Assembly (NCBI GenBank): GCA_003446015.1
Contig: DMBU01000054.1
Span: 1,121-65,120, forward strand
DNA length: 64,000 nt
Origin: Bacteroidales bacterium
GTDB taxonomy: Bacteria; Bacteroidota; Bacteroidia; Bacteroidales; UBA12077
Direction: 5' to 3'
Shown here: piece by piece, positions 1-64,000 of the stretch
Layout: the number at the start of each line of letters is the position of its first letter
Numbering within the stretch: the stretch's first letter is position 1
Position numbers and translations under genes: made by a program
The notes under the pieces: generated by a model
The model's input: the letters and a program-made list of their open reading frames with translations, nothing else
Told to the model about the DNA's origin: nothing
Databases searched by the model: none

Positions 1-303
1 AATTGGCCTTTGTTTCATTCTGTCGCTCCCTGTAAGGATTCTTTCTCCAGAAGTAATAGAGAGAAATGCCGTTAAAAAGCGCATGGCCGTTCCTGTAGCT
101 CCAATATCAATTGTGTTTTTCGATAAATCTTTTAAAGCAGAAATTAATACCTGGGTATCTTTACTGGTTGAAAGATTTTTAAGTTTTATTCTATCCCTGC
201 ATAAAGCTTGAATTATGAGTGCCCTGTTCGAAATGCTTTTCGAAGCAGGCAATGACATAAAACTCTTAATTTCTTTTATTGGAGCTGTAAGTTTAATTTT
301 CAT
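1..303 (-). CDS. aroA: 3-phosphoshikimate 1-carboxyvinyltransferase (EPSP synthase), N-terminal part; runs off the window
   Basis: Not in the ORF track. Reverse-strand translation from the ATG at 303 gives MKIKLTAPIKEIKSFMSLPASKSISNRALIIQAL...IGATGTAMRFLTAFLS...GSDRMKQRPI. SKSxSNR and GTxxRF are EPSP synthase N-terminal signatures. The start overlaps the aroB stop by 11 nt. Confidence 0.8.
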   Translation of the reverse strand, partial: MKIKLTAPIKEIKSFMSLPASKSISNRALIIQALCRDRIKLKNLSTSKDTQVLISALKDLSKNTIDIGATGTAMRFLTAFLSITSGERILTGSDRMKQRPI

Positions 304-1369
304 ACTGTAAATTGCTATACCACTTTAGTGTTTCAATAATATCTTCTTTTTTACAGTTCTGGTTTATTTTGATTTGGCCAATATCCTCGAGTAATGTTAG
401 ATTTATATTTAAACCTTCACTCTTTTTATCATGACCAATAAGTTCAAGAATTTTTTCGAAGTCTTTTTCTCTCAATTCTAAGCGTTTATAAGTATTGAAG
501 ATATAAGAAACAATTTTATCCATTTTATGTATCGGGAAATTACTCATTTTGTGCGATAAGTATATCTCGCAAATTATTCCATGAGCTATTGCTTCTCCAT
601 GGAGAATTTCATTTTCCGAACTCATAAAGAAGCTTTCAAACGCATGACCAAAGGTATGTCCAAAATTTAAGGCTTTTCTTATATTTTTTTCAAAAGGATC
701 TTGCTCAACAAAATGGTTTTTAATATTAACCGACCTTGCAATAAGTTGATTAAGCTCCTTAAATCCTGTTTGCTTTATTTTATGATTAATCAGATTTAGC
801 CAGTCTTTTTCATCAAAAATTAAAGCATGTTTTAGCATCTCGGCCCAACCGGAAAGAATATTTCTATCATCCAACGTTTGGTTAAACGAACTATCAATAA
901 GTATATATTTTGGATGATTAAAAACCCCAATTTCGTTTTTTAATCCATAAAAATTAACTCCTGTTTTTCCCCCGATGGAAGCATCAACTTGCGATAACAG
1001 AGTAGTGGGGATATTTATAAAGTCGATTCCTCGTTTAAATGTTGAAGCCGCAAATCCACCAAGGTCGCCAATAATCCCTCCACCTAAATTTATTAATAAA
1101 GAAGTTCTGTCGGCTCCTTTTTCCTGGAGTGTTTTCCACACTTTTTCTACTGTGTTAATTGTTTTGTTCGATTCTCCGCTTTTAATTTCAATTATTTCAG
1201 ATTTCTTAATTTCATCAATAGCATAAATTAAAGGCAAGCAATTGGATTTTGTATTTTCATCAACCAATACAAATATTTTTCTATTCTTTAATTCTTTGAA
1301 GATTTCAGTTAAAATTGTCTGTATTTCAGTAGAAATAAATATGGTGGAAAACTCCGAATTAATTCTCAT
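293..1369 (-). CDS. aroB: 3-dehydroquinate synthase
   Basis: 358-aa ORF with GGGIIGDLGGFAA, GGKTGVN, NFGHTFGHAFE and HGEAIAHG motifs typical of AroB. Sits directly upstream of aroA. Confidence 0.9.
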   Translation of the reverse strand: MRINSEFSTIFISTEIQTILTEIFKELKNRKIFVLVDENTKSNCLPLIYAIDEIKKSEIIEIKSGESNKTINTVEKVWKTLQEKGADRTSLLINLGGGIIGDLGGFAASTFKRGIDFINIPTTLLSQVDASIGGKTGVNFYGLKNEIGVFNHPKYILIDSSFNQTLDDRNILSGWAEMLKHALIFDEKDWLNLINHKIKQTGFKELNQLIARSVNIKNHFVEQDPFEKNIRKALNFGHTFGHAFESFFMSSENEILHGEAIAHGIICEIYLSHKMSNFPIHKMDKIVSYIFNTYKRLELREKDFEKILELIGHDKKSEGLNINLTLLEDIGQIKINQNCKKEDIIETLKWYSNLQYEN

Positions 1370-1488
1370 TTAGGAAATTGATTTTTGATGTATAAAAGTA
1401 CAAAATATATTTATACCATAAAATCGACTTTTTAGGAATAATAAGAAAATCTGGGCATCATTAATTATGTAAAACATAGAAAGTTACT

Positions 1489-1496
1489 TATCTTTG
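1489..1496 (+). promoter_or_regulatory. candidate Bacteroidota -7 promoter element (TAtcTTTG)
   Basis: Matches the TAnnTTTG consensus, 23 nt upstream of the ATG at 1519. Confidence 0.3.
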
Positions 1497-1518
1497 ATTC
1501 CCGATTTATAAATTCGTT

Positions 1519-1992
1519 ATGCATTTTGATAATAGTAATAAAGTAATAAAACTTAGCAAAAGAAAATATATCGCCCTGCTGATATATTTAATATTAATGG
1601 GAGTGCTTATTTTATCTGATGTGTTTGGTAATAGAATCCTTGGATATGATAAGTCAATATTTATAGGTTCTTTCACAGCACTATATATCCTGTATGTGGT
1701 TTATGCCTATTTATCAAATTATAATTATTTTGTATTTAACGACGAAGGTGAAAAGCTAACTTTCCGGTTTGCCTCACTCCGCCCGTTCGATAATAAAAAG
1801 CAGGCAATCGAAATACCAAAAACTAGTTTTAAAGGATATAAATTCAAAAATTCATTTTTTAAACTGAGACAGGAAATAATCCTACATGTAAAAACGAATA
1901 ATGGTATTGCAAGTTATCCTCCGATAAGTATTAGGGCTCTTTCTATAAACCAAAGAAAGATGCTTGTTAGCTCTTTAAATCAGTATGTTTAG
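1519..1992 (+). CDS. hypothetical membrane protein
   Basis: 157-aa ORF with two N-terminal hydrophobic helices (ALLIYLILMGVLILS, FIGSFTALYILYVVYAYL). No recognisable family. Confidence 0.5.
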   Translation: MHFDNSNKVIKLSKRKYIALLIYLILMGVLILSDVFGNRILGYDKSIFIGSFTALYILYVVYAYLSNYNYFVFNDEGEKLTFRFASLRPFDNKKQAIEIPKTSFKGYKFKNSFFKLRQEIILHVKTNNGIASYPPISIRALSINQRKMLVSSLNQYV

Positions 1993-2130
1993 CTGGTGTG
2001 ACGACAAGTCCTATTCTGAAAATGTTTAGTATTTATTTTCATATTTTTATTAAACCGGCAGGTATTAAAAATGTGTTTAATATCATATTATTATCCTTAT
2101 GTTTTTTTGAATTAATTGAATATTAAAATT

Positions 2131-2138
2131 TACTTTTG
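2131..2138 (+). promoter_or_regulatory. candidate -7 promoter element (TActTTTG) for gdhA
   Basis: TAnnTTTG match 58 nt upstream of the ATG at 2196. Confidence 0.35.
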
Positions 2139-2195
2139 CGCAAAATTTTTAGATTACTAATACAATTTAGTTTTAATCATTAAAATAATATAAAC

Positions 2196-3533
2196 ATGAA
2201 CGTTGATAAATTAATGCTTCAGCTTGAGCAAAAACATCCAGGAGAAGTTGAATATCTTCAAGCTGTTAGAGAAGTTTTAGAATCCATTGAGGATATTTAC
2301 AATCAAAATCCTCAGTTTGAAGCTGCTGCTATTGTTGAAAGAATTGTTGAGCCAGACAGAATCTTAACTTTTAAGGTGCCTTGGGTTGGTGACGATGGTA
2401 AAGTAAATGTTAACTTAGGTTACCGTATTCAATTTAACAATGCTATTGGACCTTATAAAGGTGGTTTACGTTTTCACCCTAGTGTAAATTTAAGTATCCT
2501 TAAATTTTTAGGTTTTGAACAAATTTTCAAAAATTCTTTAACTACATTACCTATGGGTGGTGGTAAAGGAGGTTCTGATTTCAATCCAAAAGGAAAATCA
2601 GATGCTGAAGTTATGCGTTTTTGTCAATCATTCATGATGGAATTATGGAGACTTATTGGTCCTGAAACTGATGTACCTGCTGGTGATATCGGAGTTGGTG
2701 GTCGCGAAATTGGTTTCATGTTCGGAATGTACAGAAAATTAGCAAGAGAAAATACTGGTGTTTTAACCGGTAAAGGTTTAAACTGGGGTGGTAGTTTAAT
2801 TCGTCCTGAAGCTACTGGTTTTGGTAATGTTTATTTTGCAAAAGAAATGTTAGCAACCAAAGGTGAAACTTTCGAAGGTAAAACCGTTGCTGTTTCTGGT
2901 TTTGGTAATGTTGCCTGGGGAGCTACTATTAAAGCTACCGAATTAGGAGCAAAAGTGGTAACTATTTCTGGTCCTGATGGATATATTTACGATCCTGCAG
3001 GTATTTCAGGTGAAAAAATCAATTATTTATTAGAATTGAGAGCTTCTAACAACGACGTTGTTGCTCCATATGCTGATAAATTTAGTGGTTCTACATTCTT
3101 TGCAGGTAAAAGACCTTGGGAACAAAAAGTTGATATAGCTCTTCCTTGTGCTACTCAAAATGAGTTAAATAAAGAAGATGCTCAAATGTTAATTAAGAAC
3201 GGCTGTATGTGTGTTTCTGAAGGTGCTAATATGCCTTCTACACCAGAAGCAGTTGAATTATTCTTAGAACACAAATTATTATTCGGTCCTGGTAAAGCTG
3301 CTAATGCTGGTGGTGTTGCAACTTCAGGTTTAGAAATGTCACAAAATTCAATGAAATTAAACTGGTCATCTGAAGAAGTTGATGCTAAATTACATGGAAT
3401 CATGTGTAATATTCACGAAGCATGCGTTAAATACGGAAAAGATGCTAGTGGCCATGTTGACTATGTAAAAGGTGCAAACATAGCCGGTTTCTTAAAAGTA
3501 GCTAATGCAATGTTAGATCAAGGAGTTATTTAA
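2196..3533 (+). CDS. gdhA: glutamate dehydrogenase (hexameric Glu/Leu/Phe/Val DH family)
   Basis: 445-aa ORF with [25 protein letters not shown], the catalytic [12 protein letters not shown] and a GFGNVAWG dinucleotide fold. Cofactor specificity cannot be read from the sequence. Confidence 0.9.
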   Translation: MNVDKLMLQLEQKHPGEVEYLQAVREVLESIEDIYNQNPQFEAAAIVERIVEPDRILTFKVPWVGDDGKVNVNLGYRIQFNNAIGPYKGGLRFHPSVNLSILKFLGFEQIFKNSLTTLPMGGGKGGSDFNPKGKSDAEVMRFCQSFMMELWRLIGPETDVPAGDIGVGGREIGFMFGMYRKLARENTGVLTGKGLNWGGSLIRPEATGFGNVYFAKEMLATKGETFEGKTVAVSGFGNVAWGATIKATELGAKVVTISGPDGYIYDPAGISGEKINYLLELRASNNDVVAPYADKFSGSTFFAGKRPWEQKVDIALPCATQNELNKEDAQMLIKNGCMCVSEGANMPSTPEAVELFLEHKLLFGPGKAANAGGVATSGLEMSQNSMKLNWSSEEVDAKLHGIMCNIHEACVKYGKDASGHVDYVKGANIAGFLKVANAMLDQGVI

Positions 3534-3572
3534 TTATATATAACTTGTAGTTTTTAGCTTGTAATTTATGGT

Positions 3573-3622
3573 AAGAAGGTACTCTCCCGATAGTTATCGG
3601 AATGAGTATCTTCTTTTTTTTA
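3573..3622 (+). terminator. rho-independent terminator after gdhA
   Basis: Long hairpin: AAGAAGGTACTC...GAGTATCTTCTT with an inner CCGATA/TATCGG stem, followed by a T-run. Confidence 0.6.
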
Positions 3623-3661
3623 TTTTTTTTATTTAATTTCATGTAAAAAATTACATGAATA

Positions 3662-4786
3662 ATGCACGCAGAAGATTTAAAATATAAAATAGCTCTTAGC
3701 CTTATACCCAAAGTTGGTCATATCACTGCAAAAAAACTGGTATCTTATGTGGGTAGTTTCGAAGGAGTATTTAACGAAACAAAAGGAAATTTGTTGAAAA
3801 TACCCGGGATTGGATCAGTCCTTGCTGATTTAATTGTTAATACAAATGTTTTGCCTAAAGCCGAAGAGGAAGTTGAATTTATAAAAAAAAATAAAATCAT
3901 CCCGATATTTTACCTCGATAAGCATTATCCCGAAAGATTAAAACATTGCGAAGATGCCCCAATTCTTATTTATACTTTGGGTAATATTGATCTGAATTCA
4001 AGAAAAATTCTAAGTATCGTAGGTACACGAAAAGCAACTACTGAGGGTATTGTTTTTTGCCAAAAACTTATAAAAGATCTTAAGGAACGAGAGCACAATC
4101 CTATTGTGGTTAGCGGTTTGGCATATGGTATTGATGCATGTGCACATCAGACTGCACTGAACAGTGGATTATTAACAATAGCTGTTTTGGGCCATGGCTT
4201 AGATATTATTTATCCGGCATCACATAAAAAGCTGGCAAAAGAAATTGTTAAGCAAGGAATGTTAATCACAGATTTTCCGAGCAAATCAATTCGTGATAAA
4301 AACAATTTTATTAAACGAAATAGAATTATTGCAGGTTTATCCGATGCAACCATAGTTATTGAATCAGGAGAAAAAGGTGGGTCTTTGGTTACTGCAGATA
4401 TTGCAAATTCGTATAACCGGGATGTTTTTGCAGTTCCCGGTCGAATATCAGATGTTTATTCTAAAGGTTGTAATAATCTTATTAAAACCAACAAGGCTTC
4501 AATGCTTACTTCGGTTGAGGATCTTGAATATTTATTGGGATGGGATCCAGGTAAGAAAAACGAAGAATCTGTTCAACGTGAATTGTTTGTTAATCTCAGC
4601 GAAGAAGAAAAAATTATAACAGAGATTCTTAAAAAGCATGATGAACTTCCTATCGATTCGATTTGTGTAAAATGCAACATGCCAACAAGTAAGGTGTCAC
4701 CAGTATTGTTAAACTTAGAGTTTATGGGCATTGTAAAGACATTGCCCGGGAAAATGTACAAGTTGATTTCCCCAATTTATATATGA
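3662..4786 (+). CDS. dprA: DNA-processing protein DprA (Smf)
   Basis: 374-aa ORF with GTRKAT, VVSGLAYGIDACAHQ, NFIKRNRIIAGLS and ESGEKGGSL motifs of the DprA Rossmann-like domain. Confidence 0.9.
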   Translation: MHAEDLKYKIALSLIPKVGHITAKKLVSYVGSFEGVFNETKGNLLKIPGIGSVLADLIVNTNVLPKAEEEVEFIKKNKIIPIFYLDKHYPERLKHCEDAPILIYTLGNIDLNSRKILSIVGTRKATTEGIVFCQKLIKDLKEREHNPIVVSGLAYGIDACAHQTALNSGLLTIAVLGHGLDIIYPASHKKLAKEIVKQGMLITDFPSKSIRDKNNFIKRNRIIAGLSDATIVIESGEKGGSLVTADIANSYNRDVFAVPGRISDVYSKGCNNLIKTNKASMLTSVEDLEYLLGWDPGKKNEESVQRELFVNLSEEEKIITEILKKHDELPIDSICVKCNMPTSKVSPVLLNLEFMGIVKTLPGKMYKLISPIYI

Positions 4787-4924
4787 TAAAAATCAGGAGT
4801 GTTGTTAAACATGATTGGTTTAGAATCGTTGATATTGCTAAAATACAGGGCTTCAAAACATTCTGTTATTTGAATAACAATAAAAATTGTGAATTGTCCT
4901 ATTTTCTTTAATTTTTTTTTTACA

Positions 4925-4932
4925 TAAGTTTG
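4925..4932 (+). promoter_or_regulatory. candidate -7 promoter element (TAagTTTG) for the second gdh
   Basis: TAnnTTTG match 45 nt upstream of the ATG at 4977. The right arm of the 25-bp inverted repeat (4943-4967) lies in the predicted 5' UTR. Confidence 0.35.
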
Positions 4933-4961
4933 TTAGCATTAAACCATAAATTACAAACTAA

Positions 4962-6317
<1,356 letters not shown>

Positions 6318-6340
6318 TTAATTTATCGATAAATATTTTA

Positions 6341-6369
6341 AGGGAGACAAATTTTGTCTCCCTTTTTTG
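6341..6369 (+). terminator. rho-independent terminator
   Basis: AGGGAGACAAA / TGTCTCCCT hairpin followed by TTTTTT. Confidence 0.75.
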
Positions 6370-6494
6370 TTTTAGGGTAATTCCCTTTTTGTTGATCATA
6401 GATAAGATTAACTGTTTTATGACACATTGAATTAATAACAGAACCATAGTTTTAAGTCAGATTTTTTTTATGTTTGCATCGCTTAATTTTTTTT

Positions 6495-7262
6495 ATGCAA
6501 TTAATAGATACGCATACCCATTTATTCTTACCTGAGTTTGATTCTGATAGGGATCAGGTTATTTTGAATGCACAACAGAATGGAGTAGAGAAAGTGCTTC
6601 TTCCTAATGTTGATGGTTCAACAATAAATGATTTATTAAAACTTGTTGAAAAATATCCTGATTATTGTTACCCGATGATGGGTTTGCATCCAACATCTGT
6701 AACGGAAGATTATAAGGAAGAACTCAAAAAAACAGAAATCTGGCTTGAAAAAAGAAAATTTATTGCTATTGGTGAAATAGGAATAGATTTATATTGGGAT
6801 AAAACATTTAAAAAACAACAAGAAGAGGCTTTTAGATATCAAATTGATTTAGCTAAAAAATACGATTTACCAGTTGTAATTCATGCGCGTGATTCATTTG
6901 ATGAAATATTCACAATAATGGATGAAATAATTGATGATAAATTAAAAGGAGTGTTTCATGCATTTACCGGGGATGAAATTCAAGCTAAACGTATTATTGA
7001 GTGGGGATTTAAAATAGGAATCGGAGGCATAGTTACGTTTAAAAATTCAGGATTGGATAAAGTTGTTCATAATATTGATATAAATCATATCGTTTTAGAA
7101 ACAGATTCACCATATTTGGCCCCTGTTCCGCATCGGGGAAAAAGAAATGAAAGTGCTTATTTACTCAATATTGCACAGAAAATAGCAGAAATAAAAAACA
7201 TATCATTCAAAGAAGTTGCTGAAATTACCACTTATAATGCAAATCAACTTTTTAAGTTGTAA
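6495..7262 (+). CDS. tatD: TatD-family metal-dependent hydrolase
   Basis: IDTHTHL N-terminal motif, then GEIGLD-like GEIGIDLYW, VVIHARD and ETDSPYL. The track ORF starts at a TTG at 6474; the ATG at 6495 (MQLIDTHTHL) is more likely. Confidence 0.85.
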   Translation: MQLIDTHTHLFLPEFDSDRDQVILNAQQNGVEKVLLPNVDGSTINDLLKLVEKYPDYCYPMMGLHPTSVTEDYKEELKKTEIWLEKRKFIAIGEIGIDLYWDKTFKKQQEEAFRYQIDLAKKYDLPVVIHARDSFDEIFTIMDEIIDDKLKGVFHAFTGDEIQAKRIIEWGFKIGIGGIVTFKNSGLDKVVHNIDINHIVLETDSPYLAPVPHRGKRNESAYLLNIAQKIAEIKNISFKEVAEITTYNANQLFKL

Positions 7263-7267
7263 ACAAG

Positions 7268-8305
7268 ATGAAAGAGAATAGATCAAAATCTATATTAATT
7301 ATATATACCGGAGGAACCATTGGGATGATCAAAGATCCTGAAACGGGAGTCTTATCTCCGTTTGATTTTGATCAGATTTTGGTTGAAGTGCCAGAATTAA
7401 AAAGATTTGGGTTTAAGCTTTCTACTACATCTTTTTCACCTTTAATTGATTCTTCAAACCTGAACCCCGAGGTTTGGATTAAACTGGCAGAAATCATTCA
7501 AGAAGAATATAATGCTTATGATGGTTTTGTAATACTGCATGGAACTGATACCATGGCTTATTCTGCGTCTGCTTTAAGTTTTATGCTCGAGAATCTCGAT
7601 AAACCAGTAATTTTTACAGGGTCTCAATTACCTATCGGAACTTTGCGTACTGATGGTAAAGAAAATCTTATTTCTGCAATTGAAATAGCTGCCACCGAAA
7701 AAAATGGACAAGCTCTTGCACCGGAGGTATGTGTTTATTTCGAAAATAAATTAATGAGAGGAAACCGCACAACAAAATATAATTCGGAACATTTTAATGC
7801 CTTTGAATCACCCAATTATCCTAATTTGGCTGAAGCCGGAATAAATATAAAGTTTAATTATGGTGCAATTCATTATTCAACAAACAAAAAAGATTTAAAA
7901 ATACATATCAGGTTGGATACAAATATTGTTATTTTAAAAATCTTTCCTGGAATTAATCAAGAAACAATACATACTATATTAAATTTAAATAATGTTAAAG
8001 CTATTATACTGGAAACATATGGTGCCGGAAATGCCCCTACTGAAAAGTGGTTTTTAGCTGAGATAGAAAGAGTTATTAAACAAGGACGGATAGTTTTAAA
8101 TGTTACTCAGTGTATTGCGGGGAGTGTTGATATGACAAAATACCAAACCGGAAATGAGCTTTTAAAGAGAGGTGTATTAAGCGGTTATGACATAACAACA
8201 GAAGCAGCTGTAACAAAGTTGATGCATATTCTGGGAAGAGAATTAAAGCAGGATGAATCTAAATTATTATTAAATCAATCTATTAGTGGTGAAATAACAA
8301 AATAA
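7268..8305 (+). CDS. ansA: L-asparaginase, type I
   Basis: 345-aa ORF with the IYTGGTIGM catalytic threonine motif, HGTDTMAY and GAGN. Confidence 0.85.
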   Translation: MKENRSKSILIIYTGGTIGMIKDPETGVLSPFDFDQILVEVPELKRFGFKLSTTSFSPLIDSSNLNPEVWIKLAEIIQEEYNAYDGFVILHGTDTMAYSASALSFMLENLDKPVIFTGSQLPIGTLRTDGKENLISAIEIAATEKNGQALAPEVCVYFENKLMRGNRTTKYNSEHFNAFESPNYPNLAEAGINIKFNYGAIHYSTNKKDLKIHIRLDTNIVILKIFPGINQETIHTILNLNNVKAIILETYGAGNAPTEKWFLAEIERVIKQGRIVLNVTQCIAGSVDMTKYQTGNELLKRGVLSGYDITTEAAVTKLMHILGRELKQDESKLLLNQSISGEITK

Positions 8306-8363
8306 TTATTTGATTTTGCTTATTTTTTTGTATTTTGTGCCCCGATTCGGGGCGATGTGTAAT

Positions 8364-8451
8364 GGAGAAATGGCCGAGTGGTCGAAGGCGCACGCCTGGA
8401 AAGTGTGTATACCTCACAAGGGTATCGAGGGTTCGAATCCCTCTTTCTCCG
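8364..8451 (+). tRNA. tRNA-Ser (anticodon GGA)
   Basis: Acceptor stem GGAGAAA/TTTCTCC, anticodon stem CACGC/GTGTG with loop CTGGAAA, a long variable arm, and T-arm GAGGG-TTCGAAT-CCCTC. CCA is not encoded. Confidence 0.9.
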
Positions 8452-8529
8452 CAATAATTTTTAATTAGTGAATTTTTTAATAATTTTACATACATAAAAA
8501 TCGTTAATAATTTAAACAGAAAACAAACC

Positions 8530-9363
8530 ATGAAAAAATTATTTGCATTTATAGCAGTTTTTGGGATGCTTTTATTTGGAGCATCATTCTACACAGTTGC
8601 TCAAGATGAAACAACTGATGAAACAACTGTTGAACAAACCGATTCTATGGAAATGGATGAAGTGATGGAAGACACTACAGTTGTTGCTGAAGAAGTTGCT
8701 GAAGAAGTTGTTGCAGAGGTTGAAAAACCAGCTAAACTAAAACAAATCAAAATTAAATTTATTGAAGGAGGCCCAGGATTTATGGGTGTTGTTCTTCTTT
8801 GTTTAATTTTAGGTTTAGCTATCGCAATTGAAAGAATTATTTATTTGAATTTAGCATCTACAAACACTAATAAATTATTATTATCTGTTGAAGAAGCTTT
8901 AAATCAAGGTGGTGTTGAAGCTGCAAAAGAAATTTGTCGAAATACAAAAGGCCCTGTTGCAAGTATTTTCTACCAAGGTCTTGACAGAATGGATGAAGGA
9001 ATTGAAGTTGTTGAAAAATCAGTAGTTGCTTACGGATCAGTTCAGATGGGCTTATTAGAAAAAGGAATTACCTGGATTTCATTATTTATTGCTACTGCTC
9101 CTATGTTAGGTTTCATGGGTACTGTAATTGGTATGATTGGTGCATTTGACTCAATCGAAGCTGCTGGTGATATATCTCCATCTCTTGTTGCTGGTGGTAT
9201 TAAAGTGGCTTTACTTACAACCGTAGGTGGTTTGATCGTTGCAGTTATTTTACAAGTATTTTACAATTATATTATTTCAAAAATCGATGGCATCGTGAAC
9301 GATATGGAAGATGCATCAATTTCATTAATCGATATATTAGTAAAATACAACCTAAAAAAATAA
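8530..9363 (+). CDS. exbB: MotA/TolQ/ExbB proton-channel family protein
   Basis: 277-aa ORF with a signal/TM segment, an acidic N-terminal region, and a C-terminal MotA_ExbB-like core (APMLGFMGTVIGMIGAF...ALLTTVGGL). Sits upstream of two exbD genes. Confidence 0.8.
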   Translation: MKKLFAFIAVFGMLLFGASFYTVAQDETTDETTVEQTDSMEMDEVMEDTTVVAEEVAEEVVAEVEKPAKLKQIKIKFIEGGPGFMGVVLLCLILGLAIAIERIIYLNLASTNTNKLLLSVEEALNQGGVEAAKEICRNTKGPVASIFYQGLDRMDEGIEVVEKSVVAYGSVQMGLLEKGITWISLFIATAPMLGFMGTVIGMIGAFDSIEAAGDISPSLVAGGIKVALLTTVGGLIVAVILQVFYNYIISKIDGIVNDMEDASISLIDILVKYNLKK

Positions 9364-9369
9364 TTAATT

Positions 9370-9801
9370 ATGAATAAGATATTAAGGATAGTACTAATTG
9401 TCCTTTTCTCTATTTCTGCATTATTAACCTTATTGTTTTATGCAGGAGGTGAAGAAATAAGTGGTACCCCAAGATTTACAGACCTATATATTATATGGGC
9501 GGTTGTACTTACTGGACTAGCAGTTGGACTAGCAGTTATATTTCCTGTAGTTCAAATGATAACCAACCCTAAAAACGCAAAAAAAGGTTTAGCAGGGATT
9601 CTGGCATTACTTGTTGTTATTGTTATATCTTATGTAACAGCATCGGGTGAAATATTAGGAATTAAAAATCCTGATTTAGTACAATATGATGTTCCTTCTA
9701 CGTTAAAGTATGCAGGGATGATGCTTAATTCAGTATATATATTAGCATTTATTGCTATTGTCTCAATGATATATAGTGAAGTTGCTAAAATATTTAAATA
9801 G
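9370..9801 (+). CDS. hypothetical polytopic membrane protein inside the exbB-exbD cluster
   Basis: 143-aa ORF with four hydrophobic helices, packed tightly between exbB and exbD. Confidence 0.5.
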   Translation: MNKILRIVLIVLFSISALLTLLFYAGGEEISGTPRFTDLYIIWAVVLTGLAVGLAVIFPVVQMITNPKNAKKGLAGILALLVVIVISYVTASGEILGIKNPDLVQYDVPSTLKYAGMMLNSVYILAFIAIVSMIYSEVAKIFK

Positions 9802-9855
9802 AAATTCAGGCAAGGTCGTTTGACCTTGCTCAAACATTTAACTAAAACAAAGTTT

Positions 9856-10437
9856 ATGGCAAGAAAGTCAAAAGAAACTCCCGAAATTAACGGTGGTTCT
9901 ATGGCCGATATAGCTTTCCTTTTATTGATCTTCTTCCTTGTGGCTACAACTATGGATATAGATACTGGTTTATCCAGACAGATGCCTCCATATAATCCTG
10001 AAGCTCAGGAATCTAAAGATGAAATTAAGGAACGAAATGTTTACGTGGTTCTTATTAACTCAAATGATCAGATTTTAGTTGAAGGACAACCAATGAATGT
10101 TCACAAGATTAGAGAAGCAGCAAAAGAATTTATTGTTAATCCTGAAAACAAAAGCAATTTGCCAGAAAAAAGACCTGTAGAAATAGATTTCTTAGGTGAA
10201 AAAATGGTATCGAAAGGTATAATCTCATTGCAAAATGACCGTGGAACTTCTTATGGAATGTACATAAAAGTACAGAATGAGCTTATTGCTGCATACAATG
10301 AGGTGCGTGATGAAGTTTCCATGAGAGAATTTGGACGACGTTTTGATGATTTGGTAAAAGAAAAGCAGGATGCAATAAAAGAATATTATCCTCAGATTAT
10401 TTCTGAAGCTGAACCTAAAAATATCGGAGGGAAATAA
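9856..10437 (+). CDS. exbD: ExbD/TolR biopolymer transport protein
   Basis: Has the INGGSMADIAFLLLIFFLV motif typical of the ExbD N-terminus. The ATG at 9856 is preferred over the track start at 9820. Confidence 0.8.
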   Translation: MARKSKETPEINGGSMADIAFLLLIFFLVATTMDIDTGLSRQMPPYNPEAQESKDEIKERNVYVVLINSNDQILVEGQPMNVHKIREAAKEFIVNPENKSNLPEKRPVEIDFLGEKMVSKGIISLQNDRGTSYGMYIKVQNELIAAYNEVRDEVSMREFGRRFDDLVKEKQDAIKEYYPQIISEAEPKNIGGK

Positions 10438-10438
10438 A

Positions 10439-10912
10439 ATGGCAAAATTCGGACGAAAAGGAAAAGGTGGAATGCCTGGTATTTCAACAGCTTCGTTACC
10501 AGATATTGTTTTTATGTTATTATTCTTCTTTATGGTTAGTACTGTAATGAGAGAAACAACATTAAAAATTGAACAAAAATTACCTGGTGCAACTGAAGTA
10601 AAAAAGATGGAAAGAAAATCGTTGGTTAGTTATATTAATATAGGTAAACCAAGACCAACTTTTCAATCCATGTATGGAACAGAACCTAGAATTCAATTAA
10701 ATGATGCTTTTGCAAAAGTAGCTGATATCCGTAATTATATAACTGCTGAAAGAGAAAAGATGGACGAAAAAGAACGTCCTTTGATGACAGTTTCTTTAAA
10801 GGTTGATCAAAAAACTAAAATGGGAATTGTTGTTGATGTGAAGCAGGAATTGCGTAAGGCAAGTGCCTTAAAAATTAACTACTCAACAAGAAAAGTTGAA
10901 GTTATTGAATAA
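10439..10912 (+). CDS. exbD: ExbD/TolR biopolymer transport protein
   Basis: 157-aa ORF with the LPDIVFMLLFFFMV TM motif. Starts 1 nt after the previous exbD. Confidence 0.8.
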   Translation: MAKFGRKGKGGMPGISTASLPDIVFMLLFFFMVSTVMRETTLKIEQKLPGATEVKKMERKSLVSYINIGKPRPTFQSMYGTEPRIQLNDAFAKVADIRNYITAEREKMDEKERPLMTVSLKVDQKTKMGIVVDVKQELRKASALKINYSTRKVEVIE

Positions 10913-10933
10913 AAATAATTTTTACAATATATC

Positions 10934-10966
10934 AAAAAAGGAGATGATAAATTCATCTCCTTTTTT
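10934..10966 (+). terminator. rho-independent terminator of the exb operon
   Basis: AAAAAAGGAGATGA / TCATCTCCTTTTTT hairpin with a T-run. Confidence 0.8.
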
Positions 10967-11105
10967 GATTATTTTAATTTAATGAATTGAAAAGTTTAAA
11001 CATTTTCCAATAAAACTTATATTTGTAATGATTATCTTAGTATATTAAGAGATAATTTTTAACAAAGGGCGGGAGGAATTTCACTTTGTGCTTAAAATTG
11101 GTATT

Positions 11106-11501
11106 ATGAGAAAGACTTTAAATACACTATTCATTATTGTACTTCTTCTGTTTGTTTATACTTCTTCATTTGCTCAAAAAGACATATTTATTAAGGAGTT
11201 TCAGTTTGAATTAAAAAAGAAAAGTGCAAATCAATATGAAAATGAATATTTTCTTACTATTACCTTAAATAAAAATTCACTTTATAAATTTACGGTGTTA
11301 AATCATATTGGAGATTTTCCCGGAGTTGCAGTTGTCCAGATTTTGGAAAACGACAGGGTTGTAGCAAGCAATTACGTGAATGGAAAGTATTATGAGAAAT
11401 TCATGTTTAAATGCACTAAAACCGGATTCTACGATATCTTAATTAATTTTGAAGATAATCAATTAGGCTCTTCGCTAATAAAACTATTTTTAGTCCAATA
11501 A
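11106..11501 (+). CDS. hypothetical secreted protein
   Basis: ORF with a signal peptide (MRKTLNTLFIIVLLLFVYTSSFAQ). Last gene before the island border. Confidence 0.5.
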   Translation: MRKTLNTLFIIVLLLFVYTSSFAQKDIFIKEFQFELKKKSANQYENEYFLTITLNKNSLYKFTVLNHIGDFPGVAVVQILENDRVVASNYVNGKYYEKFMFKCTKTGFYDILINFEDNQLGSSLIKLFLVQ

Positions 11502-11546
11502 AAAATCCCAAAAATAAAAAAGGATTGATACATATCAACCCTTTTC

Positions 11547-11570
11547 AAGTGACCCAGGGAGGACTCGAAC
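11547..11570. repeat. island attachment-site repeat (left), a duplicated tRNA-Arg 3' fragment
   Basis: AAGTGACCCAGGGAGGACTCGAAC is identical to 45041-45064. Confidence 0.85.
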
Positions 11571-11706
11571 TTACTTTACACCCAAATACAATCAAGAACT
11601 TCAAAATACTAATAAACAAGGCAAATATACAAAATATTTGTTTGTAGTTGTACACGGATGTTTAAAAAAGTACACTTTATTGGGTGCAAGTGTGGGTGCA
11701 AATTAC

Positions 11707-11714
11707 TATCTTTG
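11707..11714 (+). promoter_or_regulatory. candidate -7 promoter element (TAtcTTTG) for the integrase
   Basis: TAnnTTTG match 20 nt upstream of the ATG at 11734. Confidence 0.3.
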
Positions 11715-11733
11715 ATTATCAAAAATTTATTAG

Positions 11734-12987
11734 ATGGCAACACTCACATATTTTATAAGAACCACAAAGAAACCAACAGAAAAGGTAAGTATTAGAGTTA
11801 GATTAAGGCATAATGAAACTTACTTTTATGCAAAAACTTCATATGCGGTTGCTCCCCAAAACTGGGATAAGAAGAAGCAACGAATAAAGCAGGGGAAAGA
11901 GCATTCAACGAGAGATACAATTAATACTAAACTGACTTCATTGGAAACCTATATAATGGATCAGTGGAACCTACGCATTGATAAAAATCTAATAGACAGC
12001 GAATGGTTGCAGGATTCTATCAATTTATTTTTTAAGAAAACCGTAAAAGAGGAAAAGGAAATATCATTACAAAGATTTATTAATAAATACTTCGATAATA
12101 TTGATTTGTATGTAAGTGATAAAACAGGAAAAAAGTTAAATCCTAGCACTATTCGAAAACTGAAAGCGAGTCAAGAAGTTCTAAAGGACTTTATTGAAAA
12201 GAGATTCGAAAGTATTTTGCTTACAGAAGTTAATTATGCTTTTTATGAAAGTTTTGTTCAATATCTAACTGATGAAAAAAAGTATGCAGTTAATACGGTG
12301 GGTAAACACATTGGAAGTTTAAAGGCAGTATTAAGCTTTGCAAAACGAAAGGGGTATAATATAGATACTGAGCGATTTAAAAGACTGAGTGAAGAAAGCG
12401 ATAATATTTATTTAAATGAAGAAGAGTTACAAAAAATATATAGTCTCGATTTATCTGAAAACAAACGTTTAGAAAAGGTGCGTGATCTTTTTATTGTTGG
12501 TGCCTGGACCGGACTTAGATTTAGTGATCTAACCATGGTAAATAAGGATAGTATACAAAATGATATGATTGTTGTTGAGCAAAGTAAAACATCGCAAAAA
12601 GTATTTGTTCCATTACACTGGATGACCAAAGCAATATTTGAAAAATATGATTACGAAATTCCCGTTCAGATAACCAACCAAAAGTTTAATGAGTTTATAA
12701 AAGAGGTCTGTGATAAAGCAAAAATTAATGATGTTTTTACAAAAGGAATAACAATTGCAGGAAAACGAAAAATTGAACAATTTAAAAAGCATCAAAAGGT
12801 TTCATCGCATACTGCAAGACGTTCATTTGCAACAAATTTATATAACTCAGATTTTCCAACTATCTCAATAATGGCAATAACAGGTCATAAAAGTGAAAGA
12901 GCTTTCTTATCATATATAAAAGTTACACCAGAAGAGCATGCAAAAAAACTTCAACGACATTGGGGGAATATTAATAAAACACTCTAA
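11734..12987 (+). CDS. tyrosine-type site-specific recombinase / integrase
   Basis: 417-aa ORF. The C-terminal catalytic region has WTGLRFSDL (Arg), HTARRSFAT (H-x-x-R) and ITGHKSERAFLSYIK (His and the Tyr nucleophile). The N-terminal arm-binding-like region is typical of Bacteroidota integrases. Confidence 0.85.
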   Translation: MATLTYFIRTTKKPTEKVSIRVRLRHNETYFYAKTSYAVAPQNWDKKKQRIKQGKEHSTRDTINTKLTSLETYIMDQWNLRIDKNLIDSEWLQDSINLFFKKTVKEEKEISLQRFINKYFDNIDLYVSDKTGKKLNPSTIRKLKASQEVLKDFIEKRFESILLTEVNYAFYESFVQYLTDEKKYAVNTVGKHIGSLKAVLSFAKRKGYNIDTERFKRLSEESDNIYLNEEELQKIYSLDLSENKRLEKVRDLFIVGAWTGLRFSDLTMVNKDSIQNDMIVVEQSKTSQKVFVPLHWMTKAIFEKYDYEIPVQITNQKFNEFIKEVCDKAKINDVFTKGITIAGKRKIEQFKKHQKVSSHTARRSFATNLYNSDFPTISIMAITGHKSERAFLSYIKVTPEEHAKKLQRHWGNINKTL

Positions 12988-13015
12988 TTTTATATAAGGC
13001 ACAATTATTAAAGAA

Positions 13016-13765
13016 ATGATTTCACACATTAAAAGCACTGTATTCTCAATTTTAATTAAAAAAAATAGCTCTAACATTAAACATCTTGGAACTGGATTTT
13101 TAATTGGCAAAGAAGGATTATTTTTTACTGTTGGTCATACTTTTAGAAAGATTAAAAAAGAAATTGAAAATAATGGCCTTAATAATATATTTGTTGCATT
13201 TCCTAAAAAACAGGCCGAATTAATTGAAATTAATAGATTGCAGTATAAATCAATTGAAATATACAAGCAAAAGGGGCCAACTTATATAGATATAGCCGTA
13301 GGTTCGATTCCTATTAAGAATGATGATTATTTGGTTTTCAAGAGAAAAAGGCCGTCTAATAAAGAAAAATTAACTGCTTATGGATATAAAAACATGAAGG
13401 ACAATGGTCTGCATGAATTATCTGAAAATACTGCAAACTTAGAAAAAGTAGAATTAAAACCAGAAAAGGTTAATAAAACACATGACATAGCTCTAATTTC
13501 AGATGTGAGAAGAGATTATGAATTATCAAGGGAAAAGGTAAACAGAAGTAGGTTTTTTAATAATTGTATTACTCTTGACAAAAGATTGTTTAGCGGGGGT
13601 AGTGGCTGTCCTATTGTTGATTCAGATGGATATGTTAGGGGTGTATTAATAGGTAGTTCTCAAATTGTCAAATCTTCAGATATGATTTTATCAAAGTATT
13701 GTACTAAATATATTAGATATCACACTAGTATCATGTTTGATATGTATCAAGACATTAATTCTTAA
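13016..13765 (+). CDS. trypsin-like (S1/chymotrypsin-fold) serine protease, no signal peptide
   Basis: 249-aa ORF with the triad in canonical order: TVGHTF (His), YIDIAV (Asp), GGSGCPIV (GxSGxP Ser). Confidence 0.6.
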   Translation: MISHIKSTVFSILIKKNSSNIKHLGTGFLIGKEGLFFTVGHTFRKIKKEIENNGLNNIFVAFPKKQAELIEINRLQYKSIEIYKQKGPTYIDIAVGSIPIKNDDYLVFKRKRPSNKEKLTAYGYKNMKDNGLHELSENTANLEKVELKPEKVNKTHDIALISDVRRDYELSREKVNRSRFFNNCITLDKRLFSGGSGCPIVDSDGYVRGVLIGSSQIVKSSDMILSKYCTKYIRYHTSIMFDMYQDINS

Positions 13766-13940
13766 TGTATAATGTTTAATTGAGGACCACTTTATTCTCA
13801 AAAAAATAGTTAAAAACATTGATCTAAATTGCAAAATAAAGTCTAACTATTTAGTAAGACATTTTATTAAAACTTTATAGAATTGTTTTATTTTTTTAGT
13901 AATTTCATCAAACATTTGATATTAAGAGATAGTATTTGTA

Positions 13941-15050
13941 ATGACCAAACTAAAAAGTGAGCTTATTCAAGAGTTAAGGGATTTAAATAAAAATCCTGAT
14001 ACTGAAATAGTTCCTTTTATAGGTGCGGGATCATCAAAACTTTTAGGATTACCGGATTGGAAAGAACTCATAGAGCAATACCATAAATATGTTGGTTGTA
14101 CTATTAGTTTAGAATCTATAAAGAAGGATCTTAAAGAGGATCTTTCTAAAGTTGCAGATTTAATATTTGAGAATTCTGGTAAAGATTTTGATTTATATTA
14201 CGAATTTATGGGAGGGATTACACCCAAAAATACTGGATATACCGCATTACATGCTGTATTAGTTAAGAATTTTCAAAAAATTATTACAACCAATTATGAT
14301 CAAGCTTTTGAGAATGCCTTAAGTGATGATAATATAAATGACTATAAATTATTAGTTTATCCAAATAATTTAATGTCAATTGATTTTCAAGGAAGGGTTA
14401 TTGCATATATACATGGACATATTAAAAGTGGAATTTATGTTTTTCGAAATGAAGAATATGAGCAAGCCTATCTACATGATACTAAAATAAAAAGTTTTCT
14501 AACAGAAATTATTTCAAAGAAAGTTTTAGTGTTTATTGGTTTTAGTTTTAGTGATAAGATGTTTAGAAATACAGTAAAACAAATTATCGCAGAAACAAAC
14601 GCAGTAAGAGAAAAAGAAGAGCAAGTTTTTGGGAAAAAAAGCAAGACAAATTTTGAACAAAAATTATATGTATTATTTCCAAGCGAAAATTTGAAAACAA
14701 AAGTTTTTAAACATGATTTAAGTAAATTAGGGATCAATTATGATGAAATAGAGGATCATATAAGCTTAAATGGGGAAGATGATTCTTTAGAAATGAAAGT
14801 TCTAGAATTAGAAGAAAGTGCCAATTTACTGAAAATTGAATTAGGAGAAAACTATAATAAGCTAAATGAATTGTACTTAAGAACTGAAAAAAATAGAGAT
14901 ATGTTAAAATATTTTAGCAATCTTAAAATTGAAGTAGTTGAATATGATGAAAACAATACCATTGAAATAGAAGAAATAATTAGACTAATAACCAAAGAAG
15001 AAATCAAACATTCAGATGATTTATCAGAAGCTCGCAATATAAAGAATTAA
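13941..15050 (+). CDS. SIR2-like (SIR2_2-type) domain protein with a coiled-coil tail
   Basis: 369-aa ORF with VPFIGAGSSKLLGLPDWKELI, ITTNYDQAFE, YIHGHI and VFIGFSFSD. These blocks characterise the defence-associated SIR2_2 family. Confidence 0.7.
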   Translation: MTKLKSELIQELRDLNKNPDTEIVPFIGAGSSKLLGLPDWKELIEQYHKYVGCTISLESIKKDLKEDLSKVADLIFENSGKDFDLYYEFMGGITPKNTGYTALHAVLVKNFQKIITTNYDQAFENALSDDNINDYKLLVYPNNLMSIDFQGRVIAYIHGHIKSGIYVFRNEEYEQAYLHDTKIKSFLTEIISKKVLVFIGFSFSDKMFRNTVKQIIAETNAVREKEEQVFGKKSKTNFEQKLYVLFPSENLKTKVFKHDLSKLGINYDEIEDHISLNGEDDSLEMKVLELEESANLLKIELGENYNKLNELYLRTEKNRDMLKYFSNLKIEVVEYDENNTIEIEEIIRLITKEEIKHSDDLSEARNIKN

Positions 15051-15054
15051 GGTT

Positions 15055-17823
15055 ATGTTAATAGAAGAGTTAAGAATAATACAAGATTATATTAATAATC
15101 CTAAGGACGTTAAGCTACCTGAAGATAGATTCTTTTTAGATAATGATATAAAAGAAGAGTTTTTTTGGTTAAAAGCGAGCATTAAAAATCAGAAATTAAT
15201 CATAAGTGATTTCATTAAAGATCATCCATGTTATATATCAAACAAATTAACAAGGATTCTAAGAACGGGTGAATACACGAAAATTGAGTATTATTTATTA
15301 GTGTTCCTGATAAATTTAACTGATAATTTGGTTAAGATGGAGAGTTCACTTTCTATTGTTAAGGATATAATTGATGAATACATTGTTAACGGAAATACTT
15401 CTAGCTGTAAACTTAATTCTCAAGTGCAATTTTTTATATCTAAAATGATAATTAGGTTACCAATAAAAGATTTATCTGACACATATATTGATTTTATAGC
15501 TGAAAAGGCACTTCATAATGATTCTGCACTATCATATCAAATAACAGATGTCTTTTTCCCAAAACTTCTTGAAAGCGGAAATAAAGATTTGGTTAAAAAG
15601 GTATTAATCAAATGGATATTTTCTTATGACATTAAGAATTCATCATTTGAGTTTTCACAATCTCCAATTTTATTACCTAGGTTTTATAGTTACAGTTTAG
15701 AAAATATTATATCTGATAGTAAAAAAATAAGAAGCTTAATAGAAATTATAGGAGCAAATGAATTATTTGAATTATCACTGGGTTTAATAAAAGAAGTTAT
15801 TAATAAAGCTCCAATCAAGTTTCATTCTATAAATATCCCAACAATTGAAAAAAGCGAACAAACCGTTAATGAAAATGATTTTTCATATTTATTAGTAAGT
15901 TTTATTAGAGAACAAATAAATTTAAGCAAATTAAGTAAGAAGTTAGTTACAAGTCTTTTAATATCAGAAGTTTCAATTATTAAGAGATTCGGGTATTATA
16001 TGATTGGATTGTATTATGTTGATTATAAGAATCTTTTTTGGAATTTGAAGGTGTACAATCCTTTAAATGAAGTAGAATCTAAATATGAAATATTCAGTCT
16101 ATTGAAAGAGAATTCTGAAGCAATAAAAAAAGAGGAATTAAAAATCTTATTTAATTGGATTGATAATATAGAGATTAAAGACTATGATGGTGACGCAGAT
16201 GAGATCAAAAAATTGAAAGTAATAAGAGGAAAGGAGTATATAGCAGCACTTGAAAAGATTAATGAAGAATTTATAAAGAGTGTAAAAGATAAAAAGAAAG
16301 AATTAGATAAGATTTATCCATATGAAAGAGAACATCCAGGCTATAATTCCTATTTTACTACTAGGGTAGGGTATGATTACCCAGACAGTGATGAAGAATT
16401 TAAACTTTATAGTAATAACCCACAGAATTTGGTAAAAAAGATTGAGGAAGATGATGATAAATGGGATTGGCTGGAAAAAGAGGGACAACAAGATAGATTA
16501 AGAGAACTTTTTAAAGAAAATCCTAATTATATCAAGGATACCAATAGTTTAGCAAAATTAGATTTTAATTATTTGTCTAATATCATTTATGGATTGGATT
16601 TGGCATTGAAGGAAGGAAAGATTATTGACTGGAATAAAATTATCAAGCTTATTAATACTGTAATAAATTCAGGGAAGTTTAATGAATCTACTCATGATAG
16701 AAATCAATTTGTTGGTTATGTAGGGTGGTTAATTAGGACTGCAACTGAAAGTGACGAAAAGCCATTACTTAAAGAACATTTGAGTTCATTAAAAGATATT
16801 TGTTTGAAGTTGTTAAAATTAAATACTCATTCAAAAAGGTTAAATAATGATCCTTTTTTTGATGTTTTGAATAGTTCAGAAGGTAAAGTTTTTGATGCAA
16901 CATTAAATGTTTTATTACAAAATGCTAGGTTATATAAGAAAAATGATGGTGATAAATGGATTAAGGAAATAAAGGATTATTACACATACGTCTTAAATAA
17001 TAATAAAATTTCTGAAGCATTTCTTTGGAGCGTTGCTGGACACTTACCTCAGTTTGGTTTTCTTCATATGGATTGGTTAATTGAGAATATAGATAAATTA
17101 TTTCCAAAGGGTAATTTGAAATATTGGAAATTATCCATGAGGTTTTATCACCGAATGTCTTCTACTGTTTATAAATCAATATTTGATTTACTTAATTCAA
17201 ATGGGCATTATGATTTAGCTTTAAAGATTTTTATTAACAAGGAAGAAGGAACAAGGGACATAATTTCACATATTATTGTAAGTTATATTGCAGGTTGGAA
17301 AGAACAAGAAATAGATAATTCCAATGGTTTGTTGAATAGAATTATTAAAAAACAAGAATGGACTCAAATTGAATCTGCAATAAATTATTTTATCACTAAT
17401 AAAAATATTGAAACAAATAGATTGATTGAATTTTGGCGTTTAATGGTAGGTAATGTTGAAAAGGAAAAAGATAAAATAGGAAGAGAATTACTAAGACTTT
17501 CACATAGAATCTACTCTATAGATGATGAAATATATGAACTAATGTCTCAAACATTAGATTTATTAGATGATAAAAGAGAATTGCATGAACTATTAAGGAA
17601 TCTTCTGAAATCTATTAAAGGGGATCCGTTGAAAAGAGCAAAGTTAATTATGAAAGCGACATCGAAAGACCTAGATCAGGGGTATTATATCGATGATGAT
17701 ATAAAAAAATTATTAGAAGAATTAGAAAACGAAGATGTTTTATTTAGATTGAACTTTATAAATGATATGGTTTCAAAAAGATTATTTGGTCTTTTTGATA
17801 TTTATTATTCAGAAGAACTATAA
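15055..17823 (+). CDS. large helical-repeat protein, no enzymatic motif seen; candidate sensor partner of the SIR2 protein
   Basis: 922-aa ORF starting 4 nt after the SIR2 stop. Leu/Ile/Lys-rich and helix-like throughout, with no P-loop or nuclease motif visible. Confidence 0.5.
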   Translation: MLIEELRIIQDYINNPKDVKLPEDRFFLDNDIKEEFFWLKASIKNQKLIISDFIKDHPCYISNKLTRILRTGEYTKIEYYLLVFLINLTDNLVKMESSLSIVKDIIDEYIVNGNTSSCKLNSQVQFFISKMIIRLPIKDLSDTYIDFIAEKALHNDSALSYQITDVFFPKLLESGNKDLVKKVLIKWIFSYDIKNSSFEFSQSPILLPRFYSYSLENIISDSKKIRSLIEIIGANELFELSLGLIKEVINKAPIKFHSINIPTIEKSEQTVNENDFSYLLVSFIREQINLSKLSKKLVTSLLISEVSIIKRFGYYMIGLYYVDYKNLFWNLKVYNPLNEVESKYEIFSLLKENSEAIKKEELKILFNWIDNIEIKDYDGDADEIKKLKVIRGKEYIAALEKINEEFIKSVKDKKKELDKIYPYEREHPGYNSYFTTRVGYDYPDSDEEFKLYSNNPQNLVKKIEEDDDKWDWLEKEGQQDRLRELFKENPNYIKDTNSLAKLDFNYLSNIIYGLDLALKEGKIIDWNKIIKLINTVINSGKFNESTHDRNQFVGYVGWLIRTATESDEKPLLKEHLSSLKDICLKLLKLNTHSKRLNNDPFFDVLNSSEGKVFDATLNVLLQNARLYKKNDGDKWIKEIKDYYTYVLNNNKISEAFLWSVAGHLPQFGFLHMDWLIENIDKLFPKGNLKYWKLSMRFYHRMSSTVYKSIFDLLNSNGHYDLALKIFINKEEGTRDIISHIIVSYIAGWKEQEIDNSNGLLNRIIKKQEWTQIESAINYFITNKNIETNRLIEFWRLMVGNVEKEKDKIGRELLRLSHRIYSIDDEIYELMSQTLDLLDDKRELHELLRNLLKSIKGDPLKRAKLIMKATSKDLDQGYYIDDDIKKLLEELENEDVLFRLNFINDMVSKRLFGLFDIYYSEEL

Positions 17824-17846
17824 AATTAAATTAGATATAGATTTAA

Positions 17847-18173
17847 ATGTGGTCAAAAGAAGAACTCCAAGTTTATATAAGCTACTGTAAACTGAATAAC
17901 TTAAAATATGAATGTGTCTGGATAAATATGAATGATGATGAAAGATTAAATTTACTTGGAAAACTACATCAAAAAATGCTTCAAATTGATAAATCTGTTA
18001 AAGTGTATCTTGATTTTGAATATGTTGATTCTTTAAGGTATTCTTTAATCGATTTTGTTAAAGACGAAATGCCAAATAAGTTACTTACCTGGATTCCGGA
18101 TAACTTTAGCACAAAACAAGAAATGGTAAAATATGTAGATAATTACGTTAAAAAAGAGCTCTACTGGAATTAA
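17847..18173 (+). CDS. small hypothetical protein, third gene of the SIR2 operon
   Basis: 108-aa ORF 23 nt downstream of the 922-aa gene on the same strand. Confidence 0.45.
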   Translation: MWSKEELQVYISYCKLNNLKYECVWINMNDDERLNLLGKLHQKMLQIDKSVKVYLDFEYVDSLRYSLIDFVKDEMPNKLLTWIPDNFSTKQEMVKYVDNYVKKELYWN

Positions 18174-18182
18174 ATATAAAAA

Positions 18183-18325
18183 GGTCATTTGCAACAAACT
18201 TATATAACTCAGATTTTTAACAATTTCAATAATGGCAATAACAGGTCATAAAAGTGAGAGAGCTTTCTTATCATATATTTAAGTCACACCAGAAGAGCAT
18301 GCTAAAAAACCTCAAAGGCACTAGG
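18183..18325 (+). pseudogene. decayed 3' fragment of a second tyrosine integrase gene
   Basis: About 143 nt align with integrase positions 12822-12964, roughly 85-90% identical by eye. The fragment has a 1-nt deletion and in-frame stops (GATTTTTAA, TATATTTAA). Confidence 0.8.
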
Positions 18326-18439
18326 AAAAATTTGCTAAATAAAGTCTGACTATTTGGTTAGTATTTGGTAATTTTATTATAATCATATTCCAATTAGATG
18401 GAATAATTATCCAACTATTGAATTGTTAGGCAACATTGT

Positions 18440-19474
18440 ATGAAGAAACTTAAAACATATCACTCATTTAATGATAAGGGAGAATGTTACTTCCCTTCAG
18501 TTCAAGAAATAAATGATTTCGAAAAAAATGGATTTCATCCTATTTTACTTTTGGATAGTTGTGTTTGCTTAGATTTAATAAAATTTGTGAATTATAAGAA
18601 AAAATCTCAGTTGGATAAGGCAAAACTAAAAAATTATCTAGAATATATTAAAAAACACAAGATTGAAACAATTTCGATGTTTGGACTACTTGAGTTATGT
18701 CATGATCCAAAAACAATGGAATTTGATATTAACAAATTTTGGGAATTTAATAATAAGATTGACTTTATTGAAAAAATCCCAATGAATTATGTAAACAGTT
18801 ATAGGTTTGACTTTGATAGGGATTATATTGTTACAGATTTGAACGAATTTGAGACAAATTCAATTATAGCTTTTAGACCATTATTGTTGACAACATATTG
18901 TTGTTTACTAAAAATTAGAGAAATAAGCTTTAATGGTTTAGAGAAAAGTAAAGCTATAAAGAATATTGAAACGTTTAGAGATTGGTTAATTAATGAATTA
19001 GACATATCAATGGCAATTGAATATCATCTTGCGATGAATATATTCGGCGGTATAAGCGAACTTAGAAAAATGATATGTATTGATACAAAAAAGCATGATG
19101 TAAAGAAAATACTTTGGGGAACATCTTGGGATATCTTTCATTCTAGAATTAATGGAAACAATGCTGAATTTTCTGGATATTTTGGAGAAAAAATATATTC
19201 GACCTTTATAACCAATGATTCTAATTTGTTTAAATTAATTTCAAAAATTTCACTAGAAGCTATATTTTTAAATTCTGAAAACAACAGTTCAACAAGTATG
19301 ATAGTTGCATCAAATGAATTGCCACATTTTGAACCAGCATTTATAGATGAAAGTAATTCAAAAATGAAAAATATATTTTCAAACAGATTACTAATAAAGA
19401 AGCAATTTAATGAATCCAAGATACTAGAAATGATTGAGAAGTTAGAGTATAGTAACAACGTTGCCGAACGATAA
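18440..19474 (+). CDS. hypothetical protein, possibly a PIN-like nuclease fold
   Basis: 344-aa ORF. Acidic positions are spaced as in PIN domains: ILLLDSCVCL, GLLELC, TSWDIFH, FITNDSNLF (the T-x-D motif). Sits 39 nt upstream of the NACHT-like gene. Confidence 0.45.
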   Translation: MKKLKTYHSFNDKGECYFPSVQEINDFEKNGFHPILLLDSCVCLDLIKFVNYKKKSQLDKAKLKNYLEYIKKHKIETISMFGLLELCHDPKTMEFDINKFWEFNNKIDFIEKIPMNYVNSYRFDFDRDYIVTDLNEFETNSIIAFRPLLLTTYCCLLKIREISFNGLEKSKAIKNIETFRDWLINELDISMAIEYHLAMNIFGGISELRKMICIDTKKHDVKKILWGTSWDIFHSRINGNNAEFSGYFGEKIYSTFITNDSNLFKLISKISLEAIFLNSENNSSTSMIVASNELPHFEPAFIDESNSKMKNIFSNRLLIKKQFNESKILEMIEKLEYSNNVAER

Positions 19475-19513
19475 GTTAAAAGACTCATTACATAACTGGA
19501 AACCATAAAAAAA

Positions 19514-22500
19514 ATGAACTTAAATTATTTATATACACCGATTCAGACTAGCGTTGACCCACCAATTGACACTAAAGAACAAGTACTGCCTTTAGAAAAA
19601 TTATCTTGGGAAGACTTTGAAAAACTGTGTTTAGCTGCTGTACAAGTTGATTTTTCAATAAACGAGTGTGAAATCTATGGTATAAAGGGGCAAGCACAAG
19701 AAGGAATAGATATTTTTGCAAGGCAATCAAATGGAAAATATAGTTCATACCAATGCAAAAGATATCAAGAATTTGAATTAAATGACATAAATAATGCTGT
19801 TAAATACTTTAAAAGCAAAGAATTCTTTGATAAAAGTGATAAACTATTTTTGTGCACTTCCTGCGAATGGAACAAAACACAAGTTCAAGATAGATTTGAA
19901 GAATTAAAAACTGAACTTCAAAAAGATAACGTAACATTAGTAAAATGGGATAAAATTCAACTGTCTAGACTTCTTAAAAACAAACCACAAATAGTGTTTG
20001 ACTTTTTTGGCTTAGAATGGGTGAAAAAATTTAATGGTGAACCCGCTTTACAACAAATTTCAAAATCAAAAAAGTACGATGCTAAAAAAATAATTGAGTT
20101 TAGGAGTGAGTTGTACGAATTTTACTCTACAATTTTTAATATTCAAGATCCTGGTATTCCTATAAAAGAACTAAAAAGTCCATATACTTTACAAGATAGG
20201 TTTATTATTCCAGACATTCTTTCAAACCTAAAAGACGAAGGTTTTGAAAACAATAATGAAACTTCTTCTTCAATCATATATCAAGATCAGTATTATAATG
20301 ACGATAATAGTTATGGATTTGTTGAAAATGGGTTAAGGAAAAGAAATTTCAAAAATCAAAATGATGTAGAAGAAAGCAACATTGATATTCGGATTAATGC
20401 TGATGATGCGCTTATAAGCAATGATAAAAATATAATTATTGGAGACCCCGGAGCTGGTAAAAGTAGTTTACTTAGATATATAACACTTGACATTTTAAGT
20501 CCGAAACCTCAGTTAGAAAACATTTCTCAAAAACATGGCAAAACCTTACCAGTATGGTTGCCTTTTGCTTTTATAACAAAACACCTTAGTAATAATGATT
20601 CTTTAAGTATTTCCGAAATACTAAATCTTTGGTTTAATGGGTTCGGAAAAGGCTATTTGTTCGAAATTGCAAAAGAAGCTTTAAATGATGAACGACTATT
20701 TTTAGTTATTGACGGAATTGATGAATGGAGCAGCCTTTCATCTGCACAACAAGCGATTGCACGTATCGAAACAATAAGAAAATTATATGATTGCAAAGTT
20801 CTTTATTCTAGCAGACCATATGGTTTTAGAATATTAAAAGACTTCTTCACAAACCTAAATGTCCTAAATCTAGCAGGATTTTCTAAAGCTCAACAAAGAA
20901 ACTTTGTTAAGAAATGGTATGATAAATGGGCTTCATTACAAGGCGATAGTCAAGATGAAGATTTCTCAAAAACACAGACTAAAAATTTTATAAAAGAATT
21001 AGAGCAATCAGGGGATTTAAAAAAATTAGCTGAAATACCACTGCTGTTAAGTATTTTGATAATACAAAAAATGCAAGATTCGGTATTGCCTAAAAATAAG
21101 CTTGAGGCTCTTAAAGAAATAACACAATATTTAATAAAAAAACACCCTGTAAAACGTATAACTGATGCAGGAATTGTACAAGAAAAAATAAATGAAGTAG
21201 ATTTTAAAGATATTTTCTGCGAGCTAGCCATTTACATTCAAAAAGAAAGTAATGATGGTGTAATTTTTAAAAGTGATGCACATAAAATAATAAAGCAATA
21301 TCTAGTTTCTTATGCGGGTTATGATGAAGCAAGAGCTAAAGTTCGTAGCCAAGAAATAATTGAGCTTGGTGCAAATAATTATGGAATTATAATTGAAAAA
21401 TCAAATGATGAAATTTCTTTTGGTCATAAGCAATTTCAGGAATTTTTAGCAGCTCAATATTTATATGAGTCTGATGATGACACAATAAGCCAGTTTGTAA
21501 ATCAGTATGGAGCTAATCCTACTTTTCACCAAGTAATTATGAGCTTGTTTGGTTTAATGCAATTAAAACAGGTAAAAAAGTATAAAAAACATTTTAAAGC
21601 ATTAAAAGAAGCAGTTTGCGAAAAATTTCAAGAGGATTACCTTAACCTAATTTCATATGAGATTTCAATTAATTTAGACAATGCACCGACTGATGTTATG
21701 AATGAAGCTTTTGATTCAATCATTCATGAATTCGAATATGAAACTGACCCGTCATACAAAGAAGCTTTACTTAAACTAATTATTAGTGCTCTGCAAACGG
21801 GAAGATTAAAAGAAAAGGTTGAATGTTTCCTTGTACAATTTTTCCCATACGAGTATAAGTACAGAGATTATCGAGTTAATGCTTTAGGATATTCTAATCA
21901 GTTAAATGCAATTCAAGTAGAATTTCTGAAGAAAGCGTTAATCAATGGGACAATCAATACAAGATATGATGCTTCTTATGCATTCAAAAAACACATAAAA
22001 AACAAAGAAGTTTTTAGTTTTATAAAAGATATAATTTATAACTGCTCAAATCCAGATATTTTAGCTTTTGCAATTAATAGTATTTCAACTAACGACATTG
22101 CAGAGCAAGAAAGAGATGATCTTATAAAGTCTGTTGTAGTTAATGTGCCAATCGTACAACTTTACTTATTTAAATATAAAGTTTTCACAAAAAAACATAC
22201 TCAAGATGATTTAGAACTAATATTACCAATTGTAAACCAATTGCCTTATCAGCTAAAACAAGAATCGATTGAATTATTAATTAGTGGATTTAATCAAAAC
22301 AGTAACCTTAAAGAAATACTAGTTAAATCTATTGATAGAAAGGGATATTACAACGAAAAAGAAACTACAGTTGATGGTGAAATTGCCTGGAAGGTACTTT
22401 TTCATTCCTTTAATAAAGACAAGGATGTAATTAATCTTATTAAATTACAATTTGAGAATGAAGAATTTCCATTTATTTCTGTTGATAAACATGAAATATT

Positions 22501-24397
22501 TCAAAACTTGCGTTATTACTTTAAAGATACTAAAGAATTGGTTCCTTCTGTTGAAAAGTGGTTGGACAATCGATTAGAAAAGTACAGTTTTGTTAACCCC
22601 GAAGTGGCATTTGTATGTCTGTTTATTCAGACTGAAAAAGCAAAAGATATTCTTCTTAAAGATTTGCCAAAGACAAATTTTTCTCACTGGAATGTAATGG
22701 CTCTATTGGAAGGTTGGTCTGATGATATGGACATTAAAGAAAAACTCAAAGAGTATTTCAGAACGATTGAAAAATCAAAAACATCTGCAGCCGCACATTT
22801 TATATCAAAAGTTTTTGATAGTAGCGAAAAAGAGGAGGCTATAAAAATTTTAGAAGAAATCCTTTTTGATAAGAAAATAACCTTTAGAGAAAGGGCTATT
22901 TCTGCACTCATTGAAATAGATAAAGATTATTTTGAGAACAATATTTTAAAAACACTTATTAATGAACTTGAATCCTTCCCTAAAGACATTTTTGGTCAAT
23001 ATTATTCTGCACTTGACATAATTGTAAAGAGTTTTCGTTCAAACACAATTGTGCAATCTTATGTATTAGCACGGATAGAAAGTGATAATAATTTATACAG
23101 CTTAGCTGTTCAGTATTTTCCTGAGTTAATAAAGGAGGAGGAAAAGCTACTTAGAAAATCAACTCCATTATCAAAAGATTTAAGGACATTAATTATTGAG
23201 TCTTTTACGAATTTATCAGTTCTGCCAAGTGGCATTGAATATGTTTTAAGCGATTTCGAAAAGGAAACAGTAGAAGAAATAATGGGTGATATGGCGGCAT
23301 GTTTATTCAACCATATCAAAGAAACTAAAGTAGATAAAATTACAGAAATTAGTAAGCCAATGGTTTTTGCAATGGGCTTTGACTATGAGGTAAAAAGAAG
23401 TATTGCGTTTACAGGTTATTTAATTTCTAAAAAATTAGACGAATATTTTTCTGTAGAAAATGCTGAAAACCCCAAAGATAGTTCTACACGTCTGGATATT
23501 TTTAACGAATACGGTTATAGGAAATCTACGAGCGGATTAATGATAAAGTCTATAGTAGATAATTTTGACTCTCTTATCTCTTTTGCGGGCAGAGATTTTA
23601 ATAAAATTGTTGGGCATCTAAAGCATAGCAAAGATATTGAGGATATTTGGGGATTCTTTGCAAGACATTCTGTGAAATCATCTCCCACATATAGCCATAT
23701 AATTGAATTTATATCGAACAATTCCACCACAATTAAAAATAGTTATTTAATTAGTTTTCTTAACAGAACAGCACCTAGAAGTCCTATTTTAAAGGATATT
23801 TTATTACGACATATTAAAAATAATGATAGTAATAGAAGTGGTAATATGATTCTTGCAGGTAGACTATTAGGTACTAATTTTAAAAATGACACCCAAGTTC
23901 ATAAAGAAGTTTGTATGGTTCAGGATGTTTATGATGTTGGAAGAATTATGGCGTTATGCAATGGATGGCAGGAAGAACCAATTCTAAAAAAAATATTTGA
24001 TGACATAGTTAAATATCAAATTCCAGTAGATAACTATGTAGGCTTCAGTCTTAAGTTTTTATTTCGAGACGTAAGTAATTTGATCGAATTCATTAAAGAT
24101 ATATCTAAAAATATTGGTGAATTTAAACGATACCACAAGTTTTTCTTCATCCCAATGATTGAACGCTTGAGGAGAGATAAAGATTTTAGCTTAGCTATTA
24201 AGGAGCTTTTATTATCTAGCAAATCATTAAGCGAAAAAATTTCTTATTACAACTTACTAGCAGAAGTTAATATGGTGGACGAAGATGTCACTTTATGGAA
24301 AAATAAAATAGCTGATTTCAAAAATGACTTTGGTTATGACATTGTTTCAAACAAAACAGTTAGATTAAAGGACATTTTATACGATTATTATTACTAA
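19514..24397 (+). CDS. STAND/NACHT-type NTPase with an N-terminal Mrr-like PD-(D/E)xK nuclease domain and a ~1100-aa C-terminal helical-repeat region (Avs/bNACHT-like)
   Basis: 1627-aa ORF. The N-terminus FEKLCLAAV...QEGIDIFAR...YQCKRY matches the Mrr_cat pattern (D...Q-x-K). Walker A is IIIGDPGAGKSSLLRYI (20441-20464) and Walker B is LFLVIDGIDEW. The C-terminal region is long and helix-rich. Confidence 0.7.
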   Translation: MNLNYLYTPIQTSVDPPIDTKEQVLPLEKLSWEDFEKLCLAAVQVDFSINECEIYGIKGQAQEGIDIFARQSNGKYSSYQCKRYQEFELNDINNAVKYFKSKEFFDKSDKLFLCTSCEWNKTQVQDRFEELKTELQKDNVTLVKWDKIQLSRLLKNKPQIVFDFFGLEWVKKFNGEPALQQISKSKKYDAKKIIEFRSELYEFYSTIFNIQDPGIPIKELKSPYTLQDRFIIPDILSNLKDEGFENNNETSSSIIYQDQYYNDDNSYGFVENGLRKRNFKNQNDVEESNIDIRINADDALISNDKNIIIGDPGAGKSSLLRYITLDILSPKPQLENISQKHGKTLPVWLPFAFITKHLSNNDSLSISEILNLWFNGFGKGYLFEIAKEALNDERLFLVIDGIDEWSSLSSAQQAIARIETIRKLYDCKVLYSSRPYGFRILKDFFTNLNVLNLAGFSKAQQRNFVKKWYDKWASLQGDSQDEDFSKTQTKNFIKELEQSGDLKKLAEIPLLLSILIIQKMQDSVLPKNKLEALKEITQYLIKKHPVKRITDAGIVQEKINEVDFKDIFCELAIYIQKESNDGVIFKSDAHKIIKQYLVSYAGYDEARAKVRSQEIIELGANNYGIIIEKSNDEISFGHKQFQEFLAAQYLYESDDDTISQFVNQYGANPTFHQVIMSLFGLMQLKQVKKYKKHFKALKEAVCEKFQEDYLNLISYEISINLDNAPTDVMNEAFDSIIHEFEYETDPSYKEALLKLIISALQTGRLKEKVECFLVQFFPYEYKYRDYRVNALGYSNQLNAIQVEFLKKALINGTINTRYDASYAFKKHIKNKEVFSFIKDIIYNCSNPDILAFAINSISTNDIAEQERDDLIKSVVVNVPIVQLYLFKYKVFTKKHTQDDLELILPIVNQLPYQLKQESIELLISGFNQNSNLKEILVKSIDRKGYYNEKETTVDGEIAWKVLFHSFNKDKDVINLIKLQFENEEFPFISVDKHEIFQNLRYYFKDTKELVPSVEKWLDNRLEKYSFVNPEVAFVCLFIQTEKAKDILLKDLPKTNFSHWNVMALLEGWSDDMDIKEKLKEYFRTIEKSKTSAAAHFISKVFDSSEKEEAIKILEEILFDKKITFRERAISALIEIDKDYFENNILKTLINELESFPKDIFGQYYSALDIIVKSFRSNTIVQSYVLARIESDNNLYSLAVQYFPELIKEEEKLLRKSTPLSKDLRTLIIESFTNLSVLPSGIEYVLSDFEKETVEEIMGDMAACLFNHIKETKVDKITEISKPMVFAMGFDYEVKRSIAFTGYLISKKLDEYFSVENAENPKDSSTRLDIFNEYGYRKSTSGLMIKSIVDNFDSLISFAGRDFNKIVGHLKHSKDIEDIWGFFARHSVKSSPTYSHIIEFISNNSTTIKNSYLISFLNRTAPRSPILKDILLRHIKNNDSNRSGNMILAGRLLGTNFKNDTQVHKEVCMVQDVYDVGRIMALCNGWQEEPILKKIFDDIVKYQIPVDNYVGFSLKFLFRDVSNLIEFIKDISKNIGEFKRYHKFFFIPMIERLRRDKDFSLAIKELLLSSKSLSEKISYYNLLAEVNMVDEDVTLWKNKIADFKNDFGYDIVSNKTVRLKDILYDYYY

Positions 24398-24643
24398 ATG
24401 CTTTAAAGAATCTTATTTTAGTTTAGCATTATATAAAACAACTGATTAAATTTGTATAGTTTATAAGATTGTTAGCAGATTTGTGCAAAAAATATTTAGC
24501 GTTAACAGAACGTCTCAACATAGAAAACTGGTAATTTTCAAAACGTTATTTTCATTATCTTCTTTACATTGCAAAATTAAGTAAAATGCAATAATTAATA
24601 ATCAAGGTATTCCATTTTCAATCCGTTAAGCCACTTTTTTTGT

Positions 24644-24726
24644 CAGATTCAAGGTTCAGTCAAGACTGTTCCGTGTTGCGCCTGCGGCAGAACACTTGCC
24701 TTGGTCTTGACGGGTTCTTGAATCTG
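24644..24726 (+). repeat. nested-stem structured element, family B copy 1
   Basis: CAGATTCAAG (24644-53) pairs with CTTGAATCTG (24717-26). GTCAAGAC (24659-66) pairs with GTCTTGAC (24704-11). An inner GC-rich hairpin GTGTTGC..GCAGAACAC sits between them. The architecture is shared with 42063-42144. Confidence 0.5.
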
Positions 24727-24740
24727 GCGTACCTTTGCTT

Positions 24741-24883
24741 TAAGGATTGAAATAGGTGGATAGTGATGGGATAAGGTCTTTCATTTTTACTTGGAATTAG
24801 GAGAGACTCGGCATAAAAATGAAAGTCCTTACGGATAAAAAAAGACTCTTCCCAATAATTCAATGCAAAGCCGGATTATAGGG
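24741..24883 (+). repeat. hairpin repeat element, family A copy 1
   Basis: A TAAGGATTGAAA lead-in, then a 17-bp stem: AAGGTCTTTCATTTTTA (24773-89) with TAAAAATGAAAGTCCTT (24814-30). The loop contains AGGAGAG. A second hairpin is CCCAATAAT/ATTATAGGG (24851-83). Confidence 0.6.
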
Positions 24884-24971
24884 ATGTGGCTTTAGTGGGG
24901 TGGGTATTATCATTGCTTAAAAAAGTCCTAAAAAGGGGAAGCTTATAATAGATTATAGAATAAATCAGTAG

Positions 24972-25325
24972 TCAGATTAAAGGTTTGATGAAATAAGATT
25001 TGAGTTTAGTAATTCTTGTATCAATATCTCCTGTAATATCTCCGCCACAAACATTCTCTACTCCATAGTAATGAATTAATGTAAGAGTTGTTTTTGTTTC
25101 TATTCTCAATGCTTCATACCTACTTGTGGTAGCAAGTTGAATTTTTCGAATTTCAATAATTGGAAGATTTTCATTTACAAATTTCACTGAAGTTCCACTT
25201 CTATGCTTACGAAATCTTTTTTCCGGACTATTTGTTATTCCTACATAAAATTTGTCATTCTGAAGCACAAGAACATATAAGTAAATTCCACGCGCTACAT
25301 CATTTATTTTTAAATCTATATTCAT
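24972..25325 (-). CDS. GIY-YIG nuclease-domain protein
   Basis: GIYLYVLVLQNDKFYVGIT...RFRKHRSG matches the GIY...YVG...R...H pattern. The ATG at 25325 (MNIDLK) is preferred; the track start is 25349. Confidence 0.6.
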   Translation of the reverse strand: MNIDLKINDVARGIYLYVLVLQNDKFYVGITNSPEKRFRKHRSGTSVKFVNENLPIIEIRKIQLATTSRYEALRIETKTTLTLIHYYGVENVCGGDITGDIDTRITKLKSYFIKPLI

Positions 25326-25512
25326 AGCATTAGCTCCGACTTTATTCACCTGGCTCCGGTGTTTTAATTAATAATTCGGAACCACCAAAGAGAAAAATTT
25401 TGAATTCGAGCAATATAAATTCGTATAAATAGCAAAGCGGCTTTATGCCGAATTTATTTGTAGCCTGTGAAGTTGGCTTGTGCGCTCATTTCAAAAGGCT
25501 TTCTCTAACTTT

Positions 25513-25650
25513 GTAAGGAATTATTCGGTAAAAACGAGCCAAAAAAGAAAGGTCTTTTGTTTTTAATTGGCAAGAGGAGAGCATGTATGTAAAAATGAAA
25601 GTTCTTTGAACGCAGATAAAAGGCTTTTTTCAAAATATATTTTGGAATGT
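25513..25650 (+). repeat. hairpin repeat element, family A copy 2
   Basis: Stem AAGGTCTTTTGTTTTTA (25549-65) with TAAAAATGAAAGTTCTT (25590-606). The loop contains AGGAGAG. An AT palindrome lies downstream at 25631-44, and the element ends in GTGCCGG as copy 3 does. Confidence 0.6.
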
Positions 25651-25711
25651 GCCGGAACAGCTCGATATCCGTTCTTTTTAAAATTGGAATATAATTTCTT
25701 ATAGAGATCCA

Positions 25712-25888
25712 ATGTCAGGTATTGAGATAATTATTAAAATGCATGCAAATTTATATGTGTATGGACCAGTGTTTAATAATGGATTTAAACATTATGCAAT
25801 AAATATTATTGATATTTATTCATTAATATGTAAAATTCTTGAAATTACTCCTGAAGAAGTCGATGAAAAGATTGAGAACACTACTTAA
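25712..25888 (+). CDS. possible small ORF (58 aa), unknown function
   Basis: ATG...TAA open frame (MSGIEIIIKMHANLYVYGPVFNNGFKHYAINIID...) below the track cutoff. No other support. Confidence 0.2.
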   Translation: MSGIEIIIKMHANLYVYGPVFNNGFKHYAINIIDIYSLICKILEITPEEVDEKIENTT

Positions 25889-26389
25889 ATGTCAAAGAAT
25901 CAAAACGAAAATTGATTACAGTTTATAATACTGTATTTTGCAAAGACAAGAAAAACAGACACTTAACACCACAATTAAGCTTGTTAATATCTGGGTTAAT
26001 ATATTCTTACCTCTTTGTATATCTATTGTAATTTAACGGCCTTAGTGTTATTAACATTCCATGTGAAAATATAAAATCATTAAAATTTTTATATCTGAAA
26101 TTTTTTATCTATGGCGCTAAAGTCCTTTAATAGCTATTTTTACAGAGACTTAGTGTGCTTCGTTAATAACTATCACAAGATGTTGAAAAATACGATTAAA
26201 GACTCCTTGCACGAACTTGTTAGTATGTTTATCTTAGCACTTATTGGTTATTAAATGAAAAAGAGCCAATTAGATCCGGTCTAATTAACTCAATTTCATA
26301 ATTTCTGTTTTTGTTAGAAGCAAATCAAAAATAGGAATTCTTATCCAAAATACAAAAATAATTAGCCGGAATATTAAGGAGACTTGCCA

Positions 26390-26521
26390 ATGAAAGGCAG
26401 CACAAAGGAAGTGAGCCCGAAAGAGTATTTGGGTAAATTAAGAAAATTTGTGAAGGACTACGAAAGAGAAATCGTTATTTTATTAGCGATCTTGTCGATT
26501 GTATTTGGGTTTTTAGGTTGA
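26390..26521 (+). CDS. possible small tail-anchored membrane peptide (43 aa)
   Basis: MKGSTKEVSPKEYLGKLRKFVKDYEREIVILLAILSIVFGFLG. Preceded by TAAGGAGA and followed about 30 nt later by a strong terminator. Confidence 0.25.
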   Translation: MKGSTKEVSPKEYLGKLRKFVKDYEREIVILLAILSIVFGFLG

Positions 26522-26550
26522 TCCTAGTTTATCCAATTCTTACTAAAGAG

Positions 26551-26582
26551 AAAGAGCCTATTTAATTTGTAGGCTCTTTTTA
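26551..26582 (+). terminator. rho-independent terminator
   Basis: AAAGAGCCTA / TAGGCTCTTT hairpin followed by T residues. Confidence 0.7.
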
Positions 26583-26583
26583 A

Positions 26584-26616
26584 TTCTTTGTCCTGAATGC
26601 TCTGAAAATTCATTTT
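26584..26616. repeat. left arm of a ~33-bp imperfect inverted repeat (partner at 41966-41998)
   Basis: The TTCTTTGTCCTGAATGCTC core (19 nt, exact) is the reverse complement of 41980-41998. Similarity continues about 14 nt further inward, with 2-3 mismatches and one indel. Confidence 0.7.
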
Positions 26617-26727
26617 TTTTAGCAAATATAGCTCAATTTTAATAATATTTATCTCAAAATAAACAACATAAGAGATCTTACCAAGCATAGTAAGATTTCT
26701 TAGATTTTGTCATATTGCTAATTATTA

Positions 26728-26735
26728 TATATTTG
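26728..26735 (+). promoter_or_regulatory. candidate -7 promoter element (TAtaTTTG)
   Basis: TAnnTTTG match 21 nt upstream of the ATG at 26756. Confidence 0.3.
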
Positions 26736-26755
26736 TAACTCTCAAATGGTTACAA

Positions 26756-27172
26756 ATGGAAAATTTTCACTACACATTAATCGGTTATTTAAATTCAGCA
26801 AGGTTTCTTGCTTATGAATTAGAACAACCTACAATGGCTAAAGATTTGTTAAAATACGAAGTTATAGAACCTGAATTTTGCACCCTTAAAAAATTAAAAT
26901 TTATTGCAAAAAATGAAGGAATTGAACTAGAAAAAGTTTGGAGAGAAAATTATACAATCAGGAATAAAAGAATTAAGATTATTTATAATTATAATATTTC
27001 TGAACGCTTAAAAAATATTTTAAATCATCAAAAAATTGTCAGCATTGATGAGTTGTCAAACTACACACAGAAACAAGCATTAAATTTTAGAAATGCAGGA
27101 AAGAAATCAATCGAAGAGCTGGAGCAATTAATGTTTAAACATGGAGTTCAATTTAAAAACACAGATCAATAA
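26756..27172 (+). CDS. stand-alone protein with an RNA polymerase alpha C-terminal-domain-like (HhH) module
   Basis: The C-terminal ISERLKNILNHQKIVSIDELSNYTQKQALNFRNAGKKSIEELEQLMFKHGVQF follows the alpha-CTD pattern L-x-x-R-x-x-N-x-L...I-x-E-L...N-x-G-x-K-S-x-x-E-I...G. Confidence 0.55.
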   Translation: MENFHYTLIGYLNSARFLAYELEQPTMAKDLLKYEVIEPEFCTLKKLKFIAKNEGIELEKVWRENYTIRNKRIKIIYNYNISERLKNILNHQKIVSIDELSNYTQKQALNFRNAGKKSIEELEQLMFKHGVQFKNTDQ

Positions 27173-28044
27173 TTACTTTATCTATAGAATTTATGTTTAC
27201 CATGATTAAATTTGCAGCAACCTATTTGATTGAAATAAATTTGGTAGAAAAGCCAATTAATGAGCAAGTAATAAAATGGATGGATTAAAAAACCTAAAAC
27301 TCTTTTATAAAAAACTTAAAGCTTCAACATTAGTTGGGACTATTGTTGCTTTATAATAGTAACAGTAGCATCTTCTCTCCCTTTAATATTCAATATTAGT
27401 TCTGTTAGGTATTTGTGATATTAAAATTATATAGTAATTTTTAAATTCTAAATCTTTTAAGAAATATTTAGAAAATATCTTTGCTACAGCAAAGTTTCAG
27501 CCAAAAAGAAAAATAGATAACCAAGTAACTTGGCTTCCAAAACATCAAGATGTTTTTATTCGTTATCTGGATAGGGTTACAATTTGCCCTAGATATTTTA
27601 GGAGTTTAAGTAGAATTTGTTTTCTTAAATGAAAAGAAAATAAAAAGAGGAATATCAAAAAATATTTGAAGCTAAAGAAGTTCACTTTTGAGGGATAGAT
27701 AATGGCGTTTAGGAGAAGATATGATTTTTTTTTTGCTTTTTAAATTTTAAATAAGAAAAAAAGCGCAAATAATCCATAAATCAAAGGTATTAATTCTGTA
27801 AAAGACCAAAAAACAGAAATATATTCCAAATAAGAAGATGATTGTCGATTTTTAAAGAATTTTACTAGAAAGTATAAAAAATGATATAATTTTAATATTG
27901 AGAAATTATAAAAACTTGTTATTGACTATTTTCCTTTGAAGTACACTTCATTTCATTTAATCATGTATGTTTAAACTAAAAACATATATGAAAGATTCTT
28001 TTGTCAAAAACGAGTTAAACAAAAAATATTTTAATAATTATAAT

Positions 28045-30138
28045 ATGTACAGAATAAAAAATAATAATTTTAAAATCATTATTCTATGGTTAGTAATTGT
28101 GCTTAGCATTAATGCACAGGGCCAAATACCAGCCAATTACTATGATGGTACGGAAGGGTTAGAAGAAGAAGCTCTTAAAGCTGTACTTAATGATATAATC
28201 AAAGGACATACAGTATATACTTATACAAGTACACTTACTGATACATGGGATATTTTAAAAGAATCGGATGCAGACCCTACTAATTCATCAAATGTAATAT
28301 TAGTTTATTCAGGTAGGTCTGTAAATGGACCACAAGAGTATAATGATGGTGCGGGGTGGACAAGAGAACATGTGTGGCCAAATTCAAGGGGTGATTTTGG
28401 AACTGTTCAAGGACCAGGCACGGACTTACATAATTTAAAACCTTGTGATGTTTCAGTTAACTCAGCAAGAAGTAATAGGTGGTTTGATTATGCGGATGTA
28501 TATTATTATGATGATGGAGTAAATACAGGAAGTAAAACAAGTTATACAGATTTTGTTTGGGAACCAAGAGATGAAGTTAAGGGTGATGTGGCCCGAATAA
28601 TATTTTATATGGCAACAAGATATGAGGGAGAGGATGGAGAGATAGATTTAGAGGTTGTAGATTACTTTCCTGCAGATGATTCTTATGAACCATTAATGGC
28701 AATATTGAAGACTTTAAAGGAATGGAATGAGATGGACCCTGTGGATGATTTTGAACGTAATAGGAATAATGTAATTTATAGTTATCAAAATAATAGAAAT
28801 CCATTCATTGATCATCCTGAATTTGTGGAAAAAATTTGGGGACCAGTAATCAGCGAAAGTCAAGGTCTTTTTATTTCGGAGTATATTGAGGGGGATGGTT
28901 ATGATAAAGCCATTGAAATTTATAATAATTCGGAAAGCACAATAGACCTGTCCAATGTTAAATTACAGAAAGATAATGGAGGAGACCAATCATTTTCTTA
29001 TTCCTTGAGTTTGTCAGGAACAATTAATCCTCACGATGTATTTGTTATATCACATAATAGTGCAAGTGCAGAAATTAGAGCAAAAGCAAATTTAACAACT
29101 ACATCCTTGGTAATGACTTTTAACGGGGACGATCAATTGAGAATACTTTATAGTGGAATTGAAACTGATCATATCGGTGATGTTGGAAACTTTGGTGAAA
29201 ATAGAACATTTGTGAAAGCAGGACATGTTTTAAAAGGAGATACATCATTAGTAAACCCACAATTAAGCCTAAATTGGATTGAATTAGATAATGGAAATCA
29301 CAGTTGTTTGGGATATCATTATACTAACCAAACCTTAACAACTCCACAATTATTTATTTCAGAATATATTGAGGGGAGCTCATATAATAAAGGAATAGAA
29401 ATCTTTAATGCTTCAAGTGAAGTTATTGATTTAAGTAATGTAGCACTCCTAAAACAAACAAATGGTTTGGAGGGCTTCTCTGGTTTTTCATTATCAGGGG
29501 AGTTGAATCCTTACAGTGTATATTGTATTGTGCATCCTAGTGCAACAGCAGCATTATTGGAGAAGGCAGATTTACAAACTGTTGGAGGTGTTATGGATTT
29601 TAACGGAAATGACCCTGTCATGTTGGTTTATAAGGGGGTTGCGATTGATAAAATTGGTAACTCTGGTGGTGCAAATTTTGCTATTGACAAGGGATTGTTT
29701 CGAAATAGTAGTCAGGCTCTTCCTTCAAAAGAATGGAATGTTGCCGAATGGACTAATATTGCAATGGATAATTTTTCGTTCTTTGGTGATCACCAATATG
29801 ATTATCAACCTGCTCCTGACACTTTATATGCTATAGCTTCAGGCGATTGGACAGATCCTTCCATTTGGGCTTTAACTGAGAATGGTGTTAGAGCGAATAT
29901 TGTTCCAGCAGGAAATACAAATGTAGTAATTACTGGATATCAAATAATATTAAGCAGTGACAAAGAATGTGCTAGTGTTACGCTAAGTTCCAAAGCAGAT
30001 ATTATAACTAGTCTACTTGTAGATGGAGGGAACTTAAGTGTTTATGGAAAGGTAATTCTGGAAAAAACTAACTCAGTTGGCAAGGTAGAATTAGAGGTTA
30101 TAGGAAATGGAAGTTTGAGTTGTACCGAAATAGAATAA
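28045..30138 (+). CDS. secreted endonuclease I-family nuclease fused to two lamin-tail-domain (LTD) repeats
   Basis: Signal peptide from M27 (MYRIKNNNFKIIILWLVIVLSINAQG). REHVWPNSRG...DLHNLKP...N..RSN is endonuclease I-like. There are two LFISEYIEG..Y.K.IEI.N LTD-like repeats. Confidence 0.65.
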   Translation: MYRIKNNNFKIIILWLVIVLSINAQGQIPANYYDGTEGLEEEALKAVLNDIIKGHTVYTYTSTLTDTWDILKESDADPTNSSNVILVYSGRSVNGPQEYNDGAGWTREHVWPNSRGDFGTVQGPGTDLHNLKPCDVSVNSARSNRWFDYADVYYYDDGVNTGSKTSYTDFVWEPRDEVKGDVARIIFYMATRYEGEDGEIDLEVVDYFPADDSYEPLMAILKTLKEWNEMDPVDDFERNRNNVIYSYQNNRNPFIDHPEFVEKIWGPVISESQGLFISEYIEGDGYDKAIEIYNNSESTIDLSNVKLQKDNGGDQSFSYSLSLSGTINPHDVFVISHNSASAEIRAKANLTTTSLVMTFNGDDQLRILYSGIETDHIGDVGNFGENRTFVKAGHVLKGDTSLVNPQLSLNWIELDNGNHSCLGYHYTNQTLTTPQLFISEYIEGSSYNKGIEIFNASSEVIDLSNVALLKQTNGLEGFSGFSLSGELNPYSVYCIVHPSATAALLEKADLQTVGGVMDFNGNDPVMLVYKGVAIDKIGNSGGANFAIDKGLFRNSSQALPSKEWNVAEWTNIAMDNFSFFGDHQYDYQPAPDTLYAIASGDWTDPSIWALTENGVRANIVPAGNTNVVITGYQIILSSDKECASVTLSSKADIITSLLVDGGNLSVYGKVILEKTNSVGKVELEVIGNGSLSCTEIE

Positions 30139-30162
30139 AACATAAAACTTAAATTATTATAA

Positions 30163-33100
30163 ATGAAAAATAAATTATTCATAAGCATAATATTAATTTT
30201 TATAGCTTCTTTTATTAAAGCTCAGGAATTAAAATTACCGACAAATATACAAAGTCCTAATGCCGCGAGTTTAGGTAAATATGGTGATGTTCCGGTTTCA
30301 TATTTTACAGGGACTCCAAATATTAATATTCCATTACATAAATTAAGTGTTAAAGGAATTGATCTGGATATTTCACTGAGCTACGATGCTTCGGGAATTA
30401 GAATAAATAGTCACCCTGGCTGGGTAGGACAAAATTGGACTCTTAATGCTGGAGGAGTTATTACACGATCAGTTATTGGTCTGGCAGATGAAATTCAAAC
30501 AGTTTTCCCTTTTAGTGGAGGTTATTTTAACTTTTATGCTGATCTTAATGAAACGAATCTAAGTGATAACAATGAATTATTAAATTATGCTAATGATCAA
30601 ACAGCAAATGGTCGAGATTATCAACCTGATATATTTTTTTTCAATTTCATGGGAATTAGTGGTAAGTTTTTTCTTGATCAGGATCGTTATTGGAGGGTTG
30701 TTAGTGAGAGTAATATAAAAGTTTATATGGAACCTCAATTAATTGACCCTTTTATTGATAAGTTACCTGAAGATATTTTTGGAGGATTAGAATATCCAGG
30801 AGTAATTGCGGGGTTTGTACTTACTGATGATCAAGGAACTATATATAAGTTTGGTTATAATGAAAATGCTACAGAATATAGTATGCCTTTCTTTAAACAA
30901 ATATTTCCTAAACCTTCTTATTGGGTTGCCAATGCATGGTATTTAACAGAGGTAATTGACAAACATGGAAATGAAATTTATAATTTTAATTATGAAAGGG
31001 ATAATTTTACTGCTCAATTCTATAGAAATACTGGAAGTAAAAGATTTTCATTAGAAGATGATTGTAACTGGTGGGAACCTTCTTGTCTTCTTCCAGCGTG
31101 CAATTATACGGTTTCTTTGGATAAAAATACGGTTGATGGAAATTTAATATCTCCTATATATTTAACTGAAATTACAACATTCTTTAATGAGAGGATATAT
31201 TTTGGAAGAGATGAATCTTCTGAATTAAAGTATGACAATTTGGATTTTATTCATACTTATGATGAATTACTTCGTAATTCAGTGCCTGTAGGTCAAGATT
31301 ATTTAAGCATATATTATCTTCAACAAGAAAATCAATATAATGATGGTCCTAGAACGGAAGATTATTTAGAAAATCTAAAATGGTTTAAGTTGAATGAAAT
31401 TAAAATTCATAATAGTATACAGCAATTTGTAAAAAAAATAGAATTTAATTATAATAATAGCTCGAGCCAAAGATTGAATTTATCAAGCATAGATATATAT
31501 GGCAGTGATGGTAATTGGAATCCTGAAGCTGTAAAATATTCATATTCTTTTGGTTATGAGCAATTCGACTTGCTTCCAAAATATTTATCGAAGGAAGTTG
31601 ATCATTGGGGATTTTTCAATAATCATGAATATACAATAGATGAAAATGATCTTGGAAAGTTTTATAGTGAAAGAGAATCTGATTCATTTTACACTAAGGT
31701 AGGGCTGCTTAATTTCATCACATACCCTACAGGGGGGTATTCCAGTTTTAATTATGAACCAAATGAATTTGCACAAATTGTTTCGAATGATCGTAGTTAT
31801 CTTGAAACTGAATCGGGAAAAGGAGCGGGTGTTAGAATAAAAAAAATAGTTGATTTTGATGGTAAAAATGAAGTGATAAGGAGTTTTAAATATATTTTGA
31901 ATTATGAGAATAATAAATATTCCTCTTTAAGCAGTGGAATATTAACATGTAAACCCAAGTATTATTGGTCCAACTGGCATGTACATAAATGGGATGCAGG
32001 CTATTCTTCAGATTATTATGCTAGTACATTCTCAATTAATAGCATGATTCCTCTTTCTAATATTTTTGGTGTTTTTAATGGGTATTCAGAGGTTATTGAA
32101 GAACGTCAGGATGGAAGTTTTACATTATATAAGTATTCAAATTGGGATAATGACAATAACTTCTTTTTTGATGAACAGCCTATTAATACGTTAAATGCAG
32201 AGGCTTCTCGGTATCATCCATATAACGAATTGGGAATCTTAAGAGGTAAGTTGATTGAAGTAAAACAATTTGATAATAATTCAAACTTGGTTAAAAAAAG
32301 GGTCTTAAATTATAGAACAGATCATTCAGACATGAAAGCTAATAATTATGTTTTAGCGACAGATGTTAGATTTGAAAGACCATGTAATGATTATGATTAT
32401 AAATTGTATACTGGGAATGCTTATAAAATATATTATTTCGATTATGATATTGTAGAAGAGATCACATCTAATTATTTAGAAGAAGAGGAAATTTCTGAAA
32501 CTGTAAAATATACAAAAGAAGATATCGTCTTACCTGATAATAATGTTCGTTTAACAAAAAACATAATAAAAACCAATTCTGAAGGCAATGTAATTGCTTC
32601 AGTTTTTAGCTATCCGTTAGATTTGTCATCTGAATCATACATGCAAAACTTAATTGATAATAATAGAATTGGAGAAATTATACAAACTGAAACAACAAAA
32701 GAAGGTCAATCAATAGGTGCTAAAAAAACAACATATAAACAAGAAAACGGTCTTATTGTAGCGGCAACAGTAGAAACATCAAAGACAAATATAAGTGCTT
32801 TAGAAACTGAAGTTGAATATGATAAATATGATAGTGAGGGAAATTTATTGCAGTATCATGATAAAAGTAATATTAATACTTGCTTTATCTGGGGATATAA
32901 GAATCAATATCCAATTGCTAAAATTGAGAACGCTGAATATACAGAATTTGAGTCATTTATTTCATCAATCCAATCAACTTCAAATAGTGAAATAGGAAAT
33001 TGTTTTAATAGCGAAAGTTGTCCGGAGCAAACCCTTCGTTCACAATTAAACAATTTGAGAGACAATATCCCAAATGCAATGATTACAAGTTACACATATG

Positions 33101-33855
33101 ACCCTGCAATTGGCGTTACAAGTATTACTCAACCTAATAAAATAATTGAGTATTATAGATATGATGAATTCAACAGATTACAAAAGGTTTTTGATTACAA
33201 AGAAAATTTTGTGAAAAGACATGAGTATAACTTTATAGACAGACCTTATATTGGCTTATCAGAGATAGAATATGATTGTCCATCTTTAGAATTAGGATCT
33301 CCTATAACTTTTTATACAAAACGAATTGTTGGTGTTGGAAATCTCAGTTGGATTATAAAAAGTGAAGCTTCTGTATTAGATACTCAAAGTGGTAGTGCTG
33401 AATCTTTTGCAACTAGACTTACTAATCATGGAGTAATGACTATAAATTGTAGCTATACTGATGAATCTAGCTATAAAACAGTAAGTAAGGAACTGAAAAT
33501 TAACGTTTCAGAGGTTTTCTGTAAATTTGTGGATATCCAAATAGGTAATCCATATACTCAACAGCCATATGCAGAAGCTTATGTGCAATGTCCTCTAGAA
33601 GATGTTGTTAGATTGTCAATGTTAAGCATGAACACTTCCGGTGCGGATTTCTATATCGGAGATACTCATTATAGAATTGAAGGCTATGGGAGTCAAATAG
33701 TAGAAGTGCCTGTTGGTAATCAGTCTAAACTGAAGTGTAGAGTTGAAATGTCATATGACTCACAAGGTTATTCAAGTATAACTATTCAGGGCCTAGAGAA
33801 TAATACGACTCAAATTGGAAGCCCATATATAATTGAACCTGTTGTTCGGCAATAA
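30163..33855 (+). CDS. large secreted protein with an SpvB/TcB-N-terminal-like region; toxin-complex accessory candidate
   Basis: 1230-aa ORF with a signal peptide. SPNAASLGKYGDVPVSYFTGTPNINIPL...SLSYDASG...GWVGQNWTL resembles the SpvB-type N-terminus found in Tc/RHS-associated proteins. Starts 24 nt after the nuclease gene. Confidence 0.45.
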   Translation: MKNKLFISIILIFIASFIKAQELKLPTNIQSPNAASLGKYGDVPVSYFTGTPNINIPLHKLSVKGIDLDISLSYDASGIRINSHPGWVGQNWTLNAGGVITRSVIGLADEIQTVFPFSGGYFNFYADLNETNLSDNNELLNYANDQTANGRDYQPDIFFFNFMGISGKFFLDQDRYWRVVSESNIKVYMEPQLIDPFIDKLPEDIFGGLEYPGVIAGFVLTDDQGTIYKFGYNENATEYSMPFFKQIFPKPSYWVANAWYLTEVIDKHGNEIYNFNYERDNFTAQFYRNTGSKRFSLEDDCNWWEPSCLLPACNYTVSLDKNTVDGNLISPIYLTEITTFFNERIYFGRDESSELKYDNLDFIHTYDELLRNSVPVGQDYLSIYYLQQENQYNDGPRTEDYLENLKWFKLNEIKIHNSIQQFVKKIEFNYNNSSSQRLNLSSIDIYGSDGNWNPEAVKYSYSFGYEQFDLLPKYLSKEVDHWGFFNNHEYTIDENDLGKFYSERESDSFYTKVGLLNFITYPTGGYSSFNYEPNEFAQIVSNDRSYLETESGKGAGVRIKKIVDFDGKNEVIRSFKYILNYENNKYSSLSSGILTCKPKYYWSNWHVHKWDAGYSSDYYASTFSINSMIPLSNIFGVFNGYSEVIEERQDGSFTLYKYSNWDNDNNFFFDEQPINTLNAEASRYHPYNELGILRGKLIEVKQFDNNSNLVKKRVLNYRTDHSDMKANNYVLATDVRFERPCNDYDYKLYTGNAYKIYYFDYDIVEEITSNYLEEEEISETVKYTKEDIVLPDNNVRLTKNIIKTNSEGNVIASVFSYPLDLSSESYMQNLIDNNRIGEIIQTETTKEGQSIGAKKTTYKQENGLIVAATVETSKTNISALETEVEYDKYDSEGNLLQYHDKSNINTCFIWGYKNQYPIAKIENAEYTEFESFISSIQSTSNSEIGNCFNSESCPEQTLRSQLNNLRDNIPNAMITSYTYDPAIGVTSITQPNKIIEYYRYDEFNRLQKVFDYKENFVKRHEYNFIDRPYIGLSEIEYDCPSLELGSPITFYTKRIVGVGNLSWIIKSEASVLDTQSGSAESFATRLTNHGVMTINCSYTDESSYKTVSKELKINVSEVFCKFVDIQIGNPYTQQPYAEAYVQCPLEDVVRLSMLSMNTSGADFYIGDTHYRIEGYGSQIVEVPVGNQSKLKCRVEMSYDSQGYSSITIQGLENNTTQIGSPYIIEPVVRQ

Positions 33856-33910
33856 CTTTATATACTTTTTGAAAGGATAACTTATATATTATACAATAGA
33901 TATAACAATT

Positions 33911-36900
33911 ATGAGAAGAATAAATTGGTTGCATACAATTACATTGTTATTAATAATTTTTATTAGTAATAAAACATATTCGCAAGATTTGCCAGATTTT
34001 ACAGTTGATATAACAACATTACCATTCGAAATTATAGAAGGGAGCACACCAACAATAACAATTAAAACAGAAAATATTGGAACTTCATATGCATCAGCAG
34101 GAGTTGTGAACTTTTATTTGTCAGAGAATAGTTCTTATGATGTGTCTGACACATATATTGGGAATCAATATTGTTATATTACTTTAGCGGCAGGAGAGTC
34201 TTACACATATGATGTCACACATGTCTCAATTCCTTCAGGCACATCACTGGGATTAAGGTATTTAATTGCATATATTGATGGAGGTCTTTCAGTTAATGAA
34301 TCAAATGAAAATAACAATACAGATTCACGTTTGTTTGAAGTAGTTGAAAATACATTATTACCAGAACTGTCATTAAGTATTTATAGTGCCAGTCCATCAA
34401 CTATAAATGTTGGAGAGAACACTACTCTTGTGTTTAATTTGTCAAATACTGGAGACGCAGATGCAGGTAGTAATACAACAGAATTCTACTTGTCGTCTAA
34501 TACTACATGTGAGAACTATATTGATGAATATTTAGGGTCTTATACTTATACTAGTATAAATGCAGGGGGAAATAGTACAACAGGAACAACTGTTACAATA
34601 CCCACTAATGTAGATGCAGGGACATGGTATATTGTAGCAAAAGTTGATGCAAATAATGAGGTTACTGAAAGTAATGAGGAAAATAATAATATCGCCTATA
34701 AGCAAGTAGAAATAACTGCAGATAGAGATTTGTTAGCTGAAATTATTAGCTTAAATCCATCATCCATTCTTCCTGGCGAAAGCACAAGTCTGAACTTTAT
34801 ATTATCTAATTTGGGTAGTGATAATGCAAGTTCTAGTACTATGAAATTTTACATTTCAAGTAACTCAACTTTTGAATCTGCAAGTGATATTTATTTAAGT
34901 TCGTACAACTGTTACGGTTTAACAGGAGGTGGTACTAGTACTGCAAATATTAACTTGACGATACCTGGAACTCTATATACGGGAACATGGTATATTTTGT
35001 GTATAGCCGATGCAATAAGTGAAATTACAGAGACCAACGAAAATAATAATATAGCAAGCCACGAAATCAGTATTTTACCAAAACCAGATTTATTTATTGT
35101 AAGTGCAAAAGCCAATCCAAGTTATATTTTTGATGGAGAAAGTACTTCTCTTACTTTTACTACAATTGGGTCACAAAATAATGCTGGCCCAAGTAGAACG
35201 AAGTTTTATTTATCTTCGAATACTACATACGACTCGGGAAGTGATATTTTATTAGGTTATTATGATCTTAGTAGTATTTATGCTGGCGATGTTATTATAT
35301 CAACAAAAAACCTCACAATACCATCAGGCACAGGAACAGGGATCACGTATATTTTATGTACAACTGATGCTAATAATGAAGTTGACGAAAGCTCGGAAAC
35401 TAATAACGTTTATAGTGTTCAGGTTAATATTAATCAGGTTCCTGCACCCACTATTTCTGCCGCACCGGATTGTTCGACAGGGTCAATTACCATCCATTCA
35501 GGTCTTTCAGGACAACAATCTTATGTATTATCAACAGGAACTTCTTGCAATACAGTAATAAATTCGTCATATGTAGATGCATCATCATATACTTTTACAA
35601 ATTTACCTACTGGAACATATACTGCATTCGTTGGGAAAAACGGCATTTATTCTAGTTGTTCTGAGCCAATTGAATTAAGCAATTATGAGAAGCCAACAGT
35701 TACGATAGAAAAAAATGATAATGATATTACGATAAGTTCCGATTTAACAATATTGCAAACTTTTTATTTGTCAGATGACAATTGTAATACATACATTGAC
35801 TCGCATACTGATGATGACCAGGCGTACACATTTTTAAATTTGCCTGATGGCACTTATTCTGCATACATTTTAAATGTATATAAAGGATGTATTTCTGAAT
35901 GTTCCAATAATGTTACAGTAGTAAATAAACCTGACTTATATATTACGGATCAAAGTGTAGATTCGAAATATATCAAAGCGGGAGAAAGTTGTTCTTTGAC
36001 TTTTACTTTGGGAAATGCTTCATCCTTAGGAACGGCAGGTGCAAGTACAACAAAGTTTTATTTATCTTTGGATACCCAGTTTGATTCTGATAATGATATT
36101 TTATTAGCTTACCACGATTTTGGCAGTTTGTTACCTCAAGAGACTTATACTATTACAAAAACTATTACACCTACAAGTTCAGATGATGGAGTTTATTACA
36201 TTTTAAGCATAGCTGATGCTGATAATGAAATAGAAGAAGGTCAAGAAACTAATAATTCTGCAAATACAGAAATTTATATTATTCAAGAATCTCCTGATCC
36301 AATAATTTCTACTCCTAATTCAGTTAAAACTGAAATTCCTTTAGTTCCTGCTGCATCAGATAATACATATGAACTTTCACAAACAGATATTCAATATTTT
36401 AATGGATTAGGACGTCCAATACAAAGTATTAATATTAAGCAAAGCCCTTCAGGTAAAGATATTGTACAAGATATTGAATATGATGAGTTAGGAAGACAAT
36501 ATAAATTGTATTTACCTTATGTAATTGAGGGAGCTGGAGAATATAAATATGATCCTAATTTAAATAATTTAACTAATTTTTATTTCGATCAACCCAATGT
36601 GGCTAAAACGATTTATCCTTATTCAGAAACCGTTTTTGATAATTCACCTTTAAATAGGGTTCAAGAACAGATTGCAGTTGGGAACGTTGGCGATATTATC
36701 CAGTACCAAGATTTCTCAGTTAATTTCAACTACGACGTATTTGTTTTTAATCCAGAAGGAGGTGGAGGCTCAGTTACAATAAGTATAGTAAATAATGTTT
36801 TAAATATAAGTTTTAGTTCAGGATTTGCAGAATCTCCTTTAAAAATAGGAAAAATAGTTGAGTTAACTACTTCTCCTAAATTGCCTGATATGATTTTGGG

Positions 36901-39900
36901 GTCGTTGGCTGATGGCCGTTATCAGGCTTATATTGACGACGGATATTTAGCAATACGAGGTGATTTTACTCCATTGGAGAATTTAACAGAGTCGCTAACT
37001 ATTCCTCTTGAAGGAAGAAGTAACCCAGTTAAATATAATTATTTGGTAAACTCCACCAATGAAGTAAGTTTATGGAAAGTGAATCAAGATAATAGCTGTG
37101 AGGTAAGCAATTATTATGAATCAAATAAACTTTTTAAATCGGAAACTATTGATGAAAATGAGAATTCTGTTTTTGAGTATGTTGATCTAACAGGAAAAAC
37201 AGTGCTTAAAAAGACTAATGATGGAGTTGTGGATTTGCTAACCTATTATGTATATGATATTTATGATCAGTTAAGATACGTATTCCCTCCATTAGCCGTT
37301 GAGAATTTAGGCTCAGAAACTGTTTTTGACACATCTCATGTTTTAGTTAAAAACCTATGCTATTACTATGAATATGATCATAGAAATCGTATGACCATAA
37401 AAAAACTGCCCGGAGCAGATCCTATCTATATGATTTACGATAATCGAGACCGATTAGTACTAACTCAGGATGGAAATTTACGTGATGAAAACAATTGGAT
37501 TTTTACCAAGTACGATGAATACAATCGCCCTGTACTGACAGGAATTTATTTCAATAATGTAAACACTGGACAAGCTAACATGCAAGCTTTTGTTAATTCT
37601 GAAATGTCTGTTTTTTATGAAGAAATACCTGATGGTTCTGATTATGAAGGAGACGATTTTGGATATACAAATTTATCTTTCCCAACATCGGATTTTGAGA
37701 TTTTAACTGTTGCTTATTACGATAATTATAATTTTGATATTAACGATGTAATCAGAAATTATTCAGAAACATATGATGATATTTATGATTATCCTGTTTC
37801 TAATATCAATTATGAAACAAAAGGACTCGTTACCGGAACATTAACAAAAGTTTTAGGTACAACCGATCATTACTTAATGTCCGTAAACTTTTACGATGAA
37901 AAAAATCGTATTTTAAGAACATATAACGAAAATTATCTTGGAGGGGATGATTTAATACTGAATAGTTACAATTTTATCGGTAATATCATAAAGACTAAAC
38001 AGGTTCATATTAAAGATGTAACTACATCCCCTATTGTAATAAATCAGCAATTTGACTATGATCATGCTTCTCGATTAGAAAAAGTACTCCATCAGATTGA
38101 AGGAAATGGAGATGCTCTTGTGATGGCGGAAATGGAATACAACGAGATTGGACAATTAATAAAAAAGAAACTTCATGAATCGGCACCAGATAATTTCTTA
38201 CAGGAAATAGATTTCACATATAATTCACGTGGTTGGCTGACAAAGATAAACGATACTGAAAATACAACAGATAATTTATTCGCAATGCAGCTAATTTATA
38301 ACGATTTTGTTGATGGTATAACTAGCACAAATGAAGCACAATATAATGGTAATATCTCAGCAATATTATGGAGAACTATACAAGATAAAAAAAATATAAG
38401 TATCGAAGATGAAACAGTAGATTCAGAAATAATCTCAAATTATATGATAACAGTTTCACCTGGTACTACTTTATTATCCGGAACGCATTTAGTTATAGAA
38501 CCTGGTGCTGTGGTTGAAGGAAATGCAGGTGTTACAGAAAAACAAGCATATGCTTTTAATTATGATGATGTTAATCGTCTTAAGAAAGGGGATTATAAAA
38601 TTGATATTGAAGGATGGACAAATCCAGACACCTATGACCTTGAAGCTGTTAATTATGATGCAAATGGGAATATCTCATTATTGAAACGTTTTGGAGATGA
38701 TGGATCATATTTAGACAATTTAGAATATGATTATTTGCATGAAGGTAATTTTACAAATCAGTTAAGAAATGTGACTGATATTGGTGATGTAGATAATGGT
38801 TTCTATGATCAAACAAACGCTGGAGTGGATGAAGAATATTTATACGATAATAATGGTAATCTTATAGTTGATGACAATAAAAGCTTTGATGTATATTATA
38901 ATTATTTGAACTTGCCCGAAGAAATCGATTTTGGAAATGGGGACAAAATTAAATATATTTACGATGCGAGTGGAGTTAAATTGGCTAAAGAAACTTATCA
39001 AAATAATGTTCTAAGCATGGACGTAGTGTATACCGGGAATATAATATATGAAGATCCAACTGGTTCCGATTTTACATTGTTAACTTCAGAAGGCAAAGTC
39101 TCAAAAACAAATTCTACATATAATTACGAATATTATCTAAAAGACCATTTGGGAAATACTAGGGTTATGTTCCATGATGATGGTAGTGGTAATGTTTTAG
39201 TTGATCAAGTAAACAGTTATTATCCTTTTGGAATGTTGTTCGAAAAACAGAATTTGGATAAAAATAAATACTTATATAATGGTAAAGAGTTACAAGAGGA
39301 TGTGTTTAATGGTGTAGCATTGGATTTGTATGATTACGGCATGAGAATGTATGACCCAAGCTTAGGTAGGTTTTTTACACAAGACAGGTTCTCTGAAAAA
39401 TATATAGACTTCTCTCCATATCAGTATGCTGCTAATAATCCAGCTCTTTTTATTGATGTTAATGGAGATAGTTTGTGGATAAATCATAAAGGAAATGATA
39501 TACTTTATGAAAATGGAAGTTTATATAATAAAGATGGTTCTGCGTATACAGGAAAAGGAGTAAAAACTAAAAAAGATGGAACTGTAAAATATACAGGGTT
39601 TTTAGGTAAGACTATGAGTGCTTTAGGAGCTATTAGTGGTGGAGCTGACGGTGCTTCTATGATTTCAGATTTACAATCATCAGATAATAATTTTGTAATT
39701 CAAAATGCAAGTAAAAGTGAATTTAAAGCAAATAATGCTTCAAAGGCATACGCAGGTCAAATACAATCTGATCCGAATTTATCTTCTGCATTAGCTTCTG
39801 GAGCTGACTTTTCTGGTGGCTCTGGTGGAACAATTTTTTGGAATTCATCAGGAACAATAGTACCTACATTAGCAGGAGGGGCTTCTAATGGAGCTATGGA

Positions 39901-40177
39901 TTTAGCTCATGAAATGTTCCATGGTTTAGATGCTAATAAGGGTTTATTAGATAATAGAATGCATCAAGGGATTAAGAGAAGTGAATGGAGTGCTGTTTAT
40001 CAAGAAAACAACTTACGCGGTCAACTGGGGCTTTCATTACGTACACATTATGTAAAAAATGTTGATCCGTCTGGTGTTTATATTGGTGGAAGTGGTGCTC
40101 GAATGATTACACCCGCTAATACACCTTATTTACCAATGTATCCTATGTCACCAAAACCAATACGAATAACTCCATAA
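33911..40177 (+). CDS. RHS/YD-repeat polymorphic toxin with N-terminal CARDB-like repeats and a C-terminal HExxH domain
   Basis: 2088-aa ORF with a signal peptide. It has several ~110-aa repeats ending ...ESNE.NN (CARDB-like) and a DIQYFNGLGRPIQS...YDELGRQ block. YD repeats follow, then the RHS core end YYPFGM...YLYNGKELQ...YDYGMRMYDPSLGRFFTQD...NPALFIDVNGD. A 235-aa tail follows, with LAHEMFHGL at 39908-39922. Confidence 0.85.
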   Translation: MRRINWLHTITLLLIIFISNKTYSQDLPDFTVDITTLPFEIIEGSTPTITIKTENIGTSYASAGVVNFYLSENSSYDVSDTYIGNQYCYITLAAGESYTYDVTHVSIPSGTSLGLRYLIAYIDGGLSVNESNENNNTDSRLFEVVENTLLPELSLSIYSASPSTINVGENTTLVFNLSNTGDADAGSNTTEFYLSSNTTCENYIDEYLGSYTYTSINAGGNSTTGTTVTIPTNVDAGTWYIVAKVDANNEVTESNEENNNIAYKQVEITADRDLLAEIISLNPSSILPGESTSLNFILSNLGSDNASSSTMKFYISSNSTFESASDIYLSSYNCYGLTGGGTSTANINLTIPGTLYTGTWYILCIADAISEITETNENNNIASHEISILPKPDLFIVSAKANPSYIFDGESTSLTFTTIGSQNNAGPSRTKFYLSSNTTYDSGSDILLGYYDLSSIYAGDVIISTKNLTIPSGTGTGITYILCTTDANNEVDESSETNNVYSVQVNINQVPAPTISAAPDCSTGSITIHSGLSGQQSYVLSTGTSCNTVINSSYVDASSYTFTNLPTGTYTAFVGKNGIYSSCSEPIELSNYEKPTVTIEKNDNDITISSDLTILQTFYLSDDNCNTYIDSHTDDDQAYTFLNLPDGTYSAYILNVYKGCISECSNNVTVVNKPDLYITDQSVDSKYIKAGESCSLTFTLGNASSLGTAGASTTKFYLSLDTQFDSDNDILLAYHDFGSLLPQETYTITKTITPTSSDDGVYYILSIADADNEIEEGQETNNSANTEIYIIQESPDPIISTPNSVKTEIPLVPAASDNTYELSQTDIQYFNGLGRPIQSINIKQSPSGKDIVQDIEYDELGRQYKLYLPYVIEGAGEYKYDPNLNNLTNFYFDQPNVAKTIYPYSETVFDNSPLNRVQEQIAVGNVGDIIQYQDFSVNFNYDVFVFNPEGGGGSVTISIVNNVLNISFSSGFAESPLKIGKIVELTTSPKLPDMILGSLADGRYQAYIDDGYLAIRGDFTPLENLTESLTIPLEGRSNPVKYNYLVNSTNEVSLWKVNQDNSCEVSNYYESNKLFKSETIDENENSVFEYVDLTGKTVLKKTNDGVVDLLTYYVYDIYDQLRYVFPPLAVENLGSETVFDTSHVLVKNLCYYYEYDHRNRMTIKKLPGADPIYMIYDNRDRLVLTQDGNLRDENNWIFTKYDEYNRPVLTGIYFNNVNTGQANMQAFVNSEMSVFYEEIPDGSDYEGDDFGYTNLSFPTSDFEILTVAYYDNYNFDINDVIRNYSETYDDIYDYPVSNINYETKGLVTGTLTKVLGTTDHYLMSVNFYDEKNRILRTYNENYLGGDDLILNSYNFIGNIIKTKQVHIKDVTTSPIVINQQFDYDHASRLEKVLHQIEGNGDALVMAEMEYNEIGQLIKKKLHESAPDNFLQEIDFTYNSRGWLTKINDTENTTDNLFAMQLIYNDFVDGITSTNEAQYNGNISAILWRTIQDKKNISIEDETVDSEIISNYMITVSPGTTLLSGTHLVIEPGAVVEGNAGVTEKQAYAFNYDDVNRLKKGDYKIDIEGWTNPDTYDLEAVNYDANGNISLLKRFGDDGSYLDNLEYDYLHEGNFTNQLRNVTDIGDVDNGFYDQTNAGVDEEYLYDNNGNLIVDDNKSFDVYYNYLNLPEEIDFGNGDKIKYIYDASGVKLAKETYQNNVLSMDVVYTGNIIYEDPTGSDFTLLTSEGKVSKTNSTYNYEYYLKDHLGNTRVMFHDDGSGNVLVDQVNSYYPFGMLFEKQNLDKNKYLYNGKELQEDVFNGVALDLYDYGMRMYDPSLGRFFTQDRFSEKYIDFSPYQYAANNPALFIDVNGDSLWINHKGNDILYENGSLYNKDGSAYTGKGVKTKKDGTVKYTGFLGKTMSALGAISGGADGASMISDLQSSDNNFVIQNASKSEFKANNASKAYAGQIQSDPNLSSALASGADFSGGSGGTIFWNSSGTIVPTLAGGASNGAMDLAHEMFHGLDANKGLLDNRMHQGIKRSEWSAVYQENNLRGQLGLSLRTHYVKNVDPSGVYIGGSGARMITPANTPYLPMYPMSPKPIRITP

Positions 40178-40180
40178 ACT

Positions 40181-40681
40181 ATGAAAAGATATTTAATTTA
40201 CTTAGGTATAATTATTTTTACAAGCTGTAATAGTGTTGCTCAAACTTTAGTAAAATATGATACGTATTCTAATAATCAATCTATAAAGGTAAAAATGAAG
40301 ATTCCTTCTGAATTTGATTTAAAAAGATATGAAGTAACAGTTGAAAAAGAGAATCAATATTTTTACATGGATTCTTCTATTATATATATATCAAATTTTA
40401 CTAATAACCCCAATTATTCAAATATTAAACAGCTCGGAGATAGTATTGCTAATTATAGATTTCAAGATGAAGAATTAACTAAGAGTATAAATGAACAAAT
40501 GAATAAAGAAGTTGTAAAACCGTTGCCCGATAGTCTGGTTCTTTTTGGTATTGATGAAAATAATCTATTTTGGAAAGATATAAAAATTGGGAAAATTAGT
40601 ATAGGTTACTTAAAAGTCTCAGAAGATAAAAAAGAATTGTTTGACAAGTCATTAAAAACAGTAAAAATTAAGCAACCTTAA
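40181..40681 (+). CDS. putative cognate immunity lipoprotein
   Basis: 166-aa ORF starting 3 nt after the toxin stop. Lipobox-like IIIFTSC. The position is canonical for RHS immunity genes. Confidence 0.55.
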   Translation: MKRYLIYLGIIIFTSCNSVAQTLVKYDTYSNNQSIKVKMKIPSEFDLKRYEVTVEKENQYFYMDSSIIYISNFTNNPNYSNIKQLGDSIANYRFQDEELTKSINEQMNKEVVKPLPDSLVLFGIDENNLFWKDIKIGKISIGYLKVSEDKKELFDKSLKTVKIKQP

Positions 40682-40720
40682 TACGGCGTAGAAGCAAAAA
40701 AAAGAAATAATATAATAAGT

Positions 40721-40753
40721 AAAAAGGTTCAAGTAAATGCTTGGACCTTTTTA
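40721..40753. terminator. bidirectional hairpin terminator
   Basis: AAAAAGGTTCAAG / CTTGGACCTTTTT with flanking A- and T-runs. Confidence 0.65.
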
Positions 40754-41020
40754 TTTGTATGCTTGACTTGCTTTAAAATCTCGAATATAAGCGGAAATAA
40801 CTTTTAGAATTGTTTTCTTTTCTTCTTCTGGTAATTTATAAAGTTCTTTTAATCTGTTTTTATATTTGATTAAAGGATTGAAAAGAACACTAAAGAAATA
40901 AGGTCTTTTGTTTTTAATAGGAAGAAGGAGAGATCTTGAGTAAAAATGAAAGTCCTTAGAGGTGAGAAACAGGCTCTTCTCGATTCTTCTTCGAGATGTG
41001 CCTGTTGTGTTTTGAGCTAA
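40751..41020 (-). pseudogene. start-less open frame ending in a regulator-like C-terminal tail; probably a truncated gene remnant
   Basis: The reverse frame is open for ~89 codons with no ATG/GTG/TTG. It ends ...NPLIKYKNRLKELYKLPEEEKKTILKVISAYIRDFKASQAYK*, which resembles tails of small Bacteroidota HTH regulators. The upstream half runs through family A copy 3. Confidence 0.3.
40871..40996 (+). repeat. hairpin repeat element, family A copy 3
   Basis: A TAAAGGATTGAAAA lead-in, then stem AAGGTCTTTTGTTTTTA (40900-16) with TAAAAATGAAAGTCCTT (40941-57). The loop contains AGGAGAG. A second hairpin is TCTCGA/TCGAGA (40978-96). Confidence 0.6.
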
Positions 41021-41159
41021 TTAATAATTTAAAGAATCCTACTTTCTTTTCACATCTTAAGATGGATAATTTTCTTATATACTGCAACATAAGATATCGT
41101 ATTAAGGTTAGTAAGAAATCTTATGTTGCATAGTCTTTTAAAACAAAGAGGATAGGTCA

Positions 41160-41672
41160 TTACCCTAAACTATTAAATTGATTTTGATAGTGTTTCACTA
41201 ATTTCTTATCAATTTTATAATTGGTTATACCAGGTTGCATTTCACTAATAAATTTTTCAAATAATAATTTTGCTTGTGTATTATTATTCGTTGGAATATC
41301 TTTTTTAATTTCAATATTACCTTTATCTAATTTATCTAATCTATCAAGAATTAATTGTAAATCATTTTTTATTGGTGCGCTTTTCCGTAAATATTCAACA
41401 AACGTATTTGTTACTTCATCTACTTGGTTAAGCATCGGAAGTAATTTAGTTTTCTCATGAGTTCGAATAAATGAAATAACTGTATCTTTCATTTTCTTTA
41501 CTTCTCCTGAAATTGATTGAATTTTATCTAAGGGATCTAAACCCGTTTCAGTAAAATAATTTAATGCTGATTCTATATAATCTTTTTCTGTTTTAAGATC
41601 ACTTACAGCTAATAATTTGCTTAAAATTTCTTTGTAATTTTCGCCTATGCGAATAGATTTATATTTACTCAT
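41160..41672 (-). CDS. hypothetical protein, possibly a ribbon-helix-helix relaxosome-accessory-like protein
   Basis: 170-aa ORF. The N-terminal KSIRIGENYKEILSKLL looks like a strand-helix RHH start and the rest is coiled-coil-like. Sits downstream of a palindrome-rich region. Confidence 0.4.
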   Translation of the reverse strand: MSKYKSIRIGENYKEILSKLLAVSDLKTEKDYIESALNYFTETGLDPLDKIQSISGEVKKMKDTVISFIRTHEKTKLLPMLNQVDEVTNTFVEYLRKSAPIKNDLQLILDRLDKLDKGNIEIKKDIPTNNNTQAKLLFEKFISEMQPGITNYKIDKKLVKHYQNQFNSLG

Positions 41673-41834
41673 TTTTACTAAATTTTAGTGATTGTTACAT
41701 ATTATGTTACAGTAATATATTTATATACCAGAATGTTAAGAGTGCACAGTTACATGTTTATGTAACAATTGGGTTTTTTAAGTAAACGATAGTTTACACA
41801 TTTATAAGCTGTTAAGCTATAAATCAAGCTTTAC

Positions 41835-41855
41835 GGATCGGACTCTGTCCGATCC
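41835..41855. promoter_or_regulatory. perfect 9-bp-stem palindrome in an oriT-like intergenic region
   Basis: GGATCGGAC-TCT-GTCCGATCC. A nearby CCCCC-TAA-GGGGG palindrome lies at ~41953-41965, and TTACGGA motifs recur at ~41830, 41869 and 42054. Confidence 0.3.
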
Positions 41856-41965
41856 CTGCTTGCTTATCCTTACGGAAAACTTTTTCTTCGATAAACCCTA
41901 GCAAAAAAAGAACGTTTTATTTGGTCAAACTTCGTTTGTATTATCCCCCTAACCCCCTAAGGGGG

Positions 41966-41998
41966 AAATTGGATTTTCGGAGCATTCAGGACAAAGAA
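41966..41998. repeat. right arm of the ~33-bp imperfect inverted repeat (partner at 26584-26616)
   Basis: GAGCATTCAGGACAAAGAA (41980-41998) is the exact reverse complement of 26584-26602. Confidence 0.7.
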
Positions 41999-42062
41999 AT
42001 CACAAACAGAATATTCTGAGTCCTTCACTCCTGATAAGCCACCATCCCCGAATTTACGGAGT

Positions 42063-42144
42063 GCTGTCAAGACTTTAGGCAAAAAAATACTACCCGAATG
42101 GGTGGAGATTTTTTTGTCTAAACCGTAGGCTTGGTCTTTACAGC
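42063..42144 (+). repeat. nested-stem structured element, family B copy 2
   Basis: GCTGTCAAGAC pairs with GTCTTTACAGC. Inside, a long hairpin TTTAGGCAAAAAAAT...ATTTTTTTGTCTAAA closes on ACCC-GAAT-GGGT. It shares the GTCAAGAC...CTTGGTCTTKAC frame with 24644-24726. Confidence 0.5.
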
Positions 42145-42199
42145 TAATGGAGTAAATTGGGATATTTGCTTTCAGGATGAATGAAATTAATTTATAAAT

Positions 42200-42766
42200 C
42201 TATGTATCTGTTTTATTGATTTTTTTAATTAACTGAGAATAATTCGGCGAATTTTTTAAACATCTCAATATCAAGGATGCTTTGTCATTAATATTTAAAT
42301 TATCCTTTTCCTTTAAATCATTTTGCCTGAAAATGTATTCTGTTCTTTCTTGGGCATAATCCTTAAAGAAAGAATAAACAATTGTTCCGTCAATACTTTG
42401 ATAAAGTGTTCCAAGAGATCCTTTTTTAATCCTTACAAAAATTAAATTAATTTCTGACAGCTTTAAGAAATTGAAATCCGAAAATAGATAAAAAGCAGTT
42501 TCAGAAATTTGATTTGGATTAAATTTTCTTACAAGATTTAAAAAATCATTAAGATTATAAAGCCAACTTTCAAGATAAGCTAAGACAAAATCTTCACTAT
42601 ATATTTTCTTTATGCTCAAAAGCGAAGGGGAAATTTCATTTAGAAAAGCTTCTTTAACTGTTTTAATTTCTCGATATTCCTTTTGGCATTTAGAAACAGA
42701 AAAATGCTTTATAAATTCATCTTTTGATAATTTGCTGACAGCGAAATTAGTAGCTTGTTTATCCAT
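42200..42766 (-). CDS. hypothetical protein (island backbone)
   Basis: 188-aa ORF overlapping the upstream gene's stop by 8 nt. No recognisable motif. Confidence 0.5.
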   Translation of the reverse strand: MDKQATNFAVSKLSKDEFIKHFSVSKCQKEYREIKTVKEAFLNEISPSLLSIKKIYSEDFVLAYLESWLYNLNDFLNLVRKFNPNQISETAFYLFSDFNFLKLSEINLIFVRIKKGSLGTLYQSIDGTIVYSFFKDYAQERTEYIFRQNDLKEKDNLNINDKASLILRCLKNSPNYSQLIKKINKTDT

Positions 42767-43757
42767 TGATCATTCTATTTAAAACATTTTTTTTACCTTC
42801 ATCAATTTCTAAATCAATAATAAGCTTTGATCTATTTCGTTTGTTCTCGTGTTGTTGTAATTTACTTTCAAAGTTTTCAGATATCCATATTCCGTCTTTA
42901 TAATCTCTTTCCGGTGTTCCAATAAATTTTGCAACGCTGTGTAAAACTTGGGATGTAACTTGCTTATATTTTATGTAGTAAGTGAAGTTTTTGTTAAAAG
43001 TTTCTAACTGATTATTATAATTTAGATGATCGACAAAGAGTTTTATTCTTGTAAACAGTTGAGAATTGTTTAGTTCTTTGGTGCCAAAAAAGCGCTGAAT
43101 ATCATCTATAACATTTTGAGACAATTCAGCGGAATTCTGATTTGTTTTAACCGTATATTGGATCTCAAAATTTATTTGAGATAGGTCTTGACTAAGCAAA
43201 AGTTCAAATTTTTCAATAAATACTGTTTTTAGATTCTTTAGCATTAATTTTTGATCTTCAGTCTTTAATTTTTGAAAATTTTCAAAATCATTTTTTTCTA
43301 AAAAAATTTCTAAAGTGTTGTTAAGTTTATGGTTTAAATGTTTATATGTTTTATTATATATATCATTGCTCTGCTCTTGTTCTGATATGGTATTGATTTC
43401 GCAATGATTTAGTAGTGATTTTGTTTTATTGACAAATCGTTTATCAATCTCAATTACATCGTATGGGATGAATTGATTTGATGCATAACTATGAATTTTT
43501 ATGGCTTTCCATTTTTCAAGATCTTCAAGAACTTTCTTATATGTTCTTTGCGTTCCAATACCTGTAATTTTTAAGAGTTTTTCTCTAGAAATTTCAATCT
43601 TGGTTGCCCAATTACATTCATTTGATATTTCACCAAAATATATAAATGTAGAAATGTGACTAGCTTTAACTTCTGGGTTCTCTGAAGAAAATGAAAGAAT
43701 GCTTTTGGTTACTTTATAACCTGTGATTTTTTCATTATTTTTGTACATATATTTCAA
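42759..43757 (-). CDS. hypothetical protein, possibly a winged-helix replication/initiation-type protein
   Basis: 332-aa ORF. The N-terminal region ISREKLLKITGIGTQRTYKKVLEDLEKWKAIKI looks like a wHTH. It follows the Xis-like gene, as rep/primase genes do in small integrative elements. Confidence 0.4.
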   Translation of the reverse strand: MKYMYKNNEKITGYKVTKSILSFSSENPEVKASHISTFIYFGEISNECNWATKIEISREKLLKITGIGTQRTYKKVLEDLEKWKAIKIHSYASNQFIPYDVIEIDKRFVNKTKSLLNHCEINTISEQEQSNDIYNKTYKHLNHKLNNTLEIFLEKNDFENFQKLKTEDQKLMLKNLKTVFIEKFELLLSQDLSQINFEIQYTVKTNQNSAELSQNVIDDIQRFFGTKELNNSQLFTRIKLFVDHLNYNNQLETFNKNFTYYIKYKQVTSQVLHSVAKFIGTPERDYKDGIWISENFESKLQQHENKRNRSKLIIDLEIDEGKKNVLNRMING

Positions 43758-43811
43758 TTTTTAAATTGAATATAAAAGCATTAAGTGAAGCCCTTGCTGC
43801 AACAAGGGCTT

Positions 43812-44024
43812 TTATATTAGCTGTTTTTGTCTTTCCATGTAATCTTGCAGTTCCCTAGCGCTTATCCGTGACCCTGCTTGTAATTTATATTTGTGGATTT
43901 CGCCAGATCGGAAAAGATTGTAGATTGTGGTGCGACTGCAGCTAAGCATTATTCGGGCTTCTTGAATGGTTAAAAACTCTTCAAGTGTGGAATGAGTTTT
44001 TCTAGTTTTTACATCTGTGTTCAT
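43812..44024 (-). CDS. excisionase/AlpA-like helix-turn-helix DNA-binding protein
   Basis: 70-aa ORF. LTIQEARIMLSCSRTTIYNLFRSGEIHKYKL fits the MerR/Xis-type HTH_17 pattern. Confidence 0.65.
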   Translation of the reverse strand: MNTDVKTRKTHSTLEEFLTIQEARIMLSCSRTTIYNLFRSGEIHKYKLQAGSRISARELQDYMERQKQLI

Positions 44025-44154
44025 AGCAATTTATTTTAGTTTATTAATAATTGTTTCTGACCACAAGTGTAAAGATGATTAACATTCATATCAATACCCG
44101 TGTATGATATATTAAGAAAATGGTATGATAAATTATAAAAAAGGTATGATGTTT

Positions 44155-44955
44155 TTAGCTAAAATCAATTTGTGAAAAATGTTTCTTAAATTTATTTTGG
44201 TTTAATTTATCAAAAACGTGCCTAGCGCCATCTTCAAAATCTATTTCTTTGAAAAACCTATAGATTTTTACACCGCTTCTATACACTGCTTTTGGTTTGA
44301 AGTTTTCGGTACCCGTAAAAAATGGGCTTTTGTAAATATATTTAGTGTTAAGTTTTTTTTGAATAAATGGCAGCAATAAATTATTCCAGCATTCTTTATT
44401 AGCTAGTTCAGTATCATTTTTAGGTAAAAATATTTTCATTTCTATTGCAAGAGACCCTAGTCTTGAAGCATCTTGATGATTTCTTTCATTTGGCTTACAC
44501 CAGGTAATTCCTTTAGCAATTATTTGACTAGCTAATTGTCGTTTAATATTAGGATTTAAATAGCTTTTTAATGTACCACTTTGTAATTCATCAAAGTATT
44601 GAATGATTGTTGATGTATCAGTATTTTTCTCCACGGCAATTAATAAAATTTCAGGATAAGACTCATAAACATTCTGCCAGTACTCATATCCAATTTTATT
44701 CCTAAATAAAGTTGCTATTACAAAACCACTTTTTTGAATAAGAAATTTTTTTATGATTTGATTATTTTTTTCTTTTGATCGGTTAAAGAAATGGATTAAA
44801 GAAAGGTAAATTAATTTTTTCTGTTTAAAGAAATATCTAAATTGGATTTTTATGAATTTTCTTTCTGTTATTGTTATTCCTATAATTAATATTGCAGAAA
44901 GTGTCAAAACAATTATTGCAGAGATATTAATTTTAAGAAGATTTGTATAATTCAT
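44155..44955 (-). CDS. hypothetical membrane-anchored protein (island backbone)
   Basis: The ATG at 44955 (MNYTNLLKINISAIIVLTLSAILIIGI) gives one N-terminal TM helix. The track start at 45024 would run through the putative arm site. Confidence 0.5.
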   Translation of the reverse strand: MNYTNLLKINISAIIVLTLSAILIIGITITERKFIKIQFRYFFKQKKLIYLSLIHFFNRSKEKNNQIIKKFLIQKSGFVIATLFRNKIGYEYWQNVYESYPEILLIAVEKNTDTSTIIQYFDELQSGTLKSYLNPNIKRQLASQIIAKGITWCKPNERNHQDASRLGSLAIEMKIFLPKNDTELANKECWNNLLLPFIQKKLNTKYIYKSPFFTGTENFKPKAVYRSGVKIYRFFKEIDFEDGARHVFDKLNQNKFKKHFSQIDFS

Positions 44956-45040
44956 ATTATTAAAAATTAAAATTATTGGGTGCAAAAACGGGGGCAAATA
45001 AGAGCCCCCTGAATGCAACATCATAATAATGAATTACTTA

Positions 45041-45064
45041 AAGTGACCCAGGGAGGACTCGAAC
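45041..45064. repeat. island attachment-site repeat (right), overlapping the tRNA-Arg 3' end
   Basis: Identical to 11547-11570. Positions 45044-45064 are the last 21 nt of the tRNA. Confidence 0.85.
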
Positions 45065-45116
45065 CCCCAACCCTCAGAGCCGAAATCTGATGTTCTATCC
45101 ATTGAACTACTGGGCC
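45044..45116 (-). tRNA. tRNA-Arg (anticodon UCG)
   Basis: The 73-nt reverse complement folds as a cloverleaf. Acceptor GGCCCAG/CTGGGTC, D-stem GTTC/GAAC, anticodon stem TCAGA/TCTGA with loop TTTCGGC, and T-arm GGGGG-TTCGAGT-CCTCC. Confidence 0.9.
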
Positions 45117-45441
45117 ATTAAGATTGCAAATTTAAAAAAATAATTCACTCCTGATACATTTTTTTCTGAATAACACAAAAAGGTAGTTATCCCTCATCAT
45201 CGTTAAAATCAAGATGCCAAAGCTAAATATCGGATATCTAATCTTATACAAAAGAAATTCTTTACTAGCCGGGATCAACGACTTGTTAAAGCTTATACAG
45301 AAAATATGATCAAACAATCAAATTTTAAGAATAAATTAAAACCTGATTCATAGTCGAGTTAATTAACTCTGATTACCATTAATTGATAAACTTTTTCTAA
45401 TTTCGCAGTTTGAAAAAACAATCTTTTTAAGAATATATATT

Positions 45442-48225
45442 ATGGAATATAATTTCAGAGATATTGAGCAAAAATGGCAAAAGTTTTGGGACGAAAAAAG
45501 GACTTATAAAGCTGAAATTGATAAATCAAAACCTAAGTATTATGTATTAGATATGTTTCCATATCCATCAGGAGCTGGATTGCATGTAGGACATCCACTG
45601 GGATACATTGCTTCTGATATCTATTCACGTTACAAAAGATTAAATGGCTTTAATGTGTTGCATCCTATGGGATATGATGCCTTTGGATTGCCTGCCGAAC
45701 AATATGCAATTCAAACAGGCCAGCATCCTGCCATTACCACAGATCAGAATATTAAAAGATATAAAAAACAACTTGAGAAGATCGGATTTTCTTACGATTG
45801 GGATAGGGAAATACGAACGTGTGACCCTGAATATTATAAATGGACTCAATGGGTTTTTATTGAACTTTTTGAGCATTGGTATAACACTAAAACACAAAAA
45901 GCAGAGCCAGTTTCAGAATTAATTAAAATATTTGAAAAAGAAGGAAATAAAAAAATAGAAGCAGCTACCGATGAAATCGTGTTTTTTTCTGCAGACCAAT
46001 GGAAAACTAAGTCAGAAAAAGAAAAGCAGCTTATCCTGTTAAATTACCGTTTGGCTTATTTGGCAGATACGTTGGTAAATTGGTGTCCCGAATTAGGAAC
46101 TGTTTTGGCCAACGACGAAGTAAAGGAAGGCTTTTCTGTTCGCGGAGGATTCCCCGTTGAGCAAAAGAAAATGAAACAATGGTCATTACGAATTTCTGCA
46201 TATGCCGAAAGATTATTAAATGATCTTGAAAAACTTGAATGGACCGATTCGCTGAAAGAAATACAACGTAACTGGATTGGACGTTCGGAGGGTGCTGAAA
46301 TGAAGTTTAAGGTCAAGGGTCAGGATCTTGAGATGGAAATCTTTACAACCCGCCCTGATACAAGCTGGGGAGTGACTTTTATGGTGCTGGCTCCCGAAAG
46401 CGAGTTAGTGGGTAAGGTAACAACGCCCGAATATAAAAACGACATAGAAAACTACATTCAGGAAACAAAAAAGAGATCGGAAAGGGAACGTATTGCCGAC
46501 GCAAAAACAGTTAGTGGTCAGTTCACCGGAGGATATGCAATTAATCCATTTACGAATCAGGAAATCCCTATTTATATTAGTGATTATGTTTTAATGGGAT
46601 ATGGAACAGGAGCTATTATGGCAGTTCCGGGTCATGATACCAGAGATTTTAAATTCGCACGACATTTCAACCTACCCATTATTCAGGTAGTGGTTAAGGA
46701 AGGTGAGAGCGAAACCAACCCGGCTAACTGGGATGATTCATACGACTCCAAAGAAGGTAAAATGATTAATTCGGGGTTTATTAATGATCTTGATGTAAAA
46801 AATGCCATTGAAAAAACAATTCAATATATCGAGGAAAAGGGTATTGGGAACCGCAAAGTTAATTTCAGATTGCGTGATGCTATTTTTAGTCGTCAACGTT
46901 ATTGGGGAGAACCTTTTCCTGTATATTTTAAAGAAGGTATTCCTTATCCCTTAAAAAAGGACAGCTTACCTTTAGAATTACCCGAAGTGGACGTGTTTTT
47001 ACCAACCGAAAAAGGTGATCCTCCGTTGGGAAGAGCTAAGAATTGGCATACTGAAGATGGATATCCATTTGAAATGAGCACAATGCCTGGTTTTGCAGGT
47101 TCATCTGCTTATTATTTGCGTTACATGGATCCAAAAAATAATAATGCTTTAGTTTCAAAAGAATCCAATGAGTACTGGCAGGATGTTGATTTATATATCG
47201 GAGGAACTGAGCATGCAACAGGCCACTTGGTTTACTCACGTTTTTGGAATAAGTTTTTATATGATATTGGTTGGGTTTGTAAAGACGAACCTTTCAAAAA
47301 ATTGATTAACCAGGGAATGATTCAGGGAAGATCAAACTTCGTTTATCGGGTTAAAGGAACAAAGAAGTTTGTTTCTCATAATTTAAAAAACGATTATGAT
47401 ATTACCCCAATTCATGTTGATGTAAATATTGTACATAATGATGTCCTTGATTTGGAAGCATTCAAAAACTGGAATCCTGAATATAAAAATGCAGAATTTA
47501 TTCTGGAAGGAGATAAATATATATGTGGTTATGCCGTTGAGAAAATGTCAAAGTCACTGTATAATGTGGTAAATCCTGACGATATCATTGAGAATTATGG
47601 AGCTGATACCTTAAGAATGTACGAGATGTTTCTAGGGCCTCTTGAGATGTCAAAGCCTTGGGATACAAACGGGATCGATGGTGTTCACAAATTCTTGCGT
47701 AAATTCTGGAGATTATTTCATGATGATCAAAATAATTTCAATATTTCTGAGGAAAAACCAACTAATGAAGAATTTAAGGTTTTACATAAAACTATTAAAA
47801 AGATTCAGGAGGATATTGAGAGATTTTCTTTTAATACTTCAGTAAGTGCATTTATGATTTGTGTTAACGAATTAAACGAATTAAAGTGTAACAAAAGAGA
47901 GATTATCGAACCTTTAACTATATTGTTATCGCCATTTGCACCCCATATTGCAGAAGAATTATGGCAGCTTTGTGGTCATGAAAATACCATAACCTATGCC
48001 GATTTCCCTAATTATGAGGAAAAATATCTGGTTGAAAGCTCATTTGAATATCCTGTTTCATTTAACGGGAAGATGAGATTTAAACTAGATTTACCAATAG
48101 ATATTAATGCTAAAGAGGCTGAGAAGAAGGTTTTGTCTCATGAGCTGGCTCAAAAGTGGCTGGAAGGCAAAGCTCCAAAGAAAGTAATTTTTGTTCCTAA
48201 AAAGATTATTAATATTGTTATATAA
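45442..48225 (+). CDS. leuS: leucine--tRNA ligase
   Basis: 927-aa ORF with [16 protein letters not shown] (HIGH-type) and KMSKS (EKMSKSLYN) class I motifs, plus the LeuRS editing-domain layout. Confidence 0.95.
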
Positions 48226-48241
48226 TCAAATCAAGAAGCAG

Positions 48242-49096
48242 ATGAAGAAATATTTTAAAACCCTGAAAGCCTACTCCATTATTACGCTTGGCCTTTTTAT
48301 AAATGCCTTAGGTTGGACCGCATTTCTAATTCCTGCAGAGATTACTGGAGGAGGAATTACAGGCGTGGCTACGTTAATCTTTTATGCAACAGAAATACCG
48401 GTTTGGATTCCGTATCTTATTATAAATACTTTCCTTATTTTAATAAGTATGAAAATCCTTGGAAAAAGTTTTGGTATTAAAACAATATATGCTACCGCTA
48501 CCTTAACATTGTTTTTTTCTATTTTACAAGGAATAATAGTTGAGCCAATAGTTACGGAAAATTTTATGTCGTCGGTAGTTGGAGGTATTTTAGCCGGAGC
48601 TGGTGTTGGTATTGTTTTTAGTCAGGGAGGCAGTACCGGAGGTACTGATATTATTGCCATGGTTATTAATAAATATAGAAATATTAGTCCTGGCAAGGTA
48701 ATCCTTTACGCCGATGTGTTAATTATTTCCTCATCATTTTTGATTTTTAAATCCATAGAAAAGATTGTTTATGGTTATGTTACAATGTCAATTACAGCTT
48801 ATACAATCGATTTAATCCTTACCGGAGCAAAGAGAACAGTTCAGATTTTTGTGTTCTCAAAAAACTATAATGAAATTGCAGATAAAATTGCGACGGAAAT
48901 GAGTCGGGGAATAACTCTTATTGATGGTACGGGCTGGTACACAAAAAATGAATCGAAAATATTAATGGTCCTGGTTAAGAAACAGGAGTCCAACGCTTTG
49001 CTTCGCATAGTAAAAGAGGTTGATCCTGATGCTTTTTTATCTGTAAATAGTGTTATGGGGGTTTACGGAAAGGGTTTTGATAGAATAAAAGCGTAA
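48242..49096 (+). CDS. YitT-family membrane protein (DUF2179 C-terminal domain)
   Basis: Polytopic N-terminal region with GGGITGVA and GGSTGGTDI motifs, plus a soluble C-terminal domain. The ATG at 48242 avoids the overlap with leuS that the track start at 48191 creates. Confidence 0.75.
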   Translation: MKKYFKTLKAYSIITLGLFINALGWTAFLIPAEITGGGITGVATLIFYATEIPVWIPYLIINTFLILISMKILGKSFGIKTIYATATLTLFFSILQGIIVEPIVTENFMSSVVGGILAGAGVGIVFSQGGSTGGTDIIAMVINKYRNISPGKVILYADVLIISSSFLIFKSIEKIVYGYVTMSITAYTIDLILTGAKRTVQIFVFSKNYNEIADKIATEMSRGITLIDGTGWYTKNESKILMVLVKKQESNALLRIVKEVDPDAFLSVNSVMGVYGKGFDRIKA

Positions 49097-49131
49097 ATAT
49101 TTGAATTTTAACAATTTATTTTATACTTTCG

Positions 49132-50406
49132 ATGCAAATATCTAATAATATGCATATTAATAAACTTTCAATAATAAGTATAATAATAGTAATTTTTATT
49201 TTTGTAAGTTTTTTTAAATCTTCTGAAAGTAGTATTGTTTCTAGAAACAAGAATATTTATGCTGTTGGAATTGATCAAAATATAATTTATTATGATATTA
49301 AAAAAGAGTACGATATCACAATAGATTCTTTTAACATATCTCAAAATCGTATTAAGAGAAATTATAATCTTGCAAAGTTACTCTTTGAGGCTGGCCTCGA
49401 CAATGATAAAATAGAGAAAGCCACGGCACGATCGGCTGAGGTTTTTGATACCCGGAAAATGAAAGCTGGCAATTATTACCGATTATATTACACTAAAGAT
49501 AGTTCAAATACGCTCAAATATTTTGTTTACAAACATAGTCCCACAGAATATCTAAAGATTTCGTTTGGAGATGAACCCCGGGCTTTACAGGGTGAAAAGG
49601 AAATTGAGAACATTAAAAAAACTTGCTCAGGAACAGTCTCATCGTCACTTTGGGCAACCATGATTGAAAACAACCTTGATCCTATGATGGCAATACGATT
49701 ATCAGAAATTTATGCCTGGACCGTTGATTTCTTTGGATTAGAGGAAGGTGATCAGTTTAAAGTAATATACGATGAACAATTTGTAGATAGTATTCCAATT
49801 GGTATAGGTAGAATATATGCCGCAAGTTTTACACATAAAGGAGAGAATCTTCTGGCTTACGAATATGAAAAAGATGGGGTGAAAAGTTTTTTCGACGAAA
49901 ATGGTAAAAGTTTGCGAAGAGAATTTCTTAAAGCACCATTGAGATTCTCAAGAATAAGCTCAGGATTTTCCAATAGCAGAATGCATCCAATATTGAGGAT
50001 TCGTCGTCCACATTCAGGTGTTGATTATGCGGCTCCTGCAGGTACTCCTATATATACCATTGGCGATGGTACCGTTATTGCTAAGGGTTATACAAAATCG
50101 GCCGGAAATTACATTAAAATAAGGCATAATAGCGTATATACATCCGGTTATAACCACCTGTCAAGATACCCTAAAGGAATTAAAACAGGACAACGTGTTT
50201 CTCAGGGTCAAATAATTGGTTATGTAGGAAGCACTGGATACGCTACCGGACCGCATCTCGATTTTAGAATGTGGAAAAATGGCCATGCAGTTGATCCATT
50301 AAAAATTAAGGCTCCTCCGGTTAAACCAATCTCAGATGATGAGCTCCCTGTATATAAACTGGCCATTCATCGCTTAACGCAAGAATTAGACAAAAGTGAT
50401 TCTTAA
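49132..50406 (+). CDS. M23-family metallopeptidase
   Basis: Has HSGVDYAAPAGTPIYTIGDGTV and GSTGYATGPHLDFRMW (HxxxD and HxH LytM motifs) and an N-terminal membrane anchor. An alternative start is at 49150. Confidence 0.85.
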   Translation: MQISNNMHINKLSIISIIIVIFIFVSFFKSSESSIVSRNKNIYAVGIDQNIIYYDIKKEYDITIDSFNISQNRIKRNYNLAKLLFEAGLDNDKIEKATARSAEVFDTRKMKAGNYYRLYYTKDSSNTLKYFVYKHSPTEYLKISFGDEPRALQGEKEIENIKKTCSGTVSSSLWATMIENNLDPMMAIRLSEIYAWTVDFFGLEEGDQFKVIYDEQFVDSIPIGIGRIYAASFTHKGENLLAYEYEKDGVKSFFDENGKSLRREFLKAPLRFSRISSGFSNSRMHPILRIRRPHSGVDYAAPAGTPIYTIGDGTVIAKGYTKSAGNYIKIRHNSVYTSGYNHLSRYPKGIKTGQRVSQGQIIGYVGSTGYATGPHLDFRMWKNGHAVDPLKIKAPPVKPISDDELPVYKLAIHRLTQELDKSDS

Positions 50407-50631
50407 TTAATATAATGTTTGTTTATACATATGGTTGTGAAGCATATGAAGGGTTATTTAGTTTAAAATATCTTTTTATGCTTACAGATTTTGTGGCTTG
50501 ATAAGTTGTAATTCTTAAAGTGTAGCAAAGAGACTTCATTATAAGGCATTTAAATGCAAAAGTTCTTATTAAAATCTATTTGGCTTGAAATTTGTTTAGG
50601 TTAAATGAATTTAAAAGAAAGGGCATGCATT

Positions 50632-51807
50632 ATGAAAACAATTATAAGCAGTTTTATTTTAACATTGATGTTTTTTAATGTTACAATAGGTCAGGATGTA
50701 ACTACAGTTGAAGCTAAAAACACTGATATTAGTGAGAATCTTGATTTAGAAGCTGTAGCTTCCTTATTTGGTGAGTCAGAAGATCTGGAAGATTTTGAAT
50801 ACAAATTAAATGATCCAGAATTAAAAATCTCAAATTTAGATCTAAATGGAGATGGTTACGTTGATTATCTTCGGGTTATAGAAGATTCAGAGAACCGAAC
50901 TGTTTTAATAACTATTCAGGCTATCCTGGGTAAGGATATTTATCAGGATGTTGCAACAATCGATGTTGAGAAGGATAATCAGGGAAAAACTCGCGTTCAG
51001 GTTATTGGCGATGTTTATATGTATGGTCCTGATTATATTATAGAACCTGTTTACATCTATTCACCTCCAGTAGTATTGCATTTCTGGAGTCCCAATTATC
51101 GTCCCTGGTATTCTCCTTACTATTGGTATCATTATCCGGAACATTATTATGCATGGCAACCATATTCATGTCATGTTTATCGTAACAACGTCTATGTGCA
51201 TATAAATGTTAATCATCGATATTATTATCCAGGTTATAGAAGAAGCACAACGGCTACTCATATTCATAGTAGGATTGGACGAAATGATTATGCAAGAAGA
51301 TATCCTGAGAGGTCATTCTCTTCCAGAAATACCGGAATAAGAAATTCTAATGAACTTCGGGGTAGAACAAATACTCAAGCATCAGCAGGGAGATCAGTTC
51401 ATACAGGAAGAACCTCAAACACAAGAGATCTGAATGAGAATAGATCAAATGCTTACAGATCTTCAAATTACGAAAGATCTTCCGGAACAAGAAATCAAAC
51501 TGATAATGGTTCTGTTTCAAGAACAAATACAAGAAACAAACAAATTAGTAATAAAAATACAAACAGAGGCTCGGGCAATAGGCAATTACAAGGAGGTACA
51601 AGCCATGAGAGAAATACTCAAGTTAAAGGAACACCGGGGAGGCAGTCTAGTTCAGGGCACTCAAGATCAGGACAAGGGCAGGTAAAGCAATCCGGTTCAA
51701 AACAAACAGTTCAAAGCAGAAAAAGCAGTTCTGGTGAGTCTTCAGGACAAAGATCAGGGAATGGTAATTCAAACTCTAATGGGAAAGGAAGAAGTAAAAG
51801 AAGATAA
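50632..51807 (+). CDS. hypothetical secreted protein with a DxNxDG Ca-binding-like loop and a long Ser/Arg/Asn/Gly-rich tail
   Basis: Signal peptide MKTIISSFILTLMFFNVTIGQ, a LDLNGDGYVDYL loop, and a C-terminal ~180-aa low-complexity basic region. The track start is 50605. Confidence 0.55.
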   Translation: MKTIISSFILTLMFFNVTIGQDVTTVEAKNTDISENLDLEAVASLFGESEDLEDFEYKLNDPELKISNLDLNGDGYVDYLRVIEDSENRTVLITIQAILGKDIYQDVATIDVEKDNQGKTRVQVIGDVYMYGPDYIIEPVYIYSPPVVLHFWSPNYRPWYSPYYWYHYPEHYYAWQPYSCHVYRNNVYVHINVNHRYYYPGYRRSTTATHIHSRIGRNDYARRYPERSFSSRNTGIRNSNELRGRTNTQASAGRSVHTGRTSNTRDLNENRSNAYRSSNYERSSGTRNQTDNGSVSRTNTRNKQISNKNTNRGSGNRQLQGGTSHERNTQVKGTPGRQSSSGHSRSGQGQVKQSGSKQTVQSRKSSSGESSGQRSGNGNSNSNGKGRSKRR

Positions 51808-51843
51808 ATTATATATCGATATTTATTCTAATTAAACCTGTGA

Positions 51844-52563
51844 ATGATGAAAAAACGAAAAAACGCTGGTAAATCAAGATTTTATATCTTAGTTACCACA
51901 GCATTATTTGGAGTCTTGACTTCATGTTCTCCGGAATACATCCCCAATATGGTAAACTCTCCCATGTTAAGTAATCAGGGCGAATTTCAGGCAACGATTG
52001 CAACTGGAACAAGTAATTTTGATGCACAAACGGCTTTTGCAATTACCGATAATATTGGAATTATGGTTAATGGAAGCTTTGGTGATGAAACGAATGATTC
52101 AACAAGTGATTTTCACAAACACGCCATTATTGAAGGAGGTATTGGATATTACGATAAGATTGGGAGCAAGGGCAGGTACGAAATTTATGGCGGATATGGT
52201 CTGGGTAAAGTGGAAGGTTTTTATGAGGGAGCAACTTTCGATTCTCAAATTACCGATGCTCGATTTAACAGATTCTTTATTCAACCCGGGATTGGAATAT
52301 CAACAGGAATTTATGATGGTAGTTTTTCACCTCGATTCTCCTTAGTTCAGATGAATCCTAATGGTGCCGATTTTAAATCAGGACAATACAATGTCTTTTT
52401 TGAACCGGTTATTACCTCAAAAGTTGGGTTTAAATACGTAAAGTTTGTGTTTCAGTTTGGGGTATCACTTCCTTTTGGAGAAGATAATCTCAACTACGAT
52501 TATCAGCCTTTTATTATGAATATAGGATTAAATGTTAATTTAGGAAGAAAATACGATTTTTAA
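51844..52563 (+). CDS. hypothetical lipoprotein, beta-barrel-like
   Basis: 239-aa ORF with the lipobox LTSC, an alternating Gly/aromatic pattern and a terminal aromatic residue (...RKYDF). Confidence 0.5.
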   Translation: MMKKRKNAGKSRFYILVTTALFGVLTSCSPEYIPNMVNSPMLSNQGEFQATIATGTSNFDAQTAFAITDNIGIMVNGSFGDETNDSTSDFHKHAIIEGGIGYYDKIGSKGRYEIYGGYGLGKVEGFYEGATFDSQITDARFNRFFIQPGIGISTGIYDGSFSPRFSLVQMNPNGADFKSGQYNVFFEPVITSKVGFKYVKFVFQFGVSLPFGEDNLNYDYQPFIMNIGLNVNLGRKYDF

Positions 52564-53126
52564 TCATTTAATAAATTTTCAATAACGCTCGGAAAGTGCA
52601 TGTATTCTAATTCATGCACTTTCTTTGCTACGTCTTCTGCGGTATCATTTGGTAAAACAGGACATTTAGCTTGAAAAATAAGTTCTCCTTTATCAAATTC
52701 TTTATTTACAAAATGAATACTGATTCCGGTTTCGTTTTCCTGATTTGCAACAATAGATTCATGGACTTTCATTCCATACATCCCTTTACCACCATATTTT
52801 GGTAATAAGGCTGGATGAATATTGATAATTTTATTGGGGTAAGCTTCAATTAAATATTCAGGAATTAACCATAAAAAACCTGCAAGAACAATGTAATCAA
52901 TTTTGTTTTCACGAAGAATTTGTAATATGTTTTTACTTTCATAAAAATCTGGTCGAGAAAAAATATAGTGTTGTATCCTATGATTTTTAGCCCTTTGTAT
53001 AACATAGGCATTTTTATTATTCGAAAAAATTAAAGAGATCTCAATTTTTTTATTTCCTTTGAAAAACTTTATAATGTTTTCGGCATTCGTGCCTGAACCT
53101 GATGCAAATATTGCTATTTTGTTCAT
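52560..53126 (-). CDS. purN: phosphoribosylglycinamide formyltransferase
   Basis: 188-aa ORF with IAIFASGSGTNAE, NIHPALLPKYGG and the length expected of PurN. Confidence 0.9.
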   Translation of the reverse strand: MNKIAIFASGSGTNAENIIKFFKGNKKIEISLIFSNNKNAYVIQRAKNHRIQHYIFSRPDFYESKNILQILRENKIDYIVLAGFLWLIPEYLIEAYPNKIINIHPALLPKYGGKGMYGMKVHESIVANQENETGISIHFVNKEFDKGELIFQAKCPVLPNDTAEDVAKKVHELEYMHFPSVIENLLND

Positions 53127-53324
53127 TCCTAAAATATTATGGGTGTACTCAAGTTCTTTGTATCGTGAGATTGTTGAAAATTTTAATGCAAAAATCGCTT
53201 TAAAAATTTAAAAAAAGCTATTTTTGCAACAAAAAATAGGGAAATATTTTTGATTTATCACAGTTAATTATATTTCTTTGCACTGTTAAAAATTAAACTT
53301 AATTATTAATTAAAACTTAAAGTT

Positions 53325-53561
53325 ATGTCTGATACTGCATCAAGAGTAAAAGCTATTATCGTTGATAAGTTAGGAGTTGACGAAAACGAAGTAACACCAG
53401 AAGCTAGTTTTACTAACGACTTAGGTGCTGACTCTCTTGACACTGTTGAGTTAATTATGGAATTCGAAAAAGAATTCAATATTTCTATTCCAGATGATCA
53501 AGCTGAAAACATCAGCACTGTTGGTGATGCCATTAATTATATTGAAGAGCACGCTAAGTAA
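53325..53561 (+). CDS. acpP: acyl carrier protein
   Basis: 78-aa ORF with the [16 protein letters not shown] phosphopantetheine-attachment motif. Confidence 0.95.
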
Positions 53562-53600
53562 TTTTTAATATTATTAAATCTTGTTTTAAATTTATTTGTT

Positions 53601-54854
53601 ATGGAATTCAAACGTGTTGTAATTACTGGTCTTGGAGCTATTACTCCAATAGGAAACAATGTTGAAGAATATTGGAAAAATTTAATGGATGGAGTAAGTG
53701 GTTCAAATATGATTACTCACTTTGATGCATCTAAATTTAAAACAAGATTTGCTTGCGAAGTTAAAAACTTTGACTCAAATCAACATTTCGACAGAAAAGA
53801 GGCTAGAAAGCTGGATCGTTTTGCTCAGTTTGCTTTAGTAGTAGCTGAACAAGCAATTCAAGATTCAAAGCTTAACCTGGAAACTATTAATCATGATAGG
53901 GCAGGTGTGATTTGGGGATCAGGCATTGGAGGAATTGATACTTTTTTGGAAGAAGTTAGGAGCTATGCTAATGGTGATGGTACACCGCGCTTTAGTCCTT
54001 TCTTTATTCCGAAAATGATTTCGGATATTGCCGCTGGGCATATATCTATAAAATACAGTTTTAGAGGACCTAATTTTACTACCGTTTCTGCATGTGCTTC
54101 ATCAACAAATGCTATGATCGATGCACTAAACTATATTCGATTAGGGAAAGCTGACATATTCATTACCGGAGGTTCTGAAGCTTCAATTAATGAAGCTGGA
54201 ATGGGCGGCTTTAGTTCTATGCAAGCTATTTCAACTCGAAACGAAGAATATCAAACAGCTTCTCGTCCATTCTGTAGTACTCGTGATGGTTTTGTAATGG
54301 GAGAAGGTGGTGCTGCTTTAATTTTTGAAGAATTAGAACATGCTAAAAAACGTGGTGCTAAAATATATGCTGAAGTTGCAGGTGGAGGTTTATCTGCAGA
54401 TGCATATCATCTTACTGCTCCACACCCTGATGGACTAGGCGCTATGAATGTAATGAAAAATGCACTTAGCGATGCTAATTTAAAGCCAGAGGATATTGAT
54501 TATATCAATGTTCATGGTACTGCTACTCCACTTGGAGATGTTGCAGAATTGAAGGGAATAAAAGAAGTGTTTGGAGATCAGGCTTATAAACTGAATGTAA
54601 GCTCTACCAAATCAATGACTGGTCACTTACTGGGCGCAGCTGGTGCAATTGAAATTTTAGCTGCATTATGTGCAATAGTTAATGGAGTGGTACCTCCTAC
54701 AATTAACTTACAGGAACTTGATCCGAATATTGATAGCAGATGGAACCTGACATTACACAAAGCTCAAAAAAGAGATGTTAGAGCTGCTTTAAGCAATACT
54801 TTTGGCTTTGGTGGTCATAATGCTTCGGTTATCCTTAAAAAATATACAGAATAA
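53601..54854 (+). CDS. fabF: beta-ketoacyl-ACP synthase II
   Basis: 417-aa ORF with the active-site Cys context SACASS, HGTATPLGD, and GHLLGAAG...FGFGGHN. Adjacent to acpP. Confidence 0.9.
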   Translation: MEFKRVVITGLGAITPIGNNVEEYWKNLMDGVSGSNMITHFDASKFKTRFACEVKNFDSNQHFDRKEARKLDRFAQFALVVAEQAIQDSKLNLETINHDRAGVIWGSGIGGIDTFLEEVRSYANGDGTPRFSPFFIPKMISDIAAGHISIKYSFRGPNFTTVSACASSTNAMIDALNYIRLGKADIFITGGSEASINEAGMGGFSSMQAISTRNEEYQTASRPFCSTRDGFVMGEGGAALIFEELEHAKKRGAKIYAEVAGGGLSADAYHLTAPHPDGLGAMNVMKNALSDANLKPEDIDYINVHGTATPLGDVAELKGIKEVFGDQAYKLNVSSTKSMTGHLLGAAGAIEILAALCAIVNGVVPPTINLQELDPNIDSRWNLTLHKAQKRDVRAALSNTFGFGGHNASVILKKYTE

Positions 54855-54862
54855 AAAATTTT

Positions 54863-55603
54863 GTGTTTAAAGGTTTACCTCCTGTAAAATATTATTTTTC
54901 AAAAAGCAAGAAATTTTATAATCTGATTTTTCAGCTTACTGGAATTTATCCATCAAATATTCAGGTTTATAAAATTGCCTTTACACACAAGTCTGCTTCA
55001 AGAAATATTGATAGTACAAAGAAAATCAATAATGAGAGGTTGGAATTTTTAGGTGATGCTATTCTAGCCTCAATCATTGCAGATTACCTCTATTCATATT
55101 TCCCATACCGAAGAGAAGGCTTCCTGACAAAAATGCGTGCAAGAATTGTTAGTCGTGAACAATTAAACGAGATTGCACTAAGCATGGGCTTACAGTTTCA
55201 TGTCGTTTCACAAAATAAAATAACTGGCACAAAGAATATTTATGGTAATGCTTTAGAAGCACTTATCGGTGCTATTTATGTGGATAAGGGTTATGAAAGA
55301 ACAAAGAAATTTGTCCTAAAACGAATTCTTGATAAAAATATTGATCTGCAAGAACTGGCAGTAAACGACTCCGATTATAAAAGCCAGGTTATTGAATGGG
55401 CTCAGAAAAACAAAATTGGATTAGTATTTGAAGACGAGGAAGTTGAAAGTACTGATCAAACTAATTTATATTTTACTTCTACAATCAAGTTAGATAATCA
55501 GGTTATCGGAACAGGAAAAGGTTACTCAAAAAAGGAAGCCCAGCAAAATGCATCCAAAGAAGCATTAAATCATAACGACGATATTGAGGTTTTAATCAAT
55601 TAA
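54863..55603 (+). CDS. rnc: ribonuclease III
   Basis: Has the NERLEFLGDAIL signature and a C-terminal dsRBD (GKGYSKKEAQQNASKEAL). GTG start as in the track. Confidence 0.9.
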   Translation: MFKGLPPVKYYFSKSKKFYNLIFQLTGIYPSNIQVYKIAFTHKSASRNIDSTKKINNERLEFLGDAILASIIADYLYSYFPYRREGFLTKMRARIVSREQLNEIALSMGLQFHVVSQNKITGTKNIYGNALEALIGAIYVDKGYERTKKFVLKRILDKNIDLQELAVNDSDYKSQVIEWAQKNKIGLVFEDEEVESTDQTNLYFTSTIKLDNQVIGTGKGYSKKEAQQNASKEALNHNDDIEVLIN

Positions 55604-55665
55604 CATTATTTGTTATTAGATATAGTGCTTAAATATTCCTATTTTTATTTCAGATATAAAGTTTA

Positions 55666-56097
55666 ATGGTAACAAAGAAAAAGATTCATAAATTAGCATT
55701 TGAAGTTGAAAGTGATTTTAGTCTAATTGGAATTGCGTCACATGAAAATGACTATAGATTAAGTTGGGCGATTAATAAAACACTTCATTTGGACTTGATA
55801 AAAGTTGAAGATTTATCTTTAAATCATCCTAAACATAAAATTAATACGAATTATTCGATGTATTATTTCGAAGACGAAAATAATTATATTTCTTATAATT
55901 TAATTTCAAATAAGTCGGAAAAAGGATTCTTAATGCCGGAAATGAAAAATATTGATTTTATACTTCGGATTTCTGGCTCTCCCGATGCAACTTTCACTGA
56001 TGAATTAGTAAAAAAATTGAAAAAGATAGATATTATAATAACCGCTTTTTTAATTGATGATTTGCAGGAGCGACTGCATAATGTATTTGCATTCTGA
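55666..56097 (+). CDS. hypothetical protein, resembles the Bacteroidota IPExxxVDY family
   Basis: 143-aa ORF containing MPEMKNIDFIL (P-E-x-x-x-I-D-F). It lies downstream of rnc, where I recall this family being found. Confidence 0.4.
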   Translation: MVTKKKIHKLAFEVESDFSLIGIASHENDYRLSWAINKTLHLDLIKVEDLSLNHPKHKINTNYSMYYFEDENNYISYNLISNKSEKGFLMPEMKNIDFILRISGSPDATFTDELVKKLKKIDIIITAFLIDDLQERLHNVFAF

Positions 56098-56113
56098 GTA
56101 CCTCCTAAAAATC

Positions 56114-56141
56114 AAAAAGAGAGACTCTCATCTCTCTTTTT
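56114..56141 (+). terminator. rho-independent terminator
   Basis: AGAGAGA / TCTCTCT hairpin flanked by an A-run and a T-run. Confidence 0.7.
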
Positions 56142-56297
56142 ATAACCCTAAAATATAAACCTATGTGACAATCTTTCTTGCATTACCTAATTGTCACTAC
56201 AAAAGTATGGCTTACTTTGGTTAAGTTATTTAAACCTTTGTTAAATAATGTTAAAGAATTCATTTAGAATGAATCAAGCGACTATATTTGTAATGCT

Positions 56298-57884
56298 ATG
56301 CAAAAAAGATCACTCTGGATTATAACAATAATACTTTCATTAACGCTCATATGTCTAATATTTGTTCAGGCATATTGGATAAATAACGCTATTAAGATTA
56401 AAGAAGAGCAATTTCAGCAGATTGTGAATAAGGGTTTGGATAATATTGTAAAAGAGATTGAAAATCGGGAAATGGTATATCAGGTAGTAAATGAGATGGA
56501 GCCTTACCAGGATGTTTCACCATCGGGTCATCCATCTATAAACTATCGCTCAAATAGTTTAGTGCAGAGTGCATTCGGATTATCGGCTACTGATGAGGAA
56601 AAAGAAGTTTTTGTTATCCATAATACTGACTCATTAAACATAAGTTCACAATTAAAATTATTAGGTAACAATGTAATGCAGCTTAATAAAAAATCGGCTT
56701 TTCAGTTTGATAATGCATCTAAGAAAGAAAGCTTTGGTAATTTGAAACTTAATATCGATTTTAACGAAAAGTTAAATAACAGAACGGTATTTGTTGAAAA
56801 TGTGGTAAATAAATTAATTCAGATTGATGTTGAAATTGAAGATAGAATAGACAAAGAAACGATTGAACAAATAATAAAAAATACTTTTCAGGAGCTTGGA
56901 ATAGATATTGATTATGAGTATGTTGTTGCAAAGAATAAATATAAAGCCGTTTATAACTCCAAAAACTATAATGCAACCGCAAAGTCGAAAAAGTATACAG
57001 CAAAGCTTTTCCCTAATGATATTCAGGATAAAAACAATCTGTTATACGTATATTTCCCTGAGCAAAGAAATTATATATTGAAATCAACAGGATTCATGGC
57101 TTTTTCTTCTACATTGTTAACCATTATTATCATATTGGGATTCTCGATTACGATTCATATAATGTTTAAGCAAAAAAGACTCTCACAAATAAAAAACGAT
57201 TTTGTAAATAATATGACTCACGAGTTAAAGACACCAATTTCAACAATTTCTTTAGCATCGCAAATGTTAAAGGATGATTCTATTCCTTTTGAGTCTAAAA
57301 ACATTAACTATATCTCAAGCATTATTGATGATGAAAGCAAGCGTTTAAGTTATCAGGTTGAGAAAGTGCTTAAAACTGCGCTTTTTGAACAAGGACAAAT
57401 TAAACTAAAATATAAGGAGTTAAATATTCATAGAATTATTGAAAATGTAATTAAGAATTTTGAAATTCAGGTAAAATCCCGAAATGGCGAACTTTCTAAA
57501 AAATTAGAAGCATCCAATCCGATTTTATTAATTGATGAAGTTCATTTTACAAATATTATTTTTAACTTGCTTGATAATGCAGTAAAATATAGCAACGAAA
57601 GCCCAAAAATAACAGTATCAACAGAACAAGTGAAAAATGGGCTTAGCATTTTTATCGCAGATCAGGGTATAGGGATTAAAAAGCAAGATCAGAAAAGAGT
57701 ATTTGATCAATTTTATAGGGTGCCAACCGGGAATGTACATGATGTTAAAGGATTCGGATTAGGATTGAGTTATGTAAAGAAGATTGTTGAGGCACATAAT
57801 GGACAGATTACCTTAAAATCAGAATTTAAAAAGGGAACAACTTTTGAGATATTTATTCCAACTAATAATATAGACAATGGATGA
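56298..57884 (+). CDS. sensor histidine kinase
   Basis: 528-aa ORF with two TM segments, the H-box FVNNMTHELKTPIS, the N-box LLDNAVKY, DQGIGI and GFGLGLSYV. Confidence 0.85.
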   Translation: MQKRSLWIITIILSLTLICLIFVQAYWINNAIKIKEEQFQQIVNKGLDNIVKEIENREMVYQVVNEMEPYQDVSPSGHPSINYRSNSLVQSAFGLSATDEEKEVFVIHNTDSLNISSQLKLLGNNVMQLNKKSAFQFDNASKKESFGNLKLNIDFNEKLNNRTVFVENVVNKLIQIDVEIEDRIDKETIEQIIKNTFQELGIDIDYEYVVAKNKYKAVYNSKNYNATAKSKKYTAKLFPNDIQDKNNLLYVYFPEQRNYILKSTGFMAFSSTLLTIIIILGFSITIHIMFKQKRLSQIKNDFVNNMTHELKTPISTISLASQMLKDDSIPFESKNINYISSIIDDESKRLSYQVEKVLKTALFEQGQIKLKYKELNIHRIIENVIKNFEIQVKSRNGELSKKLEASNPILLIDEVHFTNIIFNLLDNAVKYSNESPKITVSTEQVKNGLSIFIADQGIGIKKQDQKRVFDQFYRVPTGNVHDVKGFGLGLSYVKKIVEAHNGQITLKSEFKKGTTFEIFIPTNNIDNG

Positions 57885-58569
57885 AAATAATGTAAAAATT
57901 TTATTAGCCGAGGATGATGAAAACCTTGGTTCTTTATTGCGAGAATATTTAATAGCTAAAAGCTTTAAAACAAATTTATTTGTGAATGGAGAGCTAGCTC
58001 TTGCAGGATTTAAAAAAGAAAAATATGACATTTGTATTCTTGATGTTATGATGCCTAAAATGGATGGTTTTACGTTAGCTCGGGAAATTAGAAAAATCAA
58101 TGTAAATGTCCCTTTCATTTTTCTAACAGCAAAATCGTTAAAAGATGATGTAATTGAAGGTTTTAGCTTAGGAGCCGATGATTATATGACCAAACCGTTT
58201 AGTATGGAAGAGTTGCTTTTTAGAATAAAAGCCATTTTACGAAGATCAAATCATAATAATAACTCCGAATCTAATGAAAAATATATTGTTGGAGAATATG
58301 AATTTGATTCTCAAAAACAAATTTTAAAGCATGCGGATAAAGAGCAAAAATTAACAACCAAAGAATCAGATTTATTGAAATTGCTATGCAACAATATGAA
58401 TAATGTGCTTGAAAGAAATTTTGCATTAAAAACCATATGGCAGGAAGATAGTTATTTTAATGCACGAAGCATGGATGTTTATATTACAAAACTCAGAAAA
58501 TACCTGAAAGAGGATTCTTCAATACAGATTCTAAATATTCATGGTAAGGGGTATAAACTTATTGTTTAA
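57877..58569 (+). CDS. OmpR-family response regulator
   Basis: 230-aa ORF with a receiver domain (ILLAEDDE...ILDVMMPKMDG...LTAK) and a winged-helix output domain. Overlaps the kinase stop by 8 nt. Confidence 0.85.
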   Translation: MDENNVKILLAEDDENLGSLLREYLIAKSFKTNLFVNGELALAGFKKEKYDICILDVMMPKMDGFTLAREIRKINVNVPFIFLTAKSLKDDVIEGFSLGADDYMTKPFSMEELLFRIKAILRRSNHNNNSESNEKYIVGEYEFDSQKQILKHADKEQKLTTKESDLLKLLCNNMNNVLERNFALKTIWQEDSYFNARSMDVYITKLRKYLKEDSSIQILNIHGKGYKLIV

Positions 58570-58617
58570 AACCAAAATTTGAAATTGAATTGATAATTGT
58601 AAATTACTAATTCTAAG

Positions 58618-59160
58618 ATGATCGATCAGGAGAAAAAGGAATTACGAAGGCAAATAAAGGAACTAAAACAGAAAGTTTCAACTGAGGATAAAAAAATAAA
58701 ATCGTTAATTATTTTCAGAAAAATAGAAAAACTAAACGAGTTTAAAACCTCAAAAACAGTAATGGTATACTGGTCGATGGACGATGAGGTTTATACTCAC
58801 GATTTTGTTTTAAAATGGCATAAAGAAAAAGTAATTATTTTGCCTGTTGTAAAGGAGGATGAGCTTGAATTGAGAATCTTTACCGGTAAAGACAATATGG
58901 CTACTGGACAATCTTTTGGAATTAGTGAGCCGAAAGGAGAAAAGTTTAATAAGCCTGAAGATATTGATTTAGTAATAGTTCCGGGAATAGCATTCGATAG
59001 TAATAATAATCGATTGGGTAGAGGCAAGGCTTATTATGATAAACTTCTAAAGAAAACAAAGGCATATAAAATTGGAATTTGTTTTGATTTCCAGCTTATT
59101 GAATCTGTTCCGGTTGATGAGCATGATGTAAAAATGGATCTGGTTATTTCAAATAAATAG
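58618..59160 (+). CDS. 5-formyltetrahydrofolate cyclo-ligase
   Basis: 180-aa ORF. VPGIAFDSNNNRLGRGKAYYD is the family signature. Confidence 0.8.
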   Translation: MIDQEKKELRRQIKELKQKVSTEDKKIKSLIIFRKIEKLNEFKTSKTVMVYWSMDDEVYTHDFVLKWHKEKVIILPVVKEDELELRIFTGKDNMATGQSFGISEPKGEKFNKPEDIDLVIVPGIAFDSNNNRLGRGKAYYDKLLKKTKAYKIGICFDFQLIESVPVDEHDVKMDLVISNK

Positions 59161-59161
59161 A

Positions 59162-59689
59162 ATGCCTGAAAGAACAACACACTCAAAACAGCTTTTTAGT
59201 GAAATTGATGTCACTCCGGATTACATTGCTCCAATTATTGTAGGCTATGATATTAAAACCCCTGAAAATATGGGTAATATTATTCGTTTAGCCGATAATT
59301 TTGGATCAAAGTTACTCCTGTTTGTAACAAATTTGGAGCATACTAGAAACTCAAGAATTAAAAAAACCGCATCGTCAAGTTTTAGTTCTGTGAATTGGAG
59401 TTTTTGCAAGGAAGAAGAATTAAAATCGATATTACCACAAGATTATAAATGGATTGCAATTGAAACTTCAAGTGATTCAGAAAATATTTACAATGTTGAT
59501 TTTCCAAAAAAAATTGTATTATTTGTAGGCAATGAAATAAACGGGATCAATTCAATGCTGCTTGATAAATGTTATAAAATTGTGCATATTCCTGTACATG
59601 GGAATAATACCTCTATGAATGTATCTCATGCATTAGCTATAGCTCTCTCTGAAGTCCAAAAAAATCATCTGTACGGTAACCCTGCATGA
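59162..59689 (+). CDS. TrmH/SpoU-family RNA 2'-O-methyltransferase
   Basis: 175-aa ORF with the PENMGNIIRLADNFG, VGNEINGI and SMNVSHALAIAL SpoU motifs. Confidence 0.75.
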   Translation: MPERTTHSKQLFSEIDVTPDYIAPIIVGYDIKTPENMGNIIRLADNFGSKLLLFVTNLEHTRNSRIKKTASSSFSSVNWSFCKEEELKSILPQDYKWIAIETSSDSENIYNVDFPKKIVLFVGNEINGINSMLLDKCYKIVHIPVHGNNTSMNVSHALAIALSEVQKNHLYGNPA

Positions 59690-59780
59690 CATTATTTGTC
59701 AGGGGGAAACATAAAATTTATTGTCTTTTTCAATTTTTGTATTAACTTTAGGATTCAATTGTATAACCCTAAAAATTAAT

Positions 59781-60128
59781 ATGATGAAAACCTATTACCC
59801 GTATTTCAATTTATTTTATAAAGAAGGAATTAAAATTAAGTATTTTATTGAAATGCTTGTGAAAATTCCCGGAAAATGTTACAAGGAAGAAATTACACAA
59901 TCATTTGATGGCGAGTACTGGGAAGTTAGGTTAAAGTTAAGAGAGAATAAGGCTGAATTGGAGGCTATTGACAAAATTGAAGAATATAAGATTGAATTAA
60001 CACCTGAAGATCAAAAGCAACTAAATAAAATTAAGATAATTGTTAAAAATTATGACAATTTGTTAAGAAATGGTGATCCAGATGGTGAAGGGAAAACCGG
60101 ATCGGGTAGTGGTGAAATAGAACCTTAA
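59781..60128 (+). CDS. hypothetical protein
   Basis: ORF from the ATG at 59781 (the track start is a TTG at 59721). Gly/acidic C-terminal tail. No family recognised. Confidence 0.4.
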   Translation: MMKTYYPYFNLFYKEGIKIKYFIEMLVKIPGKCYKEEITQSFDGEYWEVRLKLRENKAELEAIDKIEEYKIELTPEDQKQLNKIKIIVKNYDNLLRNGDPDGEGKTGSGSGEIEP

Positions 60129-60149
60129 ATTAAAGTAAGTAATTTAATA

Positions 60150-62234
60150 ATGAAAAAATCAGTAGGAATAGTAAGTGTTTTTTTATTTGTGCTGATATTT
60201 GTGAGTAGATCCGAGGCTGTTTCTATTGATAGTTTACGAATTGCGGTCAGAAATCTTCCTGATGATACAACCAAAGCAAAAGAATTAGCTAATTTATCAT
60301 ATAAATATATAAAATACCAAATTGACTCGTCTCTTTATTTTGCCACAGAGGCTTTAAAGCTTTCAAAAAAATTAAATTATAATTACGGATATGCTTATGC
60401 GCTAAAACAGAAAGGTTTAGCGCATAAGTATTTAGCAGAATATGATTCTGCGCTGTATTGTTACACCAAATCATTAGAATATTTTGATAATTTGGGTATT
60501 GATTCCGAAAGAGCTAGTTTATTGAACAGGCTTGGGAATCTTTATAAAAGAGATGGTCTGTTCGATCAATCTCTGGAAAGCTTTCTTTCGGCTTTAAGCA
60601 TTTCTGAATTGTTAAAAGACTCAACCATGATTTCTGCTATTTACAATAACTTAGGGATATTATATCTTAATATTGGAAATCATAATAAAGCGTTAGAATA
60701 TCACATGTTAAATTTGAATCTGAAGAGAAAGCTTAAGTCTGAAGAGAGTATCCCAATTATTTTAATGAATATTGGCAATGTTTATAGGGAAAAAGGTTCT
60801 TATGAACAAGCTATTGAATTTTATAACCAGGCCTTGGTGCATTTAGAATACTCAGATTATAAATACGATAGATTGTTATTAGTTCATAACATGGGAACTT
60901 TGTATGAAGAAAATAATAAGTTTAAGGAAGCTCTTGAGTTTTACAATAAGGCTCTAAGCTTGGAAAAGGAAATGAACGATAAGGAAATGCAGGTATTCTC
61001 GTTACAGGGAATTGGAAATGTTTTAATTAAGTCAGGTAATTTTAATGAAGGAATAAAATATTTGGAAAATTCTTATGCCTTAGCAAATTTGATAGGAGAC
61101 ATTAGAAAACAACATGCTCTTTCTTCAGATCTTTATAAGGAATATGAAAAACAAGGTGATTTTAAAAAAGGGTTTGTATTTTTAAAGAGGTATGTGCAAA
61201 TCGAAGATAGTATTTTTAATTTAGAAGGGAAGAAGCAAATTACAGAACTTGAACAAAAGTACGAAGCAGAAAAAAGAAATCAGCAAATTGCTTTTCTTGA
61301 AAAAGAACAATCAATTCAAAAACTTGAACTTTCAAAAAGAGAAATTGAAGCAAAACAGAAAAGTTTTCAGCGTAATGTTTTAATTATTGCAATCATTGTT
61401 GTATTAGTGCTTACATTTTATTTTGCACGCGAAAATAAAAAGAGAAAAAGAATTAATAATTTATTAATAAAGCAAAATAAAAAAATTACTGAGCAAAGAA
61501 CTGAAATTGTAAATCAAAACAACGAACTAATTGAATCGAATAAAACAAAGGACAGATTGTTCCAGATAATTGCCCATGATTTGAGGAGTCCTTTGGTTTC
61601 AATGGATAGTATAACCCAATTAATACCATACTGGGTTGAAGAGCAGGATTACGAATCGCTAAAGAAATTATCTAAAACACTGGAATTATCAGTTAAAAAT
61701 GTACTTTCATTAATTGATAATTTGTTAAACTGGGCCTTGAATCAACAGGGGAACTTTCCATATAAGCCTGAAAATTTAAGACTAAAAGAGAATATATTAG
61801 AAACGATAGAGGTTTATCGACCCATTGCTGAAATAAAAAATATTGATTTAAAATTTATATTTACCAAAGATGTGTTGGTTTTCGCTGATCGAAATATGTT
61901 ATTCACTGTTATGAGAAACCTATTGAACAATGCAGTAAAATTTACTCCTGAAAAAGGAGAAATTATTGTTGGAATTGATTGTAACCAGCAATTTGCAAAA
62001 GTTTGGGTTAAGGATTCAGGAATTGGAATACCAAAAGAAAAAAGGGAGATGGTTTTTGAATTGGCAAATGGACAAGGTAAAGGAACAAAAGGCGAAACAG
62101 GAAAGGGATTGGGATTGTTCTTTTGTAAGGAATTTGTTAGCATGAATAATGGAGACATATTTATTGAAAGTGGTATGCAAAAAGGAACAACAATTACCTT
62201 TACATTACCTTTATTTAATGTTGTTGAAAATTAA
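60150..62234 (+). CDS. TPR-repeat sensor histidine kinase
   Basis: 694-aa ORF with a signal/TM segment, ~8 TPR-like repeats, a coiled coil and a TM helix (VLIIAIIVVLVLTFYF). These are followed by the H-box FQIIAHDLRSPL, the N-box LLNNAVKFT and GKGLGL. Confidence 0.8.
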   Translation: MKKSVGIVSVFLFVLIFVSRSEAVSIDSLRIAVRNLPDDTTKAKELANLSYKYIKYQIDSSLYFATEALKLSKKLNYNYGYAYALKQKGLAHKYLAEYDSALYCYTKSLEYFDNLGIDSERASLLNRLGNLYKRDGLFDQSLESFLSALSISELLKDSTMISAIYNNLGILYLNIGNHNKALEYHMLNLNLKRKLKSEESIPIILMNIGNVYREKGSYEQAIEFYNQALVHLEYSDYKYDRLLLVHNMGTLYEENNKFKEALEFYNKALSLEKEMNDKEMQVFSLQGIGNVLIKSGNFNEGIKYLENSYALANLIGDIRKQHALSSDLYKEYEKQGDFKKGFVFLKRYVQIEDSIFNLEGKKQITELEQKYEAEKRNQQIAFLEKEQSIQKLELSKREIEAKQKSFQRNVLIIAIIVVLVLTFYFARENKKRKRINNLLIKQNKKITEQRTEIVNQNNELIESNKTKDRLFQIIAHDLRSPLVSMDSITQLIPYWVEEQDYESLKKLSKTLELSVKNVLSLIDNLLNWALNQQGNFPYKPENLRLKENILETIEVYRPIAEIKNIDLKFIFTKDVLVFADRNMLFTVMRNLLNNAVKFTPEKGEIIVGIDCNQQFAKVWVKDSGIGIPKEKREMVFELANGQGKGTKGETGKGLGLFFCKEFVSMNNGDIFIESGMQKGTTITFTLPLFNVVEN

Positions 62235-62280
62235 TTATTAATTACCTGTGTTTTTTATTGATAAAAAATAGGATTAATAG

Positions 62281-62288
62281 TAAATTTG
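62281..62288 (+). promoter_or_regulatory. candidate -7 promoter element (TAaaTTTG) for peptide gene 1
   Basis: TAnnTTTG match 41 nt upstream of the ATG at 62329. Confidence 0.35.
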
Positions 62289-62328
62289 CTGTGAAAAATC
62301 CTGATTATTAACTTTAAAATTAAATGTT

Positions 62329-62448
62329 ATGATTTTAGAAGAATTAGAATTAACTATTGAAGAATTATTTTTAATCAGAGGGGGATTGTGTCCTGAAGAT
62401 GATCCACCACCACCACCTCCTCCTCCAGGACCAGGAGAAGATGATTAA
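62329..62448 (+). CDS. 39-aa peptide precursor: double-glycine-type leader plus a Cys/Pro-rich acidic core
   Basis: MILEELELTIEELFLIRGG|LCPEDDPPPPPPPPGPGEDD. Below the track cutoff, but it has its own promoter-like motif and terminator and a paralogue at 62729. Confidence 0.55.
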   Translation: MILEELELTIEELFLIRGGLCPEDDPPPPPPPPGPGEDD

Positions 62449-62455
62449 TTAATGT

Positions 62456-62486
62456 AACTGTTTGTTTAAGCAAACAGTTTTTTTTA
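62456..62486 (+). terminator. rho-independent terminator after peptide gene 1
   Basis: AACTGTTTG / CAAACAGTT hairpin plus a T-run. Confidence 0.75.
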
Positions 62487-62685
62487 TTATTAATTCTGTA
62501 TGTTTGTTAAAATACGATTATCTATTCTACCTGATTAGTAGCCTTTTTTAATTTATCTCGTTAATTTACTGATGTTTAGTGATTAACAAAGTTTAGATGC
62601 CAAAAACGTATTACGGGTTTGTGAAATTATTGAAAACCAGTTTTTTAGACTGAATATTTCAAACAAAATACTAGCTATGTTCAAT

Positions 62686-62693
62686 TAATTTTG
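62686..62693 (+). promoter_or_regulatory. candidate -7 promoter element (TAatTTTG) for peptide gene 2
   Basis: TAnnTTTG match 36 nt upstream of the ATG at 62729. Confidence 0.35.
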
Positions 62694-62728
62694 TTATTTT
62701 TAATTTTATTAACTAAAATTCAAATGGC

Positions 62729-62818
62729 ATGAAATTAACAGATTATTTGATTGTAAACAAAGTTCCAGAAGATCCACCACCACCTCCAACACCACCAACA
62801 CCTGGCGAAGATGATTAA
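62729..62818 (+). CDS. 29-aa proline-rich acidic peptide, paralogue of the 62329 peptide core
   Basis: MKLTDYLIVNKVPEDPPPPPTPPTPGEDD. Shares PEDDPPPP...PGEDD* with peptide 1 and has the same terminator type. Confidence 0.5.
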   Translation: MKLTDYLIVNKVPEDPPPPPTPPTPGEDD

Positions 62819-62838
62819 TCTTCTTAAAGTTTTTTAGG

Positions 62839-62871
62839 TAACTGTTTGTTAATCCAAGCAGTTATTTTTTT
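62839..62871 (+). terminator. rho-independent terminator after peptide gene 2
   Basis: TAACTGTTTG / CAAGCAGTTA hairpin (one G-U pair) plus a T-run. Homologous to 62456-62486. Confidence 0.7.
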
Positions 62872-62915
62872 AATATTAATTCAGTATGTTTGTGGTACAT
62901 TAAATTGTTTTAGCG

Positions 62916-64000
62916 GTGAGGTTAACTTATTATTTTAGCATTTTAATAATTTTTATTTCATCATATAATGCATTCAGTGTTAACGATTCAAATGCTATTA
63001 TTCCTGATAGTCTTTTATTTAGTGTTAACTCCTTACCAAATGATTCATCAAAAGTTATTAAATTAAATGATCTTTCATTTAAATACATGGGGATTCAGTT
63101 AGATACTGCATTCATTTTAGGAAAAAGGGCTTTAGATCTATCAGAAGAATTAAATTTTGAGTATGGAATAGCAAAAAGCCTATTTCAATTAGGTTTGGTT
63201 TTCCGATACCAAAGTAATTATAAAAAAGCTATTGAGTATTCAAGAATATCATACAGTTTATTTGAAAAATTAAATAAACCTGAAGAAAAAGCAAGAGTTC
63301 TCAATTCTTTGGGAAATACATATAAGAGGATTGGAGATTATAAAAATTCAGTTGAAAACTTTTTAATTAGTCTTAAGATTTTCACAGAGCTTAAAGATTC
63401 TGTAAAAATCAGCTTTGTTATGAACAATCTTGGTGTTTTATATCAAGAAATGGGAGAATATGAAAAATCTCTTGATTTTCACTTGAGCAATTTGGAATTG
63501 AGGCGCAAAATAGGTGCAGATGAGGATTTAATTTTAAAAACGTTAATGAACATAGGTATTGTATACAGAGAATTAAAAAATTATAGTAAAGCTATAGATT
63601 ATTATAATGAAGCCATAAAATTAATTGATCATAATACAAGTAAATATAATCAGACATTGTTACTTCATAATATGGGAACTATTTATGAGTTAGCCGGACA
63701 TTTATTTAGTGCCAAACAGTATTATTTAAAAGCGTTAGATATTGAAGAGGAAATTGGAGAAAGAGACTTATATATCAATACATTGCAAGGTATTGGCACT
63801 GTGGTGATTCAATCAGGAGATTTTAATACAGGTTTAGATTATTTATTAAAAGCATACAAAGAAGCAAAAGCTCAAGGAAATCTTTTAAAGTGGAAAAATA
63901 CAACAAAAAGTTTAATTTGGGCATATGAAACAAAAGAAGATTATAAAAACAGCTTGTATTACCACAAAATATACCAATCTGTTAATGACAGTTTAATGGG
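62916..64000 (+). CDS. TPR-repeat protein, paralogue of the 60150 kinase (N-terminal part; runs off the window)
   Basis: The frame is open from 62904 to the window end. It is collinear with the 694-aa kinase N-terminus (LPNDSSKVIKLNDLSFKY..., LNSLGNTYKRIGDY..., NNLGVLYQEMGEY...). The start is uncertain (GTG at 62916), and a TAtgTTTG motif lies at 62885-62892. Confidence 0.7.
   Translation, partial: MRLTYYFSILIIFISSYNAFSVNDSNAIIPDSLLFSVNSLPNDSSKVIKLNDLSFKYMGIQLDTAFILGKRALDLSEELNFEYGIAKSLFQLGLVFRYQSNYKKAIEYSRISYSLFEKLNKPEEKARVLNSLGNTYKRIGDYKNSVENFLISLKIFTELKDSVKISFVMNNLGVLYQEMGEYEKSLDFHLSNLELRRKIGADEDLILKTLMNIGIVYRELKNYSKAIDYYNEAIKLIDHNTSKYNQTLLLHNMGTIYELAGHLFSAKQYYLKALDIEEEIGERDLYINTLQGIGTVVIQSGDFNTGLDYLLKAYKEAKAQGNLLKWKNTTKSLIWAYETKEDYKNSLYYHKIYQSVNDSLM

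Follow-up and report, generated by a model that had tools for sequence, protein, structure and literature searches.

A tRNA-Arg(TCG)-directed integrative island with defence and toxin cargo in an uncultured Bacteroidales bacterium

Among the Bacteroidota, NBU1/NBU2, Tn4555, Tn4399 and cLV25 are elements with tyrosine integrases that are mobilised by conjugative transposons, and NBU1 and NBU2 insert in the 3' ends of tRNA genes (tRNA-Leu, tRNA-Ser). Tn4399, Tn4555, NBU1 and NBU2 carry genes for MobP relaxases and rely on MPF_B helpers, and the integration of NBU1 is site-specific, with secondary sites, its excision needing extra regions of the element (PMC5704250). In Riemerella anatipestifer, a 10K island lies in tRNA-Arg with a perfect direct repeat and an IntN1-like integrase; its integration and excision have been shown experimentally, no other genes of the element being required for excision (PMC6764341). 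Integrative elements are also described as accreting in tandem at a single att site and then decaying (PMC5704250), and the iOriT class accommodates relaxase-less mobilisable islands with an oriT recognised by a helper relaxase (PMC11389934).

The window analysed here is a 64 kb stretch of DNA from an uncultured sediment Bacteroidales. Its positions 11571-45040 very probably form an island that integrated site-specifically and belongs to the mobilisable-element lineage of Bacteroidota, an assessment covering the whole account given below, including accretion and likely excision. The 33.5 kb island is a clear yet ordinary case of a well-known type of mobile genomic island, by which the accessory DNA of the window is cleanly delimited; it is a further entry in the list of Bacteroidota mobilisable islands without a relaxase and leaves the understanding of such elements unchanged.

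The island resembles NBU-type elements in the domain architecture of its integrase and in having both an excisionase-type gene and a gene of the BfmA/BtgA family. Besides these similarities, it lacks a relaxase, targets tRNA-Arg(TCG), is about three times larger and carries defence and toxin cargo where theirs consists of resistance genes, in a host that is an uncultured sediment bacterium. Regarding the NBU1 family itself, the integrase is compatible by domain architecture, whereas a MobN1-type relaxase is absent. The Riemerella island resembles it in belonging to Bacteroidota, in its tRNA-Arg target and in its perfect repeat; however, that island has 10 kb and a 53-bp repeat (PMC6764341), compared to 33.5 kb and 24 nt here.

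Junctions at tRNA-Arg and empty target sites

The features of both island ends are as follows.

11547-11570, no strand: attL core, 22 nt copied from the tRNA-Arg 3' end and 2 further nt, exact repeat
11576-11701, no strand: left arm with TTGGGTGCAA-type motifs, candidate integrase arm/core binding sites (near-matches; arm conservation with L081), at 11576-11585 (minus), 11680-11689 (plus) and 11692-11701 (plus)
11734-12987, plus: tyrosine integrase, 417 aa (Pfam Arm-DNA-bind_5, below cut-off, Phage_int_SAM_5 and Phage_integrase)
43812-44024, minus: excisionase-type HTH_17 protein, 70 aa (Pfam HTH_17, 1.8e-11)
44155-45024, minus: 289-aa ORF adjoining attR, no assigned function in family scans
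44976-44985: right-arm TTGGGTGCAA motif, overlapping the 5' end of the 289-aa ORF
45041-45064, no strand: attR core within the intact tRNA gene, exact repeat
45043-45116, minus: tRNA-Arg(TCG), intact (ARAGORN; Rfam, 65.3 bits)

The string AAGTGACCCAGGGAGGACTCGAAC has just two exact copies in the 64 kb window, at the attL and attR cores and both on the plus strand, where shuffled sequence would give 0 copies; no third copy is found in the window at up to 3 mismatches, and its 14-nt core GGGAGGACTCGAAC, allowing up to 2 mismatches, returns the same two sites only. As ARAGORN places the tRNA at 45043-45116 and Rfam at 45044-45116, the right repeat covers the final 21-22 nt of the tRNA together with 2 nt lying downstream, so that an intact tRNA gene has its 3' end duplicated by direct repeats that agree at 24/24 nt. 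The repeats are flanked by MotA_ExbB/ExbD genes to the left and by leuS to the right. The integrase ORF begins 163 nt past the left repeat, and its residues R262, K285, H359, R362, H385 and Y394 are invariant in an alignment of 25 homologues, placing a tyrosine recombinase with its catalytic residues beside the att site. The 70-aa protein matches TIGR01764 (excise) above cut-off, as well as PHROG excisionase families. In these respects the initial annotation, which had proposed the exact 24-nt pair, its second copy as the tRNA-Arg 3' end, an integrase just inside the left repeat, an Xis-like HTH at the right end and housekeeping genes outside, is borne out by the repeat search, by the agreement of both tRNA predictions and by the family matches and spacing.

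Near-matches to TTGGGTGCAA number 9 in the 64 kb window, 4 of which are no more than 135 nt away from an end of the island, and both arms carry shared motifs. The island is probably excisable as one unit, with integrase and excisionase predicted to act on attL and attR. Its composition weighs against the island reading, as the contrast in GC is small (29.4% inside compared to 32% in the flanks) and the tetranucleotide correlation is within or near the flank range for the greater part of the island.

The empty target is present in five related species (L005, L008, L009, L010 and L011), in the order 131-aa gene, about 35 nt, tRNA-Arg(TCG) and leuS; these are other species, their LeuS being 77-82% identical to that of the window. 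The left host flank of the window is colinear with all five up to the core and diverges directly after ...CTCGAAC, beyond which the empty-site sequence runs on into the tRNA. For the 18 island proteins, no homologues are found in any of the 80 leuS-anchored loci. Thus, the 131-aa gene directly followed by tRNA-Arg, which had been suggested as the sign of an empty site, was found in relatives, rather than the same 33 kb in all of them with no empty allele, and the insertion by an integrase at the tRNA 3' end is supported by breakpoints at the repeat. A same-species empty allele was not found, all recovered assemblies of the organism being occupied; a metagenome scan for the left junction gave no match, and neither an excised circle nor a repaired attB was observed, which weighs against the island reading. 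One candidate circle (L170) was rejected, its unitig being bounded by a 32-nt internal repeat.

A related element (L081) has an integrase with 92% amino acid identity at the same junction, ...CTCGAAC|TT[A/G]CTTTACACCC, downstream of an orthologous 131-aa gene, with different cargo. The identity between this locus and the window reaches 95.7% in the element arm and 86.9% in the integrase gene, compared to 74.8% in the adjacent host gene and 63% in the host intergenic region, so the element is younger than the divergence of its hosts. This shows one integrase lineage loading differing defence cargo repeatedly into the same tRNA-Arg site of diverged hosts. Comparison with other genomes shows the integration step: the tyrosine integrase joined an attP, carried on a circular element, to the chromosomal tRNA-Arg(TCG) gene by recombination at its 3' end, which duplicated 22-24 nt and left the tRNA intact.

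Right-end backbone and mobilisation lineage

Four backbone features adjoin the excisionase gene.

41160-41672, minus: BfmA/BtgA-family mobilisation accessory protein, 170 aa (NCBIfam NF041200, 7.9e-14, above cut-off)
41673-42199, no strand: intergenic region of 527 nt upstream of the mobilisation gene, inverted-repeat-rich, candidate oriT by position only
42200-42766, minus: DUF6633 protein, 188 aa (Pfam, 1.5e-6; phrog_35728)
42759-43757, minus: 332-aa backbone protein, possibly winged-helix replication-organiser-like (remote homologues)

The BfmA/BtgA N-terminal domain of the 170-aa protein scores 51.6 bits against a cut-off of 24, as for a relaxosome accessory or mobilisation protein, and its plasmid homologues bear the same annotation. 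Relaxase families have no match in any island ORF of at least 70 aa, no relaxase gene follows the BfmA/BtgA gene, and the own relaxase of a canonical IME or iMOB is absent. Type IV secretion or mating-pair formation genes and a coupling protein, which would mark an ICE, have no family matches in the island; capsid, terminase, portal, tail and lysis families match no ORF of at least 70 aa. PHROGs matches in the island are limited to excisionase and unknown-function families, and the island integrase has no relative in IMG/VR, contrary to what would mark a prophage or satellite. The absence of relaxase, T4SS and capsid genes noted at the outset is therefore upheld by the family scans, with the refinement that a mobilisation accessory gene is present.

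Across the element, the backbone order is excisionase, 332-aa protein, DUF6633, BfmA/BtgA protein, cargo and integrase. The same order is found in a sister element of ~10.5 kb (L166, JGI Ga0376442_00002), in which a small gene upstream is followed by the homologue of the 332-aa protein, an ATPase or DUF gene, BfmA/BtgA, cargo and integrase; its tyrosine integrase has the three Pfam domains of that in the window, and its cargo is likewise anti-phage (IteA/IteS-like). Unlike the window, the sister possesses a MobB-family relaxase (DUF5712; NF041495, 197.7 bits) directly after BfmA, and its integrase is only 25% identical; no tRNA was seen at its locus, compared to tRNA-Arg(TCG) here, and it is a single small element, whereas the island is composite. 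No remnant of such a MobB-type (DUF5712) relaxase is detected in the island by tblastn at E<=1, and the 527-nt candidate oriT region does not resemble its counterpart in the sister; no oriT was identified, a point against the reading given here.

Homology shows the membership in the Bacteroidota integrative mobilisable element lineage: the BfmA/BtgA gene, together with the MobB relaxase beside the sister's copy, places the island in a mobilisable and not a satellite lineage, so that of the earlier wording "mobilisable or satellite-type" the first half stands and the second does not. The missing relaxase need not mean decay, as some BfmA-only replicons (L177) have no relaxase annotated. Transfer is probably helper-dependent, with both relaxase and conjugative pore having to come from a co-resident element, or may no longer take place.

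For the "rep-like" genes of the initial annotation, support is weak. The 332-aa protein is 46% identical to the gene adjoining the HTH gene in the sister element and has no direct family match itself; a few of its 484 remote homologues match Lin1244_N, DUF1376 or DnaD_N, weakly pointing to a DnaD-like protein.

Integrase fragment and competing histories

The left half of the island and its gene-poor zone contain the following features.

13016-13765, plus: trypsin-like serine peptidase, 249 aa, cargo (Pfam Trypsin_2, 1.4e-6; PADLOC RT-Protease_XI protease region, 1.6e-9)
13941-15050, plus: SIR2 protein, 369 aa, N-terminal half of a split DSR1-like system (Pfam SIR2_2, 1.5e-19)
15055-17823, plus: 922-aa protein, equivalent of the DSR1 C-terminal region (PADLOC Dsr1 PDLC04166, 9e-105, profile 291-1193 of 1227)
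17847-18173, plus: 108-aa ORF, no assigned function (homologues with 53% amino acid identity in L085 and L176)
18178-18340, plus: pseudogenised integrase 3' end, second copy (codons ~361-417; in-frame stops, 1-nt deletion)
18440-19474, plus: 344-aa ORF upstream of the NACHT gene, no assigned function (sub-threshold DUF4943 match only)
19514-24397, plus: Mrr-like nuclease and NACHT STAND NTPase, 1627 aa, defence-type cargo (Pfam NACHT, 4.5e-10; Mrr_cat_2, 1.6e-5)
24398-27966, no strand: gene-poor zone, apparently decayed, with the next three features
24771-24842 and 25547-25618, no strand: ~58-nt hairpin repeat, two copies
24972-25349, minus: GIY-YIG fragment
26756-27172, plus: RNAP alpha-CTD-like ORF, 138 aa

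The decayed copy at 18178-18330 is 86% identical to 12816-12968 of the intact gene, the two forming direct copies of ~150 nt, and the intact integrase has a differing C-terminal tail from ~12968. The colinearity of L081 with the window skips from 12968 to 18178, homology to the sequence downstream of the L081 integrase extends to 18413, and L081 rejoins at 24479-24542. In another locus (L082), the integrase is followed by two genes and then by an integrase 3' fragment, with its boundary at codon ~254; about 80 integrase loci of more distant relationship show no such fragments. The 108-aa homologue of L085 and L176 lies directly downstream of the integrase.

We infer that the island is composite, derived from at least two related tRNA-Arg-specific elements, as the decayed second integrase 3' end, the jump in colinearity with L081 and the second integrase 3' fragment in L082 favour the "accretion of several" offered earlier as an alternative. 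Two or more such elements would have joined in tandem, and a later deletion would have taken the internal att site together with part of a backbone and, from one integrase gene, the 5' two-thirds. This fits ICESt1-type accretion and CIME formation, where serial integration and decay give a composite (PMC5704250); however, classical accretions keep an internal att (attI), and the island holds no third att copy (AAGTGACCCAGGGAGGACTCGAAC at up to 3 and GGGAGGACTCGAAC at up to 2 mismatches). With no attI left, an extra deletion must be assumed, and the integrase fragment is the sole basis of the accretion step.

The same fragment could arise in a single element, if the 5.36 kb block of protease, DSR1 and 108-aa genes had entered by recombination anchored on the integrase 3' end, bringing a replacement 3' end and displacing the old one, in which case this gene end would be a hotspot for cargo exchange, as the tRNA 3' end is for whole elements. 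The block is bounded by the direct copies, with the downstream one decayed, and no other part of the island has a GC as low (26.3%); the altered integrase tail, the cargo that differs between L081 and the window between the anchors 18178-18413 and 24479-24542, and the similar arrangement of L082 point the same way. Nevertheless, the block encodes no recombinase, the fragment boundary at codon ~361 differs from that of L082, arguing against a fixed exchange site, more distant loci lack such fragments, and the position of the 108-aa gene in L085 and L176 fits a whole-element origin of the left part, making block insertion improbable. The duplicated, decayed 3' end, which recurs in L082, and the L081/window cargo difference directly after the integrase, between conserved anchors, could together also reflect a swapping of defence modules into these elements through the integrase 3' end, with the incoming DNA restoring the gene as happens to the tRNA; this seems less probable again.

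Integration as proposed could also have ended in a fixed fossil, now chromosomal accessory DNA without excision or transfer. The absent relaxase, the 3.5 kb gene-poor zone with its GIY-YIG fragment, the decayed integrase fragment and the uniformly occupied assemblies agree with this; it is nonetheless rather unlikely, as the integrase ORF has its full length and keeps every catalytic residue, the excisionase is intact, the repeats remain identical at 24/24 nt, the arm is conserved with L081, and BfmA-only replicons are known. A prophage or phage satellite would share the tRNA 3'-end integration with integrase and excisionase that is common to temperate phages and satellites, including the PHROG excisionase match, and is very improbable given the lack of structural and lysis matches, an integrase without IMG/VR relatives and a conjugative mobilisation gene instead. 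Finally, the 33 kb could be ancestral and deleted in relatives, the repeat being coincidental, since the available empty sites are cross-species only; this would demand an identical precise deletion in five independent lineages, with breakpoints that match the tRNA 3'-end duplication beside the integrase to the nucleotide, and L081 carries other cargo at the same junction, so the five empty sites, exact breakpoints and L081 junction effectively refute it.

Defence and toxin cargo

The remaining cargo lies beyond the gene-poor zone.

27967-30138, plus: secreted nuclease, 723 aa (Endonuclease_1 and 2x LTD; ExeM-like)
30163-33855, plus: 1230-aa protein (no match in Pfam, NCBIfam, PHROGs or PADLOC)
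33911-40177, plus: polymorphic toxin, 2088 aa (5x CARDB, DUF6443, RHS-associated core, C-terminal Peptidase_M91)
40181-40681, plus: 166-aa ORF directly after the toxin, immunity candidate by position only (no family match)
40898-40969, no strand: third copy of the hairpin repeat (repeat comparison)

The genes between the repeats had been described as defence-like, toxin-like or unknown, and the family matches confirm the defence and toxin cargo. In the 369-aa protein, the SIR2 regions of PADLOC ThsA, LmuA and Dsr1 match, as do positions 20-247 of NCBIfam Dsr1; the match stays below the cut-off of the full-length NCBIfam Dsr1 equivalog. The SIR2 domain and the large C-terminal region together cover the Dsr1 profiles almost fully. 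However, DSR1 is a single polypeptide, whereas the window has two genes (369 aa and 922 aa), the first ending in a proper stop that lies 4 nt before the ATG of the second, as in the two-gene split of Fluviicola (L171); the window additionally has a trypsin-like protease gene upstream, which Fluviicola lacks. The 1627-aa Mrr-NACHT protein matches no specific PADLOC system.

The cargo is predicted to serve phage defence (split DSR1 and Mrr-NACHT) and interbacterial or extracellular attack (secreted nuclease and RHS/M91 toxin). For the mining of defence genes, the two-gene DSR1 variant, the unclassified Mrr-NACHT protein and the 1230-aa protein of unknown function are useful candidates.

The tRNA-Arg insertion site

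The region of 33.5 kb, initially read as an integrative island in the 3' end of tRNA-Arg, is real and was correctly interpreted, as seen from empty sites in related genomes and from a second element at the same site. The coordinates and description of its terminal repeats were likewise borne out by the exact match and the placement of the tRNA:

11547–11570, left copy (attL) of the 24-nt repeat AAGTGACCCAGGGAGGACTCGAAC
45041–45064, same strand, right copy (attR), the second of two exact copies in the window
45043–45116 (ARAGORN) or 45044–45116 (Rfam), minus strand, tRNA-Arg(TCG)
11680 and 44976, candidate integrase binding motif of the TTGGGTGCAA type, one exact copy in each arm and no other, with near-copies at 11576 and 11692
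...GATACATATCAACCCTTTTCAAGTGACCCAGGGAGGACTCGAACCCCCAACCCTCAGAGCC..., synthetic attB junction predicted for the repaired empty site
...CATAATAATGAATTACTTAAAGTGACCCAGGGAGGACTCGAACTTACTTTACACCCAAATAC..., synthetic attP junction predicted for the circular element

Given the position of the tRNA, the right copy comprises the last 21–22 nt of the intact gene plus 2 nt. The window holds no further copy of the repeat with up to three mismatches (chance expectation 0), and its 14-nt core, searched with two mismatches, returned the two att sites and no others. Besides two tRNAs, Rfam gave no match in the window.

Regarding the host context, 80 loci anchored on LeuS (one genome per species) were compared, the closest being from uncultured Bacteroidales with a LeuS identity of 77–86%. 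The anticipated empty site, where the 131-aa host gene is followed by tRNA-Arg, was found in L005, L008, L009, L010 and L011, with the order tRNA-Ser, exbB/exbD block, 131-aa orthologue, about 35 nt, tRNA-Arg(TCG) and leuS. In the alignment, the left flank of the window, including the terminator hairpin 3' of the 131-aa gene, is colinear with the empty sites up to the core; past ...CTCGAAC, the window enters element sequence and the relatives run on into the tRNA. Across the 80 loci, no homologue turned up for any of the 18 island proteins (0/18). In L001, L004 and L007, other genes adjoin the tRNA with no integrase homologue, so the neighbourhood varies in further ways. In L007 (5643–9390) and L004 (~2297–5223), the stretch from the 131-aa gene, or the place where it would be, to tRNA-Arg contains three ORFs (about 430, 321 and 205 aa), so this intergenic site shows variation even where no mobile element can be identified.

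The nearest database integrase (92% aa identity) belongs to contig L081, where it comes after a 131-aa orthologue and the same tRNA fragment, with an identical junction (...CTCGAAC followed by TTGCTTTACACCC...) and unrelated cargo, consisting of a protein kinase and genes without assigned function. Compared to the window, L081 is 74.8% identical in the 131-aa gene and 63% in the host intergenic region, whereas the element DNA reaches 95.7% in the non-coding arm and 86.9% in the integrase gene. The element is thus younger than the split of the hosts, and this contrast is direct evidence, as judged by sequence comparison, that the element moved horizontally into a single, specific site. Integrases of 62% identity or less were never found beside this core. 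Base composition would not alone have revealed the island, as its signal across the region is weak.

The 922-aa cargo protein has a 100% identical counterpart in a MAG labelled 'Bacteroidales bacterium', and the same occupied arrangement is present in assemblies of a sediment metagenome (SRR500735), of JGI 3300003138 and of SRR6488080. Neither a same-species empty allele nor a circular junction was found in the metagenome scan or the recovered assemblies; the scan used an exact 35-nt left-junction pattern that would match alleles of this species in either state, occupied or empty, and gave 0 matches. In an exact-protein look-up, the 131-aa version of the flanking gene is not on record, and a 137-aa version occurs solely on contigs in the occupied state, which come from the same two samples.

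Backbone genes and class of mobility

The backbone is divided between both ends of the island, with the right-end genes on the minus strand and listed from the tRNA inward:

11734–12987, plus strand, left end, integrase of 417 aa (Phage_int_SAM_5 and Phage_integrase, with Arm-DNA-bind_5 sub-threshold)
right end, minus strand, 289-aa ORF without assigned function
right end, minus strand, HTH_17/excisionase
right end, minus strand, 332-aa protein
right end, minus strand, DUF6633
right end, 527-nt repeat-rich spacer
right end, minus strand, BfmA/BtgA-family mobilisation protein

The canonical R-K-H-R-H-Y positions of the integrase are invariant among its homologues. The 332-aa protein has one close homologue, inside the element of about 10.5 kb in L166, which keeps the same backbone order and continues after BfmA with a MobB-family relaxase, IteA/IteS-like defence genes and an integrase. 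This compact element (9726–20304) adjoins transposase fragments and carries a small gene, the 321-aa homologue of the 332-aa protein, a DnaC-like ATPase, the BfmA-like protein, the MobB relaxase, the IteA/IteS-like anti-phage pair, a 404-aa gene and the integrase. The initial annotation had called genes at the right end rep-like, a label that for the 332-aa protein can be kept only tentatively, a few of 40 remote homologues matching Lin1244_N, DUF1376, HTH_36 or DnaD_N. Sequence and profile searches of this protein against the PDB gave nothing meaningful, and the plasmid search gave no match. Its structure model, built from a two-sequence alignment, was too poor for a fold search (mean pLDDT 43.7).

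No relaxase, nor any detectable remnant of one, is present in the window, and the 527-nt spacer, compared with its L166 counterpart as a possible oriT, is no more similar to it than shuffled controls. The integrase had no match in IMG/VR. The island is neither a canonical relaxase-encoding IME nor an ICE, nor a prophage or satellite. Its best match is a mobilisable island as defined in PMC11389934, lacking a relaxase and possibly oriT-only, or else a decaying island of this type. A BfmA/BtgA-family gene without an annotated relaxase is also seen in the small Chondrinema plasmid NZ_CP111071.1 (10.6 kb), typed as non-mobilisable by MOB-suite, indicating that BfmA-only replicons exist. Mechanism and layout are shared with NBU1/NBU2, integrative mobilisable elements of Bacteroidota, and with the Riemerella tRNA-Arg island, which was verified experimentally (PMC6764341). 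The island belongs to an already known kind of element, and its general interest is modest.

The duplicated integrase 3' end

One unexplained detail worth a wider survey is that the final ~55 integrase codons recur in decayed form at 18178–18340. This copy is 86% identical to 12816–12968, lies 5361 nt downstream of this part of the intact gene, and is disrupted by in-frame stops and the loss of 1 nt. Colinearity between L081 and the window holds as far as 12968; L081 then jumps to 18178–18413 and, past its own cargo, meets the window again at 24479–24542. Compared to L081, the window thus has an extra 5.36 kb bounded by the integrase 3' copies, comprising a new integrase tail, a protease, a split DSR1 and a 108-aa gene, and having the lowest GC content of the island (26.3%). 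Homologues of the 108-aa gene (family range 108–121 aa) adjoin the integrase 3' end in L085 (3211–3576) and L176 (1483–1818). In the window, the DSR1 block comes between this gene (17847–18173) and the integrase, and the gene borders directly on the decayed fragment. Contig L170 (5389 nt, 28-nt end overlap) was considered as an excised circle and rejected as an assembly-graph artefact of de Bruijn branching, its ends being the first and last unique 31-mers around a 32-nt exact repeat within the two integrase 3' copies.

The duplication is most economically read as the product of two related tRNA-Arg-specific elements that would have inserted in tandem, as integrative elements are well documented to do (PMC5704250), before a deletion would have taken away a backbone, the internal att site and the 5' part of one integrase gene. 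Also weighed, as less likely, was a cassette-type exchange with the integrase 3' end as its anchor. Among about 85 integrase loci, 3' fragments occur in the L082–L084 group only, following no general rule; in L082 (12821–13315), a divergent second fragment covering residues ~254–419 lies about 1.6–1.7 kb downstream of an intact integrase, 56% identical to that of the window, with two small genes in between. Its boundary differs from that in the window. This variability, and the fact that the block encodes no recombinase, argue against cassette exchange and leave tandem integration followed by deletion as the preferred reading.

Defence and toxin cargo

The island is chiefly valuable as a clearly bounded source of defence and toxin genes:

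13016–13765, trypsin-like peptidase, upstream of the SIR2 gene
13941–17823, SIR2 protein (369 aa) and 922-aa protein, jointly covering Dsr1 profile positions 20–247 and 291–1193
before the Mrr-NACHT gene, 344-aa ORF without assigned function
19514–24397, Mrr-like nuclease and NACHT protein, 1627 aa
gene-poor zone of 3.5 kb, GIY-YIG fragment and RNAP alpha-CTD-like ORF
secreted nuclease, Endonuclease_1/LTD
30163–33855, 1230-aa ORF with a hydrophobic N-terminus, flanked by the secreted nuclease and RHS toxin genes
2088-aa toxin, CARDB/DUF6443/RHS-core/Peptidase_M91
small ORF 3' of the toxin, in the usual immunity position

Between the SIR2 and 922-aa ORFs lie a clean stop, 4 nt and an ATG. Without exception, homologues of the 922-aa protein measure about 910–926 aa, and a Fluviicola locus (L171, 6787–10781) has the same split, with a SIR2 protein of 405 aa and a 926-aa partner. 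A frameshift is thereby ruled out, and the pair is a genuine two-gene DSR1 variant. The upstream trypsin-like protease is present in the window and missing in Fluviicola.

The Mrr-NACHT protein has a C-terminal region of ~1100 aa with no family match, a faint EruA P-loop match as its only NCBIfam hit, and no assigned PADLOC system. PADLOC likewise found nothing in the block from the secreted nuclease to the small ORF, and the 1230-aa ORF has no match in Pfam, NCBIfam, PHROGs or PADLOC. In the gene-poor zone, a 138-aa ORF (26756–27172) matches, in its C-terminal half, the C-terminal domain of the RNA polymerase alpha subunit (Pfam 4.7e-8). Short blocks upstream of it (26577–26702) recur, direct or inverted, at 41066–41128 and 41966–42005 (79–85% identity), in non-coding DNA around the BfmA-like gene.

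A hairpin of ~58 nt, with a 17-bp stem (AAGGTCTTTCATTTTTA/TAAAAATGAAAGTCCTT), a loop containing GGAGAG and unremarkable folding z-scores, is absent from 30 kb of flanks and from 2.3 Mb of fetched loci except in copies of the same contig. Its three copies (24771–24842, 25547–25618 and 40898–40969) are confined to the island, each lying just 3' of a cargo module.

Follow-up and report, generated by a model that had tools for sequence, protein, structure and literature searches.

The locus described here raises the question of why the 3' end of an integrase gene occurs twice on the same strand, once in an intact gene and once as a decayed copy between two defence modules, and how the surrounding island came to be assembled. 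In the window (the whole stretch of DNA that was analysed, 64,000 nucleotides from a Bacteroidales bacterium), BLASTN aligned positions 12823-12954 with 18185-18315 (132 nt, 91.7% identity, one gap, E=3e-48), and alignment with L008, a sister island containing a single integrase, placed the span of homology at about 12816-12968 versus 18178-18330. The upstream copy belongs to an integrase (PF00589, 5.5e-12; PF13102, 3.2e-11) that has the conserved R...HxxR...H...Y catalytic domain and the SAM-like N-terminal domain of tyrosine recombinases, keeps the family-invariant residues R250/R262, H359, R362, H385 and Y394, and shares 92% amino acid identity with the L008 integrase. The downstream copy A' (Table 1) is decayed by a frameshift and stop codons, just as the original prediction had it: there is a 1-nt deletion near 18217, followed by in-frame stops at 18280-18282 (TAA) and 18322-18324 (TAG). 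Its translation corresponds to the integrase region from box II to the catalytic tyrosine; with residues ~362-411 remaining, a frameshift and two premature stops, it is not an intact integrase.

Table 1. Features of the tRNA-Arg island and of the integrase repeat (positions in the window)
Feature	Position	Strand	Remarks
attL, left boundary of the island	11547..11570	+	exact 24-nt copy of the tRNA-Arg 3' end, AAGTGACCCAGGGAGGACTCGAAC
Paired motif GGGTGCAA(N4)GGGTGCAA, 5' of the integrase	11682..11701	+	putative arm-type or regulatory site
Live tyrosine integrase, 417 aa, tail ...HWGNINKTL*	11734..12987	+	Pfam Phage_integrase, Phage_int_SAM_5, Arm-DNA-bind_5
Copy A, 3' segment of the live integrase, codons ~362-411, box II RSFAT through HW	12816..12968	+	duplicated at 18178-18330
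Protease segment: variant integrase tail and stop, trypsin-like peptidase ORF 13016-13765	12969..13825	+	Pfam Trypsin_2, 1.4e-6
M1, 33-nt integrase-end relic (last codons, stop, start of 3' UTR), frame lost	13826..13858	+	85% identity to 18329-18361
Split DSR1-like defence pair: SIR2 ORF 13941-15050, 922-aa ORF 15055-17823	13941..17823	+	
108-aa ORF, no assigned function	17847..18173	+	stop 4 nt before relic
Copy A', decayed remnant of a second integrase (its final ~55 codons)	18178..18342	+	pseudogene fragment
M2 and conserved integrase 3' UTR	18329..18413	+	L008 1814-2050 vs 18178-18413, 83%
Variable cargo slot: 344-aa ORF 18440-19474, Mrr_cat-NACHT protein 19514-24397	18414..24478	+	
Conserved right flank of the cargo slot	24479..24542	+	89% identity to L008 8270-8334
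BfmA/BtgA-family mobilization protein, right-end island backbone	41160..41672	-	NCBIfam NF041200, 7.9e-14, 51.6 bits vs cutoff 24
Second copy of the paired GGGTGCAA motif	44978..44997	+	44 nt inside attR
attR core 45041-45064, overlapping the 3' end of tRNA-Arg(TCG) 45043-45116	45041..45116	-	

A 21-nt motif had been described behind each copy as a shared intergenic element. Its positions stand, exact matches being confined to 13834-13854 and 18337-18357 (0.02 expected by chance with up to three mismatches), and the similarity extends to 33 nt at 85% identity (13826-13858 versus 18329-18361); its status as a separate intergenic element does not. The L008 integrase ends with ...HWEKFVK* within the motif, and the following 55 nt match 18358-18413. 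In the relic, AAA-TAA at 18337-18342 represents the last codon and the stop of the ancestral integrase, with the native stop at 18340-18342. Since the motif supplies the last integrase codon, the stop and the start of the 3' UTR in both L008 and the decayed copy, it is part of the duplicated block. The region 18178-18413 is what is left of another integrase gene of this family, namely its dead 3' end with the final ~55 codons, the native stop and ~70 nt of 3' UTR; it derives from an integrase and not from an unrelated conserved gene. As noted earlier, the live integrase stop is followed by the peptidase gene before the first motif copy is reached, so that the protease segment separates the integrase from M1. 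L008 lacks this segment, and its integrase leads directly into the motif. M1 aligns with the L008 integrase stop region and is a shorter relic of the same kind as 18178-18413. The C-terminal tails of the two integrase alleles differ (GNINKTL in the live gene versus EKFAK in the relic), tails being hypervariable across the integrase family, and variable cargo in this clade starts directly behind the conserved '...EEHA..HW' with which the catalytic domain ends.

The repeat is not an assembly artefact, because the window is 100% identical to three independent assemblies (ENA, JGI, Logan) wherever they overlap and the remnant junction is spanned by ENA and JGI contigs. An ENA contig also spans the end of the live integrase, and the Logan contig starts and ends within the two repeat copies. 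The same arrangement is found in every assembly of the source organism.

The repeat lies entirely within an insertion of 33.5 kb (11571-45037). Both of its boundaries are marked by a perfect 24-nt copy of the tRNA-Arg 3' end, found at 11547 and 45041 with zero copies expected by chance. These true limits of the island had been missed by the original prediction. The tRNA-Arg(TCG) gene was called by ARAGORN and scored 65 bits with the Rfam tRNA model. A related genome (L113) shows the empty site, with the flank gene, an intact tRNA-Arg and LeuRS and nothing between them; homology to the window reaches 11570 and picks up again at 45038, 11571-45037 being missing. In L111 the flanks are 97.6% identical and 11556-27493 is missing altogether, which also speaks for turnover of the cargo. 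The paired motif upstream of the integrase matches twice in the window, once at each island end (11682 and 44978; 0.01 matches expected), and it is also found 5' of the integrases of L009 and L105. The BfmA/BtgA match covers the N-terminal domain of that family and lies above the cutoff; the ORFs around it contained no recognisable relaxase domain. Judged from its sequence, the island is a putative integrative mobilizable element at the tRNA-Arg 3' end, with its integrase gene at the left end and, at the opposite end, a mobilization gene of BfmA type. It also carries a polymorphic-toxin locus. A scan of 10 island ORFs against PHROGs gave no informative match; the DUF6633 protein alone matched two families of unknown function. 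No third copy of the att core was found inside the island, even with up to three mismatches, nor any relic of a second mobilization backbone.

Two cargo modules follow the integrase. In the first, the SIR2 ORF matches Pfam SIR2_2 (1.5e-19), PADLOC Dsr1 models match both ORFs, and the same two-gene layout is found in Fluviicola L022. With the NCBIfam Dsr1 equivalog the SIR2 part scores 32 bits against a cutoff of 1400, which sets the pair apart from the canonical single-polypeptide DSR1; it probably works like DSR1 all the same. The adjoining 108-aa ORF had no match in Pfam, PADLOC, PHROGs or NCBIfam and is missing next to the Fluviicola pair. The GC content of the DSR1 cassette (0.261) is lower than that of the integrase (0.308) and of the NACHT cassette (0.288). 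The second module encodes the Mrr_cat-NACHT protein (NACHT 4.5e-10, Mrr_cat_2 1.6e-5). At the place of this NACHT module, L008 contains eight unrelated ORFs, including a PD-T4-6-like kinase, while the flanks 18178-18413 and 24479-24542 match L008 at 83-89%. The slot is therefore a defence hotspot in the sense of conserved flanks around unrelated cargo, with two alleles seen so far, which bears out the earlier suggestion that cargo is exchanged behind the integrase stop. A study of P4-like satellites reportedly also placed a defence hotspot near the integrase. L008, a single-integrase island with a relic-type junction and different cargo, was the one close sister island in the collections searched. 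Free-standing parent elements (integrase-NACHT alone or integrase-DSR1 alone) were not found in these collections.

Relics of this type recur. Same-strand integrase 3' relics are present in three of six close-clade lineages (the window, L009 and L105) and at none of ~75 more distant loci. In L009-12 a second copy of the terminal 507 nt of the integrase follows 1.55 kb downstream with 85.8% identity; in L105 a 76-nt relic lies upstream of cargo and is followed by element-end sequence and then by the live integrase, a tandem-like arrangement that keeps the inner end. The breakpoints vary by event, with relics of 33, ~150, 507 and 76 nt and homology ending at -15, +5, +45 and +75 from the stop, which fits deletion or homologous exchange and not a fixed site. 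Nothing thus points to a dedicated recombination site.

The differences between live and relic copies bear signatures of purifying selection. Of 66 differences in L009, 46 are at third positions and 43 are synonymous versus 21% expected (p=7e-15). In the window 12 of 19 are synonymous (p=1e-4), a signal that comprises 12-19 sites and has p values of ~0.03-0.05 under strong transition bias. Because the differences are mostly synonymous, the relics descend from functional, diverged integrases; together with the different tail alleles, this identifies the decayed inner integrase as a once distinct functional allele, as expected for accretion. The original prediction of stacked elements with the 5' part of the inner integrase lost thus gains support from the synonymous enrichment, from the relics in L009 and L105 and from the way the relic runs on without a break into its own stop and 3' UTR, exactly the order seen in the intact L008 gene. 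Stacking and cargo exchange are both supported, and it follows from both that the SIR2 and NACHT modules arrived separately.

We lean, with little better than even confidence, towards a composite island in which related integrase-plus-cargo elements were joined head to tail and the inner integrases trimmed. One element would most likely have integrated beside another at the common tRNA-Arg att site, and the inner att site, whatever backbone was duplicated and the 5' portion of the inner integrase may later have been lost by deletion, leaving one live integrase and one outer att pair. The resulting order would be protease, relic, split DSR1 with the 108-aa ORF, relic, and the 344-aa ORF with Mrr-NACHT. 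Separately, the content of the slot behind the integrase changes from one sister island to another, and homologous recombination within the conserved flanks is the probable means. The sequence of the joining and trimming events is inferred, as is the idea that tandem integration did the joining and deletion the trimming. As there is no internal att copy, an origin by accretion needs later deletion, and given the very tight junctions (4 nt from the 108-aa ORF stop to the relic, 60 nt from the protease stop to M1) and the lack of internal att or backbone relics, tandem integration needs two large and remarkably clean deletions. A review (PMC5704250, citing Pavlovic 2004) documents that islands at tRNA genes can form by accretion and subsequent decay.

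These tight junctions can be explained differently by one-step anchor-mediated recombination without tandem integration, a serious alternative which we nevertheless regard as unlikely. DNA of a related island would enter the cell and be anchored by homologous crossing-over within the conserved integrase gene, and the far end of the incoming cargo would join illegitimately inside the 3' part of the resident integrase, either by homology-facilitated illegitimate recombination or by an out-of-register crossover between two related islands. The product would read integrase, new cargo, displaced 3' end of the resident integrase, resident cargo. This agrees with the small size of the added segments (protease 0.86 kb, DSR1 ~4.3-5.4 kb, L009 ~2 kb) and their lack of backbone or att relics, with downstream relic breakpoints that all fall within the 3' 40% of the integrase gene, near the end of the homology anchor, and with junctions that abut the ends of cargo ORFs; the codon signature fits equally well, since the two copies would be donor and recipient alleles. 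However, this mechanism is experimentally established in naturally transformable bacteria and is not known to be so in Bacteroidales, microhomology at the joints can be demonstrated only with a donor sequence, and L105 retains element-end sequence between the relic with its cargo and the live integrase, which favours true accretion in the clade. A still less probable extension, and in our opinion a rather speculative one, is that the conserved integrase 3' end serves as a homology landing pad at which short donor segments are added serially by such anchored recombination. If so, each donor would contribute a new integrase tail together with between one and three defence genes and leave the earlier integrase end orphaned, the island would grow like a cassette array driven by homology, with no need for att sites or the integration of whole elements, and the orphaned ends would form a readable record of successive acquisitions.

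It is improbable that the integrase 3' end was duplicated in place when DSR1 inserted, for example by Campbell-type insertion of a small circle, and that neutral decay of the downstream copy followed. The live and relic copies are indeed closest to each other relative to L008 (13 shared sites), and the relic has more unique changes (12 versus 6), as decay predicts. The excess of synonymous third-position changes extends to the relic lineage, though, where 7 of 12 changes in the window are synonymous (p=0.006), and for the 43 of 66 in L009 this model predicts 32-43% (p from 4e-8 to 2.5e-4; p<=2.5e-4 with kappa=8). The different C-terminal tail alleles are likewise at odds with it, and no source for such a circle is evident.

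Hardly any more credible, if not slightly less so, is a dedicated cassette platform in which the integrase end or motif is a site-specific recombination site, similar to integron attI/attC, that captures single defence cassettes serially. Three events (protease, DSR1, and NACHT versus the L008 cargo) did occur no more than ~90 nt from the integrase stop, relics turn up repeatedly in the clade, and M2 can fold as a hairpin (18332-18371). Yet this hairpin is weak (-11.3 kcal/mol, z=-2.5) and not conserved, being weak or absent at M1 (z=-0.9) and in L008 (z=-0.2); the motif is missing in L009 and L105, has no related copies in the metagenome or viral collections, and is simply explained as gene stop and UTR; and repeated cassette-end sites were not found elsewhere in the island. 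The fixed site itself is largely refuted by the junctions and relic lengths, which differ at every event. Chance similarity or an assembly artefact has practically no probability: short matches are common in such AT-rich sequence (~27-30% GC), and four of five metagenome matches to the motif were otherwise unlike the window, the fifth (L015) sharing with it a weak AT-rich 74-nt match, but the E-value over 132 nt, the translation into integrase and the three identical assemblies already refute it.

With head-to-tail joining as the preferred reading, the relic represents a precise seam, at the sequence level, within a defence island: the split-DSR1 and Mrr-NACHT modules entered separately, and the element family loads and swaps anti-phage cargo just after the integrase. 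For annotation, orphaned integrase 3' ends in the orientation of the live integrase can split composite islands into their component acquisitions, and the codon-position test can tell a second element from a local duplicate. In addition, this previously undescribed family of putative mobilizable elements at tRNA-Arg in uncultured Bacteroidales is a promising place to search for new defence genes, candidates being the 344-aa ORF with its NACHT partner, the 108-aa ORF and the unknown ORFs of L008.

The process itself, accretion and deletion together with a cargo hotspot, is already known; the island is a clear example and no new kind of system. Its DSR1-like pair resembles DSR1 in that an N-terminal SIR2 domain precedes a long C-terminal region matching PADLOC Dsr1 positions 291-1193 of 1227 (9e-105), and differs in being encoded by two ORFs (369 and 922 aa) instead of one polypeptide. 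In the ICESt1/CIME model (Pavlovic et al. 2004, as reviewed in PMC5704250), elements with a common att site accumulate at a tRNA gene, those on the inside degenerate and are stripped of their integration genes, the composite can act as a unit, and a truncated inner integrase marks the seam, much as proposed here. In the classical case, as that review describes it, internal att sites persist, which defines a CIME, whereas the present island has no internal att or backbone, seams 4-60 nt from the ends of cargo ORFs, anti-phage cargo and an uncultured Bacteroidales host. Similar to defence islands at integration hotspots of the E. coli pan-genome (PMC10121019), the island occupies a tRNA site in some genomes and combines an integrase with several defence systems, and like the integrase-only or IME-type islands among them it has few or no other mobility genes. 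In contrast to these, it belongs to Bacteroidales, has a BfmA/BtgA mobilization gene and a polymorphic-toxin locus, and contains integrase relics that reveal its assembly history. With the hotspots of P2-like phages and P4-like satellites (PMC9122126) it shares a fixed position with conserved bounds and unrelated defence systems in sister elements. Unlike those, it is neither phage nor satellite, as judged by the lack of informative PHROG matches among the 10 ORFs scanned, its slot has two alleles so far, and cargo was not only swapped but also accumulated serially, with integrase relics left behind.

The final part of the live integrase gene is repeated downstream of it. A BLASTN comparison within the window aligned 12823-12954 with 18185-18315 over 132 nt (91.7% identity, one gap, E=3e-48), and alignment with the sister island L008 extends the homology to about 12816-12968 and 18178-18330. 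The downstream copy codes for the region from box II to the catalytic tyrosine, as the upstream copy does, and it is disabled by a 1-nt deletion near 18217 and two in-frame stop codons (TAA at 18280-18282, TAG at 18322-18324); the decayed integrase end of the original prediction is thus real. In three independent assemblies of this organism (ENA, JGI and Logan), every overlap with the window is 100% identical, with contig breaks falling only inside the repeat; the remnant junction is spanned by ENA and JGI contigs, and an ENA contig also covers the end of the live integrase. The repeat is therefore not an assembly artefact, and chance or artefact is excluded as its source. A candidate third copy at 44921-44960 (68% identity) falls within AT-rich coding sequence, gives no integrase signal at the protein level and was taken as a chance match.

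A 21-nt pattern at 13834-13854 and 18337-18357 (0.02 chance matches expected at up to three mismatches) can be extended to a 33-nt match at 85% identity. It had originally been regarded as a separate intergenic site, a view that is revised by L008. This 8.4 kb Logan contig has the same chromosomal flank and att remnant as the window, and the two integrases share 92% identity in protein and 84% in DNA. The L008 integrase ends in ...HWEKFVK(stop), the last codon and stop (AAA TAA) being the first six bases of the motif, and the 55 nt after the motif match window 18358-18413; the decayed copy ends in ...H(stop)EKFAK(stop) with the same AAA TAA at 18337-18342. The motif is therefore no independent site but the native end of the integrase gene together with the beginning of its 3' UTR. 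Window 18178-18413 is one contiguous relic of the integrase end, and a shorter one surrounds the first motif copy; between the latter and the live integrase lies a protease gene, as had been predicted.

Two other roles for the motif were rejected. A hairpin is predicted at the copy within the large relic (-11.3 kcal/mol, z=-2.5), with no moderate fold at the other window copy or in L008, and a consensus scan found no terminator there; a terminator role is thus weakly supported at best. As for an independent conserved element, four of five metagenome matches have nothing else in common with the window, and the fifth (L015) is a perfect terminator hairpin unrelated to it. The motif scan gave no match in viral collections and no related match in metagenome collections.

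The original prediction missed the boundaries of the surrounding island. The 24-nt sequence AAGTGACCCAGGGAGGACTCGAAC occurs exactly at 11547 and 45041. In L113, a related genome whose flanks show about 87% identity, the match to the window stops at 11570 and begins again at 45038, with an intact tRNA-Arg gene and nothing between. The segment 11571-45037 is therefore an insertion of 33.5 kb at the tRNA. A paired GGGTGCAA motif is found only just inside each island end (11682 and 44978; 0.01 expected), no internal att copies were found in the island, and by eye the att core shows no similarity to the left junction of the relic. A PHROGs scan of ten island ORFs gave no informative phage-family match; the 188-aa DUF6633 protein alone had matches, to two families of unknown function. 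With the mobilization protein in its right part (see the table), the island therefore looks like a Bacteroidota integrative mobilizable element. Besides that protein, the right-end backbone (41160-45024, minus strand) contains the DUF6633 protein and two ORFs without a family match (332 and 289 aa), and no relaxase was recognised among its ORFs, so that one of those unmatched may be a divergent relaxase.

A search for known RNA families in the island found the tRNA only. An element of about 72 nt, with an internal inverted repeat (AAGGTCTTTYRTTTTTA ... TAAAAATGAAAGTYCTT) and no Rfam match, is present in three copies, all in the island (24771-24842, 25547-25618, 40898-40969); possible identities are a small RNA, a family of terminators and a miniature repeat element. 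On the chromosome left of the island, two glutamate dehydrogenase paralogues (2196-3533 and 4977-6317; 72-79% nucleotide identity) lie on either side of dprA (3662-4786). The neighbouring gene ends at 62397-62490 and 62767-62874 have in common a Pro-rich stretch of C-terminal coding sequence and, after it, hairpins that resemble each other (about 80% identity), which suggests tandem paralogues.

Features of the island and its integration site in the window
Feature	Position	Strand	Remarks
Live tyrosine integrase	11734-12987		417 aa, intact; Pfam Phage_integrase, Phage_int_SAM_5, Arm-DNA-bind_5; 3' end is the upstream repeat copy
Protease	13016-13765		trypsin-like; cargo
First motif copy	13826-13858		shorter relic of the same integrase-end stretch, reading frame lost
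Split DSR1-like pair	13941-15050 and 15055-17823		SIR2 ORF (369 aa) and 922-aa ORF; Dsr1 C-terminal match of the 922-aa ORF 9e-105
108-aa ORF			cargo
344-aa ORF and Mrr_cat-NACHT protein (1627 aa)	18440-24397		cargo
GIY-YIG protein			cargo
Polymorphic-toxin locus	27967-40681		cargo
BfmA/BtgA-family mobilization protein	41160-41672	minus	right part of island; 170 aa
tRNA-Arg(TCG)	45043-45116	minus	3' end is the second AAGTGACCCAGGGAGGACTCGAAC copy

Among the cargo genes, the two DSR1-like ORFs are separated by 4 nt, and a Fluviicola homologue with 38% amino acid identity (L022, 8787-10004 and 10001-12781) shows a two-gene split of identical layout, so that the split is a genuine architecture and not a pseudogene. 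The system scores far under the NCBIfam Dsr1 cutoff; in a search for the cassette in another integrase context, the Fluviicola homologue was the only other one and has no integrase nearby. The 344-aa ORF and the Mrr_cat-NACHT gene matched none of the PADLOC system models and gave weak NTPase-loop matches only, among them a weak NCBIfam EruA match; they may constitute an undescribed two-gene NACHT defence variant.

This pair occupies the slot between the integrase 3' UTR (to 18413) and a conserved block at 24479-24542. In L008 the slot contains eight ORFs unrelated to those of the window, one of them a Ser/Thr kinase matching the PD-T4-6 defence family (2.5e-34). Beside the integrase, this slot shows the pattern of a hotspot, with unrelated defence cargo between conserved flanks, in agreement with the cargo exchange originally proposed. 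In the L008 cargo (2096-8223), the seven ORFs accompanying the kinase have no significant family match, with sub-threshold HNH and HTH matches only, and are candidates for new defence genes. Conservation of the integrase family ends at "HW", the final 5-25 residues being hypervariable, and the tails differ as alleles (GNINKTL in the live integrase, EKFAK in the relic); the last few codons evidently travel with the downstream DNA.

The toxin locus comprises genes for an Endonuclease_1 and lamin-tail-domain protein, a 1230-aa ORF, a 2088-aa CARDB/DUF6443/Peptidase_M91 protein and a 166-aa ORF. The near-identical strain L111, with flanks 97.6% identical to those of the window, lacks 11556-27493 and with it the integrase and every defence gene, yet has a variant of this locus (8889-17836) that includes an RHS protein and an Ntox33 tip; the left half of the island is therefore separable from the right. 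At the L111 junction (8083-8373), the att core is reduced to its first 9 nt (AAGTGACCC), followed by about 280 nt unmatched in the window and then by homology from window 27494, which a simple deletion of the window arrangement does not explain. Exact look-ups of the integrase and the 344-aa and 922-aa proteins, made for a polymorphic pre-insertion state in the same organism, gave one arrangement only.

Integrase-end relics recur in other lineages of the close integrase clade. In L009-L012 (four samples; integrase 56% identical), a same-strand copy of the last 507 nt of the live integrase lies 1.55 kb downstream (85.8% identity) and is full of stops; the two genes bracketed are unrelated, and defence annotation of this cargo gave an HTH domain only. 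L105 (58% identical) contains, on the upstream side, a 76-nt relic of the last approximately 25 codons fused to a truncated PBP-like ORF, after which there are a DPP-IV gene, an element-end sequence common to L009, the GGGTGCAA pair, which also precedes the L009 integrase, and the live integrase. This order is a tandem-like layout with the inner end still kept. Relics were found in three of six close-clade lineages, whereas a survey of about 75 more distant loci from IMG/VR and GTDB gave none, second integrase matches there being separate paralogues in mixed orientations; species-representative genomes contained no integrase relative above 37% identity. The relics measure 33, about 150, 507 and 76 nt, and the homology ends at -15, +5, +45 and +75 nt relative to the stop; breakpoints are thus not fixed. 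The integrase 3' region is where several short-read contigs stop (L021 and L110 within the window's repeat; L103 10001-10843, cut at integrase residue 281), so that integrase-end repeats may be commoner than assemblies reveal.

In a fresh duplicate under neutral decay, all codon positions should share evenly in the differences between live and relic copies. Of the 66 differences in L009, 46 fall at third positions and 43 are synonymous, versus a random expectation of 21% (p=7e-15), and the excess holds at p<=2.5e-4 under a null that puts together a neutral relic, selection on the live copy and strong transition bias. For the window, the synonymous share is 12 of 19 differences (p=1e-4; 0.007-0.05 under harsher nulls), and 7 of 12 for the changes on the relic lineage with L008 as outgroup (p=0.006-0.03). 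The relics thus spent most of their divergence as functional integrase genes, their source being separate, related elements. Relative to L008, the live and relic copies are nevertheless sisters, so the partner elements were drawn from the same local pool. That the relic is the remnant of a second related element and the island a composite is, in our view, very likely.

With regard to the route, related elements of one tRNA-Arg family would join head to tail, most simply by site-specific integration beside a resident copy, and later deletions would take the inner att, the duplicated backbone and the 5' part of the inner integrase. This complete chain of joining and trimming we regard as somewhat probable. 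The relic with its native stop and UTR, the codon data and the recurrence in L009 and L105 sustain the tandem stacking envisaged originally, with loss of the inner integrase's 5' part, and separate acquisition of the SIR2 and NACHT modules is supported as well. On the other hand, no inner att or backbone relic is present, and the seams lie 4 and 60 nt from cargo stops. The missing att and backbone relics and the small added segments fit the main rival, a one-step event: a homologous crossover within the integrase gene would anchor incoming DNA of a related island, with the far end of the cargo joining illegitimately inside the 3' part of the resident integrase. Such an event is conceivable but rather unlikely. 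A pad at the integrase end for serial, homology-driven addition of cassettes is unlikely. Duplication in place is at odds with the codon data and highly improbable, and so is a dedicated integron-like site, which is at odds with the variable junctions.

Accretion in tandem followed by decay remains the preferred reading of how the island was assembled, and in this it resembles the accretion-and-deletion route that is documented for streptococcal elements in a passage of PMC5704250 citing Pavlovic 2004. Its closest likeness is to the integrase-bearing defence islands and mobilizable elements at integration hotspots of E. coli (PMC10121019), and the slot compares in behaviour with the defence hotspots of P2/P4 elements (PMC9122126). 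From these systems the island differs in three respects: its uncultured Bacteroidales host, the loss of every internal att, and the serial integrase-end relics, which record its history. The island adds a new, well-documented case to a process already known and does not represent a new kind of system.

Follow-up and report, generated by a model that had tools for sequence, protein, structure and literature searches.

DSR1, the defence-associated sirtuin 1, was reportedly described by Gao and colleagues in 2020 and by Garb and colleagues in 2022. Upon infection NAD+ is depleted by DSR1 (10.1101/2021.12.14.472415), and the sensor of the E. coli protein, which is bilobed and helical and homologous to the sensor of Avs7, is triggered by the phage major capsid protein (PMC13581612). 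We report that the window, i.e. the whole stretch of 64,000 nucleotides of Bacteroidales DNA that was analysed, carries a SIR2 gene (13941-15050; 369 aa) and a sensor gene (15055-17823; 922 aa), both on the + strand, which in our assessment are likely to constitute a two-gene (split) DSR1; the adjacent protease gene and 108-aa ORF would not be components of it and the pair would be cargo of an island. The SIR2 region and the ~900-aa helical sensor are both homologous to those of DSR1, the order is the same (SIR2 and then sensor), and the combined length of 1291 aa compares with 1209-1324 aa in the fused relatives examined. However, two polypeptides are made here from coupled genes where DSR1 is one polypeptide, and the SIR2 part has an insertion. 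The split pair represents a variant of the known DSR1 system, not a new system or immunity class; as such a variant, the SIR2 and 922-aa proteins would be DSR1 cut in two, with the protease and the 108-aa protein as unrelated passengers.

Both genes lie in a block of four + strand ORFs, of which the first is a protease gene (13016-13765; 249 aa) and the last a small ORF (17847-18173; 108 aa). A previous reading of this DNA from the letters alone, referred to as the sequence-only reading, had delimited the same four ORFs, and its intergenic gaps of 176, 4 and 23 nt were all reproduced. Scans for promoters and terminators (sigma-70 type and the Bacteroidetes TAnnTTTG motif) performed no better than on shuffled sequence, and no operon boundaries were obtained from them.

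The 369-aa protein matches Pfam SIR2_2 with E=1.5e-19, and the SIR2 motif blocks that had been pointed out in it were located as GAGSS (residues 28-32), TTNYD (residues 116-120) and HGH (residues 158-160), with W40, T116, T117, N118, D120, H158 and G159 invariant in eight orthologues. We therefore refer to it as the putative SIR2_2 NADase effector subunit; neither in this protein nor in the 922-aa protein did any other Pfam family score above its gathering threshold. An HMM of the N-termini of fused DSR1 proteins matches it with E=1.2e-17, the PADLOC Dsr1 model PDLC04167 with 6.6e-10 (model positions 19-233) and the NCBIfam Dsr1 model with 2.6e-8 (positions 20-247). Its counterpart in fused DSR1 is the N-terminal ~290 aa; a further ~85 aa (residues ~235-320) are an insertion specific to the clade. 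In one of the split relatives (L002) the SIR2 partner matches the HMM of fused N-termini with 5e-114 over positions 6-291 of 293, the cut thus falling cleanly between the two domains. The top-scoring PADLOC models for the SIR2 protein of the window are ThsA1 of Thoeris (6.6e-20) and LmuA of Lamassu (2.2e-19); that it scores higher with the ThsA and LmuA models than with the Dsr1 models, and that it carries the insertion, are observations that speak against a DSR1 identity.

The 922-aa protein had been called motif-less, which is contradicted by its match to the PADLOC Dsr1 model PDLC04166 (E=9e-105; query residues 3-890, model positions 291-1193 of 1227). Using an exhaustive HMMER search we detected 514 homologues, including complete fused DSR1 proteins whose alignment to the query starts at their residue ~294-300, and the fused relatives give full-length PDLC04166 matches of 846-1359 bits. 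An ORF that runs uninterrupted for 2.7 kb in DNA of 26% G+C and has 514 homologues is far beyond chance. The family was visible only by the exhaustive HMMER search, the word-indexed search with the 922-aa protein giving four matches only; for the profile scan of genome contigs an alignment of nine sequences worked as seed, while a single sensor protein gave zero matches and a 40-sequence alignment was too divergent. The AlphaFold2 model (pLDDT 90.7) consists nearly entirely of helical repeats forming an alpha-solenoid, for which Foldseek against the PDB returned generic HEAT/ARM solenoids only. On these grounds the protein is predicted to be a Dsr1-type alpha-solenoid sensor subunit, equivalent to residues ~291-1193 of fused DSR1. 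The suggestion that a DSR-like system is encoded here with its effector and its sensor as separate genes is hence borne out, and by direct homology to DSR1 rather than by analogy. With the NCBIfam Dsr1 equivalog NF041818 (E. coli-type Dsr1; cutoff 1400 bits) the SIR2 protein scores 32.1 bits and the fused relatives 42-52 bits, and the sensor gave zero match; since these scores are far below the cutoff, the pair would be a distant relative of the characterised E. coli Dsr1 and its trigger may differ.

Other described systems resemble the pair in part. The swapping of effectors on closely related sensors (see below) fits a sensor type shared with Avs7, a likeness that rests on the published homology (PMC13581612), but Avs7 has a STAND NTPase, which is absent from the 922-aa protein and its partner; specifically, Pfam, PADLOC and NCBIfam searches with the 922-aa protein gave no NACHT or NB-ARC match. 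DSR2 likewise combines a SIR2 NADase with a large alpha-solenoid sensor, which in DSR2 binds a phage structural protein, but that sensor belongs to another family and is part of a single polypeptide, and there was no PADLOC Dsr2 match here at E<=1. SPARSA (SIR2-APAZ with pAgo) and SIR2-HerA are also two-gene systems with a SIR2 NADase under a separately encoded sensor or partner; here, however, the partner is not an Argonaute or a HerA ATPase, and no domain of either kind was found in the neighbourhood with Pfam and PADLOC. With respect to Thoeris, the ThsA1 model is matched over its SIR2 part only (positions 20-264 of 478), without SLOG/STALD, and no TIR gene (ThsB) was found in the 11-24 kb interval of the window. 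Similarly, only the SIR2 part of LmuA is matched, and Pfam and PADLOC gave zero matches to LmuB SMC or AAA among the neighbours.

At the fission junction (15048-15057, + strand) the SIR2 stop codon TAA is followed by the 4-nt spacer GGTT and, in the +1 frame, by the ATG of the sensor gene. The SIR2 and sensor ORFs are likewise separate in seven independent genomes or MAGs (sensor identities of 23-38%), where they overlap or directly adjoin each other at the same place as here, through ATGA, TAATG or 7-nt overlaps, and both frame offsets between the two ORFs are seen among split loci. In a second clade with 74 assessable metagenome loci, 41 are split, 20 are fused to SIR2 and 13 have an unidentified N-terminal domain, and SIR2 lies directly upstream of every stand-alone sensor for which there was sufficient upstream DNA. 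Stand-alone sensors account for ~78 of the 138 full-length representatives of the family. SIR2 and sensor co-diverge, their pairwise identities being correlated (r=0.83, 38 pairs, Mantel p~0.001); the neighbour-joining analysis of the study is a rough one only. Across the 87 other sensor loci no conserved neighbour besides SIR2 was detected. Taken together, the comparisons indicate that the split of SIR2 and sensor is real and old and that the two-gene arrangement is conserved and common. The locus had been proposed as a candidate for a novel system, which is not supported, as PADLOC assigns a named system (Dsr1) at the HMM level and the split form is widespread; moreover, 'split proteins' are mentioned in the methods of the 2026 Nature paper that characterised the Dsr1/Avs7 sensor (PMC13581612).

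The four genes directly follow a tyrosine integrase gene (11734-12987, + strand; 417 aa) with Arm-DNA-bind_5, Phage_int_SAM_5 and Phage_integrase domains, and the SIR2-sensor pair lies in the cargo slot that had been noted just downstream of an island integrase. A 24-bp att repeat, an exact shared 24-mer, is present at 11547-11570 (+ strand; left copy) and at 45041-45064 (right copy), where it coincides with the 3' end of a tRNA-Arg(TCG) gene (45043-45116, - strand). These direct repeats bound the island, which is 33.5 kb and integrated at tRNA-Arg. The island also carries a separate gene for a NACHT protein (19514-24397), which has an Mrr nuclease domain of its own. Directly after the small ORF there is a decayed remnant of an integrase 3' end (18178-18339, + strand; tblastn match to integrase residues 362-409, 92% identity), which together with 12816-12978 makes up a direct repeat bracketing the four genes; the DNA repeats (D1 and D2) are 84-90% identical with a 1-nt indel. 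For the 108-aa protein the AlphaFold2 model is poor (pLDDT 60.5). Its homologues (54-67% identity) directly follow the same type of integrase, or remnants of integrase 3' ends, and the cargo beside them varies. Consequently, we classify the 108-aa gene as a probable integrase-linked backbone family of this type of island, outside the conserved unit, and the SIR2-sensor pair as apparent cargo between the integrase and this backbone gene. Regarding the conservation of neighbourhoods, which the sequence-only reading had proposed to examine for both proteins, homologues of the 922-aa sensor do adjoin SIR2, and those of the 108-aa protein lack linkage to the sensor.

A functional link of the protease with SIR2 NADases, for instance as their activator or accessory factor, would give a three-gene unit here. 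The assignment of the 249-aa protein as a trypsin-fold serine protease with a readable triad was upheld (Trypsin_2 E=1.4e-6, above the gathering score; H41, D92 and S196 invariant in 12 homologues), and the protease domain of PADLOC RT-Protease_XI matches it with 1.6e-9. Its gene precedes the SIR2 gene by 176 nt, and at another locus (L007/L008) a 403-aa SIR2-like gene (PADLOC Aga_SIR2 1.3e-13, Pfam SIR2_2 1.4e-3; GAGFS, TLNHD and HGS motifs) is followed after 13 nt by a protease homologue with 40% identity. However, the two SIR2 genes are from distinct lineages, the order of the genes is reversed, a SIR2 neighbour is present in only two of the seven different genomic settings of the protease family (none in the other five), and no protease homologue occurs in any of the 87 other sensor loci, split or fused. 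As defence islands often contain SIR2 genes, the adjacency can be due to chance, and we consider such a tie improbable. A 33-nt element between the protease and SIR2 genes recurs directly 3' of the integrase remnant, which suggests that the protease was inserted separately. The protease gene thus seems to be an independently mobile trypsin-fold gene outside the conserved unit.

That all four genes form one defence system of new architecture, with the protease and the 108-aa ORF as extra system genes, we regard as very improbable. The genes are co-oriented and closely spaced, and the bracketing by integrase 3'-end repeats means that they may have arrived or been kept together, but the recurrent 33-nt element argues for separate insertion of the protease, and both the protease and the 108-aa protein have homologues of their own in other contexts, the former in its seven settings and the latter after integrases beside unrelated cargo. 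Moreover, the 108-aa protein, like the protease, has homologues in 0 of the 87 other sensor loci.

It is equally doubtful that the pair has no role in immunity and instead serves housekeeping or regulation, as an NAD-dependent enzyme with a helical scaffold. The SIR2 protein of the window also resembles SIR2_2 proteins other than DSR, as such a reading would have it, but the pair resides in a tRNA-integrated island beside the Mrr-NACHT protein, its relatives adjoin restriction-modification and PLD genes, and the fused members are PADLOC Dsr1. In addition, the family is patchily distributed and, like immune sensors, swaps effector domains among close sensors (SIR2, TIR or an unidentified domain). 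Finally, that a frameshift, a nonsense mutation or an assembly error has disrupted a DSR1 gene here is hardly credible: the ORFs are in different frames 4 nt apart and the source is a metagenome-assembled genome, but both ORFs are intact with catalytic and structural residues conserved, genuine start codons overlap the upstream stops with both frame offsets occurring, some 78 of the 138 full-length representatives stand alone, and the same split is found in the seven relatives and 41 further loci, this conservation being the reason why we rejected the frameshift-pseudogene reading.

By analogy with the fused protein, the split DSR1 probably works like DSR1, the sensor binding a phage protein with subsequent NAD+ hydrolysis. 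SIR2 would be kept inactive in a non-covalent complex with the sensor until the latter binds a phage protein; NAD+ hydrolysis by SIR2 would then be switched on, and the loss of NAD+ would stop the phage from replicating. As for E. coli Dsr1, a major capsid protein may act as the trigger. In the literature searched we found no experiment on any split SIR2-sensor pair. It is conceivable, but rather unlikely, that the fission is non-neutral and changes the mode of firing, e.g. by SIR2 being released or handed over to oligomerise, or by one sensor serving exchangeable effectors in trans. If so, the exchangeable effectors could include the adjacent trypsin-fold protease (cf. the protease-SIR2 locus elsewhere), and the frequent switching between stand-alone, SIR2-fused, TIR-fused and other-domain-fused forms among close sensors would represent a plug-and-play sensor platform.

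For the split DSR1 as such, the value of the finding is one of annotation, DSR1 being modelled as a single-gene system. Because split loci are no rarer than fused ones in the clades sampled (41 vs 20 loci, with ~78 of 138 family representatives standing alone), annotation pipelines built around a single long protein may miss such systems or label only half of them. Furthermore, since its two parts can be separately expressed, mutated and swapped, the natural split would lend itself to studies of how a SIR2 effector is controlled by a sensor of the Dsr1/Avs7 type.

All four open reading frames (ORFs) lie on the plus strand exactly where the sequence-only reading had placed them, in a region with a G+C content of 25-27%, which is below that of its flanks. 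An identical public protein traces the window to a Bacteroidales metagenome-assembled genome (MAG). The SIR2 assignment of the 369-aa protein (13941-15050) holds, with a Pfam SIR2_2 match at E=1.5e-19; this protein aligns to the PADLOC and NCBIfam Dsr1 models at positions ~19-247, is recognised by an HMM of fused-DSR1 N-termini (1.2e-17) and, like the rest of its clade, contains an insertion of ~85 aa. The 922-aa protein (15055-17823), read as motif-less, matches the PADLOC Dsr1 model PDLC04166 (E=9e-105), its residues 3-890 covering model positions 291-1193 of 1227; we refer to it as the sensor. Fused relatives, i.e. SIR2 and sensor in one polypeptide, match PDLC04166 over their full length (846-1359 bits), and from residue ~294-300 onward they align to the window sensor. 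The sensor also matches a 1324-aa Bacillus cereus-group plasmid gene of the same PADLOC family annotated as "SIR2 family protein". The AlphaFold2 model of the sensor (pLDDT 90.7) consists almost entirely of helical repeats, and among solved structures nothing closer than generic HEAT/ARM solenoids was found.

The SIR2 stop codon (TAA, 15048-15050) is followed 4 nt on by the sensor ATG in a different frame. Seven independent relatives of the pair were identified (a Fluviicola genome, Leeuwenhoekiella parthenopeia, four MAGs and the more distant lineage of loci L002/L003), with sensors 23-38% identical to that of the window, and all seven have a separate SIR2 ORF ending at the sensor start (the overlap is ATGA at four loci, TAATG at two and 7 nt long at the remaining one). 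The L002 SIR2 partner matches the fused-DSR1 N-terminus HMM at 5e-114 over positions 6-291 of 293, so the cut falls exactly at the domain boundary. Seeding a metagenome scan with another clade of the sensor family gave 80 loci: 41 in which SIR2 is an ORF of its own that abuts or overlaps the start of the sensor, 20 with SIR2-fused sensors, 13 with an unannotated N-terminal domain on the sensor and six too short at the ends to classify. SIR2 lies directly upstream of every stand-alone sensor in these loci that has sufficient upstream DNA. Among 38 complete split pairs the SIR2 and sensor pairwise identities correlate (Pearson 0.83, Mantel p~0.001). Split junctions show both frame offsets, evidence against one conserved recoding signal. 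As the split is kept in the seven relatives and the 41 metagenome loci, it is neither a frameshift pseudogene nor an assembly artefact.

An exhaustive HMMER search of 1.84 billion representative proteins returned 514 sensor homologues, including 154 with E below 1e-30. The best 150 of the 514 comprise 138 full-length proteins, of which ~78 consist of a stand-alone sensor (850-999 aa), 31 have an N-terminal SIR2 (the canonical DSR1 form, ~1200-1260 aa), 28 an unannotated N-terminal domain and one (P0114) a TIR_2-type TIR domain. Even tight sensor clusters mix stand-alone, SIR2-fused and other-domain-fused forms, so fission, fusion and effector exchange have, to judge by neighbour-joining and clustering only, happened repeatedly. 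The unannotated domain, which has no Pfam match, occupies ~170-310 aa in the place of SIR2, with the motifs REIDGGLRD and AHRHGAW and often CxxC; it is carried by proteins P0042, P0045 and P0051 and at loci L004 (8001-10739), L040, L048, L050 and L074, among others, and is probably an uncharacterised effector. At L004 a gene for a 986-aa Eco57I-like methyltransferase/endonuclease (4998-7958) ends 42 nt before the sensor gene, which is followed by ~102-aa ORFs in duplicate and a PIN-like gene.

The sequence-only reading had also counted the trypsin-fold protease (249 aa, 13016-13765) and the 108-aa ORF (17847-18173) as parts of the system; neither has a homologue in any of 87 other loci carrying a Dsr1-type sensor. 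The same is true of the integrase and of a 344-aa ORF, and the most widespread neighbour family occurs in only 8 of the 88 sensor loci, so no third gene is conserved. The protease belongs to a real enzyme family: it matches Trypsin_2 above the gathering score, and H41, D92 and S196 are invariant in 12 homologues (39-53% identity). A public protein 99% identical to the protease, P0005, is shorter, at 175 aa or 70% of the ORF; homologues span 97-100% of the 249-aa ORF, catalytic His41 included, so the 249-aa call is correct. Seven family contexts were found, all different: the protease gene follows the integrase in the window and that of a 765-aa unknown protein in a Bacteroides conjugative-transposon-like region, precedes the gene of an 8xMP membrane protein, adjoins an FRG/PDC-S15 gene, has only small unannotated neighbours in two cases and, at L007/L008, begins 13 nt downstream of a divergent SIR2-like gene. 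The latter encodes 403 aa (L007, 5777-6988, with the protease homologue at 7001-7846) and matches PADLOC Aga_SIR2 at 1.3e-13 and Pfam SIR2_2 at only 1.4e-3; it may form an independent SIR2 and trypsin-fold protease pair. That the protease is linked to SIR2 genes is weakly hinted at by a SIR2 neighbour in two of the seven contexts, but these neighbours belong to different SIR2 lineages and stand in opposite gene order, and we give such a link a low probability.

The simplest reading is that the protease and the DSR1 pair are cargo, gathered in a slot between the integrase and the 108-aa gene, and that the latter belongs to the integrase backbone. The tyrosine integrase (11734-12987, upstream of the protease; Arm-DNA-bind_5, SAM_5 and Phage_integrase domains) lies at the left end of an island of ~33.5 kb, far from tRNA-Arg. 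The island, integrated into tRNA-Arg, is delimited by an exact 24-bp direct repeat (AAGTGACCCAGGGAGGACTCGAAC; 11547-11570 and 45041-45064), the right copy of which is the 3' end of tRNA-Arg(TCG) (45043-45116, minus strand). To judge by homologues at 54-67% identity, the 108-aa ORF represents a real family. At L017/L018 a homologue lies directly 3' of the same integrase type with a 2-nt gap, and at L019/L020 homologues follow remnants of the integrase gene 3' end, several per locus (L019, 4844-5011 and 11227-11373; L020, 2813-2980 and 9196-9342); the cargo beside them, unrelated, includes genes for restriction-modification, a reverse transcriptase and a caspase-like protease. The 108-aa ORF of the window is itself followed by a copy of the integrase 3' end, now decayed (18178-18339; ~88% identity with 12816-12978). 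Such remnants inside islands each adjoin a gene of this family (108-114 aa), with differing cargo in between, as if cargo modules had been added one after another at the integrase/small-gene junction. A 33-nt element (AAATTGCAAAATAAAGTCTAACTATTTAGTAAG), absent from 20 other loci searched, occurs upstream of SIR2 (13826-13858) and again immediately 3' of the integrase remnant and 5' of the 344-aa ORF (18329-18361); the copies are 85% identical and could be a promoter/operator or a recombination scar.

The 344-aa ORF (18440-19474), without family match, is followed 39 nt on by a 1627-aa protein (19514-24397) with Mrr-type nuclease and NACHT domains, a long C-terminal region and a weak NCBIfam EruA match (6.6e-7), probably a separate STAND-type defence gene of the same island. 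The far half of the island (27967-40681) encodes a 723-aa protein with Endonuclease_1 and lamin-tail domains, a 1230-aa protein without any match, and a 2088-aa protein with CARDB, DUF6443 and Peptidase_M91 followed by a 166-aa ORF, which together resemble a polymorphic toxin and its immunity gene.

Both halves of the pair are homologous to DSR1, the catalytic residues of the SIR2 protein are intact, and the two genes are tightly coupled and co-inherited. DSR1 itself is a single polypeptide, whereas the window pair is two; against the DSR1 equivalog NCBIfam NF041818 (cutoff 1400 bits) the window SIR2 scores 32 bits, the sensor has no match and fused relatives score 42-52 bits. The pair is not DSR2, Thoeris, Lamassu, SIR2-HerA or Avs because the required partner domains are absent. 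DSR1 depletes NAD+ upon infection, against phi29 transiently and with no culture collapse (10.1101/2021.12.14.472415); the Dsr1 sensor is common to Avs7, and that of E. coli is triggered by the phage major capsid protein (PMC12803255, PMC13581612). We take the window pair, on homology, to work like DSR1: the SIR2 protein and the sensor would form a complex, binding of a phage protein by the solenoid would release SIR2 inhibition, and the resulting NAD+ hydrolysis would halt phage replication. What would trigger the window pair is the least certain part of this scheme, since its branch and E. coli Dsr1 are only distant relatives.

In the literature searched we found no description of, or experiment on, split DSR1 forms, which have already been seen by others. 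The two-gene form of DSR1 is common, and single-gene DSR1 models may under-call it.

Follow-up and report, generated by a model that had tools for sequence, protein, structure and literature searches.

Promoters of Bacteroides and Flavobacterium carry a TAnnTTTG consensus, and in the usual geometry of an origin of transfer (oriT) the strand antisense to the mob genes is the transferred strand. A near-consensus promoter embedded in a hairpin is what the unit reported here has in common with the description of Frpo (PMC11541004). In a window of 64,000 nucleotides, the whole stretch of Bacteroidales DNA that was analyzed, the original prediction had placed three copies of a structured hairpin element, all in + orientation. 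These copies are present as described, and their two hairpins are the 3′ module of a conserved non-coding unit of ~300 nt, which belongs to integrative mobilizable elements (IMEs) of uncultured Bacteroidales. Overlooked at the time were this larger unit, the tRNA-Arg-integrated mobile island that carries all three copies, and the insertion of a GIY-YIG gene as the origin of copy 2.

Anatomy of the conserved unit

Each copy comprises a first hairpin (hp1) and a downstream second hairpin (hp2), and is introduced by a TAAGGAWT lead-in that is itself preceded by a TAnnTTTG box. The arms of hp1 lie at 24773-24789/24814-24830, 25549-25565/25590-25606, and 40900-40916/40941-40957; the arm sequences are exactly AAGGTCTTTYRTTTTTA and TAAAAATGAAAGTYCTT (0 mismatches), for which shuffles yielded 0 exact matches. 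The predicted 17-bp stem of hp1, its T.T mismatch at stem position 5 and its 24-nt loop were correct in the window copies, and the pairing of hp2 was confirmed. The same holds for the proposed wobble pairs: where the 5′ arm changes CA->TG and its partner arm does not, U.G/G.U pairs result on the + strand, as against C.A on the - strand. The loop motif AGGAGAG, claimed to be invariant, is so within the window but not in L040, L041, L048, L006b, L052, and L053, which have other loops. The conserved unit ends at ~25653 and does not include a suggested terminal inverted match (25513/25694), which with 8/10 matches in AT-rich DNA is indistinguishable from chance.

Copy 1 is the sole complete unit in the window; the predicted hairpins are real, but the conserved unit is larger and extends here upstream to ~24613. 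Its 5′ domain (24613-24755, + strand) is a closed hairpin domain of ~145 nt, with an outer stem P1 (24613-24624/24744-24755), a long imperfect stem P2 (24642-24668/24702-24728), and an invariant apical hairpin (24673-24695; core GTTGCGCCTGCGGCAGAACAC). Downstream on the same strand follow hp1 (24773-24830) and an hp2 of the long subtype (24841-24893), in which outer arms AAAGAC/GGCTTT enclose an inner stem CCCAATAAT/ATTATAGGG with one A.A mismatch, flanked by an A7 tract on the 5′ side and TTTAG on the 3′ side. Copy 3 (40861-41006, + strand; profile positions 156-320) is composed of a TATATTTG box (40861-40868), the lead-in, hp1 (40900-40957), and hp2 (40977-41006), and it retains a degenerate 3′ arm of P2 without the 5′ arm and without the apical hairpin.

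A GIY-YIG gene has split the unit to which copy 2 (25506-25653, + strand) belongs, leaving copy 2 as its 3′ half, with a TAACTTTG box at 25506-25513, a lead-in TAAGGAATT, hp1 at 25549-25606, and hp2 at ~25620-25653; its ortholog occupies positions 6819-6933 of L006. The nuclease gene (24972-25349, - strand; 125 aa; Pfam GIY-YIG, E 2.9e-7) separates the 5′ domain of a unit from its hp1 and is encoded on the opposite strand; homologues occupy the corresponding position, with a 5′ domain on one side and an hp module on the other, at 8 additional loci. Overlapping the final codons of the gene, a collapsed remnant of a second 5′ domain could be read from the sequence (24971-24997, + strand; gtcagattaaaggtt joined to tgatgaaataag). 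L042 exhibits the same collapse (gtcagattgaaatag), and an intact 5′ domain occupies the position of the remnant in L006, L038, L040, L041, L046, and L048. Before one and the same 749-aa gene, the unit is uninterrupted in L017 and split in L006. Copy 2 is the product of a GIY-YIG insertion into a unit, and a free-standing gene of this kind has entered between the two modules either repeatedly or anciently. The gene brings its own TAACTTTG-TAAGGAATT end, and the hp module therefore retains its putative promoter.

Distribution, covariation, and strand bias

A covariance model (R1) was built from 19 family members, the 3 window copies among them, so that its scores of 102, 88, and 127 bits for copies 1, 2, and 3 (126.5 unrounded for copy 3; E 1e-15 to 1e-23) are partly circular; as independent results, four copies kept out of the model scored 71-90 bits, and scanning the window with R1 revealed no fourth copy. 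The family amounts to 23 hp modules (first 19, then 4) and ~15 5′ domains. Every one comes from a Bacteroidales MAG or metagenome contig; viral contigs, plasmids, and phages yielded no hp module. Genomes hold 1-3 copies, which share one contig in each MAG matched by the genome scan. The L041 contig additionally carries several unrelated rve-type IS copies. A scan of Rfam 15 returned no family at gathering score and no credible one at E<=10.

Between loci, identity reaches 80-91% in the 5′ domain and 71-90% in hp1, versus 53-73% (nt) and 40-69% (aa) in the GIY-YIG gene, with the exception of one close pair (GIY-YIG 92% nt/88% aa). One mosaic module, L017b, combines a type II hp1 loop with a type III hp2. 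Both hp2 and the 5′ domain covary. The alignment of 12 homologous 5′ domains has a mean column identity of 84%, and RNAalifold yielded 46 pairs with 95.7% of cells paired; 6 of these pairs show double changes and 4 are invariant G.U. The hp module has 93.3% of its cells paired and 29 cells with double changes, versus 12.4 in shuffles (0/500 shuffles as high), and five hp2 pairs change type (e.g., CG10/UA6 and GC9/AU8). True covariation is nearly absent from hp1 (one AU->GC pair, the rest being wobble changes), and its structure therefore rests on conservation and wobble tolerance.

Wobble pairs favour the + strand, with 27 G.U cells vs 5 C.A cells in hp1 and hp2, and so do folding energies under RNA rules, by which the + strand is the stabler in 18/19 (hp1), 16/19 (hp2), and 12/12 (5′ domain) copies; the corresponding counts with DNA parameters are 11/19, 13/19, and 11/12. 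The original suggestion of a novel ncRNA family gains support from the lack of an Rfam match, the compensatory changes, the favoured + strand, and a promoter box upstream of most copies.

Promoter-like box and terminator-like flanks

Within the 5′ domain of copy 1, a promoter-like motif directed into hp1 (24707-24737, + strand) comprises TTG at 24707-24709, a 20-nt spacer, and TACCTTTG at 24730-24737. In the 12-copy alignment, the T, A, T, T, and T of this box are invariant, the final G is present in 11/12, and the "n" positions vary, as in TAnnTTTG. Such a box lies <=110 nt upstream of 15 of the 19 modules (0.07 expected per 100 nt), at a fixed spacing of 31-35 nt to hp1 in 10 of them; a perfect one is missing in L006b, L017a, L017c, and L041, and a correctly spaced -33 TTG was found in copy 1 and L012 only. 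Counted over 8 nt on each side of hp2, the flanks average 5.8 A upstream and 4.2 T downstream, as opposed to 2.9 and 2.7 expected from base composition. The A-tract being stronger than the T-tract, termination would be best for the convergent gene. On the + strand the tail is weakly T-rich, copy 2 has no tail, and a terminator scan of both strands flagged hp2 in no copy.

A mobile island and the end of its backbone

The island (11544-45116) is integrated at tRNA-Arg and carries an integrase: tRNA-Arg is encoded at 45043-45116 (- strand), its 3′ end is repeated at 11544-11570 (repeat D18, 96% identity), and the integrase gene spans 11734-12987. Its backbone genes (41160-45024, - strand), encoding proteins of 289 aa, 70 aa (HTH_17), 332 aa, 188 aa (DUF6633), and 170 aa, converge on copy 3, the distance between copy 3 and its backbone gene being 154 nt. 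L042 and L046 share this gene order (290 aa, HTH_17, ~377 aa, 97 aa, MobC), which there ends at an hp module, and L043-L045 have the same backbone with the hp module absent. At 10 loci, a gene running in the opposite direction has its stop codon 10-29 nt from the hp2 end; in 7 of these (L006b, L038, L040, L042, L046, L052, and L053) it is the last gene of a backbone, or of part of a backbone. Three backbone types are represented (relaxase/NikA, HTH_17/MobC, and Toprim/ParA), and the module is oriented opposite to the backbone in these loci. In L028 and L048 the convergent gene is an uncharacterised ORF; in L050 the module lies 80 nt past a DUF4384 gene, and the modules of L006b and L017c are 24 nt downstream of a co-oriented gene.

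A candidate small RNA gene and its alternatives

The reading that we consider best, and to which we give about an even chance, is that the unit is a new island-borne small RNA gene of these IMEs, with its own promoter and a bidirectional terminator. The gene would lie on the + strand, driven from a Bacteroidetes-type -7 box 31-35 nt upstream of hp1, with the TAAGGAWT lead-in as its start region; predicted starts fall near 24744, 25520, and 40875, and predicted ends near 24893-24898, 25655, and 41006-41012. We take hp1, whose 17-bp stem is kept constant in sequence as well as in pairing, to be a candidate platform for binding a partner. A short, purine-rich spacer, predicted to be single-stranded, would connect it to hp2. 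The stem of hp2 is long and has two conserved U.U mismatches, an A-tract and a T-rich tail flank it, and we read it as a putative bidirectional intrinsic terminator, acting on the small RNA and on the transcript of the convergent last backbone gene (stop codon usually ~10-30 nt off). The 5′ domain is a second module of the unit, and its 3′ arm and internal loop contain the putative promoter. Of the window copies, copy 3 is the one in the usual backbone-end position, copy 1 is a complete extra unit, and copy 2 is half of a split one, extra copies having most likely arisen by recombination or accretion between direct repeats during cargo acquisition. The anatomy, conservation, covariation, strand bias, genomic position, and absence from Rfam are established; we infer transcription, the terminator role, and any action of the RNA. 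That copy 3 retains promoter, hp1, and hp2 despite the loss of other parts of the 5′ domain supports a small RNA; the same direction of all copies per locus is left unexplained by it. Moreover, P1 pairs both sides of the proposed start, which calls for a longer transcript begun at some point farther upstream or else for single-stranded DNA, and the modules that follow a co-oriented gene by 24 nt (L006b and L017c) would be a 3′ UTR there and not a separate gene.

The same flanks would suit a transcription insulator, in which a bidirectional terminator with stabilising hairpins, having no RNA function of its own, keeps the backbone operon apart from the cargo and provides any adjoining gene with its 3′ end. 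The convergent stop codons of the 10 loci, the stronger 5′ A-tract, the co-oriented genes ahead of L017c and L006b, and an hp2 stem free to vary in sequence with its pairing kept are consistent with this; however, terminators need neither an invariant 17-bp stem (hp1 is constant in 23/23 copies), nor conserved U.U mismatches, nor a conserved 145-nt upstream domain, a box pointing into the module is retained in 15/19 copies, and the terminator scanner reported no hit, all of which makes an insulator improbable. Rather poor prospects also attach to a DNA recombination scaffold for cargo exchange, either attC-like, as originally proposed, or homologous via direct copies of 130-300 bp. It would account for cargo flanked by direct copies, such as the 15-kb toxin block between copies 2 and 3, for the 749-aa NACHT gene of L006 between two hp modules where L040 has one, for the alternation of units with single genes in L013, for mosaic modules such as L017b, and for a unit common to three unrelated backbones. 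Yet partial copies have left ends at profile positions 156-210 and right ends at 194-258, and there is therefore no fixed crossover point. An attC-like cassette boundary is further opposed by the lack of R″/R′ core sites at the unit bounds and of an adjacent integron-type integrase, the island's only tyrosine recombinase being an ordinary Bacteroidetes element integrase 12 kb away. Strand-biased wobbles and conservation above that of coding neighbours are likewise unexpected for a homology patch, and homologous exchange probably follows from the repeats without being the reason why they exist. We find it highly unlikely that the unit is a non-autonomous mobile element, whether a MITE or an IS200/IS605-style palindrome-associated element moving as single-stranded DNA. 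Subterminal imperfect hairpins at both ends, absent terminal inverted repeats, strand bias, and co-orientation point that way, and "full" units resemble the joined two ends of the arrangement 5′ domain - GIY-YIG - hp. Against it stand the 1-3 copies per genome on one contig per MAG (genome scan), the failure to find target-site duplications or recognisable empty sites, the absence of a Y1/HUH or DDE transposase beside annotated copies, and the fixed backbone-end position on three element types; the MITE of the original prediction, which further lacks terminal inverted repeats, is left without support. Finally, hardly any weight falls to a small protein gene as the cause of conservation: a reverse frame (..KDFHFY..LL.P.KN.RP..) is open across the three window copies and GGAGAG stands 13 nt ahead of a + strand ATG in the 3′ arm of hp1, but the observed substitutions keep pairing, not codons. 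The reverse frame meets stops in or just after hp1 in L017a, L017b, L039, L046, and L048 and has no conserved start, so that its earlier rejection is upheld; the + strand ORF reads MKVL-stop in copy 2 and L006a, MKVLK-stop in L017a, and shifts frame among the others.

A more serious, though still unlikely, competitor of the small RNA gene is a unit that functions in single-stranded form, on whichever DNA strand of a mobilizable element is transferred or displaced. The 5′ domain would be a Frpo/ssi/sso-like hairpin promoter or priming site adapted to a Bacteroidetes sigma factor, in which the -33 box would lie in a duplex stem, the -7 box would be exposed in an unpaired bubble, and P1 would provide the downstream duplex; hp1 and hp2 would be further single-stranded hairpins, perhaps an entry site for a primase or primosome, or hp2 might instead terminate transcription from the same promoter after conversion of the DNA to the double-stranded form. 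This conflicts with the strand bias of hp1 and hp2, which is an effect of RNA parameters and shrinks to 11/19 and 13/19 under DNA parameters, and with the tandem G.T mismatches in the AT-rich 17-bp stem of copies 2 and 3, which would be weak as DNA. Leftward transcription is expected from such a hairpin, and the gene left of the 5′ domain is so oriented in 7-8/12, a rule broken by copy 1, L013a, L013b, and L038. An oriT-like inverted repeat is better conserved on its mob-gene side, which could mean that the opposite strand is transferred, and the element is situated close to that end of the strand which would enter last, outside any leading region. Conversely, the unit is confined to mobilizable elements and always antisense to mob/backbone genes, which by the oriT rule places it on the transferred strand; copies in a locus are co-oriented regardless of the orientation of neighbouring genes, primases are encoded by type A and C elements, and the strand bias of the 5′ domain persists under DNA parameters (11/12 copies). 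The near-consensus promoter inside a conserved, covarying hairpin points in the same direction and constitutes the likeness to a known system: the 5′ domain has its putative promoter within a conserved hairpin, as in Frpo (PMC11541004).

Hairpin copies in the window and the unit to which they belong

The original prediction placed three hairpin copies in one orientation, and all three were recovered on the + strand (copy 1 at ~24613-24898, copy 2 at 25506-25653, and copy 3 at 40861-41006). Each arm of the 17-bp stem of the first hairpin, hp1, occurs exactly three times in the 64 kb, and dinucleotide shuffles returned 0 exact matches. The T.T mismatch in this stem, the AGGAGAG-containing loop of 24 nt, and the three differing self-complementary second hairpins (hp2) were likewise all seen in the window, the hp2 stem of copy 1 carrying one A.A mismatch. 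The supposed invariance of AGGAGAG holds in the window only, and this motif is not a family invariant because the hp1 loop varies in members from elsewhere. The 10-nt inverted match proposed as a weak terminal repeat is located outside the conserved unit.

A covariance model of the hp1/hp2 module (R1) was built from a seed of 19 family members, the three window copies included. It scored copies 1, 2, and 3 at 102, 88, and 127 bits, values that are partly circular given the presence of these copies in the seed, and four copies outside the seed at 71-90 bits. No further matches to R1 were found in the window except reverse-strand echoes of the same copies (23-30 bits). Flank alignment revealed that five copies, copy 1 among them, have ~150 nt more upstream in common, and an nhmmer profile of this long form was used to map all pieces of the resulting ~300-nt unit, in which a 5' domain precedes the hp module. 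By this profile, complete units are found in the window (24589-24898) and, among homologous loci in Bacteroidales MAGs and metagenome contigs (L numbers), in L013 (two), L017, L028, and L012, the last cut by the end of the locus; elsewhere, there are pieces with only the 5' domain or only the hp module.

The copies in the window differ in completeness. Copy 1 is an extra unit, complete in itself, and copy 2 the 3' half of one that a gene for a GIY-YIG protein of 125 aa has split; the collapsed remnant of its 5' domain lies at 24971-24997, a collapse also observed in L042, and L006 exhibits the same split arrangement with the 5' domain intact. Copy 3 retains the promoter side, hp1, and hp2, but the apex and 5' arm of the 5' domain are gone.

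Homologs and novelty of the family

Scanning one genome per species with the pattern GGAGAG-N6-10-TAAAAAYRAAAGNYCTT, a search that recovers only exact matches to this 30-nt pattern, returned as true homologs seven copies in four Bacteroidales MAGs (L006, L012, L013, and L017), the remaining 12 matches being look-alikes formed by a ribosome-binding site and a start codon. The same pattern detected three more loci in JGI metagenomes (L028, L038, and L039), and the GIY-YIG protein encoded between copies 1 and 2 served as a handle to further homologs and their contigs. Viral contigs gave 0 matches to stricter patterns and to a 21-mer of the 5' domain, and plasmids and phages gave 0 matches by BLAST; two viral matches to AGGAGAG..TAAAAATGAAAGT comprised an ordinary ribosome-binding site and start codon. 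Altogether, the hp module is present in 23 copies, so that the expected further homologs of the window hairpins do exist. One of the loci, L049, is the same island as the window and therefore gives no information on polymorphism. The island of the window is also present in JGI sample 3300003138.

The Rfam scan of the whole window returned only two tRNAs at gathering score (Rfam 15), and relaxing the threshold to E<=10 over 24600-25800 and 40700-41200 produced only sub-threshold miRNA, sRNA, and snoRNA noise, the best reaching 25.7 bits where the gathering score is 60. Literature searches on Bacteroides sRNA families and Bacteroidales IME cargo gave no matching element. The suggestion of a novel non-coding RNA family thus stands as regards Rfam and the existence of homologs, and needed correction in size, the element being larger than described. 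The family is new (not in Rfam 15) and familiar in kind, namely a structured non-coding element of a mobile element; its unusual traits are a fixed place at the backbone/cargo junction on three unrelated backbones and a resident GIY-YIG gene that splits the unit.

Structure, conservation, and strand

The 5' domain (24613-24755, + strand) is composed of an outer stem, a 24-pair imperfect stem (P2), and an invariant apical hairpin (GTTGCGCCTGCGGCAGAACAC). In the outer stem, TTCAATCY pairs with RGATTGAA, and therefore the lead-in that had been noted before hp1 is the 3' strand of this stem; the left end of the unit (ATCCTTAATTCAATC) has its pairing partner in the internal linker rather than at the right end. 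Over 12 copies, 95.7% of the cells in its 46 pairs are paired, dropping to 30-48% in slid controls. Double changes were found in 6 pairs, a count reached by 28 of 500 shuffles, and the other four of the five measures were reached by at most 2 of 500. Four G.U pairs are invariant. The end of the linker, ATTGAAAT (24744-24753), is invariant in all 5' domains and bears what we take to be a resemblance to the 8-nt 5' handle of Bacteroidetes type I/III CRISPR RNAs. A mimic of a CRISPR repeat was discarded, since the window contains no array and GGATTGAAAT is as frequent as expected by chance; the likeness is therefore taken as coincidence.

In the hp module (19 copies), 93.3% of the cells are paired and 29 cells exhibit double changes against 12.4 expected, a value that none of 500 shuffles reached. 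Five hp2 pairs switch types (AU7/CG6, CG10/UA6, CG9/UA4/AU1, GC9/AU8/UA1, and CG17/UA1), and the four later copies add more compensated hp2 stems. Conserved U.U mismatches number two in hp2 and one in hp1. The hp1 stem sequence is constant in all 23 copies apart from a few changes: wobble-compatible ones in the 5' arm (CG9/UG9/UA1 and AU15/GU4), one AU to GC switch of the top pair (L040), and uncompensated ones in four decaying or divergent copies (L012, L041, L042, and L006b). A pseudoknot between GGAGAG in the hp1 loop and CTCTTC before hp2 is unsupported because this loop is variable outside the window; six members have no GGAGAG, and five of these retain CTCTT.

The 5' domain is 80-91% and hp1 71-90% identical between loci whose GIY-YIG genes share 53-73% (DNA) and 40-69% (protein) identity. 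The non-coding unit is thus more conserved than the gene lodged in it, the exception being the closely related pair of the window and L040, in which the GIY-YIG genes are 92% identical in DNA.

The strand bias originally deduced from wobble pairs was reproduced in the alignment, where hp1 and hp2 together contain 27 G.U cells against 5 C.A cells. Under RNA parameters, the + strand gives the more stable fold in 18 of 19 copies for hp1, 16 of 19 for hp2, and 12 of 12 for the 5' domain, with mean gains of 5.4, 3.2, and 9.0 kcal/mol, respectively. With DNA parameters, the gain is nearly gone for hp1 (11/19) and hp2 (13/19) and remains for the 5' domain (11/12). The G.U excess and this contrast between RNA and DNA folding energies favor a + strand RNA for the hp module and leave single-stranded DNA open for the 5' domain.

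Neither candidate ORF has an intact conserved frame with a start codon in the homologs. The reverse-strand ORF is broken in many of them and has no start codon, in agreement with its earlier dismissal as a gene, and a + strand mini-ORF beginning MKVL meets a stop after four or five codons in three copies.

Genomic context of the unit

The 3' end (45038-45064) of a tRNA-Arg(TCG) gene (45043-45116, - strand) is directly repeated at 11544-11570, 33.5 kb away, where it adjoins an integrase gene (11734-12987; Arm-DNA-bind_5 and Phage_int_SAM_5 domains) at the tRNA-side end, 12 kb from copy 1. This delimits an integrated island, within which all three copies lie. The unit was rejected as the att site of the island, the real att repeat being the tRNA-Arg 3' end. 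The 3' end of the integrase gene (~160 nt, 12816-12978) is found again at 18178-18339 with 84-90% identity, which suggests tandem accretion of two elements.

The cargo in the window consists of trypsin-like and SIR2 genes, genes for a 1627-aa Mrr-NACHT protein and endonuclease I, and an RHS-type toxin gene with a 166-aa gene after it. The toxin is a polymorphic toxin of 2088 aa that has five CARDB repeats, DUF6443, and, at its C-terminus, a Peptidase_M91 effector domain. No family matches the 166-aa gene, which probably encodes the immunity protein of the toxin. Copy 3 comes after this gene pair (33911-40681). On its other side, backbone genes on the - strand (289 aa, HTH_17, 332 aa, 188 aa, and 170 aa; 45024 to 41160) converge on copy 3, which is the copy at the usual backbone-end position, 154 nt from the backbone gene. 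Downstream of copy 2, ~1.1 kb (25654-26755) contains no ORF longer than 58 aa and is followed by a 138-aa protein (26756-27172) that matches only the C-terminal domain of the RNA polymerase alpha subunit.

The homologous loci exhibit a recurrent layout in which a mobilizable backbone is followed by the hp module (opposite strand), the GIY-YIG gene, the 5' domain (opposite strand), and defence cargo such as restriction-modification, McrBC, GmrSD, and RelA_SpoT genes. Three types of backbone are visible, reading integrase-primase-NikA-relaxase-191 aa, 290 aa-HTH_17-377 aa-97 aa-MobC, and Toprim-DUF5712-ParA-94 aa. In 10 loci, a convergent gene has its stop codon 10-29 nt from the 3' end of hp2 (L006b, L028, L038, L040, L042, L046, L048, L052, and L053, together with L017c, for which the distance is not a direct measurement and the downstream flank is homologous to that of L006b). 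The convergent gene is the end of a (partial) backbone row in seven loci and an uncharacterised ORF in L028 and L048; in L050, the module lies 80 nt past a DUF4384 gene.

A conserved inverted repeat, GAGCCAGC..GTTTTGAC-TTC-GTCAAAAC..GCTGGCTC, occurs just 5' of the NikA-like gene (L040 7838-7880 and L006 2524-2570) and is likely the oriT of these mobilizable elements. The unit itself was discarded as oriT given this separate, typical repeat upstream of nikA and the variable sequence after hp2, which is unlike a nick site. Two further observations concern individual loci. Between a truncated unit and a Fic-domain gene, L013 (2650-2830) holds five direct repeats, GGAAATTATTT(C/T), ~30-45 nt apart, which look like operator or iteron repeats. 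In L041 (714-9133 and 13744-14793), four copies of an rve-type IS unrelated to the unit surround the GIY-YIG/hairpin unit and show the region to be an insertion sink.

The GIY-YIG insert

Before the same 749-aa NACHT gene, the unit is uninterrupted in L017 and split in L006, a presence/absence polymorphism that identifies the GIY-YIG gene as an insertion. The insert has its own terminator-like hairpin and a conserved upstream region of ~190 nt that ends in TAACTTTG-TAAGGAATT. This region (25350-25535 in the window, in - strand sense; also L006 and L040-L043) is conserved at the DNA level even in L043, which has no unit, and includes a short hairpin, CGGCTTTATGCCG. The nuclease gene may have its promoter or a structured leader here. 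The gene was found without the unit in L043-L045. Comparison of the AAA_4-flanked copies in L013, L017, and L039 gave no usable homology past the gene ends from which to place the insertion boundaries.

Putative promoter and terminator signals

The Bacteroidetes sigma-A promoter consensus consists of TTG, a 19-21-nt spacer, and TAnnTTTG (-7). The 12-copy alignment gives T-A-n-n-T-T-T-G for the internal loop of the 5' domain, with variable n positions and invariant specified ones, the final G failing in one copy, and we take this motif to be the -7 consensus. Of the 19 modules, 15 have a perfect TAnnTTTG within 110 nt upstream, where 0.07 would be expected per 100 nt, and in 10 modules it stands 31-35 nt upstream; a -33 TTG at the correct spacing was found only in copy 1 (20 nt upstream) and L012. 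Within the 5' domain, stem P2 contains the TTG and the internal loop the TAnnTTTG, and the hp1 and hp2 stems have no such boxes.

The 5' flank of hp2 is an A-tract (5.8 A in 8 nt against 2.9 by composition) and its 3' flank a T-rich tail (4.2 T in 8 nt against 2.7). From these flanks and the abutting convergent stop codons, we read hp2 as a putative bidirectional terminator. A terminator consensus scanner flags hp2 in 0 copies, probably because two U.U mismatches interrupt the stem.

Possible roles of the unit

Because the unit is kept across three unrelated backbones and is more conserved than the adjacent protein genes, it probably serves the maintenance, transfer, or regulation of the island. 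Our leading explanation, to which we give an even chance, is that the element is an island-borne small RNA gene forming the 3' module of a two-module non-coding unit, in which a promoter would be followed by hp1, a purine-rich spacer, and hp2 as bidirectional terminator. A plain insulator or terminator, a scaffold for homologous recombination, and a mobile element are weaker readings. Recombination between direct copies probably accounts for the cargo blocks flanked by copies. An attC-like cassette boundary, as once suggested, does not fit the ends of partial copies, which are scattered over ~50-60 profile positions; attC core boxes (RYYYAAC ... GTTRRRY) are absent from the unit ends, a GTTAAGC inside the 5' domain has no inverse partner by eye, and no integron integrase lies beside the array, the sole tyrosine recombinase of the island being a Bacteroidetes element integrase by domain content. 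The proposal of a MITE fails in a similar manner, as there are no terminal inverted repeats and the aligned copy flanks show no target-site duplication. Copy number also argues against MITE, REP, or PATE elements, with only 1-3 per MAG on one contig each in the exact-pattern genome scan and, in the window, three within the island; no Y1 HUH transposase or RAYT, the cognate enzymes of IS200/IS605-derived elements, was detected among ~50 neighboring proteins (Pfam) or in precomputed annotations.

The main rival, rather unlikely in our estimate, is that the unit, chiefly its 5' domain, works as single-stranded DNA on the transferred strand. With its -33 box within a stem duplex, its -7 box within a bubble, and duplex again downstream, the 5' domain fits the geometry of Frpo/ssi elements as described in PMC11541004. 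The unit is also always antisense to the mob genes and its copies are always co-oriented; however, the left-hand gene has the required orientation in only 7-8 of 12 cases, and the strand bias of hp1/hp2 is RNA-like. A more specific version, which we consider quite improbable, makes the ~300-nt unit a Bacteroidota counterpart of plasmid Frpo/ssi, that is, a hairpin on single-stranded transferred DNA offering a pre-melted promoter (TTG in duplex, TAnnTTTG in the bubble) to the host RNA polymerase. Such a promoter would prime complementary-strand synthesis or drive early expression of neighboring cargo, and hp1/hp2 would stop it after the DNA becomes double-stranded. If true, a conjugation-establishment mechanism of enterobacterial plasmids would extend to another phylum and another promoter grammar, and the element would be, to our knowledge, the first of its kind with a non-sigma-70 promoter grammar and in integrative mobilizable elements. 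Alternatively, the 5' domain, GIY-YIG gene, and hp module could together comprise a nuclease/RNA addiction or homing module.

In environmental Bacteroidales, members of a phylum whose small-RNA and mobile-element biology is poorly charted, a strongly selected, uncatalogued structured non-coding element marks the point where backbone and cargo meet in mobilizable islands that carry defence genes. R1 or the 21-mer GTTGCGCCTGCGGCAGAACAC provides a sequence handle to such islands and their cargo boundaries in metagenomes, and the unit offers a clean natural case of a non-coding target in which a GIY-YIG gene has lodged.

Comparison with known systems

In plasmid leading regions, Frpo/ssi elements act as promoters on single-stranded DNA (Masai & Arai 1997, via PMC11541004). 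They share with the unit a hairpin of a few hundred nucleotides with promoter boxes in its stem and the presence of several copies that face the same way on a single strand of a transferable element, among defence-related cargo. The unit differs in having promoter boxes of Bacteroidetes type rather than sigma-70, in adjoining the mob genes rather than lying in a demonstrated leading region, and in its inconsistently oriented flanking genes. The likeness, drawn from their description, covers the 5' domain only and not hp1/hp2.

Among small RNAs of mobile elements are RteR of CTnDOT and FinP of F. The hp module resembles them as a short structured transcript (here predicted) next to transfer or backbone genes of a mobile element, with its own promoter (also predicted), a stem-loop body, and a putative terminator hairpin. 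Unlike them, it has no antisense overlap with a target gene, belongs to a larger unit of two modules, and is found in several copies that share one orientation; no Rfam or sequence relationship connects them.

With integron attC sites, the unit has in common structured, strand-biased, co-oriented repeats between single-gene cargo blocks, and a central stem that varies in sequence while keeping its pairing. It departs from them in having no fixed recombination point, R''/L''/L'/R' layout, or array-adjacent IntI-type integrase, and its invariant 17-bp stem and 60-nt invariant apical region represent conservation far beyond attC logic.

The GIY-YIG insert, as distinct from the hairpin element, invites comparison with free-standing GIY-YIG homing endonuclease genes, such as those of the Seg proteins of T4-like phages. 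Unlike these, the window-family gene also occurs without the unit (L043-L045), and homing into the unit is putative here. Like them, it is a small self-contained gene at one fixed position within a highly conserved sequence, exhibits presence/absence polymorphism (L017 vs. L006), and evolves much faster than its target.
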